DNA of 60,992 nt, counting the filler, from Malassezia furfur (lineage: Eukaryota): assembly GCA_052055015.1 (NCBI GenBank). It is 4 parts of 4 records of this genome, joined end to end, with 100 filler letters (N's around TTAATTAATTAA, not from the genome) between each part and the next. Parts side by side here need not be neighbours in the genome. Positions count along the whole stretch, not along the records: positions 1 to 15,323 come from JBQJIT010000275.1; positions 15,424 to 30,745 come from JBQJIT010000276.1; positions 30,846 to 45,876 come from JBQJIT010000277.1; positions 45,977 to 60,992 come from JBQJIT010000278.1. One strand, given 5' to 3'. Below the pieces are notes generated by a model, which was not told the DNA's origin, made no database searches, and saw only the letters and a list, made by a program, of their open reading frames with translations. Positions 1 through 60,992 of the stretch are shown piece after piece. Each line of letters begins with the position of its first letter. Position 1 is the first letter of the stretch. The translations under genes were made by a program, and so were the position numbers.

Positions 1-2
1 GC

Positions 3-1421
3 GCACGCGGCAGCGGCCCTGCGCCGGCGCTGTCGGGCCTGTCGGGCGTGTCGTCGCTAGCGCTGCCATGGTCCCAGGCCGCGGCGCGCGGCCCCCCGAG
101 CTCGGGGGGGCGTACGGACACCGAGGTGCCGGCAATGATCCCCGAAGAGTCCTCGTCGTTTGACCGGTCGCGGGACGCCACGGCGCCCGTGCCGGCCTCG
201 GCGGCGGTGATGACCGCGCAGAGCTCCGAGGGCGATGTGTCGCTCTACGTCGAGGCGGCCACGACGTCGTTCGAGGCGCCGGCGCCCGCATACGACTCGA
301 TGCTCGAAGAAAGCACCACGTCGGTACGCACGTCGAGCGTCGAGCCGCTCTACTACCGCCCGAGTCACAACCTCGCAGCGGAGCCCGCGCGCCGTGCGGA
401 GCCTGATGCATTTGCCACGCCCACGGCGCCGGCCGGGTCGTTTGTGCCGAATCTCGAGGACCCGGACGAAGAGGCCTTCTTCCGGGCAGGTCTTGCGCTT
501 GAGACGATGCCATTCAATGCCGAAGACAGCGGGTACGCACCGACCTCGTCCGGGTACGCCTCGGTGACCGAAGGCGATGCGTCCGTGTCGCGGAGTGAGC
601 CGCCGGCCGCACCGGCGGAGCGCACCGCACCCCCGGCGCCAGCCGCACCGGCGGCGGCGCACCCGCCCATGTCGGCGCATGTGCCTGCGCTCGCGCCCGT
701 CGCCACGTCGCCCACCGCGCCGTTCCCCGGCACGGACCGCCCGCTCGCCGGGTTTGCACCGTCGTCGTCGTCGTCGTCGCTCGCGCAGGCCAAGTCCGTC
801 CCTGCTTCGTCGAGCCGCAGCAGCCTGCCGTCGAATGCAAGCCGCCCGCCGTCGCGCGGCAATCCGTTCATGGCGCTGCCGACCGCGCGCTCGGGCGACT
901 TGGCGGACACCACTGTGCGTCCGGCGCTGCCGGGCGTGGGCAATCCGTGGCAGTCGGTGCGGCCGAGCGACTCGCTGCGCAGCTCACTCGTGGGCTTCAA
1001 GGCACGCGGCGTGCCCAAGAGCGCGTCGCAGGCCACGAGCGTCGGTGCTGCCGAAGCGTCGCCGCTCGACGTGCAGGCGCAGCCCGAGGGGCCGGTGCAT
1101 GAGCCCAAGGGGCTAGTCGGCACGTCCTCCGCCGCCTCGTCCACGCCGCCGCAGCGCATGGAGCCAAGCGACGACGAGTCGGACACCGACGAGATCCCCA
1201 TGACGACCTCGACGATGCCCAAATCGAGCAGCGTCGTGCGTGTGGTCAACAGGGACGCGTCGCGTTCGTGCATGCACAGTGTGAGTGCCTCTACGAGCAG
1301 TGCGGCTATGGACGCACCTCGACCCGCCTCACGCACGCGCACCTCGCACAAGCGGGTGCCGAGCGCCAGTGTCGAAGAGGTGCCGGACGAGGACGAGGTG
1401 CCAGGGCGATTCCCTGCGTAA
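3..1421 (+). CDS. C-terminal part of a low-complexity Ser/Pro/Ala-rich protein of unknown function (5' truncated by window edge)
   Basis: Frame is open from base 3 to TAA at 1419-1421 and is followed by an AT-rich 3' region. No recognisable domain. Confidence 0.7.
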   Translation, partial: ARGSGPAPALSGLSGVSSLALPWSQAAARGPPSSGGRTDTEVPAMIPEESSSFDRSRDATAPVPASAAVMTAQSSEGDVSLYVEAATTSFEAPAPAYDSMLEESTTSVRTSSVEPLYYRPSHNLAAEPARRAEPDAFATPTAPAGSFVPNLEDPDEEAFFRAGLALETMPFNAEDSGYAPTSSGYASVTEGDASVSRSEPPAAPAERTAPPAPAAPAAAHPPMSAHVPALAPVATSPTAPFPGTDRPLAGFAPSSSSSSLAQAKSVPASSSRSSLPSNASRPPSRGNPFMALPTARSGDLADTTVRPALPGVGNPWQSVRPSDSLRSSLVGFKARGVPKSASQATSVGAAEASPLDVQAQPEGPVHEPKGLVGTSSAASSTPPQRMEPSDDESDTDEIPMTTSTMPKSSSVVRVVNRDASRSCMHSVSASTSSAAMDAPRPASRTRTSHKRVPSASVEEVPDEDEVPGRFPA

Positions 1422-1469
1422 ATAGTACAATGAAAAGGATCGAACAAAGTCGAAGGGTATCAAAACACA

Positions 1470-1746
1470 TCACGCCGAAGCGGCGATGCCAGGCGCAGCC
1501 GCAGGCGGTGCAGCGTCGTCGTCAAGCAGATCCAGCTGGGTTAGCACAGCGCCCACGTACCGGATCGTAGATCACGCGGATGATCAGGGTGCAGCTAGGA
1601 CACCGCGCAATGTCCTCCTCGTCCCGCAGCTGCGCCGGTGTGATCTCAAAGCGGTCACCACATGGACAGGGGTAGTGGAAGACTTGCTTCGCCTCGTCGA
1701 ACTCCATGTCCTCGAGCTCGATTTCATCGTAGAACGACAGCGGCAT
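1470..1746 (-). CDS. DPH3: Diphthamide biosynthesis protein 3 / Kti11 (CSL zinc finger), 2 exons
   Basis: [39 protein letters not shown] 25-nt intron 1560-1536 (GTACGT..CTAACCCAG) gives the acidic tail [10 protein letters not shown]. Confidence 0.95.
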
Positions 1747-1885
1747 TGTGGTCGAGTGGCAACGATTTTTTCCACGTGGAGGTCCCTTTCTTTTTTTGAT
1801 GGTCCGACCTGCGCCTGTGCGCGACGCGCGGTTCGACCTGTCGTCATGGGCTGAGCCCAAGCGCGCCTCGTCGCGCAGGACAGAG

Positions 1886-2918
1886 ATGGCAGGGAAGAAG
1901 AAGCGCACCAAGCGCGAGGCTTCCCCAGTGGAGGAGCCGAGCGAGCACGAGGAGCAGCTCGAGAGCGATGCCGACGACGGCGACAGTGCGTCGGAAGACG
2001 ACAACGCCTCGGCGAACGACGATGCACCGGAGGACGGCAGCTTAGCTAGCGATGACGATGTATCTGAAGGCGACTACGAGGATGCAGGCAGCGAGCAAGA
2101 CGCGGCGGGTGACTACGAGCACAATCTGGCAGGCGCGAGCGACGATGACGACGCACACGACCTACACGACAGCGAGCATGCCCCCCAGCGTGTGCTCACC
2201 CCTGAATCACTCAAGGAGTATGCAAACAAACAACAGAAACGCGGGATCGTCTATGTGAGCCGCATCCCGCCCGGCATGACGCCCGCCAAGGTGCGGCACA
2301 TTTTTTCGCAGTTTGGCGAGGTGGGCCGCATCTACCTGCAGCCCAAGGACAAGGAGCCCAAAGGCGCGCAGAAGCGCAAACGTACTACGGCCAACTTTTC
2401 TGAAGGCTGGGTAGAGTACCTGTCCAAGCGGGTCGCCAAGACGGCCGCCGAGATGATGAACGCCCAGCCGATCGGGTCGCTTGGCGCGAGTGCGCATTCC
2501 TCGCGCCGGTCGCAAACCGGCTCGCGCGTGGCGAACCGGTGGAAAGACGATATCTGGACGATGAAGTACCTGAAAGGGTTCCGGTGGCCGATGCTCATCG
2601 AGCAAATGTGTACGTATCCGCCACACTCACTCAGCACACGAACGTGCCGCACACGCTGCGCGTCTGCGCATGGAACTGGCGCAGTCGGCGCACGAACAGC
2701 GCGACTACCTGCGCAAAGTCGAGCGCTCGCGCATCCAGCGCGAGAAGGAAGCGAAGCGCGCGAAGCGTGGGCTGCCGCAGGAGCCGGCGTCGTCCACGTT
2801 CGAATTCCAGCAGCGTGCCCCCGTGTACCGCGACGTACGCGACCAGCGTGCGGCGCAGCGCACGCCGGCGGCGGCAGCGGATCCACAGATGGACCGTGTC
2901 CTGGACCAAATTTTGTAG
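1886..2918 (+). CDS. ESF2: Pre-rRNA-processing protein Esf2/ABT1, 2 exons
   Basis: Acidic N-terminus and motifs [31 protein letters not shown] 25-nt intron 2610-2634 joins to ..[10 protein letters not shown].. (ORF 2670-2918). Confidence 0.93.
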
Positions 2919-2919
2919 A

Positions 2920-3222
2920 CTACCAACCACCCAGCTGCTCGATCATCGCATCGATCTCGTCCTGGTCGTTCATGTCGAGCTGCGTCAGTGTGCAAGCACG
3001 TACCGAGTCGGCCGTGTCGTCGTCGCCAATGCGCTGGCCGTCAAAGATGAACCGAACGCTGTTCTCGGGCTTGCCCATCCGTTCGGCATAGGCGCGCTTC
3101 AGCTTCGAGAGCTTGGTGGTGCGCTTCACCTTGAAGAACACTTCGTTGCCATCGGCATCCTTGACCTTAATGTTCAGCTGCTCAGGCGCTTCCGGCTTCG
3201 GCACGGTCTGTTCGTCCGCCAT
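2920..3222 (-). CDS. SMT3: SUMO (Smt3), 2 exons
   Basis: LNIKVKD..EVFFKVKRTTKLSKL..VRFIFDGQRI..IDAMIEQLGG-W. In-frame 24-nt intron 3003-2980 (GTACGT..CTGACGCAG). Confidence 0.97.
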   Translation of the reverse strand: MADEQTVPKPEAPEQLNIKVKDADGNEVFFKVKRTTKLSKLKRAYAERMGKPENSVRFIFDGQRIGDDDTADSVRACTLTQLDMNDQDEIDAMIEQLGGW

Positions 3223-3339
3223 GGCGATTTGGGTGACGACGCGCACGCTCGCTCGGCCGTGCTCGTCACGTGAGCGGTCCGGGGGCGGCGAAGCGAAGCG
3301 AAGCCGCACGGTTTGCTTCTTCAACCTGTTGCAGGAAGA

Positions 3340-5163
3340 ATGGCAAGCCAAGGATCCGCAAATCGCTTGGTTCGATTCGTGCAAGAGAACCGCGTTGCGG
3401 TCGTCGCACTGGCGGCGGCAGCCACGGTGGCGAGTGCCGCGGGCGTGTATTACTACACGAATGCGCCACCGGCCGCACGCAAGCCGCCGAGCACGGACGA
3501 TAACGAAAAGGCCGCTGCGGCCGCGAAGAAGAAGCGCTCCAAGAAGGCGAAGAAGACCAAGTCGTCTTCGATCGAGAAGCCCGATGGGCCGCTGCTGGAC
3601 GACGCCGAGGACGAGCACCTCGCGCACCTCGACGCCGCCGAGCTGCAGCGTCTCCCGAATGACCGCCGCGAGAGCGTCGCCCAGCACCTCAAGGGCCTGG
3701 GCAATAAGGCGTACTCCTCGAAAAAGTACGAGGAGGCCATCACGCACTACACCAAGGCGATTGCTGCGTGGCCCTCGGCCGTGTTTTTCAGCAACCGTGC
3801 GGCGTGCTACGCCAACCTCGGCAAGCCGCAGGATGTGATCAACGACTGCAACGAGGCGCTCAAGATCGACCGTACATACGTCAAGGCGCTCAACCGGCGT
3901 GCGGTCGCTGCTGAGCAGCTCGGCGACAAGGCCGATGCTGAGGGCAAGGAAGGCGACGAGGCGCGCTCGCGTCTCGAACAGAGTCTGGGCGACTTTACGG
4001 CGGTGGCCATCCTCGGTCACTTCCGTGACACGACGGCGACGGCCAGTGTCGAGCGCGTGCTCAAGAAGCTCGCGTCGGGCAAGGCGCAGCTGATGCTCAA
4101 GACGCGCGAGCCGCGCCTGCCCTCGCCGACGTTTGTCACGGCGTACCTCGAGGCGTTCCGCCCCAAGGCGCCGCCGGCGATCCCTGACGATGCGCAGAAG
4201 GGCGATGCGACGCTGAAGAAGGCGTACGAGGCGCTGCAGGCGCGCGACTACGCGCACGCCCTGACGCTCTTTGGCGAGGCCATTGAGCAGGGCCTCAGCA
4301 CGCCCGAGCTCGAGGCGAACGCGTACAACATGCGCGGCACGTTCTACTTTGTGATCGGTCTGGCAGACAAGGCGCTCGCTGACTTCAACAAGAGCACAGA
4401 GCTTGTGCCCGACTACGTGCTGAGCTGGGTGAAGAAGGCCAGCGTCCACATGGAGCTGGGCGACAAGGACGAGGCCTTCCGCGACTTTGACCGTGCGATC
4501 CAGGCAGACGCCAACGATCCGGACATTTACTACCACCGCGGCCAGGTCAACTTTATCCTCGGCGACTTTGACGCGGCGATTGCCGACTACGAAAAGTCGA
4601 CGCAGCTCGACGACAAGTTTATCTTCTCGCAGGTGCAGCATGCCGTGGCCAACTACAAGCTTGGCCATGTTGCCAAGAGCACCGCTGAGTTCCGCCGCAT
4701 TCTCAAGGCCTTCTCGGAGGCGTCCGAGGCGTACAACTACTACGGTGAGCTGCTCCTCGACCAGCAGCGCCACGAGGATGCCATCGCCAACTTTGACAAG
4801 AGCATCGAGCTGGAGCGCGCCGACCCGAAGAGTACCAACGTGCTCGCGATGATCAACAAGGCGCTCGTCCTCTTCCAGTGGAAGCAGGACCTGACCGGTG
4901 CTGAGGAGCTGTGCCGCAAGGCGCTCGAGATCGACCCCGACTGCGACGTGGCGCTCGCGACGCTGGCGCAGCTCAGCCTGCAGCAGAGCAAGATCCCTGA
5001 GGCCATCGAGTACTTCCGCCGCTCGGCGGAGATTGCGCGCACCGAGGCCGAGCTGGTGAACGCAATCACATACGAACACGCCTCGCGTGCGCAGCTGCAG
5101 TTCATCCGCAACTACCCCGAGCAGGGCGCCGCGCTGAGTCAGATGGCCAGCTCCCTGGTCTAG
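3340..5163 (+). CDS. TOM70: Mitochondrial import receptor Tom70 (TPR)
   Basis: N-terminal TM (AAGVYYY), basic linker, TPRs (LKGLGNKAY, FFSNRAACY, DIYYHRGQ). Confidence 0.95.
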   Translation: MASQGSANRLVRFVQENRVAVVALAAAATVASAAGVYYYTNAPPAARKPPSTDDNEKAAAAAKKKRSKKAKKTKSSSIEKPDGPLLDDAEDEHLAHLDAAELQRLPNDRRESVAQHLKGLGNKAYSSKKYEEAITHYTKAIAAWPSAVFFSNRAACYANLGKPQDVINDCNEALKIDRTYVKALNRRAVAAEQLGDKADAEGKEGDEARSRLEQSLGDFTAVAILGHFRDTTATASVERVLKKLASGKAQLMLKTREPRLPSPTFVTAYLEAFRPKAPPAIPDDAQKGDATLKKAYEALQARDYAHALTLFGEAIEQGLSTPELEANAYNMRGTFYFVIGLADKALADFNKSTELVPDYVLSWVKKASVHMELGDKDEAFRDFDRAIQADANDPDIYYHRGQVNFILGDFDAAIADYEKSTQLDDKFIFSQVQHAVANYKLGHVAKSTAEFRRILKAFSEASEAYNYYGELLLDQQRHEDAIANFDKSIELERADPKSTNVLAMINKALVLFQWKQDLTGAEELCRKALEIDPDCDVALATLAQLSLQQSKIPEAIEYFRRSAEIARTEAELVNAITYEHASRAQLQFIRNYPEQGAALSQMASSLV

Positions 5164-5187
5164 GTATAGTATTCTACAGCAATAGCA

Positions 5188-6473
5188 TTAGCGGAGAAGC
5201 AACGACCATGCCCCTTCGCGATGGAATTGCGCGCGCTCCCGAAAGTCCCACTGGCGGTGCTTCAGCTTGCCCCAAATCGCCTGATTGCCCTGCGTGAGCG
5301 AGAGGCGCATCGCGAGCCGCTTGCGGCGCGCCGCGTACTCGGTGGCAAGCTGTGTCGAGGACTCGGTGGGCGGTGCGGGCGGCTCGCCCTCCAGGCAGCG
5401 CAGGCACGCCGTCTCGAGCACGATGGGCTCGTGGATGAAGCGGCCCGCAAACTCGTGCACCAGCGCCTGCGCCAAGTCTTTCGAGGAAACGAGGGTATGC
5501 AGCGCGGCGCATGCGTTGGTATACTGCGCGGCGCTGCTGCCATTCGTCTCGATCGCGAGCGAGGCGTGTGACGTTGAGACACGCAGGCGCCGGATGGGGG
5601 TATGGCCGAGTTGCGCCAAAAGCAGAAGCGACTTGGGCACGTCGGACGAAACGTAGATGTCGAGCTCCTCGACCCGCGACCAGATGATCATATTGGAAAA
5701 CAGTTCCGGTCGCTCATTTTCGTAAAAGGGATAGCTCATTACCATGCTCAGGAAGCGCGGCGTACACGCGCGTGGCCGCGGTCGTGCGCGCCACCACTCG
5801 GCGGTGTTGGTGCGTGGGGCAAAGGGGAAGTGCGCCAGGTGCTGCTTAGCCACCTGGTCGGACGGCGCATGTTCTAGCTCGGAGCGCAGCCATCGCGGGA
5901 TGTCGTTGGGATCAACGGGTGGGTACATGGCCTCCTCGGGCTCGTCGCCCATGAGCGGCTGCTCGCCAATGGCCCAGATGGGCTGCGACGACCCCTCGCG
6001 ACGTACCTGCGCCGCATCGCGCAAAAGCGCACGCGACTCGGTCTGCCACAGTGACAGGTACTCGACCGTAGCGCCGCAGTAGTGCAGCAGGCGCAACATC
6101 TCGGATTCCCAGCCGGCGGACGCGGCCGTGAGTCGGGTGATCTGCGTAAGTGAGGCAGACGTACGTCATCGATCCCAAAAAAGATTCCGCGCACATACCC
6201 CGCACATGGAAACGGCGGCGAGGAAGTGCGCATACGGTTGTACCACTTGCGAAAGTCACGGACGTGCCGCGGGAGCACGAGGATGCGGTACAGCGCGTCG
6301 AGGGCCCACACGCGCATTCTTTGGGACACCGCCGAGAGCCGCAGGAGCGCACGTACGGCACCCAATTCGCCCTCGGATGCCGGAATGGACAAGTATTCTA
6401 CCACATGCTGCAGCACCTCGGGCGGCAGCGTCGGCAGGCCGGCCGCGCGGCGGCCCTGCGCCTCAAGTGACAT
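5188..6473 (-). CDS. F-box-like domain protein, 2 exons
   Basis: N-terminal LPTLPPEVLQHVVEYL is F-box-like. A 23-nt intron 6164-6142 fuses ORFs 5874-6488 and 5188-6099 in frame. Confidence 0.7.
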
Positions 6474-6581
6474 GGCGCGGACCGGCAACGTAGGAAGTTA
6501 GTACCTCCACCTTTATGTAATACGGAGCGGGCGGTGGGGCGCGTGCGAGCCAGAGCCGGCCGTTGGTTTTGAACTGTCACA

Positions 6582-7754
6582 ATGCCGCCCTTCAAGAGCC
6601 GCTCGCGCCAGAACTCTGTCGCACCCGATCCGGATGCACCAGTGGTGAGTAACAAGCCACGGAAAAGCATGACCAATATCTTCGGGTCAGGTGCGGGATC
6701 TGCGGGATCCGCGCAGTCTCTGGCGGTCCCCGCGGAGGGGCGGAAGAGCAAGGATGCGGCAGAACGGTCGCCCAAACCGAGTCCAGAACCCGAGGCCTTT
6801 GTACGTGGCATACTGACGCAGGTCCCCCCCTCGGGCCACCCCGGCAACCTAAGTGAGGAGCAGCACCGTGCCTTCCATGAATTCGAAAAGGCGCTAGTGG
6901 ACGCCAACCTTATCAGTTTGGACAACCCGCCGCCTCACCAGTACCCCCAGTTGCTGCGCTTCTTGCGCGCGCGCAATTTTGACGTGGGCGCTGCGCGGGA
7001 AATGTACGCTAATGCCGAAAAATGGAAAGAGTCGATCGAACTCGACAAGTTGTACGACGAGTTTGAGTTTGAGGAGCGGGACGTGGTCGCCAAGCACGGA
7101 TGGCGCATGTACTTCCACAAGACGGACAGGCTAGGCCGTCCCATATTTATCCAAGACCTTTCCAACCTGGAGCCGGACAAGGTGTTCACGCATACCACGC
7201 CCGACCGCATCGTGCGCAACTTTGCCGTGACGCTGGAGCATACGGTGCGACACAAGTACAATGCATGCACCGAGAAACAAGGGCACCTCGTGGATGACAA
7301 CTACATGGTGCTCAACGTCGCCGGTCTTGGGCTGGGCACGTTTTGGTCGATGAAGGGGCAGCTGCAGCAGCTACTCAGCATTCTGGACGACAATTTCCCC
7401 GAGCTGTCTGGGCGCGTACAGATCATCAATGCGCCCTATCTGTTCACCACTGTGTGGTCCTATATCAAGGGGTGGCTCCCTGCGCAAACCGCCGCAAAAA
7501 TCGACATTGCCGGGTCCGATTATCTGCCCAAGGTCGCAAGCTTTGTCGACATGGAGGCCTGGCCCAAGCACCTGGGGGGCAAGTGTGAGTGCTGCGAGTC
7601 GTGTGACTCGACGATGCGCCCGTGTGAGACGAGTGACGCGGGCCCATGGAACACGCCTGCGGCCGCCGACGCCGACGAGGCGTGCAGGCAACCCACCGAC
7701 GCATCCGACCCGGCGCCTGTTGATAACGACGCATCGCATACCGAAAAACAGTAG
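6582..7754 (+). CDS. Sec14-like CRAL-TRIO lipid transfer protein
   Basis: GHPGNLSEEQ, LLRFLRARNFD, FHKTDRLGRPI, NFPELSGRVQIINAP, PKHLGGKC, SDAGPW. Confidence 0.92.
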   Translation: MPPFKSRSRQNSVAPDPDAPVVSNKPRKSMTNIFGSGAGSAGSAQSLAVPAEGRKSKDAAERSPKPSPEPEAFVRGILTQVPPSGHPGNLSEEQHRAFHEFEKALVDANLISLDNPPPHQYPQLLRFLRARNFDVGAAREMYANAEKWKESIELDKLYDEFEFEERDVVAKHGWRMYFHKTDRLGRPIFIQDLSNLEPDKVFTHTTPDRIVRNFAVTLEHTVRHKYNACTEKQGHLVDDNYMVLNVAGLGLGTFWSMKGQLQQLLSILDDNFPELSGRVQIINAPYLFTTVWSYIKGWLPAQTAAKIDIAGSDYLPKVASFVDMEAWPKHLGGKCECCESCDSTMRPCETSDAGPWNTPAAADADEACRQPTDASDPAPVDNDASHTEKQ

Positions 7755-7786
7755 TAGTCCATAAATACATTTACTACGAGAGGGTA

Positions 7787-9589
7787 TCAGGGAGATGGGG
7801 TCGACGCATTGTGCCAGTAATGCGCCATGAGCAGCGCCCATAGGGCGATGTAGCCAAGCACAGCAATGGGCATCACATTGCGCCACATGGCCACTTCCCA
7901 GTGGAAGACGCGCCGCGAGTGGATGCGGGCCGCGCGGTAGTTTTGAAAGAAGCTCGATAGATGGTTCTGCTTCGCCCGCCGACGCCGCCGCGACCGCTCC
8001 GTGCGCGAACGGTGCGCACGCGAGCGCCGCGCATCGACGCGTCGCCGCCATTCGGCGGGGTCCATTCGGGGGTATGGGGTCGAGCTTGACGCGTCGCTCT
8101 CGGTCGTGGTCAGGCCCGAGTCGAGGAAGCGCTGCCTCAGTGTCCGCTCCGACTTGGTGTCCGTCTCAGAGATGTCTGAATCACTCAGCTCGTCCTCGTC
8201 GGCGCTCGGGCCTCCGACAATCACACGGAACAGCCGCACACTCTGCTCGCGGTACCGCGCGTAGCGCCGGTGGTTCACGTCGGAGGCCAGCACCGGGTGC
8301 GATGAACTCTCGCCGGCACTGTAAAGGCCCTCGCCGTCCGAGGCGCCTGTGTCGGGGTAGTCGGATACGGGCGCCTCGTGCTCCGTCTCGTCGACATCCG
8401 TGATGTTGCTAGTGATCCAGCGCACCACCACGTCCATCAGGGCCGTGAAGCTCGACACAAACACCCAGCCACCGACCGGCTGCTGCGACCCAAACAGGTA
8501 CAGCGAGCAACGCACCAGCGACCAGCAGATCGACTGGAATGCCACGAGGCGGATCACCGAGGGGAGCACCGCGTAGTAGATCAGCCAGCGGCGCAGCAGC
8601 AGCGTCATGAGCGACAGTGCATGAAACGCCGTGCACAAAGCCCACGTGCAGCAGATAAAGTGCTCCAGCGCGCCCGGGCGCCGCACGTCGGCAGGCGTGC
8701 GAATCCAGTGGTGCAAGCCCACTTCTTCCATGCCGTGCTTGAACGAAAAGTACGTTCCAAGAATGCCAGGCACCGCAGCAAACAGGCGCAGGCTGTGTAG
8801 CAGCACCATAAAGGCCACCGGGAGCGGCTCGAGCGCCTCAACGGCATCCGTCTTGTACTCGGCGGCACGCTTCGCCTCCACAGCCGACAGATACCGCATG
8901 CGAGAAAGGAACGAGGGAACCAGAGAGGCCAGTGCGTGTGGTCTAGATGGTGCCGGCGAGGAACTGGCTTCGCGCGATGCTTTGATCGGCGCCAGATGGG
9001 GTGCGTGAGCCGTGGACGAGCGCTGCGGTACAGACGTGATCGGCTGTGCCGACGCAACCGGTGGTGCCGACGCGATCAGTGCAGGATCGCCTGATTGGGC
9101 CACGGACGAAATTGTGCGCGCACCAGGCATCGCTGCAGATTCGGCGCCGGACGACGCCGATGCAACGTCGTCCAGCGGTGGGCCCCCCTCCACTGCTGTG
9201 TAAGGTGGCGGCATCTCGTGAGGCACCGTGCTAGAGAGGTGCCTGTGACTGAGCTGCGAATCAGCAGAACTCGGGGGAACTGGACCCAGTACGTTGCCGG
9301 ACGTGCTCCACGGCTCGCCGGACCGGAGCCGGTGGGACGTGCCAGCACGTAACAGATCGTTGTTTTCGCCACGAGACTGCGACAGGTTGGATGAAGAACG
9401 TTTCGACAGATAAGGAACAGAACTGAAACGCCTTCCCCGATCTTCCAGGTACATACCAGGGGAAGAAGCAGGACCGGTCGTTGGTGACGAGGCAGCACTG
9501 AACCGTACACCTGTGTCGGATGACCAACAAATTCCGCACGTTAGATTTGCGCCACCAGGCGCAGCCGTTACTCTAAACTCATGCAACAT
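7787..9589 (-). CDS. Eos1-like ER membrane protein (N-glycosylation/oxidative stress family); start uncertain, alternative Met at 9454
   Basis: Disordered N-terminus then multi-TM region with LLRRWLIYY..VIRL and WITSNI, recalled as Eos1-family motifs. Confidence 0.6.
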   Translation of the reverse strand: MLHEFRVTAAPGGANLTCGICWSSDTGVRFSAASSPTTGPASSPGMYLEDRGRRFSSVPYLSKRSSSNLSQSRGENNDLLRAGTSHRLRSGEPWSTSGNVLGPVPPSSADSQLSHRHLSSTVPHEMPPPYTAVEGGPPLDDVASASSGAESAAMPGARTISSVAQSGDPALIASAPPVASAQPITSVPQRSSTAHAPHLAPIKASREASSSPAPSRPHALASLVPSFLSRMRYLSAVEAKRAAEYKTDAVEALEPLPVAFMVLLHSLRLFAAVPGILGTYFSFKHGMEEVGLHHWIRTPADVRRPGALEHFICCTWALCTAFHALSLMTLLLRRWLIYYAVLPSVIRLVAFQSICWSLVRCSLYLFGSQQPVGGWVFVSSFTALMDVVVRWITSNITDVDETEHEAPVSDYPDTGASDGEGLYSAGESSSHPVLASDVNHRRYARYREQSVRLFRVIVGGPSADEDELSDSDISETDTKSERTLRQRFLDSGLTTTESDASSSTPYPRMDPAEWRRRVDARRSRAHRSRTERSRRRRRAKQNHLSSFFQNYRAARIHSRRVFHWEVAMWRNVMPIAVLGYIALWALLMAHYWHNASTPSP

Positions 9590-9695
9590 TAGTCAGACTT
9601 TTCGCCGTGGATCGGTCCAATGGACCGTTGGCCGGTCCTCCACATAGAGTGCACGCGCTCCTCCTGCAGCTTTCCGTGGTAGCGCGTCGTGGCCT

Positions 9696-10277
9696 ATGTC
9701 GGATTTTTACGTGCGGTACTAGTAGGTGCTGCTTACACGCACGCTTTCTCACACAGTACGGGGCACCAGGGCCGTCATGGCCATGAGTTCCTCGAGTTTG
9801 AATACAGCCGCGGGCGGCTGCGCTACGCCAACAACAGCAATTACCGCAACGACAGCCTCATTCGGAAAGAGAGTAGGTGCACGCGCCTCTGACAGCAGTG
9901 TGGATCAGCCCCTTGGTGGTACAGGAGCTGCGGAGGATCGTGGAGGAAAGCGAGATCATCAAGTGCGTTGCAGCAACTCACCGGCAGGGAGGACGACGCA
10001 CGGTGGCCTAAAAAGAATGTCGTCGGCCGCCAAGAGCTCGAAGTGCGCCTCGGCAAGGAGCATATCTCGTTCGAGGTACGCGTGCACAGCTCACACAGAC
10101 GTCCAAAATTGGGTCACTCGTCGAGGTGCAGGAGAGCGACGACCCCGAGGGGCTGCGGGTCATGTACTATCTGGTCCAGGACCTAAAGGTAGGTCACACG
10201 CCGCGCGCAACTTACACTAGTGCCTTGTATTCAGCCTCATCTCGCTCAACTTCAAAATCAAGCCGATCAGCGTGTAG
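9696..10277 (+). CDS. MAGO: Mago nashi (exon junction complex core), 6 exons
   Basis: Introns 9722-9756, 9873-9898, 9963-9987, 10076-10098 and 10189-10220 give [63 protein letters not shown]. Confidence 0.97.
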
Positions 10278-10371
10278 CACGGCGTAGATCGTCGTCATAC
10301 ACGCACATAGGCCGGTAAAATAATCAGGTATTTCTATCTCCCATACATCGGTGCAGCCCAGGTGCACACGT

Positions 10372-10780
10372 CTACTCCATGATCTTCGCAAGGATCTCCG
10401 AGTCGCGGATGAGCAGGTATTCCTGCGGGTTAGAATCGTGCCCGCATGCACCGCGTACGTACCTCATCGCCGACCTTGATCTGGTTGCCGCCCCACGACG
10501 GGAGCAGGATCTTGTCACCCTCCTTGACGCTCATGGGCACAATCTTGCCATCCTTGTCGGGCGCGCCGGGACCCGCCGCAATGACGTGCGCCTCAGGAAG
10601 GGGCGACGAGGCGCTCGACGACGGCAGGAACAGGCCGGACGCCGTCTTGGTCTCCGGCTTGAAGCGCTGCACGAGCACGCGGTCGAGCAGAGGAACAACG
10701 GACTTGATCGAGCGGATGGTAGAAGAAGCCTGGTGTGGTCAGTGGCCTGCCCTGCCGGCGTGCGGCGCGCCACTTACCAT
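10372..10780 (-). CDS. HSP10: Mitochondrial co-chaperonin Hsp10, 3 exons (first exon is ATG only)
   Basis: Introns 10777-10730 and 10462-10423. Protein PLLDRVLVQR..KTASGLFLP..EYLLIRDSEILAKIME*. Confidence 0.96.
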
Positions 10781-11054
10781 AACGAAGAGCCAACGTTGGA
10801 AGGCCTGTGCGATGCAAGCGCGCACGCCTTTTGTCTTCCAAGCTTCGCAGTGCACTTTCCCTCGGCCGAGCCAAGGGGATCTTCGGCGCAGTTCGGCGCG
10901 CTTCTATGTGCGCTGCGCGGACGTTGCCACTGGCCAGTCGTAAGGCCCTACTAGGTGCCGCCGTGGCAATTCTTCCAACGAGTTCGGCAGATTTCGCGTG
11001 GAGCGCCTGCCATAAAATCGACGTACGAGCCATTCATCCCCAGCTCTTCTTCTG
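10781..11054. promoter_or_regulatory. HSP10/HSP60 bidirectional promoter with step-type heat shock element
   Basis: 274 nt between divergent ATGs. TTC at 10973, 10983 and 10993 (TTC-N7-TTC-N7-TTC). Confidence 0.65.
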
Positions 11055-12749
11055 ATGTCGTCTATTCTGCGCGCTACTGCGAAGACGACGAGCGCTTCGC
11101 GTGCTCTTGGCACGCGTCAGCTCTCGTCGTCGGCTGCTGTGTTGAACCACAAGGAAGTCAAGTTTTCGAACGACGGCCGTGTTGCGATGCTGGCCGGCGT
11201 CAACCTTCTTGCGAACGCCGTGAGCGTTACGCTCGGCCCCAAGGGTCGCAACGTGATCATTGAGCAGCCGTTTGGTGGCCCCAAGATCACCAAGGATGGT
11301 GTGACTGTCGCGCGCTCCATCTCGCTCAAGGACAAGTTTGAGAACCTTGGCGCGCGCCTCGTCCAGGACGTGGCGAGCAAGACCAACGAGGTCGCGGGTG
11401 ACGGTACGACGACCGCCACGGTGCTGGCCCGTGCCATCTACTCGGAGGGTGTCAAGAACGTGGCCGCCGGCTGCAACCCGATGGACCTGCGCCGCGGCAG
11501 CCAGGCGGCGGTCAACGAGGTGATCGCCTTCTTGGAGAAGAACAAGCGCGAGGTGACCACCTCGGAGGAGATTGCCCAGGTGGCTACCATCTCGGCGAAC
11601 GGTGACAAGCACATCGGTACGCTGATCGCCACGGCCATGGAGAAGGTCGGCAAGGAGGGTGTGATCACCGTTAAGGAGGGCCGCACTCTCGAGGACGAGA
11701 TTGAAATCACCGAGGGCATGCGCTTCGACCGCGGCTACATCTCGCCCTACTTCATTACCGACGTCAAGACTCAGAAGGCCGAGTTCGAGAAGCCGCTTGT
11801 GCTCCTCAGCGAGAAGAAGATCTCGGCGCTGCAGGACATCCTGCCCTCGCTCGAGACCGCCGCGCAGGCCCGTCGTCCTCTGCTGATCATCGCCGAGGAC
11901 ATTGATGGCGAGGCGCTTGCCGCGTGCATTCTCAACAAGCTGCGTGGCCAGCTGCAGGTGTGCGCTGTTAAGGCTCCCGGCTTCGGTGACAACCGCAAGA
12001 ACATCCTCGGTGACTTGGCCATCCTCACGGGTGGTGCTGTGTTCACCGACGAGCTTGACATGAAGCTCGAGCGCGCCACGCCCGAGATGCTCGGTACCAC
12101 CGACAGTGTGACGATCACCAAGGAGGACACTATCTTCATGAATGGCCACGGCCAGAAGGAGGCCGTGATGGCCCGCTGCGAGCAGATTCGTGCTGCGATG
12201 AACGACCCGTCGACGTCCGAGTACGACCGCACCAAGCTCCAGGAGCGTCTCGCGAAGCTCAGCGGCGGTGTCGCGGTGATCCGCGTCGGTGGCTCTTCCG
12301 AGGTCGAGGTTGGCGAGAAGAAGGACCGCTACGACGACGCGCTCAACGCCACGCGCGCCGCCGTCGAGGAGGGCATCGTGCCCGGTGGTGGTGTCGCGTT
12401 GCTCAAGGCGAGCAAGGCGCTTGACTCGATCAAGACGGACAACTTCGACCAGCAGCTGGGTGTGTCGATCATTAAGAACGCGCTCACGCGCCCCGCCCGC
12501 CAGATCGTCGAGAACGCCGGCGAGGAGGGCTCGGTTGTGGTCGGCAAGCTGCTCGAGAACCCGGGCGAGTTCGGGTTCGGTTACGACGCGAGCGTCGGCG
12601 AGTACAAGGACCTGATCCAGGCCGGTGTCCTCGACCCGCTCAAGGTCGTGCGCACGGCGCTGCAGGACGCCTCGGGCGTGGCCTCGCTCCTGACCACGTC
12701 GGAGTGCTGCATTGTCGAGGCGCCCGAGGAGAAGCCCGCGGCCCCGCCG

Positions 12750-12791
<42 letters not shown>

Positions 12792-12797
12792 TTCTAA
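11055..12797 (+). CDS. HSP60: Mitochondrial chaperonin Hsp60
   Basis: Presequence, [21 protein letters not shown]-terminal GGM repeats. Confidence 0.99.
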
Positions 12798-12968
12798 GCG
12801 CACGCGCCCGTGCACCTTGGATAGGTTACACTGGCCGCGCTGGGCGGCTGGTGCCATAGACGTCCCACAAAAGCGATATACCGGATTAGCGTTACACGCA
12901 CGCGTACACCGTGAAATAAGACGCGCGCGTGGCTGCTCTATGAATGTGGGGCTAATGTACAGTCCACC

Positions 12969-14310
12969 TTATGCCTCGCGAGCAAGCGAGTGGATACGCA
13001 TGACGAGTTGCAGCGCCTCCTGCACGTCGTGGAATTCTTGCTCGTTAACCACGTCGGGCAGACGAGCCGTGTTGGAAGTCGGACCAAACGGCGAGGGAAT
13101 GAGCTTCTTCAGGTACTCGTACGTGACCAGCGTCGCACCAAACTGGGGCGACGACCGGAGCACACGCGCAAGCGAGCCCTTGAAGAACGCCGCGGGGCCC
13201 TCCTTGGCAAGGATCTGGACAAAGCAGTCGCTGATGCCCTTGTAGCCCTGGCCCTTGCGCGCCTCCACCTGGAGACGCGTCTTGATCACATCGGCGGGCG
13301 TCGTGAGGAATGCGGCGGGGATGCCGGCAATCGACGCAGCCATGGTGAGCTGGCCAAAGCCCAGCTTCTTGTCCGGCGACGTCTGGCCGAACAAGTCCGA
13401 CTTGAGGTGCGCGTAGAAAGGGAAGTAGATGGCACTGAAGGGAATGTCGCGCAGCAGACACGCCGTGGCGCCCTTGTACAGACCGAGCAGACCGAGCTGC
13501 CGGATAATCTGCACGGCACCGTGGCGCACACGGTTGGGGTCGTTCACCGCCTCACCCTGCATTTGCAGGCGAATCTTGATGATCTCAAGCGGGTTGGTGA
13601 ACACCACCTGGGAGCCACCGGCGACGGCGCCGGCGAGCAGCTCCGCCGGAACCGGCACGTGACCGAGCTCGTCCTGGCTCAGGTTGCGCACCAGGTCGTT
13701 CATGGTGAGCTTAATCGCCTTTTCCGGCGCCACACCGAGCAGCTGGGGCACCAGGCCCGAGTAGAAGCCGAGGAAGCCTTCCTTCTGGAAGACCTTTTTC
13801 GCGCAGTCCAGACTGTTGCGGTACAACAGGGCCTCGCCGACCACGTTGGAGCGCTGGTTCTGCATGCGCGTTTTCACAAGGTCGATCGGGTAAACGAGCG
13901 TCGCACCAACGGAACCGGCGATACCACCCAGTACAAAGTTGTACACCGACTCGCCGAGATTGCGCAGCGTCGAAGTGGTGCTGCTCACATCCGCGGGTGC
14001 GAGCTTTTGTGTCTGCGGCTTGGCCGAGATCACCTTGCCCGTGTCGCGGATCGTGACGGAGTGGCAATCCTTATCGCCAAGCACCCAGTTGCTTTTGGAG
14101 TAGGACACGACGCCGTCCTTGCGTGCGGCGATCGCCTCGAGTTCCTGGAGGCGCTTCAGCAAGGCGCCTGTGGGGTGACTGGGCGTATAGATCTGGGTCA
14201 GTACGCTGTGCGCCACCTACCTGTACATCAATCTTGGTTGCGCCGTGCTTTGGGTCGGTTGACCCGGCGGCCGCCAGCGGCAATGCCTCACAGAGGACAG
14301 GGGAGAACAT
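12969..14310 (-). CDS. AGC1: Mitochondrial aspartate/glutamate carrier (short form), 2 exons
   Basis: [35 protein letters not shown]-like [24 protein letters not shown]. 28-nt intron 14220-14193. Confidence 0.9.
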
Positions 14311-14498
14311 GGTCGTAGTGCACACGCCGATCGTAGTTTGCTGCGGCGAAGACGCCGTGGAAAGAAGGTTGCCACAATAATTACAAAATTACACAAGGGC
14401 CACGCGTGCCCTGCAGGAAAAGTGCAGCGCTAGCGCCAACGGCTGCCCTTGGTCCGGCGCGGTTGCAGCACGCTCGGCGACGCCCGGCGCGGCGGCGG

Positions 14499-15323
14499 TC
14501 ACGACTTCTCCGCACGTCCCAGGCGCTGGCGCGAGACGGTGCGCGGGCGCGGTGCGTTTTCCTGGTCCTGGTCGGGCGTTTTCTGAGCGATGCGTTCCAC
14601 GAGCGACGTCCCGTCGCGGAAACGCGCGCGGAACACGACGCTGGCGTTGTTAAATAGGCCCTCTTTGAGCGAGACCACAATGAACTGCGAGCCCTTGAAC
14701 CGCGTGCGGAACAGGTGGCCGATGTGCTGCGTGTGCGATAGGTCGAGCGCGGCGTCGATCTCGTCGAGGATGTACATCGGTGCCGGCTTGAACTGCAGCA
14801 GCGACATGATGAGGCTCAGCGCGATGAGCGAGCGCTGCCCGCCGCTGAGCTCGGTCAAGCTCTGCTTCCAGGTGGCGCCGAGGCGCACGCGCACTTCGAG
14901 GCCGTGCGTGATGTCCTTGCCCTCGGGTGGCTGCAGCTTGGCGTAGTTGCCCGGGAGCAGCTCGGCAAAGATGTCGCCAAAGGCCGCGTTGACCTGGGTG
15001 AACGTAGCCTGCAGCGCATCCTGCTTGTACCGGTCGAGCTCGTGGATGGTGTTTTCAATCTTGCTCTTGTCGCCGAGCACGGTGGTGAGCATGTGCTGCA
15101 AGCTGTTCTCCTTCTTCTCGACGTTGTCGATCATGTTCATCACGCGCGGGTTCACGCGCCGGCGCAGGCCGCTCTGCTGCTCGGCGAGCCGTGCACAGGT
15201 CTGCGCGACCGACGCCATGTCGTGCTTGGCAAACTCGTACGCACCGCCCGCCTCGCCAAAGTGCGGATGCTCCGTGGCGATCCACGTGTGCTCCTGCTCG
15301 AGCGCGTCGAGGGCGCGGCGCAG
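14499..15323 (-). CDS. SMC2: Condensin subunit Smc2, C-terminal head (5' lost at contig break)
   Basis: WKQSLTELSGGQRSL, FKPAPMYILDEIDAALDLSHTQHIG, SQFIVVSLKEG. Confidence 0.96.
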   Translation of the reverse strand: MRRALDALEQEHTWIATEHPHFGEAGGAYEFAKHDMASVAQTCARLAEQQSGLRRRVNPRVMNMIDNVEKKENSLQHMLTTVLGDKSKIENTIHELDRYKQDALQATFTQVNAAFGDIFAELLPGNYAKLQPPEGKDITHGLEVRVRLGATWKQSLTELSGGQRSLIALSLIMSLLQFKPAPMYILDEIDAALDLSHTQHIGHLFRTRFKGSQFIVVSLKEGLFNNASVVFRARFRDGTSLVERIAQKTPDQDQENAPRPRTVSRQRLGRAEKS

Positions 15324-15423
15324 NNNNNNNNNNNNNNNNNNNNNNNNNNNNNNNNNNNNNNNNNNNNTTAATTAATTAANNNNNNNNNNNNNNNNNNNNN
15401 NNNNNNNNNNNNNNNNNNNNNNN
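15324..15423. other. Artificial contig linker
   Basis: N44 + TTAATTAATTAA (stops in all six frames) + N44. Confidence 0.98.
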
Positions 15424-18400
15424 TCCAGCGGCGCAGCTGGGCGCAGCTCGCGGTGCGCATCCCCCCCGGCGGCGCGCGCCCTCAGCCCACGCTCACGCAC
15501 GCGCCCGGCGTGCCGCTGCTGAGCGGCGTGCGCGTCCAAGCGGCGCCGACGCTGCGCAAGGTCACCAATGCGTTCTATGCGAGCGGCGTGTTTTTCGAAA
15601 CGCTCAGTGCGCCCGAAACCGGCCCGCAGCTGTACGGCATCTCGACCGGCACGCCGACGTCGTACACGGGCGCGGCGAGCGCCGTGAGCGCCTGGCAGGA
15701 AAGTGCGACGCTCCTGCCGCTCGGTCCGGGCGGCAGTCCGCCGGTGATTGCCGAGGTCGATGCGCGTGTCGCGCGCCGGCAGAACAGCGAGGTGAATGGC
15801 GCGACGACGCGGCCGTGCGCCGCGGAGAACATGAGCCTGCCGCGCGTCTTCCTCGTGCTCGACTCCAATGGCCTGACGGAAGTCGTGGAGCGGCGCCCGG
15901 CCGACATTCTCGCGAGCCTGTTGGCCGGCAGCTTGGGCGGCGCGCACGGCAACGGCGTCGCGTCCGCCGCGCCGCCGATCCTCGACTTCTTCAACCGGTA
16001 CGGTTCGATCGAGGCGTCCATGACCGCGCTGGCACTTGCGGCGCGCAACACGCACCTCACGACGCTGCCCGCGCACCTCGGCACGCTCGACGTGCGCACC
16101 ATCTCGGACGAGGTGCAGGCGCATGCGATCCGTGTCTTCTTCGGCCCGCTCGGGTCGTGGCCCGCCGACTCGCGCATGCCGACGACGCTCGTGTCGTCCA
16201 AGTCGTCGCGCTTCGAGGCGCTCGCGTGCTACCTCGCGACGCTCGTGCGCCGCGTCTGGACACAGCGTCTCGTCCCGGACGCGTGGCTCGACGCGAAAAA
16301 GGCCAAGGGCACGCCGGCGCCCAATCCGCTCCTCCAGCACGGCGAGCTGCAGGCGGCGCTGCGCGAGCTTGGACCGCTGTGTGCGTTCATGCAGCGCCAC
16401 TCGCAGCTGTTTGAGCTGGGCGCCGCCAGCGAGCCGCACGCGGCGCCTGCCGCGCCAGGTGGGGCGCCGCCGCAGGCGAGCGAGCGCGACGACCTACTTC
16501 GTCTGCAGGCGCTGGCGCAGCGCACGCGTGAGGCGTGCCACTTTGTGCTTTTCCTTGCGGACCACGGCCTGCCGGCGATCGTGCAGAGCGTCTCGGGCGA
16601 GACGCGCGCCAAGCTTGCGACGCTGCGCTTTGGCGACCTCGTCGCGACGTCCGACGGGAGCGCCGTCGCCAACGAGCTCGTCAATGCGCTCATCGAGGAG
16701 CAGAGTGGCGCGCGCGCAAGCGTCGATGCGATCGCCGATGCGCTGCAGGAGCGCTGTGCGTCGTTCTGCAGCGCGGACGACGTGCGGCGCTACAAGGCAT
16801 CCGAGGCGCTGCGCAACGCCGTCGAGACGCACGCGCTGCTCGCCGCCGACGACCACGCAAGTGCTGCGGCGAGTGAGCGGCGCGCGCGCATCGACGACGA
16901 CCTGCAGACGAGCCTGCGCCTGCTCGTCGCGAGCGCCGCACAACTCCCGCTCGAGAAGCTGCAGCAGATCTGCGCGACCTACCACGAGCTACACTTTTCG
17001 CGCGGTGTCATCACGCTTGCGCTTGCTGCCGCCCGCGCAAGCGACGTGGCCAACATCGCGCTCGCCTACCGTGCGGATGGGTGTCCCGAGGAGGCGTCGC
17101 ACCGCCGCACCGTGTACCAGCAGCGCCGCGCGATGTATGCACTCGTGCTCGACACGCTCGGCGCGCTCGACACGCAGCTCGATACCGCGAGCAACGCGCT
17201 GGTCGGCAGCAAGGATGCCGCGGCGCACACGCGCGCCGCCGACGCGGAAAAGGAGCGCCGCGACGCATACGCGCTCGCGACGCAGTCCGACGACCCGCTC
17301 TTCCACGAGGAGCTCTACACCTGGTTCCTCGCGCACGGGCGCACGGGCCAGCTGCTCGAGCTCCACACGCCCTTCCTGGAGGAGTTCTTGCAGGGCGTGC
17401 CGGTGCTGCTGAACGGCGAGTCGTACGCGACTTACGTGCGCGGGCTGCGCGACCTGCTCTGGCAGCTGCATGTGCGCCGCGGCGACTTCTTTGCCGCGGC
17501 CCAGACGCTCGATGAGCTTGCACATGCCGACGCCTTTGCGCTCAAGCTGAGCGAGCGCATCGAGTACCTCGCGCTAGCCGTGGGCAACGCCAAGTCGGTG
17601 CGTCCGTCGATGCAGATGCACGCGCAGGAGGTCATTGGGTTCGCCACACAGCTCGACGAGGACTTGGAGGTGGCGCAGGTCCAGGCCAAGATCCTCGGCG
17701 CGCTCCAACCACTCGACACGCTCGACTGGGACGAGGAGGAAAAGGCACGTTACACCGCGGTGCTCGCCGCGCTCGACTCGGAGCTGCTCGATATCACCGC
17801 CCTGTACAAGGAGGCGGCCCAGCCGTTTGGGCTGCTCGAGCAGCAGCTGCTCATCCTTGCTACGGCGCAGTACCAGGATATGGAGCTGGTCGCCGACCTC
17901 TGGGATGCGCTGCTCATTCGCGAACACAATGCCAGTGACGCCGAGCACGCGCACCAGGCCGTTGCCGCGATGGTCACGGACGTGTACGCGAGCCTCGGCA
18001 GCTCCGACATTGCGTGCCCGGTCGACATTGTACTCCCGCGTCTGGAGCAGTACGCACTCGACACGCTCAGTGCGGTCGAGGGTGATCCGATGACCGCGTC
18101 GCCCTTCCGCTGGACGGGCTTTGCGTCGCTCAGCGCGTCGCCCATCGAGGTCGGCTGGGCGCCGGTCGTGCTTCTCCAGGCGGGCGCCTCGCCCGAGGCC
18201 ATCTTTGACGTGCTCCAGGCGCTGATCCGCACCGCACCCCCGCCGTGGAACACGACGCGCGGGTTCGGCTTCTTGCTCCCCGACGCCGCGGCGTACCTCG
18301 CCCAGTGGCTCGACGCCGCGCTGAAGGAGACCAACGCGATGCCCTATTTCCCCGCCCACCGTGTCGACGAAGCGGCGAACGACTACATCTTGCAGCTCAA

Positions 18401-18491
18401 CACGCGCAAGTTCCTCCGCGCCGACGACGCGCTCGACAAGCGCGTGGACCAGCTGCGCGCCGTCGTGCAGCGCCTGCAGCGCGCGTTTTAG
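15424..18491 (+). CDS. NUP170: Nucleoporin Nup170/Nup155 (5' truncated)
   Basis: VERRPADIL, FFNRYG..EA, LQERCASFCSADDV..KA.E, SDDPLFHEELYTW, LSERIEYLALAVGNAKS, LEVAQVQ. Confidence 0.92.
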
Positions 18492-18530
18492 TGTTTCATA
18501 GCCGCCCGATCATCGGGCCAAGGTCGCCTC

Positions 18531-19376
18531 ATGCGCCGACGAGCCGTGGTGAGCTACGAAGACCTGCCGCACGACACCGCGGCGCTGCACCACGCCGCCG
18601 TTGAGGCGGGTACCGCGGTGCCGGTGTCGAAAAAGCGCCGGAAGCACGAGCAGGAACAGCGGTACCACGGGCCGCACTGGGACGACGTGTCGCACACCAC
18701 CGCCAAATCGGCGCCGGCATGGTCGCACGCGCACGACGACGACGATGCCGACCAAGATGCATCACACACCGCGTACGACTCGGACGATGCCATTGTCGCA
18801 TCGCCCACGCATGAAGAAGCGTTCCTCGAGGACATTGAGCTGCCAAGCGGCAATGCACTAGCGTCGCAGGAAATTTGGGACGACCAATTCCTGCTCGACG
18901 CTTGGAACGCGGCCGAGGAAGAGTACGCCGTGTTCCATCAGCAGCGCAGTGAGGCCATTGATGCGTTCCTCGCGCAGAACAAACAGGCGCGTTGGTACTC
19001 GCTGCCGACCGCCGCCGTGCAGGACGCGGCGGCACAGGCCGAGCGCGACGACCACGCCGCCGCCGGCGCAACCGACGATGCGCCCCCACCTGCCTCTACA
19101 CCTGCCTCTGCACCCGATACCCCACCCGGTGCGACGCGCGGCTGGCTCGAAGCCCAGCGCATCGTCGCAGCGACGCCGAACCAAATCAACGGAGCGCCGG
19201 CGGCCCGTGCACAGACCGACGCCGCACCGCCGCACCCGGCTGCGCTCCCCTCGCTCGCGCTTCCAGCCGGCATGCCTGCGAGCGAGACGTTGCAGAACCT
19301 CATGATGGCATGGTACTATACAGGCTACTATTCCGCCCTGTATCAGAGGGAGCAGGACCCAGATTCACTGTCGTGA
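18531..19376 (+). CDS. SMN1: Survival motor neuron (SMN)-like protein
   Basis: Gemin2-binding motif IWDDQFLLDAWNAAEEEY and YG-box LMMAWYYTGYYSALY. No Tudor domain. Confidence 0.88.
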   Translation: MRRRAVVSYEDLPHDTAALHHAAVEAGTAVPVSKKRRKHEQEQRYHGPHWDDVSHTTAKSAPAWSHAHDDDDADQDASHTAYDSDDAIVASPTHEEAFLEDIELPSGNALASQEIWDDQFLLDAWNAAEEEYAVFHQQRSEAIDAFLAQNKQARWYSLPTAAVQDAAAQAERDDHAAAGATDDAPPPASTPASAPDTPPGATRGWLEAQRIVAATPNQINGAPAARAQTDAAPPHPAALPSLALPAGMPASETLQNLMMAWYYTGYYSALYQREQDPDSLS

Positions 19377-20459
19377 GCTTCGTAGCAGACATACCACATG
19401 CTTGGCGTTCATGAGCCACATGACCGTTTCAAATGCGAGCAATGCACCGGCATTGGTGGGGAACGCGCGCAGCGCACACGTCAGGTAGCCGGTATAGATG
19501 CGCCGAATGCGCCAGGGCAGGCCCAGCACGCCCTGCTCGCGCATGGGTTGGCGCGGTGGTGTCCAGAGGTCGCGCGCTGCCGCGAGCATCCCGCCAAACC
19601 CAGGGTAGCGCGGATGCTGCAGCGAGTCGGCCATCAGCCGGTTCTTGACAACGTCGGCGGGGTACGCCACGAACCAGAACACCTCGGCTGCCAGACCACC
19701 CGAGAAGAAAGTAACGCTCGCAGGTGTCAGCGCCCACGCATACCACGACGAGGCACCAGGGCGCAGCGGCTCGGCCCATTCGCTGAGCTTACGCTGGAAA
19801 TACTGATACGACCCAAACATCGGGCCGAAACTCGAGCGGAAAATGAGCGTCGCAGGCAGCGCATGCCATAGGCCCAGGATCCCTGACTGGCGCACGATCT
19901 GACGCGCACAGTCCAGCGTGCCCGCAAATTCGGGACGCGCTTCGACGACGCCGTTCGTGTGTCGCAGTGTCACACGCTGCTTTTGCATCTGGAGCTTGGT
20001 CTTGAGCAATTCCACGGGCGTCGTTGCCAGTGAGTTTGTCCACCCTGCACCCATTCCGGCAAGCACTTGGTAGCCCACTGGCAGCTGGTTGTCGCCCTTG
20101 CCAGGCTCGCGGTGCAAGATGTACCGCGAAATGTACGACCGATATGTGTGCAGGGAGCCCAGCAAAATCGAGTCGGTGAACATCCACCCAAGTGCGGGGG
20201 GTACGCACCCCTTGTAGACGCCCAGGGCGCCCTCAGAGCGCACGATGGACCGCACACAGTCCAGCATGCCCGCATACGTGCCAGGCGGCGAACATTGCAG
20301 ACGGATCTTGACCGTATCCTGTTGTCAGCTCGCCACTGGATTCGCACGTACAAAGGGGTGCCCAATGGCCAGCTTTGTCAGGCCCGAGGCCACACCGCTC
20401 ATGAAACCTTTGGCACGTTCGAGCAGTTCATTGTGCTCATCCCCGCTCGGACGCGCCAT
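19365..20459 (-). CDS. Mitochondrial carrier (Ymc1/ornithine-carnitine-like)
   Basis: GHPF|DTVKIRLQ across 33-nt intron 20351-20319, PVELLKTKLQ, YPADVVKNR, LRAFPTNA. Probable terminal 27-nt intron 19394-19368. Confidence 0.9.
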
Positions 20460-20850
20460 GGAGCCAAAAGGTACAGCTGGATGGCCAATCACGTGGAGGG
20501 CATTCGGATTCGCTCCCCCGCATCGACCGCCGACGGTGCCAGAGGGAGACGGTCTGATAACAGGCCTTCATAAGTAGGACCAGGATAGTTAGCAGAGGCG
20601 TTCATAAAGAATTCGGTTTTGGTTGGATAGGTGACGAAGAGCGCGGTGAGCGTAGCGATGCTCCGAGATGCCAGCGCGGTATAAAGCTTGTCGGCGTGCC
20701 CAGTCTTTGTGACGCCGGTGTGCAGAAGCATTCACCAACGCACGTTGCGATAGGGCTACACCTACAGCATAGCCTTTCCTCGTCGACGGCGGCAGCGTCC
20801 GGACTTCGTTCCCCCACACGCGGCACTGACCTCCACCCACTGACACCACC

Positions 20851-21975
20851 ATGGAAGAGCGCCGCACAGGCCAGGCGCCCAAGCTGTCATTGGGCACGCC
20901 GTTTCGGCGGAGCGCACAGGTGCCGAATGCAGAAGTTTCCAAAGAAGGTGCCGTTCGTGCGACGGATTCAGATGCGCTGCTTTCGCGCGTGTCTGCCGTC
21001 AAGCTAGGATACGTTCCGCCAGACGCCTATGCCCCCTTGTTTGCGTCGACCAAAGAGCCGCTGCCCCGACGGCCGTTGCTAATCAATATTGGCACAGCCC
21101 TACGAAGCGGTGGGGTGGACAAACGTGTCGATGCATTTTTGAACTGCGGTTCATTGCGACTGCCGTGTCGGAATGCCGACGTCGACCGCGTCCAAATCGT
21201 GAGCCTTGGCGCAGGGAGCGATACGCGATTCTGGCGGTTGCACGAAGCAGGGGTAGGTGACTGAAACTAACACCAGGAAACCGGCTTTTCGCATCTGCAC
21301 CGCTATGTTGAGGTCGATTATCCGCAGATCGCAGCGCACAAGAGTGCTCGGATCCGCGCCGAGCCGGTGCTGCAAAGCGCACTGGGGCCCCTCCAAGAAT
21401 CGGACTCGGACGAGATTCACACCAAAAAGTATGTGCTGCTCGCCGAAGATCTGTGCGCCTATGGAGACGAGGCACGGGAGGGGCATCTTGCGCGCTTGCT
21501 CGCCCAACTGGACACGACGTTGCCGACGTTGTTCTTGTGGGAGTGTGTGCTGGCATACTTGGACCCAACGACGGCGAACCGCTTGATGGAGCGCATCTTT
21601 TCCCAGGTTCCTAATGCTTCCGTTCTCTGCTATGACATGTGCGTCGGCGGCGACCATGCCGAGCTGCACGCGCCGCCTGACCGGTTCGGCCGTGTCATGC
21701 TACAGAATCTTGCGGCGCGGCGTTTGGAGCTCGTTGGGGCGCGCAAATATACGACGCCTGAGTCGCACGCAAAACGGTTCCAGGCGTTGCTGGAACTGAC
21801 GCGGCCAGGAAGCCAAGTCCACAGCGGTGCGTACTCACTGCGATATGCATGGCAGACACTCGACCCCCACGACCGGCAACGCCTGTCGCGACTCGAGGGA
21901 CTGGATGAAATGGAGGAGCTCGAGATGCTTTTGGGGCACTACTGCATGAGCTGGGCGGAGCGTCACAGCAGCTAA
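20851..21975 (+). CDS. PPM1: Leucine carboxyl methyltransferase 1, 2 exons
   Basis: VRATDSDA..SAVKLGY, PLINIGT, QIVSLGAGSDTRFWRL, ECVLAY, LDEMEE..LLGHYC. 24-nt intron 21253-21276. Confidence 0.93.
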
Positions 21976-22785
21976 TCGGTATCATGGGACGCCTCGGTTG
22001 TGCCTGAACCGCGCCCACGCTTCTTGCGCCGCCGTGACGTCTGCTGTGCGGTAGTATGGGCGGATGCCGGCGGCTCTGCAGGCGCGGACTCCTTTTTCTC
22101 GCTCTTGGGCTTCTTGACGCTGAGCGGATTCGGCGCCTTGGGCCGCTTGCGCTTGATGGGCTGCGGCGCAGGCTCGGGTGCCTCGGCTTCCGTGTCCTGC
22201 GCAAGCAGCTTGCGCTCGATGGATGAGATGGCCGACTTGTTCGTCTCCATGTTCGCAATGTAGTGTTCGGTGACGTCGCTCATCGGCTCGAGCACAAGCA
22301 CGCTCTGGGAATAATGCACGATGGGCAGACCGGGGACCACACGTCGAAGCGCGCGACGCAGGGGTGGCTCATTTGCTGCGAGCATGTAGCGGTGCTTGTT
22401 GGTGGGTCCAATGACCTGTTCCAGGCACGCGAGCGGTGCTAACGGTTCGCGGTGGTTGCACTTGCGGCGCTCCCACTGCTTCGCGAGCGCAATAGCCTGG
22501 CTCGCACGCATCTTATCTTCCGGTGCGGCCTCCTTTTCGGCATTGTAGAGCGCAACCATGCAGCACTGGGTGATCATCGGCTTGACTTTAGCGACGCAGA
22601 GCACATTGCCGAGCTGGTGGAGGGGCTCGTGCACCTTGTATTGAATGAGCGACTCGGCGAACGAGTTGTCGACTGGGTCAGCATGCGTTAAACCTACTCA
22701 ATACCTGGAACGGCTCGCGGAAATGAAAGTGCAGCACATACTGGTGCACCAGCCGCTTGTACGATTTCGCGCGCTTCTGGCGCAT
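21972..22785 (-). CDS. UTP23: rRNA-processing PIN protein Utp23, 2 exons
   Basis: MRQKRAKSYKR..FREPFQVL|IDN, KPMITQCC, ERRKCNH, KAPNPLSVKKPK. 25-nt intron 22697-22673. Confidence 0.95.
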
Positions 22786-22860
22786 GGTGGCAGAACGCGC
22801 CCCCCACGTTTTGTCACGTGGACAACAAACCACGCCATTGCGCGCGTCCCCTACACTTCC

Positions 22861-24528
22861 ATGGCGGACACGCGCGCGCCGCGCGCGTCGAACAAGGACG
22901 AATACGATGTGCTGATTGTGGGAGCGGGTGTCGTTGGTGCATCGCTCGCTGCGGGGCTTGGTCGCGCGGGCCGCCGTGTGCTTGTCCTCGAGCGCGACCT
23001 CGAGGAGCCGGACCGTATCGTCGGCGAGCTGCTGCAACCCGGCGGCGTGCGCGCGCTGCAGTTGCTGGGCCTCGAGAGCGCGCTGCAGGGGATTGATGCA
23101 GTACCCGTGGAGGGCTACGCTATCTTCATGGGCCAGGAGGAGTCGGTGCAGATCGAATACCCCGCGCTGCCCGAACTGCCTTCGCGCTACGGCCGCAGTG
23201 AGCCGCTCGGCCCGAATTTGCACTACGAAGGGCGCAGCTTCCACTACGGGCGCTTCATTATGGGGCTCCGTAAGCTCGCATTGGACACGCCCAATGTCGT
23301 GCTCCGCCAAGCGACCGTGCAGGAGCTCATCCATGCGGACCATGGCGGCGTGGTCGGCGCCCGCGCAGGGGGCGAAGCGTTTCACGCGAAAGTGACGGTG
23401 GTGGCTGACGGGTGCTTCTCCAAGTTCCGGAAGACATACGGTGGCTCGTATAAGCCTGTGGTGCGTTCGCACTTTGTCGGCCTCGAGCTGCCACCGGACG
23501 TCGCTGTGGCCAAACACCACGGCCATGTCATCCTCAACAAAAACACGGGCAAGGATGGCAAGCGGCCGGTGGGCCCCGTGCTCGTGTACCAGATCGGCTC
23601 GGATGCAACGCGCATCCTGGTCGACGTGCCGGGCCCGACGCTGCCGTCGCTCCAGTCCGGCGAGCTGCACAAGTACCTCGAAATGGACATTGCGCCGCAG
23701 CTCCCGGGCGATATTGGCAAGGCCCTTGTCGCCGAGCTTGGTAAGGGCACGCGGCCACGCAGTATGCCGAACAACTTCCTCCCGCCCAATGTCCAAGGTC
23801 AGTCGCCGCACCAGCGGGGACTGATCGTGGTGGGCGATGCGATGAACATGCGGCATCCGCTCACCGGCGGCGGCATGACAGTCGCGCTGTGGGATGTGGC
23901 ATTCCTGACACACATCCTCGGTACCGGGACATGGTCTCCGCTCGCCAACTACCCCTCTGGGTTCCCTGTGCCGCCTGCGGCCCGCAACTTGGACGACTGG
24001 GCCGCCATCAAGCCGGTGCTGCGTACGTGGCACTGGCAGCGCAAAAAGCTCGCGAGTGTGGTGAATGTGCTCGCACAGGCGCTGTACAGCCTGTTTGGTG
24101 TGCCGGATGACAACCTGACGGTGCTGCGCCTCGGGTGCTTCCGGTACTTCGAGCGCGGCGGCGACTGTGTCCGGAGCCCGGTGAGTCTGCTGGCAGGCCT
24201 GGCGCCAGATCCTTTGCTGCTGGTGTACCACTTCTTCGCGGTGGCGGTGTACAGCGTGCAGCTCCTCTTCGAGGGCCGGCTGCAGTCGGGCCGTAAGGGC
24301 ACGCCTGCTACGCCGCCCATCACGGCGTACCCGTATTTGTTCTGGCGCTCGCTCGTGGTGCTCTTCTACGCGTGCGTGGTGATTTTCCCCGTGCTGTTCA
24401 CCGAAATTCAGCTCAACATTGCCGCTGCGGCGCAGCACACGTCGTACCGCAGATACGCCCTGTACGCCGGCGCGCTCGGCATCGCGCTCGCGTGCATGGT
24501 CTTCCCCTCGCTCCGTAGTACGGCGTAG
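22861..24528 (+). CDS. ERG1: Squalene epoxidase
   Basis: IVGAGVVG, EPDRIVGELLQPGG, GDAMNMRHPLTGGGMTVA, NVLAQALYSLF, C-terminal TMs. Confidence 0.97.
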   Translation: MADTRAPRASNKDEYDVLIVGAGVVGASLAAGLGRAGRRVLVLERDLEEPDRIVGELLQPGGVRALQLLGLESALQGIDAVPVEGYAIFMGQEESVQIEYPALPELPSRYGRSEPLGPNLHYEGRSFHYGRFIMGLRKLALDTPNVVLRQATVQELIHADHGGVVGARAGGEAFHAKVTVVADGCFSKFRKTYGGSYKPVVRSHFVGLELPPDVAVAKHHGHVILNKNTGKDGKRPVGPVLVYQIGSDATRILVDVPGPTLPSLQSGELHKYLEMDIAPQLPGDIGKALVAELGKGTRPRSMPNNFLPPNVQGQSPHQRGLIVVGDAMNMRHPLTGGGMTVALWDVAFLTHILGTGTWSPLANYPSGFPVPPAARNLDDWAAIKPVLRTWHWQRKKLASVVNVLAQALYSLFGVPDDNLTVLRLGCFRYFERGGDCVRSPVSLLAGLAPDPLLLVYHFFAVAVYSVQLLFEGRLQSGRKGTPATPPITAYPYLFWRSLVVLFYACVVIFPVLFTEIQLNIAAAAQHTSYRRYALYAGALGIALACMVFPSLRSTA

Positions 24529-24622
24529 CCCCCCTTGGATACCCTTCACCCCTCTGCACGTGACCTGGCCCCGAAGCGCCGCGACGGGCGCGATCGATCT
24601 GTCCTGAACCACACGGTCAATC

Positions 24623-24873
24623 ATGGCGTTCCTCGGCTTCCGTGCTTACCCTACCCCTATCCTGAAGCCCCTGTGGCCGTTCTTTGCCTCGTCGGCTATC
24701 GTTTACGTCCTGCTTGCCAAGATCCAGTACGCCGGTGTGCGCTCGCCTGAGTTCGCCAAGGACCCGAAGAACCCGTACGGTACGTGGGCTGATCCCGGAA
24801 AGAACGAATACTGACACTGGGGCCAACGGCCACTCAATGTACAGCCAAGCAGATTGCGAAGGAGCACCACTAA
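24623..24873 (+). CDS. ATP18: Mitochondrial ATP synthase subunit j (i/j), 2 exons
   Basis: YPTPILKPLWPFF..DPKNPY. 65-nt intron 24780-24844 gives ..AKQIAKEHH*. Confidence 0.93.
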
Positions 24874-25476
24874 ACGGCGGTAATGGTCCCTTTACCGCAC
24901 GCTCCTCCGTAGACGCTCAATGGAACTACGGAAAACTTCTCCATGGACGAAGCACATGCGTGCGAAGGCGCGACCCAACAATGATTCCCTGTCTTTGCGT
25001 TTGTCTACGAGTCCTGTACGCCCGCGGGTGCCCGGTGTGGCACACAGCAGCGTCCGTCGTCAGAAGAAGACGCTGCTTGGTTGGGTGGGAGACGTTCCGA
25101 CCCGCGCACAGAGGGCCCATTGTTGTGGGCGTGTCCGGCAAAGGCGTTCTATCGCGCACCCACTATGCCATAGTCATGACTGGAGGCGCTCTACGGCATG
25201 CAGCGTCGCGCGGCCTAATACGCAGGTGCACTCGCGCGCACCAGGGCGTCGCGCCCGCCCGTCTGTATCACCGTTGCCGAGCTCTTCCGTATCACGTGAC
25301 CTCCGGTCCGCCGTGAACCGAAGGCACCGTGCGAGCCCCGCAGGCGTGGAAAGATTTTGAGCGCAGCGAATCGCATGCGAGAATTTACCCCATGAAGCAG
25401 CCGGAGGGGTGAGATACGTGTGCGGAGCCGGAGGTTTCTTACCAACTATCGTCACGTCTTCGGAGCACCATCCACG

Positions 25477-27609
25477 ATGAGCACATTCAATTTGGAAGCT
25501 GCCGAGGCACAGTGGGCTGCGCATCTGGATAAACAGATGGTGGCCGTTCCGGGAAGCAAGGAGGAGGGTTTCTCGGAGATTTACAAGAATGCTGCCTTCC
25601 CCGAAGTGAGCGCAGACACTACCGCGTACGACCTGTTCCTCAAGGGCTACAACATGGACCCGAACGCCAACTGTCTTGGTCACCGCCCCTGGGACGAGGC
25701 CAAGGGTGACCTGGCTGACCACTTCTCCTGGCGCACGTACGCAGACACAGAGACGGAGCGCACCGCGCTCGGCTCGGCGATGAGTGCATGGGTGGAGCAG
25801 GGCCTGTTGGCGTCGCGCCCCGACGAGAAAGGCCAGGTGGACGAGCCTGGCATGGTCGACTTCTCGGTGGCCTACTGGGGCGCGAACCGCCCCGAGGCAA
25901 CCGTGGTGGCCCTGGCGTTAAACGCCTACTCGCGCTGTTCCGTGTCGCTGTACGACAACTACGACGCGGCCGTGTCGTGCTACATTTTGCAGCACAGCAA
26001 GTCGCGTGTGCTGTTCACCACCTCGTCGTACATCCCTATTGTGCTGCGCAGCGCCGAAAAGCTCCCTTACCTCAAGGTACTTGTCATCCTGGATCGCCCC
26101 GGCCCGTCGGCATCGGCGCACGGCGAGATTGAGAAGGAGCAGCTCGCGCGCGAGTGGGCGGCGCTGCATGGCATCCACGTGTTCAGCTACAAGGACGTGG
26201 TCAACCAGGGTCTTGCGACCCCGCGCCCCCACATTGTGTCCAAGGACCCCAACCACGTCGACGCGCTATGCTACACCTCGGGCACCACTGGCCTGCCCAA
26301 AGCATCGCGCATCACCTCGGGCAACTGTGGTCTGGGTATCGAGGGCCTGCACTACGTGGTGCTTAAGGAGAAGATGGTCGCCATCTCGTACTTGCCCTTG
26401 GCGCACATTCTCGAGCGCGGCTGGGAGCTGTATGTGCTGCGTGTGGGTGGTTCGATCGGGTACTACTCGGGCAAGGTGGAGCGCCTGCTGGAGGACCTGC
26501 AGATCCTCAAGCCAACCGCGATGCCCAGCGTGCCGCGTGTATTGAACCGCATTGCGGGCCAGATCGAGGCGCAGCTCGAGGCGCCCGGCCTCAAGGGCTT
26601 CTTGCTGCGCCGCGCTGTCAATGCCAAGATCAAGAACTACGACGAGACGGGTGCGATTACGCACCCCTTCTGGGACCGCCTCGTGTTCCGCAAGGTGCGC
26701 GCGCTGCTGGGTGGCCGGATCAACTTTATGTTCACCGGCAGTGCGCCGTGTCGTCCCGATGTGCTCCGCCTTCTCCGTGTCGCGCTGTGCGTGGATGTGC
26801 GTGAGGGCTACGGCCAGACGGAGAACTGTGCGTATGCGACGTTTATGGCGCCACACGACCGCCATCTCGGCAGCGTCGGCCCGGTGAACCCGGGTATCGA
26901 GATGCGTCTGCGCGACTGCCCTGACCTGGGCTACACGACGAGCGACAAGCCATACCCCCGGGGTGAGATCATGTTCCGCGGCCAGACGGTGTTCACCGGC
27001 TACGACGGCGACGAGAAGAAGACCGCTGAGACGCTTATGGAGGGCAAGGACGGTCGCGGGCCCTGGCTGCTCACGGGTGATGTCGGTCAGATCGATCAGT
27101 ATGGCCGCTTGCAGATCGTGGATCGTGTCAAGAACCTGATCAAGCTGGCGCAGGGTGAGTACATTGCAATCGAGCGTGTCGAGGGCCTGTTTGCGTCGCT
27201 GCCTCTCGCGCAGCAGCTGTGGCTGTACGGCGACTCGTACCAGCCGCACCTGGTGGGTGTGTGTGTGCCCGAGCCGGAGCCGTTTGCGGAGTTTGCGTCG
27301 CGCATCCTGAAGCGCTCCGTCAGTGCGACGGACCAGAAGGCGCTCGAAGAGGCTGCCGCGGACCCGGCAGTGACTGAGGCGTTCCTGCGCGAGTTCATCA
27401 AGCTCGGCAAGCGCCAAAAGGTCGGCACGCTCGAGCAGATCCGCGCGCTGAAGCTGCGGATGGAGCCCTTCTCGCCCGAGAACGGGCTGATGACCCCCAC
27501 GCTCAAGGTCAAGCGCCAGGAAGCCGCCAAGCAGCTCAAAAAGGACTTGGACGAGCTGTACTCGCATCCGCCCTACGACCTCAGCAAAGTGAACGACGCC
27601 AAGCTCTAA
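25477..27609 (+). CDS. Long-chain fatty acyl-CoA synthetase (Faa2/ACSL-like), possible PTS1
   Basis: YTSGTTGLPK, SYLPLAHILER, EGYGQTE, TGDVG, DRVKNLIKLAQGEY. Ends -AKL. Confidence 0.95.
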   Translation: MSTFNLEAAEAQWAAHLDKQMVAVPGSKEEGFSEIYKNAAFPEVSADTTAYDLFLKGYNMDPNANCLGHRPWDEAKGDLADHFSWRTYADTETERTALGSAMSAWVEQGLLASRPDEKGQVDEPGMVDFSVAYWGANRPEATVVALALNAYSRCSVSLYDNYDAAVSCYILQHSKSRVLFTTSSYIPIVLRSAEKLPYLKVLVILDRPGPSASAHGEIEKEQLAREWAALHGIHVFSYKDVVNQGLATPRPHIVSKDPNHVDALCYTSGTTGLPKASRITSGNCGLGIEGLHYVVLKEKMVAISYLPLAHILERGWELYVLRVGGSIGYYSGKVERLLEDLQILKPTAMPSVPRVLNRIAGQIEAQLEAPGLKGFLLRRAVNAKIKNYDETGAITHPFWDRLVFRKVRALLGGRINFMFTGSAPCRPDVLRLLRVALCVDVREGYGQTENCAYATFMAPHDRHLGSVGPVNPGIEMRLRDCPDLGYTTSDKPYPRGEIMFRGQTVFTGYDGDEKKTAETLMEGKDGRGPWLLTGDVGQIDQYGRLQIVDRVKNLIKLAQGEYIAIERVEGLFASLPLAQQLWLYGDSYQPHLVGVCVPEPEPFAEFASRILKRSVSATDQKALEEAAADPAVTEAFLREFIKLGKRQKVGTLEQIRALKLRMEPFSPENGLMTPTLKVKRQEAAKQLKKDLDELYSHPPYDLSKVNDAKL

Positions 27610-27638
27610 GTAGATGCTTTTTTCCCCTTGCATATATG

Positions 27639-30600
27639 CTACACAATGATCTGTTTCGAAAAGAGGTCGGCGATCACGCCAAACCCGTCGTCCGCCTCCT
27701 GCACCTCGTGCCGCACCAGGTCGTCGTCGCCCACCAGCGCCAGGCTCTGTTGCAGGTCACGCAGCGTGTCGTGCGCACGCGCACACAGCGGACACTCGCG
27801 CGCGTCGTCGCCGTCAGGTAGACACTGGCGATGGAAGCTGTGCTTGCACATGAAGTGCACGCTCGGCAGCGACAGCGGGCCGTGGCACACGCCGCACTCG
27901 TGGTTCTGGAAAACGACGGGGGTGTCGTCGGTGGCGAGCTCGGCGAGCGCGGCCTCCTTGGCAAGGATCTCCTTTTCGTAGGAGTGGATGAGCTTGTGCA
28001 TCCCGTCGAGCTCCGCGTCGTCCTGGCGCGCGTGGCGTTCCAGGTAGGACGCAATCTCGCCCAGCTCCACGACGCCCGACGCTGAGACGCGCTGCACCAC
28101 CTCGAGCGGGCTCAGTAGACCCCGCGCGTCGATCTCATCCAGCACGCGCGCAAAGTCGGCACGGTGCGCGTGCAGCACCGATGCGGACGACGCGAGGAAC
28201 TGCAGCACGCGCACGTACACGTGTGGATGCGACGCGCCAAACGTGTCGAGCGCCGCGATGAGCGCCGCAGGGGCGTCGGCGTCGCCTTGCTCGCTCGCGC
28301 GTACCCAATGCTCGACCACGGCGTCGACCATGCCGAGCCGCTCGTACAAAAAGAGCAGGCCGGGCGTGCACTGTTCCGTGGTGCACAGCATCAGCGCATG
28401 CTCGACCGTGTATGGATAGCGCGCGGGGTGATACAGGAGGTAGAGCGCCTTGGTCGGGGCGTGCGCCGAGGTGAGATAGAGTTCCAGCAGCGTATCGTAC
28501 ACGAGCTGCTCGTCCGGCTCGGCGGGCGGCGCGTCGGCGGGTGCCGGCTCCGGCGTGCCGGGTGTGTCGGCAATCGCCTTGCCCCAGCGCCGCGCGGCGA
28601 GCTGCTCGCAAAAGTGGGTGAGCATCGCCTCGTGGCCCACAAAGTGCGAGAAAAGCGGCGCGGGCGTCGGCACCTCCGACGTGCCTTCCTGCGCGATGGG
28701 GCGCGTGTACAGTGTCAAGAGCATCGCCGTGGCCGCCTCGGGCAGCGCGTCAAGCAGCACATGGGCGTACTGTCGCGCGTACAGCTCCGCGAGCGACGGC
28801 GGGAGCTGCGCCAGGTATTCAATCGCCTCGTGTGCGTTCTGCTCATCGCGCAGCTGGATCTCGAGGTACTCGTCGTGGTATTCGTACGTCTTGGCGAGGT
28901 ACGCCGCCTGCGCCAGGCACCCGCCGCGCCGGCACACGGCAATGGCGACACGCACATCGAACGGCAGCGCATCGCGCGCGGGTGCACCCGCCCCGTCGGG
29001 CGCGGGGGTCGCATCCGCGTCGGCATTGGCGCGCGTACTTGGCGCGCGGAGGAAGGCGTCCAGCGCCGCGGTGTCGCGTAGCTTCGTGAAGCAGTTCAGC
29101 AGGAGCGTCGTGTGGTCGGCGTTCGCCAGGCCGCGCGCGTGCAGCGCCTGCAGGTAGCCGGTGAGGAACTGCAGTCGTTGTGCGTCGAGAAACTTGCGGA
29201 TCACGTAGCTGGGCGATACGACACCAATTGTCTTGACGAATTGCAACATGGCGCCCTCGAAGTCGCCCTTGGCGTACAGATGATCGCCGTACCGCCGGAA
29301 GACGTCGGCGACAAGCAGATCGACGGGCGCAATCACGCGGCGGTCCTGCGGCCGCGGAGGGATGATCATGGCGCTCGGGGTCAGGCCGGGCAGGCGCGCG
29401 TGCGGGAAGCGCAGCGCTCGCGCACGTACAAACTGTACTGCCAGCAGGTAGAGGTGCGCACGAAAGAGGTGCTCGAGCTTGTCCTTGAGCGACATCTCTT
29501 CCAGGCGGAAGAGCTGGGCACGCTCGGCCAGCACACACACAAATGCTGCAGGCTCCTGGCCCGACACGGGCGCCTCGGTATTGCTCGTCCAGAGCGACGC
29601 GACGCCGGCGTGCACAGCGCCCGTGTACGTCACACACTTGGTATCCAAATCAAAGATGGTCAGCCGCTTGGGTGCGCCCGACGTGCCGCGCGCACTGTCC
29701 AGCACCGCGGGGCGATCCACTCGCATGTCGTGCTTGGTCGGCTGCGAGAGGACCACCAGCTGGCCGTGGAGCGGCAGCAAACGCAGCTTGGGGCCCTCGA
29801 GCGCAATGGATGCCTCGCGGCCCCCGGCACCGACCACGTACAGTGCCTCCTCCCGTGCCAGCACGAGCTTGTGCGAAAGGACAGGTGCCGCGGCACCTGG
29901 ATTCGGGCCGCCTGCCCCGTCGCCCGCGTCGTTGGTTGCGTCGAGCGCCCCATCTGCCACGGCGCGAAACTTGGTCACACAGTGGGGCGCACACCCGTTC
30001 ATATCGATCACTGTCGGCGCGTTGCCGGCACCAGGGCCAAGCACTGTGTAGCGCAAAACCTTGGACACGGTCGCAATCAGTAGGTGCACATGGCCACCCG
30101 CCTCGGCAAACGCCAGGCCGGACACGGTATCGGGCATCTCGTCGTGGTCGGGCTCGTCGACGTTGGCCGCATTGCGCGCGACTTTGACGCGTAGCTGCCC
30201 GCCATCGGCGACCACCGTGGCGACGTCGCGCATCAGCAGCACCTTGCCGTCCTCGAAGCCCGCCGCGACGAACGACAGGCGCGCATCAACTTCCAGGCGA
30301 CACACACGGCTGAGGTGTGCGCCGTGCTGCAGCCGCGCCTGTGCCAACGCACTCGGCACAAACGACTGCTCGTCGACGGGCGCGATGCGCCAGACACGCA
30401 GCTGCGGCGGCTGGTCGCGTCCGTCTCGTCCGACCGTCACGAGCGTCGGGCCGTCGGCCGCGACGGCGAGCGCCTGCACATCGTGCTCGTGTGCACGCCA
30501 GGTCATGCGCTCCGTATGTGTGTAGGCGTCCCGCACACGCATCTCGCCGGACTCCAGGCCGACGACGAGCGCGCCGCGAGGACCCGCCCAGCCCTCGGCA

Positions 30601-30745
30601 TCGGGCACAACGTACACGACGTCGATGATGCCAGACGTCGGCACAGACGGCGGCAGCGGCGCATGCTCAGCATCTGCAGTTGGCCGTGCGTGGAAGAAGC
30701 TGAAGCTACGCCACGACGGCAGCACCGTGTCGGCGTGCTTCGCCG
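27639..30745 (-). CDS. VPS11: HOPS/CORVET subunit Vps11 (start at or just beyond contig edge)
   Basis: WRSFSFF, YGDHLYAKGDF, PSYVIRKFLDAQR, HTTLLLNCFTKL, C-terminal RING (C..C..LSLPSVHFMCKHSFH..C..CPLC). Confidence 0.95.
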
Positions 30746-30845
30746 NNNNNNNNNNNNNNNNNNNNNNNNNNNNNNNNNNNNNNNNNNNNTTAATTAATTA
30801 ANNNNNNNNNNNNNNNNNNNNNNNNNNNNNNNNNNNNNNNNNNNN
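30746..30845. other. Artificial contig linker
   Basis: N44 + TTAATTAATTAA + N44. Confidence 0.98.
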
Positions 30846-33690
30846 CGTCGGTGATCTTCTCCATCGGCTCGATGTCGTACACGGGGATGAGCTTCGCAAA
30901 GGTGTCAAAGAACTCGAGACCCGCCTCCTTGAATGCACGCTGTGTCAGCATCAGCCGCTTGATGCGCGCCAGCGTCTCGTGGGGGTTGTCGAACGCCTGC
31001 TCGATCAGCGCCAGCTCTTCGCGCTGCGTCTGGTTCAGCCGGCCCTGCACGCTGTACGACTCCTTGAGCTTTTCAAGGGCCAGCACCAACAGCTTCGTGT
31101 CGTGCTTGAAGTTGAGCGACGGGAAGGGGATCGGCTGGAACTTGCGGCTCTCGAGCCAGTGCACCGTCGAGGTGTAGATCGCCACCGCCGCCTCGCTCGT
31201 GATGTACGGCCCATCCTTCAGGTAGGCGTTCTGCCGCTCCTGCTCGGCCTTGAGGTAGAGCCGCGTGAGCCGGCCGAGGTTCTTGCGGCTGACCGTCTTG
31301 TCGACCGTGGCGCCGCGGCGGATGCGCTCGCGGTTGTAGTGCGCCACCGACGTCCACCAGTCCGCCTTGGATTTGACGTAGCGCAGGATGACGTTCTCGA
31401 TCGCGGTCGGCATGCCCGGCACCTTCCACGGGACATTGGCCTTCCAGCAGCGCCACGCCTCGGTGAGGTGCTGCAGGATCGTCTTGCTCTTGTTCTGCTT
31501 GATGCCCTCTGGCATCATGTCCAGCAGGTCGTGCATCACCGCCGCACGCAGCTCGAGGTCAAAGTGCGACTCGACGCGCTGCTTCGTGACCGACTTGCCG
31601 CCCGTGCGCCCGTTGCGGCCCTCAAACTGGCGCGCCAGCAGGTTGCCGAGCCAGCGCTCCAGCAGCGGCGTGATGCCACGCATGAAGAAGATCCACACGC
31701 GCCACGACGGGCCCCAGAAGCCCACACCGGGGCCCTTGCCGACGGGGCCCGAGTTGAAGCGGTAGTAGATGACATGCTTCAGGTCCTTGCACGCACGGAT
31801 CTGGTGCATCACCTTGTACTTGTACCGGTACATGCCCGTGAGCTGCCCGACGTGGTTGAACAGGTACTGCAAGCCGTCCGCCAGCTGGAAGGCGTCCACG
31901 TTGCCCAGGCGGAACTGGACGTGCGAGTCGACCACAAGCTTGGTCATGCGCGCCAACTCGCGCACGAGGTGGAACGCATTGCCGAAACGCGACTTCTTGC
32001 GCTCCTTGGTGGTGAGCGTCTTGACCGGCTTGAGGTTCATGTTGTAGTCCAGGTGCAGGTAGGTGAGCGCCTTGCGGTGGATCAGCAGGTTGAGCATGTT
32101 GAAGCTCTGCCGCACCACCTGCAGGCCCGCCTCGAGCCAGTCGAGGTGCGTCGTCTGGAAGAACTTGGTCGCCTTCAGCTGGCGGAACAAATTCTTCTTG
32201 GTTTGTGGCTTGTACGGCTTGGTGTGCAGCGTGTTGTGCACAAACTTTTTCAGGAGCTTTTGGTAGCTCACGCGCACCTTGACCGGCTGGTTCGGCGGGC
32301 AGTGCTCCAGGTACCACGACTTGATCAGCGGCACATCGACGCGCCGCCGCGTGTAGCCACTGCGTCGGTTGTACGGCGGCGGCGCCCACCACAGCGCCAG
32401 CGCATCGGCGGTCCACGTCGTCTCCAGCGGCGCGTCGTCCAGGAACGGCTCGACACCTTCGGGCAGCACAAACGCCTCGTTCGGCGGCAGCGCCGCATCG
32501 CCCTCGACACCCTCACCAAACACAGCGTCCTCGTGGGACAGCACCGGCTCGCCGTCGTCGTAGTGCCCGCGGAAATGCGACGCACTCGACAACGCACGGC
32601 TCGAGATCGGGTTCAGCGACGGATCAAAGTAGAACGCGGGCAGATCGGGGTCGTCGGTGCGCACATACACGTTCTTTGGCTCGTGGTAGGTGCCAAGGTA
32701 CACCGAGCGCGGGCGGCTGTTGTACAGGTGGGGGAACGCCACGCGGTACTCAGTGCGGATCTGCTGCCGAATGATCACCTTGCGGATATCGTTGAACTCG
32801 TTCCAATCGTCGTCGTAGCCTTCCATATCCTTGTACAGCGGCTCAAACTTGGGACCACCGGGGATCGCCACGTTCAAGGCCTTGGCCGTCGCGAACGACT
32901 TGAGATCGAACAGGTAGAAGTAGTTGCGGTCGCCCGACACAAAGTCGCTCTGCAGCGTGCGCCCAAGACGGTACAGCACCGCCATCTTCGGCAAATCCAA
33001 GTGCCAGAAGCGGTACGAGGGGCCGTTGATGCACGCGCGGTCTTTGCCCAGAGGCTTCTCGTCGTAGAACCAGTCGAGGACCGGCGCGTCCTCCTCCTCG
33101 TCCAGCTCAAGCTGGATCGGCTCAAGCGGCTCGACATCGAGGATGTTGTCGCCATAGTCGATCGGCGGCTCCTCGTCATCAAACGGCGGGAAGCGCATGC
33201 GCTTAAAGTGGCGCCGATCGCGCTTCTCACGCCGCATCGCCAGCCACATGGTCGCCCATTGCGCATGGTACACGGGCTCGATCACGCGCGGCGTCTCGTT
33301 CACAAACGTGATCGCGCCCGTGATGTGGTAGAGCACCGGCACCTCACGCACCTGCTCCCAGGGCATGGGGATGTTTTCCAGCAGCTTGAGCATCGCATGC
33401 GGCACGTACTTGAGCGCACCCAAGTGCACACGCTTCTCTGCGCGGAACTTGCGGTTGCTCATGTCGCCATGGTCTTTGATGATCTTACGCACATGCTCCG
33501 GCGGGAGCTCCTGCTTGCCGGTGTCGACAAACGCCGTCTTGCCGCGGCGGTCGCCGTACTTGCGGCTCTGGCTTTGCGTCCATTTCCGCGATTTGGACGC
33601 GAGCTGCTCGTGCGACAGCACGCCAGGCTCCCCAGCTAGGCCACCAAAGCCCGGTGGAGCACCTCCGTACCCAGGAGGCGGTCCAACCAT
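30846..33690 (-). CDS. PRP8: Spliceosomal U5 protein Prp8, N-terminal ~950 aa (3' lost at contig break)
   Basis: [59 protein letters not shown]. Confidence 0.99.
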
Positions 33691-33814
33691 ACTGCTGACC
33701 CTAAGCCACGGATCCGACACCTACGCGGTCGTTGCGAGGTGGCGATGGCGAAAATCCACACGCGCCCCCACGGCGCAGCCTATCACGCGCGGGCGCTCGC
33801 TGACTAATTCCACC

Positions 33815-34061
33815 ATGGCGGGCAGCGACCCCGCCGTGTCGGACATGGAGGTGTCGGACGCGTCGGACCCGGGCACCCCGGAGGAGTTCATGGAGGCCAC
33901 CGTGTCTGACTTGCGCGCCTCGGCCATTCAAGAACCGACGATGGTGCGTGCATCACTTAACCCAGTTCCTCGACGAGGCCGTGCGCCAGCGCTACCTGAC
34001 CGAACTCGGCGACGTGTTCCTGCCCAGCCCGACGCCGAACCATGCTTTGCACCCGAACTAA
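33815..34061 (+). CDS. Small acidic protein of unknown function (74 aa), 2 exons
   Basis: CACCATGG start, 22-nt intron 33944-33965 (GTGCGT..TTAACCCAG), exon 2 FLDEAVRQRYLTELGDVFL..HPN*. Codon usage matches neighbours. Confidence 0.7.
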
Positions 34062-34079
34062 TGCATGACTATTCCATCC

Positions 34080-35362
34080 CTAGTCCATTTCGTCGTCCAT
34101 CAGCTCGTCCGCTTCGTTCGCATCCGGCACACCCGGCTTTGCGGCGATGGCCCCCGCGTTTTGCGGCTCCGCCGGCTGCGGCAGTTGCTTGATGACGACC
34201 GCCGGCTCACTCGATGCACCGCCCGGGGCGCCGGCACCGCCGCCCATGATGCCAGACAGCATACTCGAAAGCATGTCCATGTTGCGACGCGGCGGAGCCA
34301 TGCCGAAGTAGGTCGACGAAATCTGCGACAAGAACTGTGCACGTCAGTCTCCATACCGTCCCACCCACCTCGTAGAGGAACGACTCCACCTCGTTGCCGT
34401 TCTCTTGCATAAACTGCCGCACAAGCAAGTTCCACGCCGATTTGATCTCCTCAGCCGGCTGGCCCGTACGGCTGTGCGCGTCGCCTGCTAGGGCCACGAC
34501 GTTCTGCACAAAGTTGAGCGTCGGATTCGCCGTCGCGAAAATGGACGCGCTGAACGACGAAATGCCACGCGCGGGCGACTTGTATTCCTTCGGGTTCGGC
34601 TTCACCGGAAGCAAAAGCGCCTCGTTGTCCTTCGTCGCTTCCTGGACGAACTCATGTGCGAGCTGCGCCGCTGCGTCTGGCGCACGCGCCACCAACAGGG
34701 GGAAACAACCCCGCATCGCAAACGTGCCTGACAGCACGCGCCGCACCGAGTCAGCCGACGGCGCTTTGGGGTCGTTCTTGGCAATGCCGGCCGCATACGC
34801 GGCGTTCCAACGGTTCAGCATCGCAGCAAACGCAAGCACGCCCTCCGTGTCTTGAGCACAGGCCGCGATGAAGTGGCCCTCCGCCAAAAAGTACTGGTCG
34901 TCTTCGGTCAGGGACATGCACTCCAGACATACCTTTGGCTAGAAGCTCGGCAATAAACAGACGGAGTTTGGCATCTCCCGGCGTGTTGTGCAGCGCCGTC
35001 GAGGACCACTTGACCGCCGCCTGGATCACTTTCTTGCGCCAGAATTCGGCGTTCGTCTTGCTGAGAATCGTAGTAATACGACCTGTGCGTTAGTATAGCG
35101 GCTTACCTCGGCTCACATCATTCACAGGCGTTTTAGACAAGCCATACGCCTCCAGCAGATACACGGCCAGGTCACACCCGCTGCCTTGCTCGTTCATTTC
35201 GAGAAGACGAACACTGCCGTCATACAGCACATCAATGGCCTCGTTGTATTTTTCTTTTTTCAGTAGGCGAACAGTCTTGGTACGAAGCTTCTGGTGTAGC
35301 TCGTAGCCGCCATTACCCCCGCGCACAGAGCTAGGATCGATCGAACCAACTGTTTGCGCCAT
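34080..35362 (-). CDS. GET4: GET pathway protein Get4, 4 exons
   Basis: YELHQKLRT..YNEAIDVLYDG..QGSGCDL, AVKWS, GDAKL, AEGHF, ISSTYFG. Introns 35106-35083, 34932-34902, 34368-34335. Confidence 0.9.
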
Positions 35363-35473
35363 GACGAAAGTGGTGACTACGGGTCGAAGACGCGCGCCGT
35401 GCGTGATGACTAAACGATGTGGCCAGTGCGCACCACGCGGTATCGGGCACGACGTTGGGGTGAAAGAGTTCCT

Positions 35474-36075
35474 TTAGATGCCGCCCTGAGACACCTCGGT
35501 TGTCGACAGTGTCGCGAGACGGTCGATCCCATTGCCTTCGAGGCGCATACCGCGCCACTCTTCAAGCATTTGGGCGCCCAAGGTTTCCTTGTAAAAGGCA
35601 ATGGACGGTCTAGGTTAGTTTGAGTACGTACTCGTTCCACGTCAGCACGTTCCATTCAATGCGCGGGCATCCCTCTTTCTTGGCAATCTCGCCCAGGTGC
35701 CGGAAAAGCCGCTTGCCCAGCCCATGGTTCCGGTACTCTTTCAGTATAAACAAGTCTTCCAAGAATAGGGTCGGGCGCGACGTCCACGTCGAATACGCGT
35801 AATAGTACAACGCAAAGCCCACAGGCTTGTTGGGCATGGGATCATGCACAGCCTCCGCAATTAGGACGTGGGCGTAGGGGCGATTAAAAAGAGTCTCTTC
35901 AAGCTAGGTAAACATGCAGAGCACGTACAGTCTCCTCGGTTGCCTGAACTTGGTCCAGTGCATTCTCGTAGGTGGCCAATTCGCGGATCTGTACTAGTTA
36001 GGTTTCACCGAGAAAACATACAAATCCAAGGATCGTTGGAATATCCTTCCGTTCGGCGGGGCGCACAATCGTCAT
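35474..36075 (-). CDS. GNAT acetyltransferase, SSAT/Ats1-like, 4 exons
   Basis: MTIVRPAERKDIPTILGF|IRELATYE..|..YSTW..LFLEDLFI..RNHGLGK..RIEWNVLTWNE|PSIAFY. Introns 36021-35989, 35928-35904, 35631-35610. Confidence 0.93.
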
Positions 36076-36494
36076 CAACGGCTCGCTCATTGTCGAAGAA
36101 AGTGATGCTAAATTGAGCTGGTGCGGGGAGACAAGCAGCGTATGAGTCAGCTATTTTGTAATTGTGCCTTCGCCGCTCGGTCCTCGTGGAAGCACCTGGA
36201 ATCCGTTGCTACGGTTGCGTTGGATGACTCACAGATGCAGGATGGACACTAGACTGGCGGTCTAGGATCTTGTCACAACAATAGCGGCGGACTAGCGAGG
36301 TTTAAGCAGTAATACAGCAACATTGTTTCCTTGCCGCGTTCTCAAAATGCCGTAGGACTACAATAGCTGGCAGGTCTACATAAGTCCATACTATCTGTGC
36401 CTTGTTGATACACTGGACTGTATGTTTTGATTATATGATTAAAGGTGTAGGGTGAGTCGATGTGACAGCTGCACGTTTTGGAAAAGTCCCACGT

Positions 36495-36819
36495 TCATCT
36501 TGTGCCGATGGCTTCAAGGCCCTCTAGGCTCGTCACACTGTTCCCACGGACGACCTGTGCAAGATGTGGTTGCACCACAAATGTTAGCAAATGTCCCATT
36601 GATTTTAGATGTACGCACCACTGTCCCGCACCGGGGCCCTTCTTCCCAGATATTTTTGTTGTTGTCCACAAGAATTTGTTCGACTGTGTCGTCAATTACC
36701 AGGTTCAGGAACAAGTCATAGCCGCGAAGAACGCCGTGCACCTTCCGACCGCCCTGGATATTGACAGCGACGCGCCGTTCAAGGAAGCGCTTGAGTTCTG
36801 GCTGGGAGACCCTAGACAT
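36495..36819 (-). CDS. SMX2: Sm protein G, 2 exons
   Basis: QPELKRFLE..GGRKVHGVLRGYDLFLNLVIDD..GTV|VVRGNSV. 64-nt intron 36618-36555. Confidence 0.95.
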
Positions 36820-36936
36820 GGTAGCGCGTCGGTGTCGCTGAGAAAAGCGGGGAATTATGCGTAGGAAATAAGAGGTGGTTGTCACGGACCCCGGCGGGGC
36901 GACTGGGGAAGATACACAATTCGATCTTGCTGGGAC

Positions 36937-38256
36937 ATGGTCGAGCTCGACTCTCCTGTGGAAGCCGGGTCAACCAGCCCGACTCCCTCACAGTCGCATG
37001 TCACGTATCCACCACGCAATGAAGGACATGTTGTTTTTGATATGAACGACACGTCTGTCGAAGAGCCTACGCCCAGTCAATACCACACATCGTCGTTCCT
37101 AGATGGCGTTCGCCACAAAGTGGCCAGGTTTGGGCGATTAACGGGTATGCACTTCCCCGGAATATCCTATTCTGCGCTACGAAATGAACATGATGGCATG
37201 TCCGTCTCGCGGTCCGGTCGGCGCATTGGCGGCGGCATCAACCAGGATGGTGTATTTTCCAACATGAACGCCAAACCGGATGGGCCAAGGCGGGCGTCCG
37301 ATGACCCCAATGATCGCGGCGATGATGATGATCTGGCAGACGATACACTGCCTCCTACATACGAGGCAGCTGCAGCCGATACAGCCCCGACATACTGGGA
37401 GAGCACCGTGTTTAGCGGCAATCCACTTGCTGACAACGAGGGAGGGTGGACCCCCGACAGTATTCATGTCGGCGAGCCAGCAGATTTGATTGAAAACGGG
37501 ATGCTTCTAGGCAGTATCTTTGGTTTCGTGTGGAACATGTTTGTGAGCGGCTCGTTCCAATTCGTTGGGTTCATCTTGACCTTTTTACTGCACACGACAC
37601 ATGCTGCCAAGCTGGGCAGCCGCGCAGGACTGGGCATTACACTCGCCCAATACTCTGCTGTGCTTCTCTCCCGTCTGGCTGATGCACAGGAAACCTTCTC
37701 TCATCCAGACAAAGATATGCACAAGTCTCATCGACACGTCCCATCCGCGGAAGAGTTTCGTCACGCGCGCACTCTTTGCTACATCATGTTTGGGTTTGGG
37801 TGTTTTCTATTTTTCCAAAGCGTGCTGAAATACATCCTAATGTACCGGAAAGCCAAGAGTCTGGTTGCTGAGGCCCGACGCAACGACCCCGCCACGCCTG
37901 GTCAGCAAGCTACGGAGCCGTCAAGTGCGCATCCCACTGGGTTCCTCCATTCAATTACGAGTGTCAATCCCATGACCTCTATGGTTGGCTTTGCTGGACG
38001 CTTGCGCGAAACATTCTTCTCAGATTTTGGCATGGTCCATCCTGCGATGATGCGATCTGCCGAGGACTTTATTATTCGCCCAGGCCGAGGTATGGAACCC
38101 AACATCGTCTCGGTACCCGCAGAAGATGCCTTCGCTGTGCATTTGACGAATATTATGCCTGGTATGCAACGTGGACGGGGCCTGTCGGACCCATTCCCCG
38201 ACTACATGCATCCCACTTCGGTGGACGACCTTGAATCTGGGGCACATAGGCACTAG
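36937..38256 (+). CDS. BSD2: Bsd2 / NDFIP-like Rsp5 adaptor
   Basis: DGVFSNMNAKP, PY motif LPPTYEAAAADTAPTYW, FVWNMFVS.SFQFVGFILTFLLHTTHAAKLGSRAGLG. Confidence 0.9.
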   Translation: MVELDSPVEAGSTSPTPSQSHVTYPPRNEGHVVFDMNDTSVEEPTPSQYHTSSFLDGVRHKVARFGRLTGMHFPGISYSALRNEHDGMSVSRSGRRIGGGINQDGVFSNMNAKPDGPRRASDDPNDRGDDDDLADDTLPPTYEAAAADTAPTYWESTVFSGNPLADNEGGWTPDSIHVGEPADLIENGMLLGSIFGFVWNMFVSGSFQFVGFILTFLLHTTHAAKLGSRAGLGITLAQYSAVLLSRLADAQETFSHPDKDMHKSHRHVPSAEEFRHARTLCYIMFGFGCFLFFQSVLKYILMYRKAKSLVAEARRNDPATPGQQATEPSSAHPTGFLHSITSVNPMTSMVGFAGRLRETFFSDFGMVHPAMMRSAEDFIIRPGRGMEPNIVSVPAEDAFAVHLTNIMPGMQRGRGLSDPFPDYMHPTSVDDLESGAHRH

Positions 38257-38347
38257 CCCTTTCCATACCCTGTCTATGTACATATAAGACATATGTTTAA
38301 CGAATGTTTGCTAAAACTACTGTACAGGTGCGCGATCGGCGCTCTGT

Positions 38348-39001
38348 TTATTGTCGCGCACAAATCCACCGCATGAGCACGTCAATCTGGGCATGGTCAA
38401 AACAGCTTATGCTAAAACAATGCACTTCGCGATCGCAAAGAGTCGTTAAATTTCTTCGTTAGAGTGGGAGCGTACAGGGTGTCGATGACCTCTCGGACAC
38501 TGGCATGACCTGGGAGGTCGCTCTTGGTTGCCAACACAAGAAGTGGCAGACCCGCGAGTGGGGGTTGCTGAAGCAGCGTATGAAGCTCCTCTGCAGCAAT
38601 AAGCCATGAGCTAGTATCACGTTGGTTTGTGCCCTCGATTCCATCCGGGGGCCCTTCCTTAGTTTTCGGCTTGTCCATCGGCAAAGGTACGCTAGAGTCC
38701 ACGGCAAAGATGATTGTAGAAACACCAGTGCAATAACGCTCCCACATGGAACGGAAACGCGGCTGACCTCTGAGTTTAGTCGAGACACGTACGCAAGGTC
38801 CCACAGTCTGATGTGCGCATTACCGAAGCGTACCTGGCGTAGGTGATACCCAACTGTCGGCGAGACGTGCTCGGGAACGTGACCGGACGCCAGAACGCTG
38901 GCCAACGTCGTCTTTCCCGCCCCCGGCAGCCCTATAATGCATACATCCAGTTTTTTTGTATAAAAGAAGGTCTGGAGCCATCGAAGTAACGGTTCCAACA
39001 T
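38348..39001 (-). CDS. ARL8: Arf-like GTPase Arl8 (divergent), 3 exons
   Basis: GLPGAGKT, PTVG, WDLA|GQPRFRSMWERYC, REVHCFSISC. Introns 38792-38770 and 38475-38454. Confidence 0.9.
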
Positions 39002-39133
39002 TGCGAAAGATGCCCTGCTAGCGAGCAGGGCTTGTCAATAGGAAGAATGCGGGGTTGCGCGAATAAAACCGTGTGACATCGGCCGAAGCACACGATCGCC
39101 GTGGGGATCTGTTGGAGTGGTTTAGAGTCCTGC

Positions 39134-39672
39134 ATGTCGGTCAACACGAATGAAGACGATGAACTGCGGTTTCCCAACCTACCACCCAAGCCACGGCTTC
39201 CAGACCCTCCCACTGGAATGAATGGCTCCGCCGTTTCTTACGAATCGCTACGAGACATCTTCGAAGCGTTCGAAGCGCGTGAAGAGGCGCTTCAAATGCG
39301 CATAGCTGCGCTGTCGTTTGAACCCAAGCAAAGCCTGGAAGCGCTAGAAGCAATAAAGAGGGAACACAAGAGTTTCAACCGCTATAGCTCCGCGGAAAAA
39401 AACGCCAATTCTGTGGATGCCGACGATGTGGATCCCATCTTGGGCGTACGGTTGCTACAGCGTCTTGATCTCCTCCAAAGCGAAAATGAGGACCTTGGTG
39501 CACGCATCGAAGAGCTCATGCAGTCCACGCTTTTGAAACAGGTGGAAGAGCAGGCCGCAGAGATCGAGGGTACGTCTGCATGGCGCACTTACCCACAGAT
39601 TCGCACCGAATGATTGCTGCGCTCGACGCTGCACTGACTGAGGCAAAGCGTGCCCACCCTCGTGTTGCCTGA
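39134..39672 (+). CDS. Coiled-coil protein, WTAP/Mum2-like, 2 exons
   Basis: DPILGVRLLQRLDLLQSENEDLG resembles the WTAP/Mum2 core (G..L..+...L..EN.ELG). 29-nt intron 39570-39598. Confidence 0.55.
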
Positions 39673-39823
39673 CCTGTACATACACACCTCGCTAGCCTCG
39701 CCAGCCCGGAGACTAATGCATCTACGTTCTAGGCTCGGAGAATTACCTCCGGCCGAACCGTGGTCCTACTGTGCCTACTCCACATCGTCGTTGTGGCGGG
39801 ACAAGGGCATCCTCAGCGGGGCA

Positions 39824-41248
39824 ATGGAGTTTGTTGGCCTGCGACAGGCGGTTGCCTGTCTCCCATTACGAACAGGGTACACTGTATATGCCCGAGGTCA
39901 AATGTACACCCCCATGTCATATCGCGGCCATTGGTATACATCGAAATCAGGATTTGCAGCGTCCTTACCGAATGACGAGCTCCGCCCTGCGGGCTCGTCG
40001 AAGGACGATGCATCCCTGGATAGCCCCTTCTACCCAGACATCTCCTCGTTTATGGGCAGCCTTGAAATGGACGCAGCTGCTCCTACGATGGAAAGCTTGC
40101 ACAATGCCGAGGTGGAAATGGAACTGCGGGAGACGTCGGACGTCTGGCGCGAGACGATACAACTCGCAGGACAGGGCGATGAATCTGTTCCTCATACGCG
40201 CGCTCATGCGTTCTCTTCTATTGCAACCAGTGTGTTTCATGCGGCGTCAGCACTGCAAGGCGATACAGAAGATGCGGTATTACGCGCCGCAGCCTCTGAG
40301 TCCGTGAACTCTCATGGATCGTCCTCAATGCCTTCGACCGGGGAAAATGATACCATCACTTCTTTGCATGGTCCATTCTGGCAACAAATGCGGAGATTTT
40401 CGTACGCACATCGGTCACGCTTGGGTTATCAAGCAACATCGGCAGCGCATGGCCGACGAACATTTATGTCCTCGCCCTCTGCAAGGGCCATGCCTGCCGG
40501 CCCCTACGAATTGCTGAATGTATCCAAATCTGCGTCGGCAAAAGAGATCAAGGCGAGCTATTACGATATGGTCAAGGCATTACACCCTGACCGTGCACAG
40601 GCGCAACCAGCCACCGAAAAAGAAAAGGAAATGCGCCTCGAGAAATTCCGCGCAGTAGTCAAAGCTTACGAGCTACTTAAAGATCCCAAGACGCGCTCTA
40701 TGTACGACCGGTATGGTATGGGGTGGGATACGTCGCCGGCTGGTGCATCTGGGCGTTCGGCACGGAACCCTTGGGCACCGCAAAACCGGCCTTCGACTCC
40801 TGCAGAATGGGAACACTGGTATATGTGGTCTGAAGTTCTACGCCGCGCCCCACGGGGCCACCGAGCTTCGTGGCAATACGCGGCGGCCGATGAATACACC
40901 TCCAACCGTTTTTATGGACACCCTAACATGTCCAAAGAGGAGGCTGAGCAACGACAACGCGAAAACATGCCCCTTAATCAGCAAATCTTTGCCGCGATCT
41001 TTACGGTGACGTGGATTGTGGCCATCTTCCAGCTGCAGCGCCTAAACAACATTGGCATGGAGCATGTGGAGGCAGCCAATCGGCACTCCGCGGAGGCTGC
41101 AAAGAACCTCGAGATGGCGCGCCAAAATGCACGGAGTGTCGAGGGACAACTCCGGCAGCGTGCCCTCATGGAACGCGTACGGCAGGCTAAACAAGCACGA
41201 GAGCGAAGCTCAATCGAGGCGCTCCCTGCACCCACACCCATACAGTAA
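39824..41248 (+). CDS. J-domain protein with C-terminal TM (Jid1-like, probably mitochondrial); start uncertain
   Basis: PYELLNV..EIKASYYDMVKALHPD..FRAVVKAYELLKDP..YD; TM IFAAIFTVTWIVAIF. Confidence 0.85.
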   Translation: MEFVGLRQAVACLPLRTGYTVYARGQMYTPMSYRGHWYTSKSGFAASLPNDELRPAGSSKDDASLDSPFYPDISSFMGSLEMDAAAPTMESLHNAEVEMELRETSDVWRETIQLAGQGDESVPHTRAHAFSSIATSVFHAASALQGDTEDAVLRAAASESVNSHGSSSMPSTGENDTITSLHGPFWQQMRRFSYAHRSRLGYQATSAAHGRRTFMSSPSARAMPAGPYELLNVSKSASAKEIKASYYDMVKALHPDRAQAQPATEKEKEMRLEKFRAVVKAYELLKDPKTRSMYDRYGMGWDTSPAGASGRSARNPWAPQNRPSTPAEWEHWYMWSEVLRRAPRGHRASWQYAAADEYTSNRFYGHPNMSKEEAEQRQRENMPLNQQIFAAIFTVTWIVAIFQLQRLNNIGMEHVEAANRHSAEAAKNLEMARQNARSVEGQLRQRALMERVRQAKQARERSSIEALPAPTPIQ

Positions 41249-41312
41249 ATGAAACAACAATGTAATGGATTTAACGATTAACAGGATATAAGAAGTCGTG
41301 CACTAAACACAT

Positions 41313-42236
41313 TTAGTCCTGGCCGACGGTGGCCGGGCAGTGGCCGAGGTTGGCACCAATCTGGGTGTGGAAGTAGTGGCCCTGGTGGTCATCGAAGCTG
41401 AGCCACTCGGGGGTGATGCTGTTGAAACCGTGCACGTTCTCCTGGCCGGGGTAGTGCTTGTAGTGAGTCGAGTTGGCCGGGTTGATCCAGATGTAGTTCG
41501 AGGGGTGCTGGAAGCCGAACTCACGCGGGGGGACGTGGGGCACCCAGTCGCGACCGTTCACAGCCCAGTGAAGGCGCTTGCCAAAGCTCTTGTCCACAAA
41601 GTCAGCAAAGACCTGGTTGCCCGTGCGGGGAAGACCGAAGAGGTAGATGTTGTGCACACCCTGCTTGATGCGGTAGTTGAAGTCCACCGACGAGATCAGA
41701 GCCATCGAAGCACCAAGCGAGTGACCAATGATAGTGAGGCGGTCCTCGTTGTACTTCTTCATGAACTCCTGGACCTTGGGGAAGACCTTGTCGACAATCT
41801 CAACGTAGGCGTTCTGGAAGCCAAAAGCAACCTTGGCATCCTGCGGCGCACCCGCGCGGTAGCGCCAGTCAAGCGGCACGGCGGGGAAGTTGACGTCGTG
41901 CAGGGCGGAAACGAGCGACTTGGAGTTGGTGCCCTGGTAGGCCACGGCGATACCGAGCTGGTCCAAGTGGTAGATGAGGGCGCGCTGGATGAAGAAGCCG
42001 TCGCCGGTGTGCCAGAGCAGCTTAGCGCCGCCAACGTGCATGCCGTCGTTCGTGACGGACGACGGGCAGTACGTCTGCTGGGTGAGACCAGCAGCCAGCG
42101 ACATGAGGGGCATGTCGCTGTGCACATCGTAGGGCTGCAGGGCAGACGACTTGGGGTATTGAATCAGGTCCGCGCTGACGCTGGGCACAGCGACGGCGGC
42201 CAGGAGGGCGCAAACGAGAGTACGGAGGCCAAGCAT
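41313..42236 (-). CDS. Secreted class-3 lipase, Malassezia SMG1/LIP1 (mono/diacylglycerol lipase) family
   Basis: Signal peptide, SLAAGLTQQTYC, GTN, IGHSLGA, FGLPRTGN, NGRDWVP, GQENVHG, FDDHQG.YFHTQIGA..CPA.VG. Confidence 0.95.
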   Translation of the reverse strand: MLGLRTLVCALLAAVAVPSVSADLIQYPKSSALQPYDVHSDMPLMSLAAGLTQQTYCPSSVTNDGMHVGGAKLLWHTGDGFFIQRALIYHLDQLGIAVAYQGTNSKSLVSALHDVNFPAVPLDWRYRAGAPQDAKVAFGFQNAYVEIVDKVFPKVQEFMKKYNEDRLTIIGHSLGASMALISSVDFNYRIKQGVHNIYLFGLPRTGNQVFADFVDKSFGKRLHWAVNGRDWVPHVPPREFGFQHPSNYIWINPANSTHYKHYPGQENVHGFNSITPEWLSFDDHQGHYFHTQIGANLGHCPATVGQD

Positions 42237-42439
42237 CGGAGGTGGGTAAGGTGCAAACGAGGTGGGGGGAGCATTATTTAAATGTTACGGACTCCGCAAC
42301 AGCTTGTAATCCAGGAGTCAAATCCGCGGATCCGTGTGACATCTTCGCATTCAATGCACAAAAATGATGTTTGCATGATGCAGGTTCTGGTGGATTTGTT
42401 TTTGTGATTGGCTTACTAACAGTCTTTACATGTTCAGCT

Positions 42440-43781
42440 TCAAGTGCGAAGCGAGCAAAACAGGAATCGGCCGAGCCGGTAATACCCATATGCGAGGAGA
42501 CAGGCGAATGGGATAAGGAGAAAGCGCTTCGCTTCATGAAGTGCAGAAGGGGGGGTTAAGGACAATTGCAAAAAGACGTCACTGTTGCTGCGCCTGTTTT
42601 GACTGCGTGCATGCTTTTCTCCGTGCACCAAGTCTCCGTCGCGGTAATACCGGGCAATCATCGCGTCCTTTTTAGACCACCGCGCAATAAGCCAATCCTC
42701 GAACGCCTGCTTGTCCGCAGCATTCATTTCTTCGTCCGGCTGCAAAGCAGATACCAGTGGAGGGCCTGAGGTAAGGGGGCTTGTCAGGGGCTGTTGGTCC
42801 GTCGTGAGAGGGACGAAGTCGCAGTGGATATGAACCTCTGGTGGAGAGATACCGGCGAACAGCTGGGACGCTGAGTGAGACGCGTCGGAACGTACCAATA
42901 GAGTAGTAGTCGTAAGCATGTGCACCCGGCTTGACTCCTTGGTATGCAATCGTGAAATCCTGTGGTCAGCTTGCCACGTACCAGGAGATAGGGGTTCCCA
43001 ATTTCGCTTTGAAGGGTCTTGATGCAAAAGTACAGTCCAGTAGTGTGTGGAAGCAGCACATTTTGAAGCACAGGTTTGCGGTGAGTGTGTGCGTACGACT
43101 GGCTTTTCTGGATGGTATTCTGGGACATGTTAGTGCCCTCGGGGTAGAGGAGAAGGGCCATCTTCGAGGGCCCTGTCGCAAGGATGGCGTCCAGTGTCTC
43201 CCGCATCCTGATTTGGTCCTGTTTCCACTGCCGGGACAGAAAAATGAAGTGAAATAGCTCCATGAAGTAGCCCAACGCGGGGATTTTCCGAAGCGAATCT
43301 TTCAGGATAATGTAGAAGCTTCCTTCGAGGTGGGCATAGATGGAAAGGACCCTGTCGTTAGAAATGTATGTACGTACCACATGTACACCCAGTCAGTGTA
43401 AATTTGGTGGTTCCCAATCCAAATTCCTGCCGCTGGAAAGCGGAGACCTACGACTCGTCCGTCTGCGTCGCGTTCCGCAAACCGATTCGCGTCCACGACG
43501 TTTCCGTCGAGGTCGCCAAACGAGAGAATCAGTTGTGACGGTGCAAACAACGAGAACATATGTGCGAGCAAAAGGCTGAACAAGAATTTGCAAGCGCGCA
43601 AGAGGCTCTGGAATGCGACGGGGCTCACCAGTTGCGCAGGCATGGCGAGAACAATCAAGACCATCTCGCAGAGCATTGTGGGTGCCAGGAACAAGAATAT
43701 GAGCACAATGCGAAGAGCCGCCTTCACTTTGCTTGGCGGATCCCGCTTCGCGATCGGCACCATGTATGGTTCCTGGACCAT
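42440..43781 (-). CDS. Lysophospholipid acyltransferase (Cst26/LCLAT1-like), 4 exons
   Basis: NHQIYTDW, IILKDSL, FIFLSRQW, YPEGT, VLLPHTTG, DFTIAY, WLIARWSKKD. Introns 43377-43352, 42981-42960, 42895-42871. Confidence 0.92.
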
Positions 43782-43969
43782 GTTGGTGTCTGTGCTCCAC
43801 GAACCCGTGACATAAGCGCGCCCGGGCCCATCTGGGGCAAGGCTGCGCCTCTCCGCATGCCCGCGCTGAGTCAGCGGAACGTGCCGCGTATGGCCGTACC
43901 GCGCAAAAGTACCGAGATCCGTGGGGTTGCGGTGCGTTTGTCCCACCTCGACTTGCGCTGTCCGCGAGA

Positions 43970-45876
43970 ATGTCGGAGCCAATTCCGGTGAAACCTGTGC
44001 AGCCGCTGCCTGGCCACTATGGTATGTAGAGGAGACTGACCGGCTAGGCAACCTTACGGCTGAGCAGAAATCCAAAGTGGCCCAGATGTGGGAGCTGTTC
44101 TTCAGCGTGATCGAGAACCCGGAGAAAGCGAAGAGCGGGCATGTTGCAGCGCAAGCAGAGCACGGTGAGGACCACACGCATGGGTATTCGCAGGAAGACA
44201 AAGACAAGGCGAAGAAGGCGCAGCAAGAGGAGCAAGAGGCGCTCCAGGCGCTCTTCAAGATCCATGGTGTGGATGAGTTCTACAACCAGTTTTGGTTTTT
44301 GTGTGGCCCGGATGTGCCGGACATGGTTATGCTCAAATTTCTGCGTGCGCGCAAGGTGCGTGTGTGTGGCTAACCGCAGTGGAATGTGCACCGTGCGTTT
44401 GCCATGCTGGCGCAGTGCATCAAATGGCGCATCGAGACCGACGTGATCGGCCTTTTGCGCCAGGGCGACGAGGGCTTGATTGAGGTGGACGAGAAGTACG
44501 CATTGCAGCTCGAGGCGGAGAAGGCGTACGGAGTTGGTGCCACTGACGACTTGATGCCGATCATCTACATCGACGTGAAGCGACACATGGCCAAGCAGCA
44601 AGGCGCCGAGACCATGACGCGCTTCGTGATTGCCTCGGCAGAGTCTTTCCGGAGTCTGATGACTCACCCGAGCGACAAAATTGTAATCATCTTTGATGTG
44701 ACGGGCTTCGGCATGAAGAACCTCGACTGGCACACGCTCAACACCATTCTCAAGATCCTCGAGGCATACTACCCCGAAACGTTGCGCAAGCTGTACATCC
44801 ACAACGCCCCCTGGATCTTCCAAGGGATTTGGAAGGTGGTGCGCCCGATGCTCGATCCTGTGGTGCGCGAAAAGATCGTGTTTAGCTCGCGCGCCTCCGA
44901 CATTGACCTTGTCCCCGCGAACCGGCTCATGACGAGTCTGGGTGGGACACTGACCGGTGGGCCTAAGTACATTAAGCCGAAGCCCAACGAGAGCCGCGCG
45001 CGGCCCGTCGGCGACCCCGAGCGCGAGCGTGTGTGGAGCAAGTTTATGGGGGAGGTGAAGGCCTACGAAAAAACCACGCGCGCATGGAGCGAGAGCGACG
45101 GACAAGACGAGGCGCTGGCAAAGGAGCGCGACTTTGAGTCCAAGTGCATGCGTCTTGCATGGATGGAGGTTGACCCACTGGTGCGCGGCCTGAACAACTA
45201 CCACCGCGCCGGCATCATCACGCCCGAGTTCACGCTGCACTGGGAATACAAGCAGAAGGATGGCAAAGTGCTAACGCACGATCTCGGCAAGGACCGCAGC
45301 AAGTCGGCGCTGCAGAAGGAGATTGCCGCGAATGGCGGTATGCGTGGTTCCGGCGATGGCGCACAGGACACATCGGCGCGCAAGGAGCGCTACGGGTCCA
45401 CCGACGACAACGACGCGTCGGGCCGCGACGCGGCTGCGGCAGGCGGTACAGCAGCGGGCATGGCCGGCGTCGGTGCCGCGGGTGCCGGCGCGGCGTCGCA
45501 GTCGCGCAACGCTCGCACCAACGAACCCACGCAGGACTGGCAGCACGGTGAGCAAGCATACAGCGCTCCCGTTGAGCAGCAGCCTGACACCCACCAGACA
45601 GACCCGTACAGCACTGATCCCTACTCGCACAGTGCGTACGAGCCAGGTGCCTACAGCTCTGACGCGCAATACACCTACGCGCAAACCTCGGGTGTGCACC
45701 CAAGCTACGTCGACCCGCAGGCGTATGGCCGGACGGAGGCGGGCAGCCACGCACAGAGCAGTGGTGCATCGCACGCACACCCAGTCACCGACACGGCCAT
45801 GGGCGCCGGTGCCGGTGTCGCGGTGCCGGCGCGGCGTCGCAGTCGCGCAACGCTCGCACCAACGAACCCACGCAGG
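43970..45876 (+). CDS. Csr1/Sfh-like CRAL-TRIO phosphatidylinositol transfer protein with repetitive tail (3' truncated)
   Basis: PGHY|GNLTAEQ, PDMVMLKFLRARK|WNV, EAYYPETL..IHNAPWIF, LDPVVREKI. Introns 44022-44047 and 44356-44379. Confidence 0.92.
45481..45876 (+). repeat. Direct repeat: 55-nt identical copies at 45481-45535 and 45822-45876
   Basis: GGTGCCGGCGCGGCGTCGCAGTCGCGCAACGCTCGCACCAACGAACCCACGCAGG occurs twice. The second copy runs into the contig end. Confidence 0.95.
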
Positions 45877-45976
45877 NNNNNNNNNNNNNNNNNNNNNNNN
45901 NNNNNNNNNNNNNNNNNNNNTTAATTAATTAANNNNNNNNNNNNNNNNNNNNNNNNNNNNNNNNNNNNNNNNNNNN
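45877..45976. other. Artificial contig linker
   Basis: N44 + TTAATTAATTAA + N44. Confidence 0.98.
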
Positions 45977-46328
45977 GCTCGCCCTCGGTCGGCGCGCGCG
46001 GCGCCTGGCAGGCATGGGCAGGCGCCGACCGGTGGACGGGGCAGAACAGACCGCCGCACCGCTCGCACCTCGGCGCACGGTGCGTCACCACGCCGGCCTG
46101 CGCGACCTGAAGCGTGGGCTTGGTGCACCCCGCTTTCTGGCACACGACGCGCGTCTCGTGCGAGGCGTCCTGCGCCGCACGCGCAGGCGCTACCGCCGCG
46201 CACGCATGGCGCTCGGGTGTTGCATGCTGCTCACAGAAGTGCGCACCGCATGCACTACAGGCGATCGGCAAAAAGGACAGCGCGCGGCAAGTGCGCAAGG
46301 CACAGTGCTCACCGTCCAGCAGGGACAT
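45977..46328 (-). CDS. AN1-type zinc finger protein (Cuz1/ZFAND1-like), 3' truncated
   Basis: GEHC..C..LSFLPIAC..C..FC..H....H.C and a second AN1 finger (CERCGGLFCPVHR..HAC). Confidence 0.88.
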
Positions 46329-46382
46329 CGTGGAAGGCCACGCGGCTTGCGTGGAATTCGGCCCCTTTCTTCCTCCACAACC

Positions 46383-46760
46383 ATGCGGCTTGCGTCGGTC
46401 GCTGTGGGGGGTTTGCTGGCCCTTTGTGCGCTGCCTGTGCACGCCCAGTTCTTCCAGCACATGTTCCAGCAGGGCGGCGCTGGACACAACTTCTTCCATA
46501 CGGGCGGTGAGCAAGAGGCGCATGCCGTCGGCGACGCCTCGTGGTTCCAGGAGCGTGTCCGGAATGGTGCGTCACGCGTAACTGACACAGCGAAATGCAA
46601 CGACTACCTGTGCAGCGACACGCTTGCATGCGTCTCAGAACCTAGCGAATGCCCATGCCCCTATGCCGAACAGACGCGGTGCAAAGTCGGCGACAGCTTC
46701 GTGTGTGTGACCTCGGTGGACTGCCGCCTGACCCAACGTCTGTACCATCTCTCGGAGTGA
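46383..46760 (+). CDS. LCL2: Long chronological lifespan protein 2 (secretory pathway), 2 exons
   Basis: Signal peptide then QFFQHMF, and C.DYLCSDTLACV..P.ECPCP. In-frame 24-nt intron 46567-46590. Confidence 0.9.
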   Translation: MRLASVAVGGLLALCALPVHAQFFQHMFQQGGAGHNFFHTGGEQEAHAVGDASWFQERVRNGASRVTDTAKCNDYLCSDTLACVSEPSECPCPYAEQTRCKVGDSFVCVTSVDCRLTQRLYHLSE

Positions 46761-46777
46761 AACATATGTGCTATAGC

Positions 46778-47976
46778 CTACACAAGTGCGTCCATGCGCA
46801 CAAATACATTCAACACACCCGCGACGACTTCGAATGCCGCCTCGTTGCTGCTCGTCTCCATCTCTTGACACATTGCCTGCGCCAGCTCGGCGTCTCCGAC
46901 GCCGATTGGTTGCGCCTTGCGCTTCTTTGATGAGCCGCTGCCTACTGCCGCCGTCGCTTTTGACGTCGACCTGCGCGGAATGCCTCCGCCGGGCGTGTCG
47001 GGCGCCATGGGCCACTGCCCAAAGGTAGAGAGCAGCGATCCGACACGCCGGAACACTTGCTCCCCCGTGTCAGAGGAGAGGTGGGTGAGTGTGTTTTCGA
47101 GCACATTGGCACAGTAAGCACAGCAGACCATGCACAACGTGCGGGTCACCCGGAGGGCCACGTTTCCCGGGTCCTCTTTGTAAAACTCGTCAGGGTGCAC
47201 ACTCTGGGATTTGGATGTGAGCAACGCGTAGAGCCGCCTCAGCACGGCGTCTTTTTGCGAGGGGTCCGCAAGCGGGTGCGTCGGCATATCGAACAGCAGA
47301 AAGTTGCGTTTCTCAGTACGCAGTACCCCCTTGTCAACCAGTCCTTTGGCGATGCGCTCGCGGACCTGCTTAAGTTGCAAATTGAGCTTCATCACGTTCC
47401 ATGTCTCGCCTGAGTGAGTAAAGCACCGTGCATACCACTCAGCAAGTCCATCCAGCCCACGATGCTCGCCGGCGAATTCGCCTTAATCAGACGCAGTGTC
47501 TCGTCTAACAGCGGCTCGCCGGTATGCTTGGTGCTCCGCACCTCGATGATGCGGTCCGCGGGATCTGCCAGTTTGTTGTCCGCATGCTTTAAGATGCGGA
47601 TCCGATCGCGCAATGCAAGCTCGATGAGGATACAGCCGCGCAGTGCATACGAGATATTCTCGTTCCAGAATGAGAGGTAGCCTTGCCGGTCCTTAAGGCC
47701 GAGCAGCAGAATCTCTTCCATGAGATTCAGGCGAGGATTTGTGAGTGTCTCGCGTTCGTCGTTCAGGTCGCGCGGATCGTACGCGACGCGATGTCCCGAC
47801 TTGAGATCCACGGCCGCAATGGAGCCCGACCCGGAACCCATCTCGATTACATCATTCCGCGCGCGCGCGTTCGATGTCTCGGCGACAGGATGTGTATCCA
47901 TTTCGTCGTCCATAGACATGCTATGAGCCTCGTGTGCAGCGGCACGACGCCTCTGCAGTCCCGACGACGACGCCAT
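46778..47976 (-). CDS. VPS74: Golgi phosphoprotein 3 / Vps74, 2 exons
   Basis: GLQRRR, LMEEILLLGLKDRQGYLSFWNENISYALRGCILIEL, LLS|GETWN, NFLLFDMPTHP. 26-nt intron 47435-47410. Confidence 0.97.
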
Positions 47977-48043
47977 TCGAAGAAAGGTCGGTCCCCACGA
48001 TGTGGGTCGGTTTCACGTGGTGTGACCTCCACACCCGACTATC

Positions 48044-48563
48044 ATGGCCAGTTCGCCGCCCGCTGTGCCGCTCTCGCCGTACAATGTGTTCTGGCTCCTG
48101 CATGTGATTTTGGAGCTGCCGATGGGCATTCTTGCGTTCATTTCTCCGCGCGATCTGCCCTTCGGTGACCTGACGCCGACGACGGTGCTGGTCGCTCGCG
48201 TACGTCGCCGCACTAACGCAGCTCCTCGGCGCGTTCCTGATCGCGTCCAGCGTCAGCTGCCTGCTGATGTTTGGTCTCCCCGACTTTTTGCCGGGCAAAC
48301 GCGCTTTTGCAGTACAGCTCCTGCTCTTCCACGCGATCGTCTCGTCCGTCTTCTTCCAGCTGGACGCTCGTATCATCCAGCTCGAGCTTCCCCCTTTCTT
48401 TGCGGAGACGCTGCATGGCAACGAGATCTTGGAGAAGGTGCCGGTCCAGATGATTGTGGGTGTCCTGCATGGCCTGCTCTCGCTGCTTATCACCGTGTGG
48501 TGGCAGGCGACCATCCCGCTTGTCAAGGGCGCCGCCCAGATGGCGCACGCCAAGGCGCAGTAA
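48044..48563 (+). CDS. Uncharacterised ~4-TM membrane protein, 2 exons
   Basis: A 22-nt intron 48200-48221 joins hydrophobic exon 1 to LLGAFLIASSVSCLLMFGLPDFLPGKRA..WWQAT. Confidence 0.8.
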
Positions 48564-48605
48564 ATAGCTCCGCTAGCACGTGCGTGGCCCCTGCGTTCCG
48601 CCACA

Positions 48606-49493
48606 ATGCAGGCCGAGGTGGAAGAGCAGGTACAAGCCCTCATACACGAGCCAGTGGCAAGCCCCCTCGAGGCACTGGCCCTCATCGTACATGTGACGGC
48701 CCTTTGCCTTTCGTGGAAAACGTCTGGGGACGTCGAGACGCTGCGCGACCGTGCGTCGTGCCGCGCATACGATGCGGGGGGGCGTACCGTCGAGACCGCC
48801 GTCGTGCGCATGGGCCGCCATGCCGTCGTGCTCGCGACCGACGTGGGCGAACGCGGCGCGTCCGCCGAGGCTGCAGGACAGCGCGGTGCATGCGCTTCGT
48901 GCGAACTTGCGCTCGACGAAATTTTGCCGTCGTCGGCGCTGCCGCTGCGCGCGTCCAACGCACATGACATCGTCACCGACGCGCTCGTCGAACGCATTGC
49001 TGCTACCCTGTCTCCCGTCGGGACAAATGCGGGGCCCACGCCCAGTCCATCGGCAGGCACCCGTGCGGGGCCCGTGAAAGGCGCGCCGGTGCTGCCCACG
49101 GCAACGGCGACGCCATCGCACTCTTCGCCCAACCCGCTGCGCGTCGGCGACGCGGACCGCGACGCGCTGGCGGCCAGTGGACTTCCACCGTTCCCGAGCG
49201 GAGGCAGCGCGATGCCGCCCCTCGCACCCAGCGGCGACGGAATGGTTGTGGGGCCATCGCACCCCCTCTTCCAGGAGCGCTCGCGCAACCGCAACGACGA
49301 GACGGGGCCGTGGGGCGGCGACGGATTTTTGCCGCCCGGCGCCGTTCCGCCCGGTGCGCGCTTCGATCCCGTCGGTCCGTTTGCGGGCAATACGCCGCGG
49401 TTCCCCCGAGGCGGTCCGCGAGGGCCGAGTGGGAACCCCGATTGGGACGATTTGCCGCCGCCGGGCGGCGGCCCTGGCTCGATGTATTTGTGA
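48606..49493 (+). CDS. Proteasome regulator PI31 (Fub1-like)
   Basis: VGDADRD, GMVVGPSHPLF, PPGAVPPGARFDPVGP, C-terminal HbYX motif (MYL). Confidence 0.9.
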   Translation: MQAEVEEQVQALIHEPVASPLEALALIVHVTALCLSWKTSGDVETLRDRASCRAYDAGGRTVETAVVRMGRHAVVLATDVGERGASAEAAGQRGACASCELALDEILPSSALPLRASNAHDIVTDALVERIAATLSPVGTNAGPTPSPSAGTRAGPVKGAPVLPTATATPSHSSPNPLRVGDADRDALAASGLPPFPSGGSAMPPLAPSGDGMVVGPSHPLFQERSRNRNDETGPWGGDGFLPPGAVPPGARFDPVGPFAGNTPRFPRGGPRGPSGNPDWDDLPPPGGGPGSMYL

Positions 49494-49508
49494 TGAGCAT
49501 ACCTACAG

Positions 49509-52500
49509 CTACGTAGACGAGGCGACCTCGATCTTCTTCACCAACCCGTAGCCCAGGCGCTGGATCTCGGCGAGGATCGCGTCGGTATTGAGCACCACGT
49601 CGTTGCCCGATGCTGGGCGCGACGAGTAGCCGAGCAGCACCTTGAACGCGTGCGGGCGCGCGAGCGCCTTGTCCCACACGCCGCCGATCACTGTGCCGCC
49701 ATGGTGGTCGTAAAACAGGCGGAAGACGTTCGGATATAGCGTGTGCAGCAGCGCAACAAACTCGCCCACGGGGTCCCAATCCGGGCGCACCTCGTTGCCG
49801 TACACCGACGCACGCACCGTGCGCAGGTTCTTGAATGCGCGCGCGTCCTTGGTGAGCCATGCGTGTGCCTCGGGACGAAGTGCCTCGGCATAGCGCGTGT
49901 GCACCGCCGGGTCGATGTGCACCACAAAGTCGTACATCTGCAGCGATGGCGTGAACAGAACCATTGCCGCCTCGCGGTGCACCACTGGGCCCGTGACGAG
50001 GTGCGTCACCGCGCGCGCCGCAAGCTGCCGCAGCGCATCGGCGATCGCGGCGGTCGGCGCGTCGTGCGTCCAAATGCTCCCGCTTTCATCCAGGTCCGTC
50101 GCAATGCACCACGCTGTGTGGTGCAGGGCCGGATCGCGCGCGCGCGCCGTACGGAACGCCTGCTCCGCTGCAACGCGCTGCGCTGCGGTGACGGTGATCG
50201 GCGGCGCGGTCGCTGTCGTGGCACGCAGGTCCGCGGGCGTGGTGCCGCTCGCCCTGCGATCGTCGTCGGCCTTGAGGGCGCGGTATTCGTGCGCGCGACG
50301 CGACGCGGCCTCGACCGGCACGATGAGCGGCGTCTCGCGGTGGTCCCAGTCGCGTAGGAGCGTCAGCACACGCACCAAGCCCGCAACACCCGTCGCCGGT
50401 GGCGCCGCAGCGCTCGAGGTATACACGGCCACGGCCAGCAGCTCGATCGCCTCGAGAGGCACCTGCGTCGAGAGCATCTGCGCGGCGATCCAGCGCTCCA
50501 CGAGCCGCACTGTGGGGCCGAGCGCGGGGTGCTGGTCCTGCAGCGCCTGCAGCGCGGCATGGTGCGCCGCCTGGTGCACGAAACGGCGGTCGTAGCGCAC
50601 CAACGCGTCCTGCGCACGCCGCCGCGCCGCGCCCGACGAGGAGCGCACGAGTCGCGTGAGCAGGTGGTGCTCGCGGTCGTGGTGGATGCGGCATACAAAC
50701 GCAAAGCCTGCTGGCACGACAATCTCGAGCGCACTCTGGTCCTGGATTACGTCGCCCTGCTCCGCATCGCGGTCGTACACCACACGCAGCGTCGCGCCGG
50801 GCATCTTGGGCGTGAGCACATGCGCCATGCGCTCGTACAGCGCCGCCTTCATCTCCTGGATCGCGCCCAAATCGTCTGGCCACCGCCCTGACGACTCGAG
50901 CGTGAGCAGCAGCGGCTGCGCGGGCAGGTACGACGCACAGTCAGGCACCGCGCTCCCGAGCTCGCTCAGGTTCAATGCACCGGGCACAAACGTGCTCATG
51001 GACCGCAGCGAGGGCGCCACAGGCTGGACGCCGATCACCGACAGCGGCAAATCGTCCATCGCCCGCAGTTGTTTGACGAGCGCATCGTACGCGCCCTGCA
51101 CACCCTGAAAGCCGACCTCCAGCGGCGACTTCAGGTACGCACGGTGCGCCAAGTCCGCGGGCACGTCCAGCAGGCCATCCAGCGCCGCGTTCACCCACTG
51201 CAGCTTGGACGCCTTGGCAACGCACCCGTGCCGCACAAACGCATGCTCCAGCACGCGCCGCGGCAGCGCCGCACGCTGCGCCAGGCTCGACACGGGCCAC
51301 ACCACACTCTCGAGCACACGGCCGTCGCGGAAACGGCGCAGCTCCGCGACTTCGCCCCAAAACGCCCGGAAGGAGGCACACGCCACCGTGTCCTCCGGTG
51401 GCGGGCCATGCTCCACCTGACGCCATGCGTGCTCTGTGTTAAGCCGCACGCCGAGCTCGACGCGCCGCGACACGCTGGGCGGCGCCGCGCCAAGCGCCCA
51501 GGTCGTCGCCGGCGCCGCATAGCTTGCACGCACGCCCCACGCACGCGAACCAAGCGCGGTGGAGGCTATCTGCAGCAGGTGCTCGAGCGCATGGGCCCGC
51601 ACACTGCCCGCATCCAAGCGGCGCACGAGGTCCTGGTCGCGACCACGCAGCGTGACGACGCCTGCCTCGTCCATTGTCTCGACGGGCGAGGTGCGCGGCG
51701 AGAGAAACAGCGCACGGAAGCAGTCCGACTCGGCGTCGTTCAGCATGTGCAGCGTCTGTGCAGCCTCCTGCTGCAGCTGGTCGACGGAGGAGGCGGGCCA
51801 CGCGGCCAGCAAGTTAACACACCCGCTCGGGTCCACCAGCACGCGTGGCGATGCCGAGAAAGAAGTGGGGGGGATCTGCTCGGCGTGCGACGCCAGGCCG
51901 AACTTGGGTTGTGCCCGCATAAATACGGGGCTCGTCGCCCACGCGTGCTTCGCCAAGAAATCGAGCACGCCGCGCATCAGCTGGTAGCTGCTGTAGCCAA
52001 ACGACAGCTTGGGACGCTGCGCGTGTAGCGTGCGGCCACGCAGGCCCGTCGTGGGCTCGTCGCCGTGCAGCAGGTGCGCCAGCAGCATCGTGAGGAGAAA
52101 CCGGGTATTTTCACTGCCCGCGACCATCTGGCGGCCGGGGTACTTGTCAAGCTGAGCGCCGTGCAAAAGGAGCGTGCCAAAGCCGCGCTGCGTCGCCCAC
52201 GTCTTGAGCAACTGACACGCTTCCACAAATCCGCCGCATGCCTCGGCAGTGCTGTGGAGAAAAAGGAGATGCGGCATGCGCAGCGCATCGGCAGCCAGGC
52301 TCGTATTGTACTGCGGCGTGGGCGCCAGCGATGCGCCCTCTTCGGCACCGACCACGGCACCACGCAGGCTGTTGCGGTTGGGGCACAGCCGGTTCACGGG
52401 GAACGTGCCAAGGCTGTGCGCTGCATGGATGCGAATCACCGCCTTCAGCTTGCGAAACTCCTTCGCGGCCGTTTGGCGCGCGCGTAGCACAAGACACACA

Positions 52501-53336
52501 CCGCGCCCATTGTGCTCAGCGTCCATAAATTCGACATCCATCTGTAGCTTGGAATCGTTCTGCAGCTGGGCGGCAATCACTGCGAGGTAAAAGGCACGCT
52601 TGTGGAAGTAGCGCGCATTAAAGGTATCTTTCTCCTGGAACAGGCTCGACGGCATGCACACCTCCATGTCCACGTCGAGCTCGCCAGGGCGCCGCGCCGC
52701 CGTCTGAAGTGGCCACGAGCCAACGAGGTGCAGGTTACTAGGCTTCTCGAACGCAAACTTGTACGCAGCATCCTCGCGCGGTTTGGGGTCCGCAAACGGC
52801 ACCTCGATGGGTGCCTCGCTGAGCTCCGCGAGCCAGGCCAGCGCGTCGCGTAGCGACTGCGGTGGCAGACTCGGCAGGCCATCGAGGACCTTGTGGATAC
52901 GTCGGAGAGCGTGTTCGAGCGCCTCAGAGTGCGCAAAGTCGGGTCGCACCTGGCGCATCATCTCGTCAAGCTGCAGCTTGAACACATTGTTCATATAGAG
53001 TTCGCTCGTTTCTTTCAGGCCATGGATCTCGTCCAAGGACGGCACTGCGAAGCGCATGTCAGGCGCCGACTTAGATGTGTCGGCACCCTCGGCAACAGGC
53101 GCAGCATGCATTGCATCGTCTTCGTCCGCCTCGTCGTCCTCGACGTCGTCCTCGGCCATGGCCTCCAGATCGGCGCCGTCGTCCTCGAGGTCCTCGAACC
53201 CACCTTCGAGGTCCTCGTCCGAGAGCATCTCCACGGCATTCTCCGAATCACTGTGGTCGCTCACCTCGGCCGCCTCCATCCGGGCGCTCTTTTTGGCGCC
53301 TTGCGGCCGCGCCAGCTTCCGTTTCGCGCCGGCCAT
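49509..53336 (-). CDS. UTP22: U3 snoRNA-associated protein Utp22/Nol6 (Nrap)
   Basis: FKLQLDE, MPSSLFQEKD..NARYFHKRAFYL, YSSYQL, FRAFWGEVAELRRFRDGRVLESVVW, ESSGRWPDDL. Confidence 0.96.
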   Translation of the reverse strand: MAGAKRKLARPQGAKKSARMEAAEVSDHSDSENAVEMLSDEDLEGGFEDLEDDGADLEAMAEDDVEDDEADEDDAMHAAPVAEGADTSKSAPDMRFAVPSLDEIHGLKETSELYMNNVFKLQLDEMMRQVRPDFAHSEALEHALRRIHKVLDGLPSLPPQSLRDALAWLAELSEAPIEVPFADPKPREDAAYKFAFEKPSNLHLVGSWPLQTAARRPGELDVDMEVCMPSSLFQEKDTFNARYFHKRAFYLAVIAAQLQNDSKLQMDVEFMDAEHNGRGVCLVLRARQTAAKEFRKLKAVIRIHAAHSLGTFPVNRLCPNRNSLRGAVVGAEEGASLAPTPQYNTSLAADALRMPHLLFLHSTAEACGGFVEACQLLKTWATQRGFGTLLLHGAQLDKYPGRQMVAGSENTRFLLTMLLAHLLHGDEPTTGLRGRTLHAQRPKLSFGYSSYQLMRGVLDFLAKHAWATSPVFMRAQPKFGLASHAEQIPPTSFSASPRVLVDPSGCVNLLAAWPASSVDQLQQEAAQTLHMLNDAESDCFRALFLSPRTSPVETMDEAGVVTLRGRDQDLVRRLDAGSVRAHALEHLLQIASTALGSRAWGVRASYAAPATTWALGAAPPSVSRRVELGVRLNTEHAWRQVEHGPPPEDTVACASFRAFWGEVAELRRFRDGRVLESVVWPVSSLAQRAALPRRVLEHAFVRHGCVAKASKLQWVNAALDGLLDVPADLAHRAYLKSPLEVGFQGVQGAYDALVKQLRAMDDLPLSVIGVQPVAPSLRSMSTFVPGALNLSELGSAVPDCASYLPAQPLLLTLESSGRWPDDLGAIQEMKAALYERMAHVLTPKMPGATLRVVYDRDAEQGDVIQDQSALEIVVPAGFAFVCRIHHDREHHLLTRLVRSSSGAARRRAQDALVRYDRRFVHQAAHHAALQALQDQHPALGPTVRLVERWIAAQMLSTQVPLEAIELLAVAVYTSSAAAPPATGVAGLVRVLTLLRDWDHRETPLIVPVEAASRRAHEYRALKADDDRRASGTTPADLRATTATAPPITVTAAQRVAAEQAFRTARARDPALHHTAWCIATDLDESGSIWTHDAPTAAIADALRQLAARAVTHLVTGPVVHREAAMVLFTPSLQMYDFVVHIDPAVHTRYAEALRPEAHAWLTKDARAFKNLRTVRASVYGNEVRPDWDPVGEFVALLHTLYPNVFRLFYDHHGGTVIGGVWDKALARPHAFKVLLGYSSRPASGNDVVLNTDAILAEIQRLGYGLVKKIEVASST

Positions 53337-53400
53337 CGCAGGAACAAGCAGACGTAAAAAATTCGCGGCGGCTGACTAAGACACCGCACCCGACACCATC

Positions 53401-53968
53401 ATGGCGGACGACGCGCGCGCAACGGCGGACAAGCAGCTGATCCACGCAGCACGCACGGACAATGTAGATCTCTTAAACTCAGTCGTGAATGCGGATCCAC
53501 CAGTGGCGTACGATATCAACTACACGGACGGTGTCGGGAACACGGCTCTGCATTACGCGGTCGAAAACGTCTCTATTCACGTCCTGGACCTGCTCCTTGA
53601 CGAGGAGGTCGACGTCGATGCGCGAAACCGCCTCGAGGGCGATACCCCGCTGCACCTGGCATGCCGTATCCCGAACGAAGAGGCGCGGAACTATGTCGGT
53701 ATGTGGACTTTCGCACTGACTCAGTCCACGAACTCCTCGAGGCCGGCGCACCGACCGACACCAAAAACAACGCGGGGCTTCGGCCCGTTGATACCATCGT
53801 GGGCGCACGTGCAGAGACGGAGCTGGGAAAGCAGTGTATCGAAATGCTGACCATGAGCCAAGCCGAGGCCCAGCTGGAACCCACCGACATCGCGTACGGT
53901 GCGTTGTTCACTCTCACACAGACGACGACGACATTGCCGATGACGGCGAATCGGATGTTGAGCCCTAG
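53401..53968 (+). CDS. Small ankyrin-repeat protein with acidic tail, 3 exons
   Basis: AARTDNVDLL, GNTALHYA, GDTPLHLA, LLEAGA. Introns 53699-53724 and 53899-53921. Confidence 0.88.
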
Positions 53969-53999
53969 AATTCTTGTATAGTCTATCCTACAATTACCG

Positions 54000-54440
54000 T
54001 TATTCTTTCACAGGTGGGTCTTTGCGGAAGCGGTATTCGTTTTTGTTGTTGGTTTCGAGCGATTCATAGCCCTCTGGATCGCGTGGCTTCTTGTAGAGGA
54101 TGTCGAGCATACGCTGCATAGTCGCCAGATCGATCTCGCCGTCCTCATCAAACTGAACAGGCAAGCGGTCACTCCCTCCCTCAGTCGAAGGATTCGTGCC
54201 ATATTGCTCCGTCACGACCGACCCCACCTCATTCTTCGCGCGGCGGAATGCGGCACTCGGCGTGGACCGTCCGTGCAGCCGCCAGAATTGGTGGGCCACC
54301 AGTGCGAGCGTGGTGACGGCGAGCACAATGAGCAGGGGGCGCAGGCGGCTGCGCCGGGCCGTGAACTGGGGCATCTCGTGTGGTGCACTAGCAGCGCTTT
54401 TGGGCTCCACTTGGCGGTGCCGTTGCGTTACGCGAGACAT
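54000..54440 (-). CDS. Single-pass membrane protein, unknown function
   Basis: 146-aa ORF from the Met at 54440, with TM LLIVLAVTTLALVA after a basic patch. Confidence 0.65.
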   Translation of the reverse strand: MSRVTQRHRQVEPKSAASAPHEMPQFTARRSRLRPLLIVLAVTTLALVAHQFWRLHGRSTPSAAFRRAKNEVGSVVTEQYGTNPSTEGGSDRLPVQFDEDGEIDLATMQRMLDILYKKPRDPEGYESLETNNKNEYRFRKDPPVKE

Positions 54441-54598
54441 GATAGTATGAGCAGACCGGACACGCGTCAGGGTTCCCCCTCCACGGTGGAGGCTGTCCGT
54501 GTGCGTGCTTGCTCCACTTTTCTGCATCTCGCCATCGCGACGGCGGTTACGCGCAGCTGTCGACTACACGAACCACCATCGGTCGTAGACTAAGCAAG

Positions 54599-54946
54599 AT
54601 GAGTGCTCGGAAGACAGGGGCCAAGCAGCCCGAGGTAATTCAACAATGGGCGGATATGGACTCGGAAGGTGCGACGTTTGAGCGTCACCGCATGGATGCG
54701 CAAGTTCAGTCCATCTGCATCACCGACCAGGCTGGTGTTCCCGAAGCACTAAAGGACGCCAGCAAGGGCATCAAAGTGAAGGCCAGCGATGTGAACTACT
54801 TGGTATGTCTAATTTTTGCGTGGCATGCTGACATTCAGACGCAACAGTTCCTCATTCCCACCCATATGGCAGAAACGGCACTTGTGCAGGGCGGTGGCGA
54901 CGTCAATTCGGCTGTCTCCATACTCTTGACCAAGTCGCTCGCGTAG
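54599..54946 (+). CDS. HYPK-like small protein with C-terminal UBA-like domain
   Basis: IKVKASDVNYL|TQQFLIP..AETAL..GGDVNSAV..L. In-frame 36-nt intron 54803-54838. Confidence 0.7.
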   Translation: MSARKTGAKQPEVIQQWADMDSEGATFERHRMDAQVQSICITDQAGVPEALKDASKGIKVKASDVNYLVCLIFAWHADIQTQQFLIPTHMAETALVQGGGDVNSAVSILLTKSLA

Positions 54947-55073
54947 GTAGTCTTGGTCATGACACGCGCCGGGCGCGAGGAGCCGGCCCCACCGGCGGAC
55001 CCCATCACGTGATACGAACTGCTCGAGTCATTTTCCCCACCGGTCGGCCTTTCTTCCCAGTCAACGGTTTACG

Positions 55074-57155
55074 ATGGTTGGCACGATGCGCCAGTGTGCG
55101 TACCGTATGAGCGCACTGCGCTCGACTGCCCCCGCAAACAGGATCGACGGCATGCGCTTCCGTGCTGTGCCGGCGTCGCTTCGTGCTCTGCATGCCTCGC
55201 GTTCGCCTGCGCAGGCGCAAGGCGTGCGTCCTGAGCCGGCGTCGTCGTTCCAGTCGGCGCGCGCGCCGTCGCCCAAGTCACTGGGCTACGACGAGGCGGA
55301 TTTGGATGACTCGTTCGTCGGCATGACCGGCGGCCAGATTTTCCACGAGATGATGCTCCGCCACGGCGTCAAGACCGTGTTCGGCTACCCTGGTGGTGCG
55401 ATTCTGCCCGTGTTCGATGCCATTTACCAGTCGAAGCACTTCAACTTTGTGCTGCCCCGCCGCGAGGATGGTGCCGGGCACATGGCTGAGGGCTACGCGC
55501 GTGCGAGCGGTCAGCCCGGCGTGGTGCTGGTGACGAGTGGCCCTGGTGCCACCAACGTCGTGACGCCGATGCAGGACGCAATGAGCGACGGTGTGCCGCT
55601 GATTGTGTTCTGTGGCCAAGTCGCTACATCGGCGATCGGTTCCGACTCGTTCCAAGAGGCGGACGTCGTGGGCATCAGCCGCAGCTGCACCAAGTGGAAC
55701 GTCATGGTGAAGGACGTTGCGGAGCTTCCGCGCCGCATCAACGAGGCGTTCAAGATTGCCATGAGTGGCCGCCGCGGGCCGGTGCTGGTGGACCTGCCCA
55801 AGGACATGACTGCGAGTGTGCTCAAGCACGCCATTCCCCGCAGCAGCACCGAGCCGAACCGCTCGCTGATGCCCTCGCGCGAGACGGCACTGCAGCGCAG
55901 CCGCGAGGCGTGGAAGCAGCTTGGCCGCACCCTGATGGATGATGACGTGCAGCCGTCGATCGAGGCGGCCGCGCGTCTTGTGGAAAAGGCGCAGCGTCCC
56001 ATCGTCTACGCCGGCCACGGTATTTTGTCCAACCCTGAGGGCAGCAAGGCGCTTCGTGAGCTTTCGGAGAGGTTCCAGATTCCCGTGACCACAACGCTGC
56101 ATGGTCTGGGCGCGTTTGACGAGGAGAGCGAACTTTCGCTGCACATGCTGGGTATGCACGGCTCGGCGTACGCCAACCTTGCGATGCAGAACGCCGATCT
56201 GATCATTGCACTCGGCGCACGCTTTGACGACCGTGTGACGGGCCGTGTAGACCGCTTTGCGCCTGAGGCGCATGCGGCCGCGCAGGAGGGCCGCGGTGGT
56301 ATCATCCACTTTGAGGTGATGCCCAAGAACATCAACAAGGTCGTGCAGGCGACCGTCGCCGTGGAGGGCGACGTCACCGAAAACCTTGAAAAGATGCTGC
56401 CCCTGGTGCAGTCTGTGCCGGACCACAGTGAATGGCTTGCACAGCTGCAGGCGTGGAAGAAGGAGTTCCCCTTTACCTACGACCCGTCGCAGCCGTCCAA
56501 GGGCGAGCTGATGAAGCCGCAAGAGGTGATCGAGGCCCTGGACACCGCCGTGGCGAACCAGAAGGAAAACGTGGTGGTCACCGCAGGGGTTGGCCAGCAC
56601 CAGATGTGGGCTGCGCAACACTACCGCTGGCGCCACCCTCGTTCGTGGATCTCGTCGGGTGGCCTGGGCACGATGGGCTTTGGCCTGCCGTCGGCGATCG
56701 GCGCCAAGGTCGCGATGCCGGACAAGATGGTGGTCGACATTGACGGCGACGCCAGCTTCAGCATGACGGCCATGGAGCTGGCGACCGCGGCGCAGTACAG
56801 CATCGGTGTCAAGGTGCTGCTGCTCAACAACGAGTTCCAGGGCATGGTGCTGCAGTGGCAGGACCTCTTCTACGAACGCCGCTACTCGCACACCGAGATG
56901 CACAACCCCGACTTTGTGAAGCTAGCCGAGAGCATGGGCGTCAAGGCAATCCGGTGCCAATCGCTCGACGACCTGCCGGCCAAGATGAAGGAGTTTATTG
57001 AATACGACAACAACAAGCCCGTGCTGTTCGAGGCACGCGTCGTCAAGTCGGAGCACGTGTTCCCCATGGTGGCCGCCGGCAAGGCGCTTGACGAGCAGCT
57101 CGTGCACCCGTCGCTGAACGCGCCCAACTCCGCCCCGCGGTTCACCCCGTTGTAG
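55074..57155 (+). CDS. ILV2: Acetolactate synthase catalytic subunit, mitochondrial
   Basis: FGYPGGAILP, TSGPGATN, LGMHG, RFDDRVTG, GQHQMW, DIDGDASF..NN ThDP motif. Confidence 0.98.
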   Translation: MVGTMRQCAYRMSALRSTAPANRIDGMRFRAVPASLRALHASRSPAQAQGVRPEPASSFQSARAPSPKSLGYDEADLDDSFVGMTGGQIFHEMMLRHGVKTVFGYPGGAILPVFDAIYQSKHFNFVLPRREDGAGHMAEGYARASGQPGVVLVTSGPGATNVVTPMQDAMSDGVPLIVFCGQVATSAIGSDSFQEADVVGISRSCTKWNVMVKDVAELPRRINEAFKIAMSGRRGPVLVDLPKDMTASVLKHAIPRSSTEPNRSLMPSRETALQRSREAWKQLGRTLMDDDVQPSIEAAARLVEKAQRPIVYAGHGILSNPEGSKALRELSERFQIPVTTTLHGLGAFDEESELSLHMLGMHGSAYANLAMQNADLIIALGARFDDRVTGRVDRFAPEAHAAAQEGRGGIIHFEVMPKNINKVVQATVAVEGDVTENLEKMLPLVQSVPDHSEWLAQLQAWKKEFPFTYDPSQPSKGELMKPQEVIEALDTAVANQKENVVVTAGVGQHQMWAAQHYRWRHPRSWISSGGLGTMGFGLPSAIGAKVAMPDKMVVDIDGDASFSMTAMELATAAQYSIGVKVLLLNNEFQGMVLQWQDLFYERRYSHTEMHNPDFVKLAESMGVKAIRCQSLDDLPAKMKEFIEYDNNKPVLFEARVVKSEHVFPMVAAGKALDEQLVHPSLNAPNSAPRFTPL

Positions 57156-57234
57156 ATTTTGTAGCCGCTGGCCGCTGCCGCCCGCGCGTGCCGGCACGCA
57201 CCCTCCACGCATAACTCCCCATCCTCGCACCGCG

Positions 57235-58473
57235 ATGGCCAACGCCGCGGCAACGCTGCCGGTGGTGGAGACGCAGTGGCTCTTCAGCCGCGAGGACTTG
57301 GCGCAGACGCCGAGTGTGACCGGCGTCTCGGAGGCGCCCGCCGCACGGTCGTCGGCGTCGCCGCAGCAGCAGCGTGGCACCCAGACACTCACCCCGACGC
57401 AGGAACGCGTGCTGCGCGGCAAGGGCGTGCACCTCATCTTCAAGATGGGCGAGTTTCTGCAGCTGGGGCAGCACGTCATGTCCACAGCGGTGACCTACTT
57501 CCACCGCTTCTACATGCGCCGGCCCCTGCAGGTGAGCCGCAGCGGGCCGGGGTGGTCGCACTACGAAATCGCTGCGGCATGTGTCTTCCTGGCGTGCAAG
57601 GTTGAGGAGGCGCTGCGCAAGCTGCCGGCGGTCGTCGACGCAGCCATGTCGTCGCTCGACAAGTCGTACGAGGGCCAGATGCGGTGGGCCGACCGCTCGT
57701 TCCGTGCAAACCAACAGTCGCACGAATTCCAGAAATGGCGCGACAGCATTCTGCTGCATGAAGAAACGCTGCTGACCACGCTGTGTTTTGATCTGGTCGT
57801 ACCGCAGCCGCACGAAGTGCTTGTGCGTGCCACGCAGAGCCTCGAGGTCGAGCGGCCGGTCGCACGGCTTGCGTGGTGCATCTTGAACGACTGCCTGCGC
57901 GACCCGACGTGGATTCTCTTCGACGCGCCGGTACTGGCGGCCGGCGCGTTCCAAAAGGCGTGTACTTTGCGCAACGTCGACCCCGCGAACTACTACGCCA
58001 CACGGCCGCTCGATGCGCCCCAGGTGGGCTCGGAAGACAACTATTTTGACTGGCTCGATGTGTTTGACGTCGACGAGGAAGAGGCGCAGTCCGCGGTGCA
58101 GGCCATCGATCAGGACGTGTATGGCTTCCACATGCCGCTGCAGCACCAGCGGCCGCTCCGCGGCGACAAGGAGCTTAAGGCCAAAGGGAGTGCCATGGAC
58201 CTCGTTGCGTCTGCACGGACAACGCCCGGTGTCTCTCCGGCACCGACGCCCAAGGCGGACACAGGCGCGCGTGCCGCCGAGGCGCCGGTGAACGCAACGA
58301 GTGCGGCACCGGTCGCGCCACCAGCGAATGGGCCGACGAGCACGCCTGCGACGGCGGCTCCTACGGACGCAGCGGCTGTCGAGGCGGCCGCCGCGCCATC
58401 GTCCACCACCGCCGCAACCCGCAAGCGCACTGCGTCGACGTCGTCGCGCGAGTCGGGCGAACTTTCGAGTTAG
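57235..58473 (+). CDS. Transcriptional cyclin (Pch1 / cyclin K-T family)
   Basis: WLFSREDL..TPS, TAVTYFHRFYMR, CVFLACKVEE, EETLL.TLCFDL.V.QPH. Confidence 0.9.
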   Translation: MANAAATLPVVETQWLFSREDLAQTPSVTGVSEAPAARSSASPQQQRGTQTLTPTQERVLRGKGVHLIFKMGEFLQLGQHVMSTAVTYFHRFYMRRPLQVSRSGPGWSHYEIAAACVFLACKVEEALRKLPAVVDAAMSSLDKSYEGQMRWADRSFRANQQSHEFQKWRDSILLHEETLLTTLCFDLVVPQPHEVLVRATQSLEVERPVARLAWCILNDCLRDPTWILFDAPVLAAGAFQKACTLRNVDPANYYATRPLDAPQVGSEDNYFDWLDVFDVDEEEAQSAVQAIDQDVYGFHMPLQHQRPLRGDKELKAKGSAMDLVASARTTPGVSPAPTPKADTGARAAEAPVNATSAAPVAPPANGPTSTPATAAPTDAAAVEAAAAPSSTTAATRKRTASTSSRESGELSS

Positions 58474-58488
58474 GGGGGGTATAGGCTG

Positions 58489-60906
58489 CTATGTACTTGC
58501 ACTTGCACGCGCGAGCAGCGCGGCGACGCTGGTCGGCTCGTACTCACCCGCGTCTGTCGCGGCAAACACCACGTCGTCGTCCAGGTAGAACGACACGCCG
58601 CGTTTCCCGTCAATGTGCTGGGCCACACGCAGCAATGCCAGGCCGGTCGTGGGCTCCAGCTTGTTTTGGGGCAGGACAAATAGGTCGCGCTGCCGCGCCT
58701 CGTCTTCCACGATTGCGCGGAACGCCACATCTTCAAGCACGGGCGGCGGCGCCATGGCCGGCCGCCGTGCATCGGCGGTAGCGGCGGCTGCGCGCGCCTC
58801 GCTGCGCGACGTCGGTTGGACGTCGGGCACAGGAAGCGTCTCGCGGTGCTCGCCGAGATCCAATGCGCGGTTCATCAGACGCAGCGCACGCATCATCACA
58901 CTCGCGATACCCGCGAGGCGCATCACCTCTGGCGGGAAGTAGTTCCGCCAGAACGTGTACCACCCGGCGACCTCGTCAAAGCGCAACGTCGGTTGCACGA
59001 GCCACGTGTGGAGGGTACGGAGGAAGGGCGTGCCAAACTCGACCTCGAGCAGGCGACTCAGGACGCTTTCGCGGAGCACGGTGCGCCACGCAAGCACCTG
59101 GTCGAGCGTCGCAAGCACCTGGTCTGCCGGATTCACCACAAACTCGGTCCGGAGCGCCTTGCCAAGCGCCGGCACCACCTTGTCGAGTAGCAAGGCGTCC
59201 CAGTCCTTGGCGGGGAACACGGCTTTCCAGTGCATCAACTCGGGCGGGACGCCATCGGCGACGCGCCACGCAGCGAGTGCGCTACGCCACTGCTGCCGCG
59301 CGTCGGCAAGCAGCGTGTCCATGCGCCTTCCGCCCACCGGCACCCACGGAAGCAGCAGCACATGCAGCGGCACACGCTCCTTTGGCGACCAATGCCGCAC
59401 GGCGCGGTGCAGCTTGGGCAGCACAAGCTGCTCCAGTACATTGTCGTACAGGAACGGCGGGAGCAGGTCGCGCCATGCCTCGACAAGCGCAATCGCGGTT
59501 GCTGGGTCGTACACGTCCCACGCTCCAGTGAGTGTGCTGCGTATTTTGGGCATCCACACGTTCCACAACACGCTCTCGTACGGCGTCATGACGCCCTCGG
59601 CACGCGAGGCGGGCTGCAGCGCCGCGCGCCATGGCGCAAGTGTCGCTGTGAACGCGTGGGGTGCCTCGAGTGGGTCCCAGTCGACCAGAACGCGGCGCAG
59701 CACGGGCACCAACGCACCGGCCACCGCCTCATCCAAGCCCAGCTGCGCGGCTCGTGGCGACTGCGCCTGTGCGGCGAGCAGTGCCTCGACAAACGGCGCA
59801 AGGTCTTCGAGGCGCTCAGCGACCTGCGCGGCCTCGCTCAAACGCATCACCGTGTCCAGCACGGAACGCAGCACGGCGCGCTCCTCATCAATCTTGGCCG
59901 CACGCCGCGCACTCTCGTGCAAATCACGATCGAGCCAGCGTGCACGGTCGAGGTGTGCGGCGCCCTCGCGTGCGAGTTTCTGGAGAGCGTCGCGGCTCCC
60001 GTCGCTGAGCAGGCGCAGATTGTGCCGCAGCTCGGGCAGCTGCGCGCTCTCGCTCGTCGGCACCGCGTGCTTGGCCAGCGCCGCGGCGAGCGAGTCGACT
60101 TCGCGCACCTCGTGGCCCGTCGCATCGAGCACGGGGCCAACGCCAGGCGCCGCGGCCTCGGCAATGATCTCTTCGTAGGTGCGGTACACCACCGTAGGTT
60201 TGCGCTCCTTGGCCTTGCGGCGCCATGCCGACGACGAGATGGTCGGCGCACGCTGGGTGGATGCCTGGTCGTCTTCCTCGTCGCTCGAGGCGGGCGCACC
60301 GGTCCGGCGCCGCTCCTCGGCGCGCGCCTGCTTTGTCTTCTCACGCAGACCGCCAAACGCGACACCCGCGCGGGTCGGCCGCAGCTGTACCTCGATGGGG
60401 TTGACAATTCCCTCGCCCTCCTTGCCGAGACCGCCGCCCGTCCAGCCCATCTGCCGCAGGTACGCAGACGGATCAAACCCACCCGAGCCGGACACGCGCG
60501 ACAGCGGCACAGACGGCGGGGGCCGTGCAGGCGCAGGTTGCTCGGCGCGCGCGTCGTTGCTCGTCTGGCCGCGGGCCTGCGCAAGCTTGGCGCCAAGTCC
60601 TGCGCCAATGGACCGCCGCGCAAACGACAGGGTATCGTCTTCGCTCTCCGATGCTGCCTCACTCTCGGCTTCGGTCTCGACGGGCGCATCTGCCGGCGCG
60701 TCGGCAGGCGCGTCCGTCCGCGACGCATGGCCAGCGGCGACAAACGCCGGCGGCTTGGACGCGCGCACGAACGACGGCGCGGCACGGGCGCGTGGCGCAC
60801 GAGCCTGCCCCTCGTCTTCCCCGTTGGCCGCATCGTCGTCGCTCGAGTGCACCGAGTCGTTCGAATCGGAGCCCTCGGCGAGCCAGCGTGCTTTGCGTCG
60901 CGCCAT
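58489..60906 (-). CDS. TFIP11: G-patch spliceosome disassembly factor TFIP11/Spp382 (Ntr1)
   Basis: YLRQMGWTGGGLGKEGEGIVNPI..RP.RAGVAF, PELRHNL, MTPYESVLW, EVAGWYTFWR. Confidence 0.93.
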   Translation of the reverse strand: MARRKARWLAEGSDSNDSVHSSDDDAANGEDEGQARAPRARAAPSFVRASKPPAFVAAGHASRTDAPADAPADAPVETEAESEAASESEDDTLSFARRSIGAGLGAKLAQARGQTSNDARAEQPAPARPPPSVPLSRVSGSGGFDPSAYLRQMGWTGGGLGKEGEGIVNPIEVQLRPTRAGVAFGGLREKTKQARAEERRRTGAPASSDEEDDQASTQRAPTISSSAWRRKAKERKPTVVYRTYEEIIAEAAAPGVGPVLDATGHEVREVDSLAAALAKHAVPTSESAQLPELRHNLRLLSDGSRDALQKLAREGAAHLDRARWLDRDLHESARRAAKIDEERAVLRSVLDTVMRLSEAAQVAERLEDLAPFVEALLAAQAQSPRAAQLGLDEAVAGALVPVLRRVLVDWDPLEAPHAFTATLAPWRAALQPASRAEGVMTPYESVLWNVWMPKIRSTLTGAWDVYDPATAIALVEAWRDLLPPFLYDNVLEQLVLPKLHRAVRHWSPKERVPLHVLLLPWVPVGGRRMDTLLADARQQWRSALAAWRVADGVPPELMHWKAVFPAKDWDALLLDKVVPALGKALRTEFVVNPADQVLATLDQVLAWRTVLRESVLSRLLEVEFGTPFLRTLHTWLVQPTLRFDEVAGWYTFWRNYFPPEVMRLAGIASVMMRALRLMNRALDLGEHRETLPVPDVQPTSRSEARAAAATADARRPAMAPPPVLEDVAFRAIVEDEARQRDLFVLPQNKLEPTTGLALLRVAQHIDGKRGVSFYLDDDVVFAATDAGEYEPTSVAALLARASAST

Positions 60907-60992
60907 GGCGCTCAAGGCCAAAGTCGGTTGGATGACTAAACAAACGAATGTCGGGGTGCGCGGCACAACTACGGGATCGGCGGCGGGGGCGA

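Follow-up and report, generated by a model that had tools for sequence, protein, structure and literature searches.

Judged from the sequence, the short interruptions found in 22 genes of a Malassezia of the furfur/brasiliensis group are real, ordinary introns. There are 36 of them, with a median length of 25 nt and a shortest member of 21 nt, and they are very probably U2-type GT-AG spliceosomal introns of nuclear genes. The tiny size class is already documented for Malassezia and is not new. What is added here is the anatomy, namely a GTRNGT donor, in most introns a CTNAC motif, a putative branch adenosine at position 16 or later, and in half of the introns 5 nt from there to the end.

The window, which is the whole stretch of DNA analysed (60,992 nucleotides), is composed of four unlinked pieces of about 15 kb from this genome and covers more than one locus. 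The pieces are separated by linkers of the form N44-TTAATTAATTAA-N44, and genes are cut on both sides of them. The best protein matches were to M. brasiliensis (91-94%), those to other Malassezia being 54-75%. The Mago model was 100% identical to the M. furfur protein P0100 over 135 aligned residues.

Genes were rebuilt independently of a preliminary description of the same DNA, using six-frame ORFs with Pfam, a dynamic program for codon usage and splice signals, and reading by hand. As shown in Table 1, this gave one intron of 21 nt, five of 22 nt, four of 23 nt, four of 24 nt, six of 25 nt and five of 26 nt, together with 11 longer ones (28, 31, 32, 33, 33, 34, 35, 36, 40, 48 and 64 nt). The mode lay at 22-26 nt (24 of 36), 25 of the 36 fell within 21-26 nt, ten piled up at 21-23 nt and none was shorter than 21 nt. 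The length was a multiple of three in nine introns, and a clear shortage of this class was not apparent. Three introns, the 21-mer among them, were silent, that is, in frame and free of stops. The preliminary description had reported 39 introns with the same median and the same mode, and its counts at 22, 23, 25 and 26 nt were matched by our models. All five of its 22-mers were recovered at their positions, each running from GT to AG with a GTACGT, GTGCGT or GTACGC donor and a CTAAC, CTGAC or TTAAC motif lying 5-6 nt ahead of the 3′ end. With 36 supported introns and five candidates, a total of 39 is plausible, but it was not reproduced exactly: four introns of 24 nt were supported instead of five, the fifth probably being the candidate at 46567-46590, and 11 instead of 14 in the class of 27-65 nt.

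Splice signals by themselves are weak evidence. A loose pattern of donor, CTNAC and AG within 40 nt occurred 38 times in the real sequence and 17.95 ± 4.49 times (maximum 31) in 100 simulated first-order Markov sequences, which is only about twice the simulated frequency. The 38 matches comprised 31 supported introns (27 exact and 4 with one splice site in common), 3 candidates and 4 that were rejected. Repair of the reading frame is strong evidence. Among 19 gene models with 33 introns, removal of the introns gave a single open frame from ATG to stop in 18 models, and in the Sec14b model the spliced frame stayed open until its piece ended. Retention caused a frame shift or a stop for 32 of the 33. 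Residue-level colinearity with homologues was found at 17 of the 36 junctions, including four of the five 22-mers: those of Mago (five), Arl8 (two), the GNAT 22-mer, the acyltransferase (three), the g48044 22-mer, GET4 (three), SUMO and the Sec14-like 21-mer. Three further junctions were consistent at the domain level, and the remaining 16 introns were accepted on signals and frame logic only.

Table 1. Introns, candidate introns and linkers in the window, with the basis of each assignment.
Feature	Position	Strand	Length (nt)	Basis or remark
Piece 1 (1-15,323)
DPH3-like gene, after CSL zinc-finger domain	1536..1560	-	25	consensus signals
RRM-domain gene (1886-2918)	2610..2634	+	25	frame-shifting; removal gives ATG-to-stop frame
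SUMO/Smt3 gene (2920-3222)	2980..3003	-	24	in-frame, stop-free; SUMO2 alignment
F-box-like gene (5188-6473)	6142..6164	-	23	frame-shifting; F-box exon joined to 317-aa exon
Sec14-like gene (6582-7754)	6801..6821	+	21	in-frame, stop-free; orthologue comparison; shortest found
Mago nashi intron 1	9722..9756	+	35	gap-free homologue alignment
Mago nashi intron 2	9873..9898	+	26	gap-free homologue alignment
Mago nashi intron 3	9963..9987	+	25	gap-free homologue alignment
Mago nashi intron 4	10076..10098	+	23	gap-free homologue alignment
Mago nashi intron 5	10189..10220	+	32	gap-free homologue alignment
HSP10 intron 1, directly 3′ of ATG	10730..10777	-	48	signals and model only
HSP10 intron 2	10423..10462	-	40	Cpn10 profile and human HSP10
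Mitochondrial carrier gene, near 5′ end	14193..14220	-	28	signals and frame logic
Piece 2 (15,424-30,745)
Second mitochondrial carrier gene, near 5′ end	20319..20351	-	33	in-frame stop inside
Leucine carboxyl methyltransferase gene	21253..21276	+	24	stop inside; LCM profile
UTP23, after codon 29	22673..22697	-	25	joins MRQKRAKSYK...FQVL to IDNSFAES... (Fcf1-domain exon)
Piece 3 (30,846-45,876)
74-codon gene, no family assigned (33815-34061)	33944..33965	+	22	coding score
GET4 intron 1	35083..35106	-	24	in-frame stop; GET4 profile
GET4 intron 2	34902..34932	-	31	GET4 profile
GET4 intron 3	34335..34368	-	34	profile match of last exon, positions 229-257
Diamine acetyltransferase-like GNAT gene intron 1	35989..36021	-	33	frame
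GNAT intron 2	35904..35928	-	25	frame logic; exon 3 offset to SSAT chains fits 43 upstream residues
GNAT intron 3, within WN/E/PS motif	35610..35631	-	22	SSAT chain alignment
Sm/LSM (SmG-like) gene	36555..36618	-	64	LSM profile ends at 45/66 in exon 1
Arl8 intron 1	38770..38792	-	23	4ile_A alignment
Arl8 intron 2	38454..38475	-	22	4ile_A alignment
Acyltransferase intron 1	43352..43377	-	26	P0196 BLASTP alignment, no gap at junction
Acyltransferase intron 2	42960..42981	-	22	P0196 alignment; 2-residue gap adjoins junction
Acyltransferase intron 3	42871..42895	-	25	P0196 alignment, no gap
Second Sec14-like gene intron 1	44022..44047	+	26	signals and frame logic
Second Sec14-like gene intron 2	44356..44379	+	24	between CRAL_TRIO_N and CRAL_TRIO exons
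Piece 4 (45,977-60,992)
GPP34/Vps74 gene	47410..47435	-	26	GPP34 profile 1-88 and 88-183 in different frames either side
Membrane-protein gene g48044, 165 codons (48044-48563)	48200..48221	+	22	homologue alignment
Ankyrin-repeat gene intron 1	53699..53724	+	26	signals and frame logic
Ankyrin-repeat gene intron 2	53899..53921	+	23	signals and frame logic
Gene ending 54946, near 3′ end	54803..54838	+	36	in-frame, stop-free; consensus signals
Candidates outside the supported set
Candidate intron	46567-46590	+	24	consensus anatomy
Candidate intron	24780-24802	+
Candidate intron	39570-39598	+
Candidate intron	19368 or 19338-19394	-		two possible first coordinates
Candidate intron	10250-10306	-
Linkers between unrelated pieces	15324-15423, 30746-30845, 45877-45976	.

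The spliced Mago protein (146 aa) aligned without gaps to the U. maydis, M. sympodialis, M. restricta and M. furfur proteins. In Arl8, exon 1 ended at residue 74 of 4ile_A and exon 2 started at residue 76, with a split codon between them; at the second junction, residue 96 of exon 2 matched residue 147 and residue 1 of exon 3 matched residue 150, the gap corresponding to residue 97 of exon 2 plus one split codon. The GNAT 22-mer had been described as restoring a conserved motif exactly; against 8xj9_A, exon 3 ended at residue 176 and residue 3 of exon 4 fell on residue 180, and the offset between the two exons was identical in all six chains that match both. For the first GNAT intron a 28-nt alternative was rejected, as it breaks the frame and only the 33-nt form preserves it. 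All three acyltransferase junctions were spanned by a single BLASTP alignment of the spliced model with P0196 (E 1e-43), and no alternative GT was found close to intron 2. Homologues of g48044 were retrieved using exon 2 alone; exon 1 aligned up to the residue before exon 2 (P0201, 11-53 then 54; P0199, 8-50 then 51), and the junction was free of gaps in nine of ten aligned homologues. The first two GET4 introns gave exact continuity of the profile, from positions 2-49 to 52-101 with one split codon, and from 52-101 to 104-202, the latter match beginning with the second residue of the exon that follows. Read unspliced, SUMO had exactly 8 residues too many at 2980..3003 relative to SUMO2 (chain 4bkg_A). 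The claim that no intron is below 22 nt did not hold: the seven codons of the 21-nt intron at 6801-6821 (+) are exactly absent from the deposited proteins of two orthologues, P0001 of M. brasiliensis and P0004 of M. yamatoensis, and P0002, P0003 and P0005 show a translated V...TQ insert of 7-8 aa at the same site.

Other introns were placed by domains, coding score or composition. Exons flanking the leucine carboxyl methyltransferase intron covered LCM profile positions 61-103 and 108-186. HSP10 exon 2 covered positions 2-78 of 93 in the Cpn10 profile and residues 6-85 of human HSP10, with the 16-aa last exon supplying the rest. Exon 1 of UTP23 presumably resembles the yeast N-terminus. Splicing of the SmG-like gene adds VVRGNS..., and retention of the DPH3-like intron would give a different, shorter tail. 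For the 74-codon gene, no homologue of which was found (Pfam search included), the coding score was +23.4 bits upstream of the intron, and downstream it was +20.1 bits spliced and -31.2 bits read through. The intron at 54803..54838 is AT-rich, unlike the coding DNA around it; no PDB or Pfam match was found for its gene. The candidate at 46567-46590 lies on the strand opposite to the 5′ end of a zf-AN1 gene, and the coding score downstream of it was negative in all frames.

All 36 introns began with GT and ended with AG. In the 35 donors tallied, position +3 was A or G and position +5 was G without exception, while +6 was T (31 introns) or C (4 introns). Outside this tally, the SUMO intron has a GTACGT donor. 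CTNAC was present in 33 of the 36, the other three having TTAAC, TTTAC and CTAAA. Branch points were assigned from these motifs and are candidate positions. The putative branch A was never earlier than position 16, and its distance to the 3′ end was 5 nt in 18 introns, 6 nt in 9, 7-9 nt in 8 and 29 nt in one. Since the branch A lies at position 16 or later and 5 nt lead to the end, the shortest intron of such anatomy is 21 nt, and this calculated minimum (16 + 5) equals the shortest intron found. The GC content of the introns was 0.55.

Each intron consists of little beyond three recognition elements, the donor, the branch motif and the acceptor end, laid out as GTRNGT (with G at +5), a spacer no shorter than 6 nt, CTNAC and then typically N-Y-A-G. 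The floor would be the least RNA that lets the 5′ splice site helix and the U2/branch-site helix meet at a single catalytic centre; a polypyrimidine tract would have no room, and the acceptor would be the first AG after the branch. A physical limit, as suggested in the preliminary description, may apply and would be compatible with the 16 + 5 nt anatomy. It is possible, although we put it forward tentatively and with some doubt, that furfur-group Malassezia have a strictly architecture-limited minimal intron of 16 + 5 = 21 nt and a genome-wide mode of 22-26 nt.

That the interruptions stem from assembly errors, from lesions in pseudogenes or from programmed frameshifting, and are not introns, is extremely improbable in view of their GT and AG ends (36/36), the G at +5 (35/35 tallied), the CTNAC at a fixed place in 33 introns, the range of lengths (21-64 nt) and their presence in essential conserved genes (Mago, SUMO, HSP10, Arl8); moreover, orthologues of other Malassezia are annotated without the segments. 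It is also unlikely that introns can be this small only through spliceosome changes specific to the lineage (in snRNAs, SF1/U2AF or U1 proteins). No point speaks for this directly, the closest being that the 5-9 nt from branch to 3′ end leave no room for a polypyrimidine tract, while the signals are the standard fungal GTRNGT, CTNAC and YAG, and the N-terminal 976 residues of PRP8 match Pfam PRO8NT and PROCN strongly. Otherwise, any spliceosome of a fungus would be able to handle such introns. Spliceosome components encoded within the window were the PRP8 N-terminal domains, an Sm protein and a G-patch/GCFC protein; no snRNA gene was found in it.

A sharp floor could also be a product of the small sample and the detection method, with introns below 21 nt, especially silent ones, existing genome-wide, and this we regard as somewhat unlikely. 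The 21-mer was missed in the preliminary description precisely because it is silent, as are 3 of the 36, and the lower length tail is biased because the earlier method was blind to in-frame, stop-free introns. The first gene models overlooked the entire SUMO gene, and as the sample holds 36 introns only, the real minimum across the genome may lie below 21 nt. RNA-seq aligners have a default minimum intron near 20-21 nt, and shorter ones may be called deletions. Against such an artefact, a signal scan that covered both strands and lengths from 15 nt upwards gave no match below 21 nt except a 17-mer (47186-47202), which was rejected as it would break the GPP34 frame, and the branch A lay at position 16 or later in 36/36, with ten introns at 21-23 nt. 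Intron 2 of the second Sec14-like gene may instead be 18 nt (44362-44379, in frame), but the branch A would then sit at position 12, lower than in any other intron.

M. sympodialis has 5,350 introns in 4,493 genes, more than one per gene, with a mean of 30 bp and RNA-seq support for 99% (PMC5389616), and the mean/median in M. restricta is 37.2/30.0 (PMC9241646). These species of the same genus share the size class described here (mean 28.1, median 25); our median is about 5 nt below that of M. restricta but comes from 36 introns only. Malassezia annotators already use a minimum intron length of 15-20 (PMC5389616, PMC6473144, PMC9241646, PMC7426719). The portions of the M. sympodialis and M. 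restricta papers available to us contain summary statistics together with a cumulative plot, and branch-site spacing or a floor was not found described in them. Ciliates such as Paramecium, with introns of about 25 bp (PMC5014332, PMC5485702), have GT-AG ends in common with Malassezia, and a narrow distribution centred near 25 nt with a hard lower edge may be shared as well; Malassezia differs in its strong CTNAC branch motif and its GC-rich context, and a clear 3n shortage was not apparent in our sample. Myxozoan medians are 22-27 bp, and ciliates, microsporidia and dicyemids are exceptions below about 30 bp (PMC13644364, 2026). Numerically, our 36 introns match this ultra-short class, near which the preliminary description had placed the genome. 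Myxozoans and dicyemids, with a median of 22-27 bp, resemble our sample in length and Malassezia in compact genomes and host association, but they are animals, and PMC13644364 asks if their splice signals depart from the pattern in the rest of the animals; its available text has no occurrence of Malassezia. Microsporidia, as summarized in the same paper, are likewise of fungal lineage with a reduced genome and introns of 20-50 nt, but have very few introns and poor splicing efficiency, with a median of about 25%. Malassezia, by comparison, averages more than one intron per gene, with near-complete RNA-seq support.

Introns of Trichomonas and Giardia have a fused branch-site/acceptor motif with a spacing of 7 nt, and Bigelowiella nucleomorph introns are 18-21 nt long. 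Common to these and to the introns described here are a branch A a few nt from the 3′ AG, a compact 3′ signal and extreme shortness, but the lineages are distant and the motif spacing is 7 nt against 5-6 nt here. For splicing biology, a 6-nt donor, 6 nt or more of spacer, CTNAC and 5 nt would make a near-minimal canonical intron, in a fungus open to culture and genetic modification. If the architectural limit is true, a yeast that can be cultured and transformed, and that has standard splice signals and over one intron per gene, would stand among the shortest-intron eukaryotes known and be a practical model for how a spliceosome copes when just 6 nt separate the 5′ splice site from the branch site.

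Gene finders had been expected to trip over such introns, and deposited Mago, Sec14-like and P0210 models are indeed mis-cut or carry introns. Among the Mago models of relatives, P0099 and P0100 are without 11 aa, P0118 has a 10-aa insert and P0138 a wrong C-terminus, and in three deposited Sec14-like models the 21/24-nt intron is read as coding sequence. Mini-introns that are in frame and free of stops (3 of 36 here) get translated unnoticed during annotation. Several deposited Malassezia models carry or mis-cut such introns, and skin-yeast proteomes therefore contain small, systematic errors. At the g48044 junction, the P0210 model of a relative has 7 extra in-frame residues translated, which points to a 21-nt intron in that gene.

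All genes in the window were rebuilt by Pfam scans of ORFs and exons, a dynamic program combining codon log-odds with splice signals, and hand reading. The rebuilding gave 36 supported introns in 22 genes, with lengths of 21 nt (one), 22 nt (five), 23 nt (four), 24 nt (four), 25 nt (six) and 26 nt (five), followed by single introns of 28, 31, 32, 34, 35, 36, 40, 48 and 64 nt and two of 33 nt. The median was 25 nt and the mean 28.1 nt. Nineteen gene models held 33 of these introns, and intron removal left a single ATG-to-stop frame in 18 of them; in the nineteenth, a second Sec14-like gene (Sec14b), the frame then stayed open as far as its piece extends. When retained, 32 of the 33 introns introduced a frame shift or a stop. 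From the frame repair and the homologue colinearity in this rebuilt set, we take the introns to be real and their length mode to be 22–26 nt, as in the preliminary description. The total of 39 introns given there can be reached with some of five further candidates (see the table), but the exact number was irreproducible.

Domain-level support for the junctions was obtained in the GPP34, leucine carboxyl methyltransferase and HSP10 genes. The three introns of GET4 had residue-level support, the exons matching Pfam profile positions 2–49, 52–101, 104–202 and 229–257. Sixteen introns were supported by signals and frame logic alone. The spliced sequences of UTP23, the Sm protein and the gene ending at 54946 look right and are presumed to be so. 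Several introns called by the dynamic program were false and are tabulated; a 28-nt form of the first intron of the diamine-acetyltransferase-like (GNAT) gene was also rejected, since it broke the frame.

Splicing-related genes, intron sequences, candidate introns and rejected calls in the window.
Feature	Coordinates	Strand	Remarks
PRP8, N-terminal part	30846-33720	-	976 codons, zero introns
Sm protein	36495-36819	-
Mago nashi	9696-10277	+	146 codons, five introns
G-patch/GCFC protein like TFIP11/Ntr1	58489-60906	-
22-nt introns, sequences			GTGCGTGCATCACTTAACCCAG, GTACGTACTCAAACTAACCTAG, GTACGCTCCCACTCTAACGAAG, GTACGTGGCAAGCTGACCACAG, GTACGTCGCCGCACTAACGCAG
Candidate intron outside the supported 36	24780-24802	+
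Candidate intron outside the supported 36	39570-39598	+
Candidate intron outside the supported 36	19368 or 19338-19394	-
Candidate intron outside the supported 36	10250-10306	-
Candidate intron outside the supported 36	46567-46590	+	24 nt, GTGCGT...CTGAC ACAG
Rejected pattern match	25596-25629	-	antisense to acyl-CoA synthetase gene
Rejected pattern match	46291-46319	+	antisense to zf-AN1 gene
Rejected pattern match	47186-47202	-	17 nt, GPP34 frame would break
Rejected pattern match	19717-19743	-	GAG acceptor, 11 nt past branch
Rejected program call	30997-31090		in PRP8, false
Rejected program call	31552-31594		in PRP8, false
Rejected program call	41177-41292		false
Rejected program call	45548-45597		false
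Rejected program call	21199-21276		false, 21253-21276 taken instead
Rejected program call	42780-42895		false, 42871-42895 taken instead

Chance occurrence of the splice signals was estimated with a pattern of loose donor, CTNAC and AG within at most 40 nt, against a background of 100 first-order Markov simulations. The pattern occurred 38 times in the window, compared with 17.95 ± 4.49 times in the simulations (maximum 31). Thirty-one of the matches coincided with supported introns, three with candidates, and four were rejected as chance. The pattern alone does not make a strong case for introns; we place the weight of the evidence on frame repair and homologue colinearity. The candidate at 46567-46590 has perfect intron anatomy and lies on the opposite strand from the zf-AN1 gene, ∼50–70 nt upstream of where that gene probably starts. 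No coding exon was found downstream of it. The stretch may match by chance or be an intron within a transcript that lacks annotation.

The five 22-nt introns of the preliminary description were all found, at 33944-33965, 35610-35631, 38454-38475, 42960-42981 and 48200-48221, and four of the five passed a residue-level homologue test. In the GNAT gene, the exon upstream of 35610-35631 ends at the equivalent of residue 176 of 8xj9_A, and residue 180 is matched by residue 3 of the exon that follows, leaving room for precisely two residues plus a split codon between the aligned parts. The offset was identical in all six PDB chains matching both exons. In the Arl8 gene, intron 38454-38475 separates residue 96 of exon 2, equivalent to residue 147 of 4ile_A, from the first residue of exon 3, equivalent to residue 150; the 23-nt intron 38770-38792 of the same gene has an equally exact junction (74 | 76). 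Relative to human ARL8 structures, the Arl8 exon at 38476-38769 (-) carries an insert of ∼30 residues, at roughly exon 2 residues 27–57, which is in frame and without splice signals.

For the acyltransferase gene containing 42960-42981, a word-index protein search returned only one distant yeast protein, which was enough for a colinearity test. One BLASTP alignment of the spliced model with this yeast orthologue (E 1e-43) spans all three junctions; a gap of 2 residues lies beside that of the 22-nt intron, near which there is no other donor. Homologues of the 165-codon membrane-protein gene at 48044-48563 were found with exon 2 alone, and the exon 1 alignment reaches the junction of 48200-48221. 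In the homologue P0201, exon 1 matches residues 11–53 and the match continues from residue 54, and the junction was gap-free in nine of ten aligned homologues. The 74-codon gene with intron 33944-33965 had no family detected in Pfam scans, and the protein atlas gave no lead. Its coding score was +23.4 bits upstream; downstream, the frame after splicing scored +20.1 bits and the read-through frame −31.2 bits. Splice signals together with this clean switch in coding potential argue for the intron.

Three of the supported introns are in frame and free of stops (silent). The sequence at 6801-6821 (+), GTACGTGGCATACTGACGCAG, is 21 nt long and can be read as seven ordinary codons, VRGILTQ. Deposited proteins of Malassezia brasiliensis and M. 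yamatoensis lack exactly these seven residues. In the models of three other relatives, a 7- or 8-residue insert is translated at the site, starting with V (GTN) and ending with TQ (ACN CAG), a footprint left by conserved splice signals. P0210, a close relative's homologue of the membrane-protein gene, has seven extra in-frame residues, V...Q, inserted precisely where the 48199/48222 junction lies, and then ends early. This suggests an orthologous intron of 21 nt that was translated by the gene caller. The preliminary description had found no intron below 22 nt; because of 6801-6821, and of the further 21-nt intron implied by P0210 in a relative, the floor in this sample is 21 nt, a value that rests on a small, method-biased sample of 36 introns.

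Two longer silent introns were also noted. In the SUMO gene, the unspliced reading of the 24-nt intron 2980-3003 (-) gives an excess of exactly eight residues over SUMO2 at that place. This SUMO/Smt3 gene (2920-3222, -) lies between two plus-strand genes, within a long, spurious ORF antisense to the TPR gene, and was absent from the initial gene models. The other silent intron, 54803-54838, is 36 nt long, and a PDB search with the gene around it gave no match.

The donor conformed to GT, A/G, any base, G, T/C, with G at position +5 in all 35 introns tallied; that of the SUMO intron is GTACGT. A CTNAC motif was present in 33 of the 36 introns. The presumed branch adenosine was at intron position 16 or beyond in all 36, so that 6 nt or more separate the donor hexamer from the motif. 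Its distance to the 3′ end was 5 nt in 18 introns, 6 nt in nine, 7–9 nt in eight and 29 nt in one, and the base preceding the AG was C or T in 33 of 35 tallied. The shortest introns are sums of these minima: 16 + 5 = 21 nt (one), and 17 + 5 or 16 + 6 = 22 nt (five). The floor would then correspond to the least RNA with which a single active site could accommodate both the 5′ splice-site helix and the U2/branch-site helix. Such an intron would have no space for a polypyrimidine tract, and its acceptor would be the first AG past the branch. The 16 + 5 anatomy offers a minimal-intron rule that can be tested in a tractable yeast, and it is the one aspect that merits pursuit.

Tiny introns are already known for the genus, whose size regime is on record. 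The curated annotation of M. sympodialis contains 5,350 introns averaging 30 bp, with RNA-seq support for 99%, and includes a cumulative intron-size plot in Figure S8 (PMC5389616). The mean and median in M. restricta are 37.2 and 30.0 (PMC9241646), where annotation used a minimum intron length of 20, later lowered to 15 (PMC9241646, PMC6473144), and a review states that Malassezia genes have 'very short introns' (PMC7426719). The mean of 28.1 nt fits this regime. No description of branch-site spacing or of an intron-length floor in Malassezia was found in the literature, though subscription papers or figures may hold one. Ciliates, microsporidia and dicyemids are the exceptions named in the accessible text of another paper, from which Malassezia is absent (PMC13644364), and the genus seems to be under-noticed in the ultra-short-intron field.

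Removal of the introns of Mago nashi (35, 26, 25, 23 and 32 nt) gave a 146-residue protein that aligned without gaps with those of U. maydis (90% identical), M. sympodialis, M. restricta and an M. furfur model. It was 100% identical to one M. furfur protein across 135 aligned residues and 98.6% identical to another. These identities, together with the Sec14-like matches given below, place the source of the DNA within the furfur/brasiliensis group of Malassezia. Five deposited Mago nashi proteins of Malassezia species (P0099, P0100, P0118, P0129 and P0138) differ from this highly conserved 146-residue form. Two are 11 residues short and two are 2 residues short, one of the latter also carrying a 10-residue insert; the C-terminus of one model is wrong. 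These differences look like mis-called mini-introns in public annotations. The preliminary warning that gene finders trip on such introns is justified by visible errors in the public models of the Sec14-like, Mago nashi and 48044-48563 genes.

The four pieces of the window, each of ∼15 kb, are joined by N44-TTAATTAATTAA-N44 linkers (15324-15423, 30746-30845 and 45877-45976), which stop all six frames, and the 60,992 bases are not a single locus. Genes are truncated at the joints (SMC / nucleoporin, VPS11 / PRP8 and Sec14-like / zf-AN1). Since the four pieces are unlinked and genes are cut where they meet, coordinates across a linker do not indicate neighbourhood. Rfam and tRNA scans of the whole window gave zero matches, and no snRNA lies in it; the splicing-related genes present are those tabulated. 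The GC content is 53–56% in 35001-45000 versus 62–66% in the rest. The Bsd2-like, DnaJ, Arl8 and Sm protein genes of this region were missed by a codon model trained on GC-rich genes, because codon usage there differs enough from that of the training genes. Scans of metagenome contigs with the Bsd2-like protein and with the protein P0013 yielded no relative. The best match of the Sec14-like ORF was in M. brasiliensis (91% in the search, 94% in the alignment), followed by other Malassezia species at 54–75% and then by Ustilaginales.
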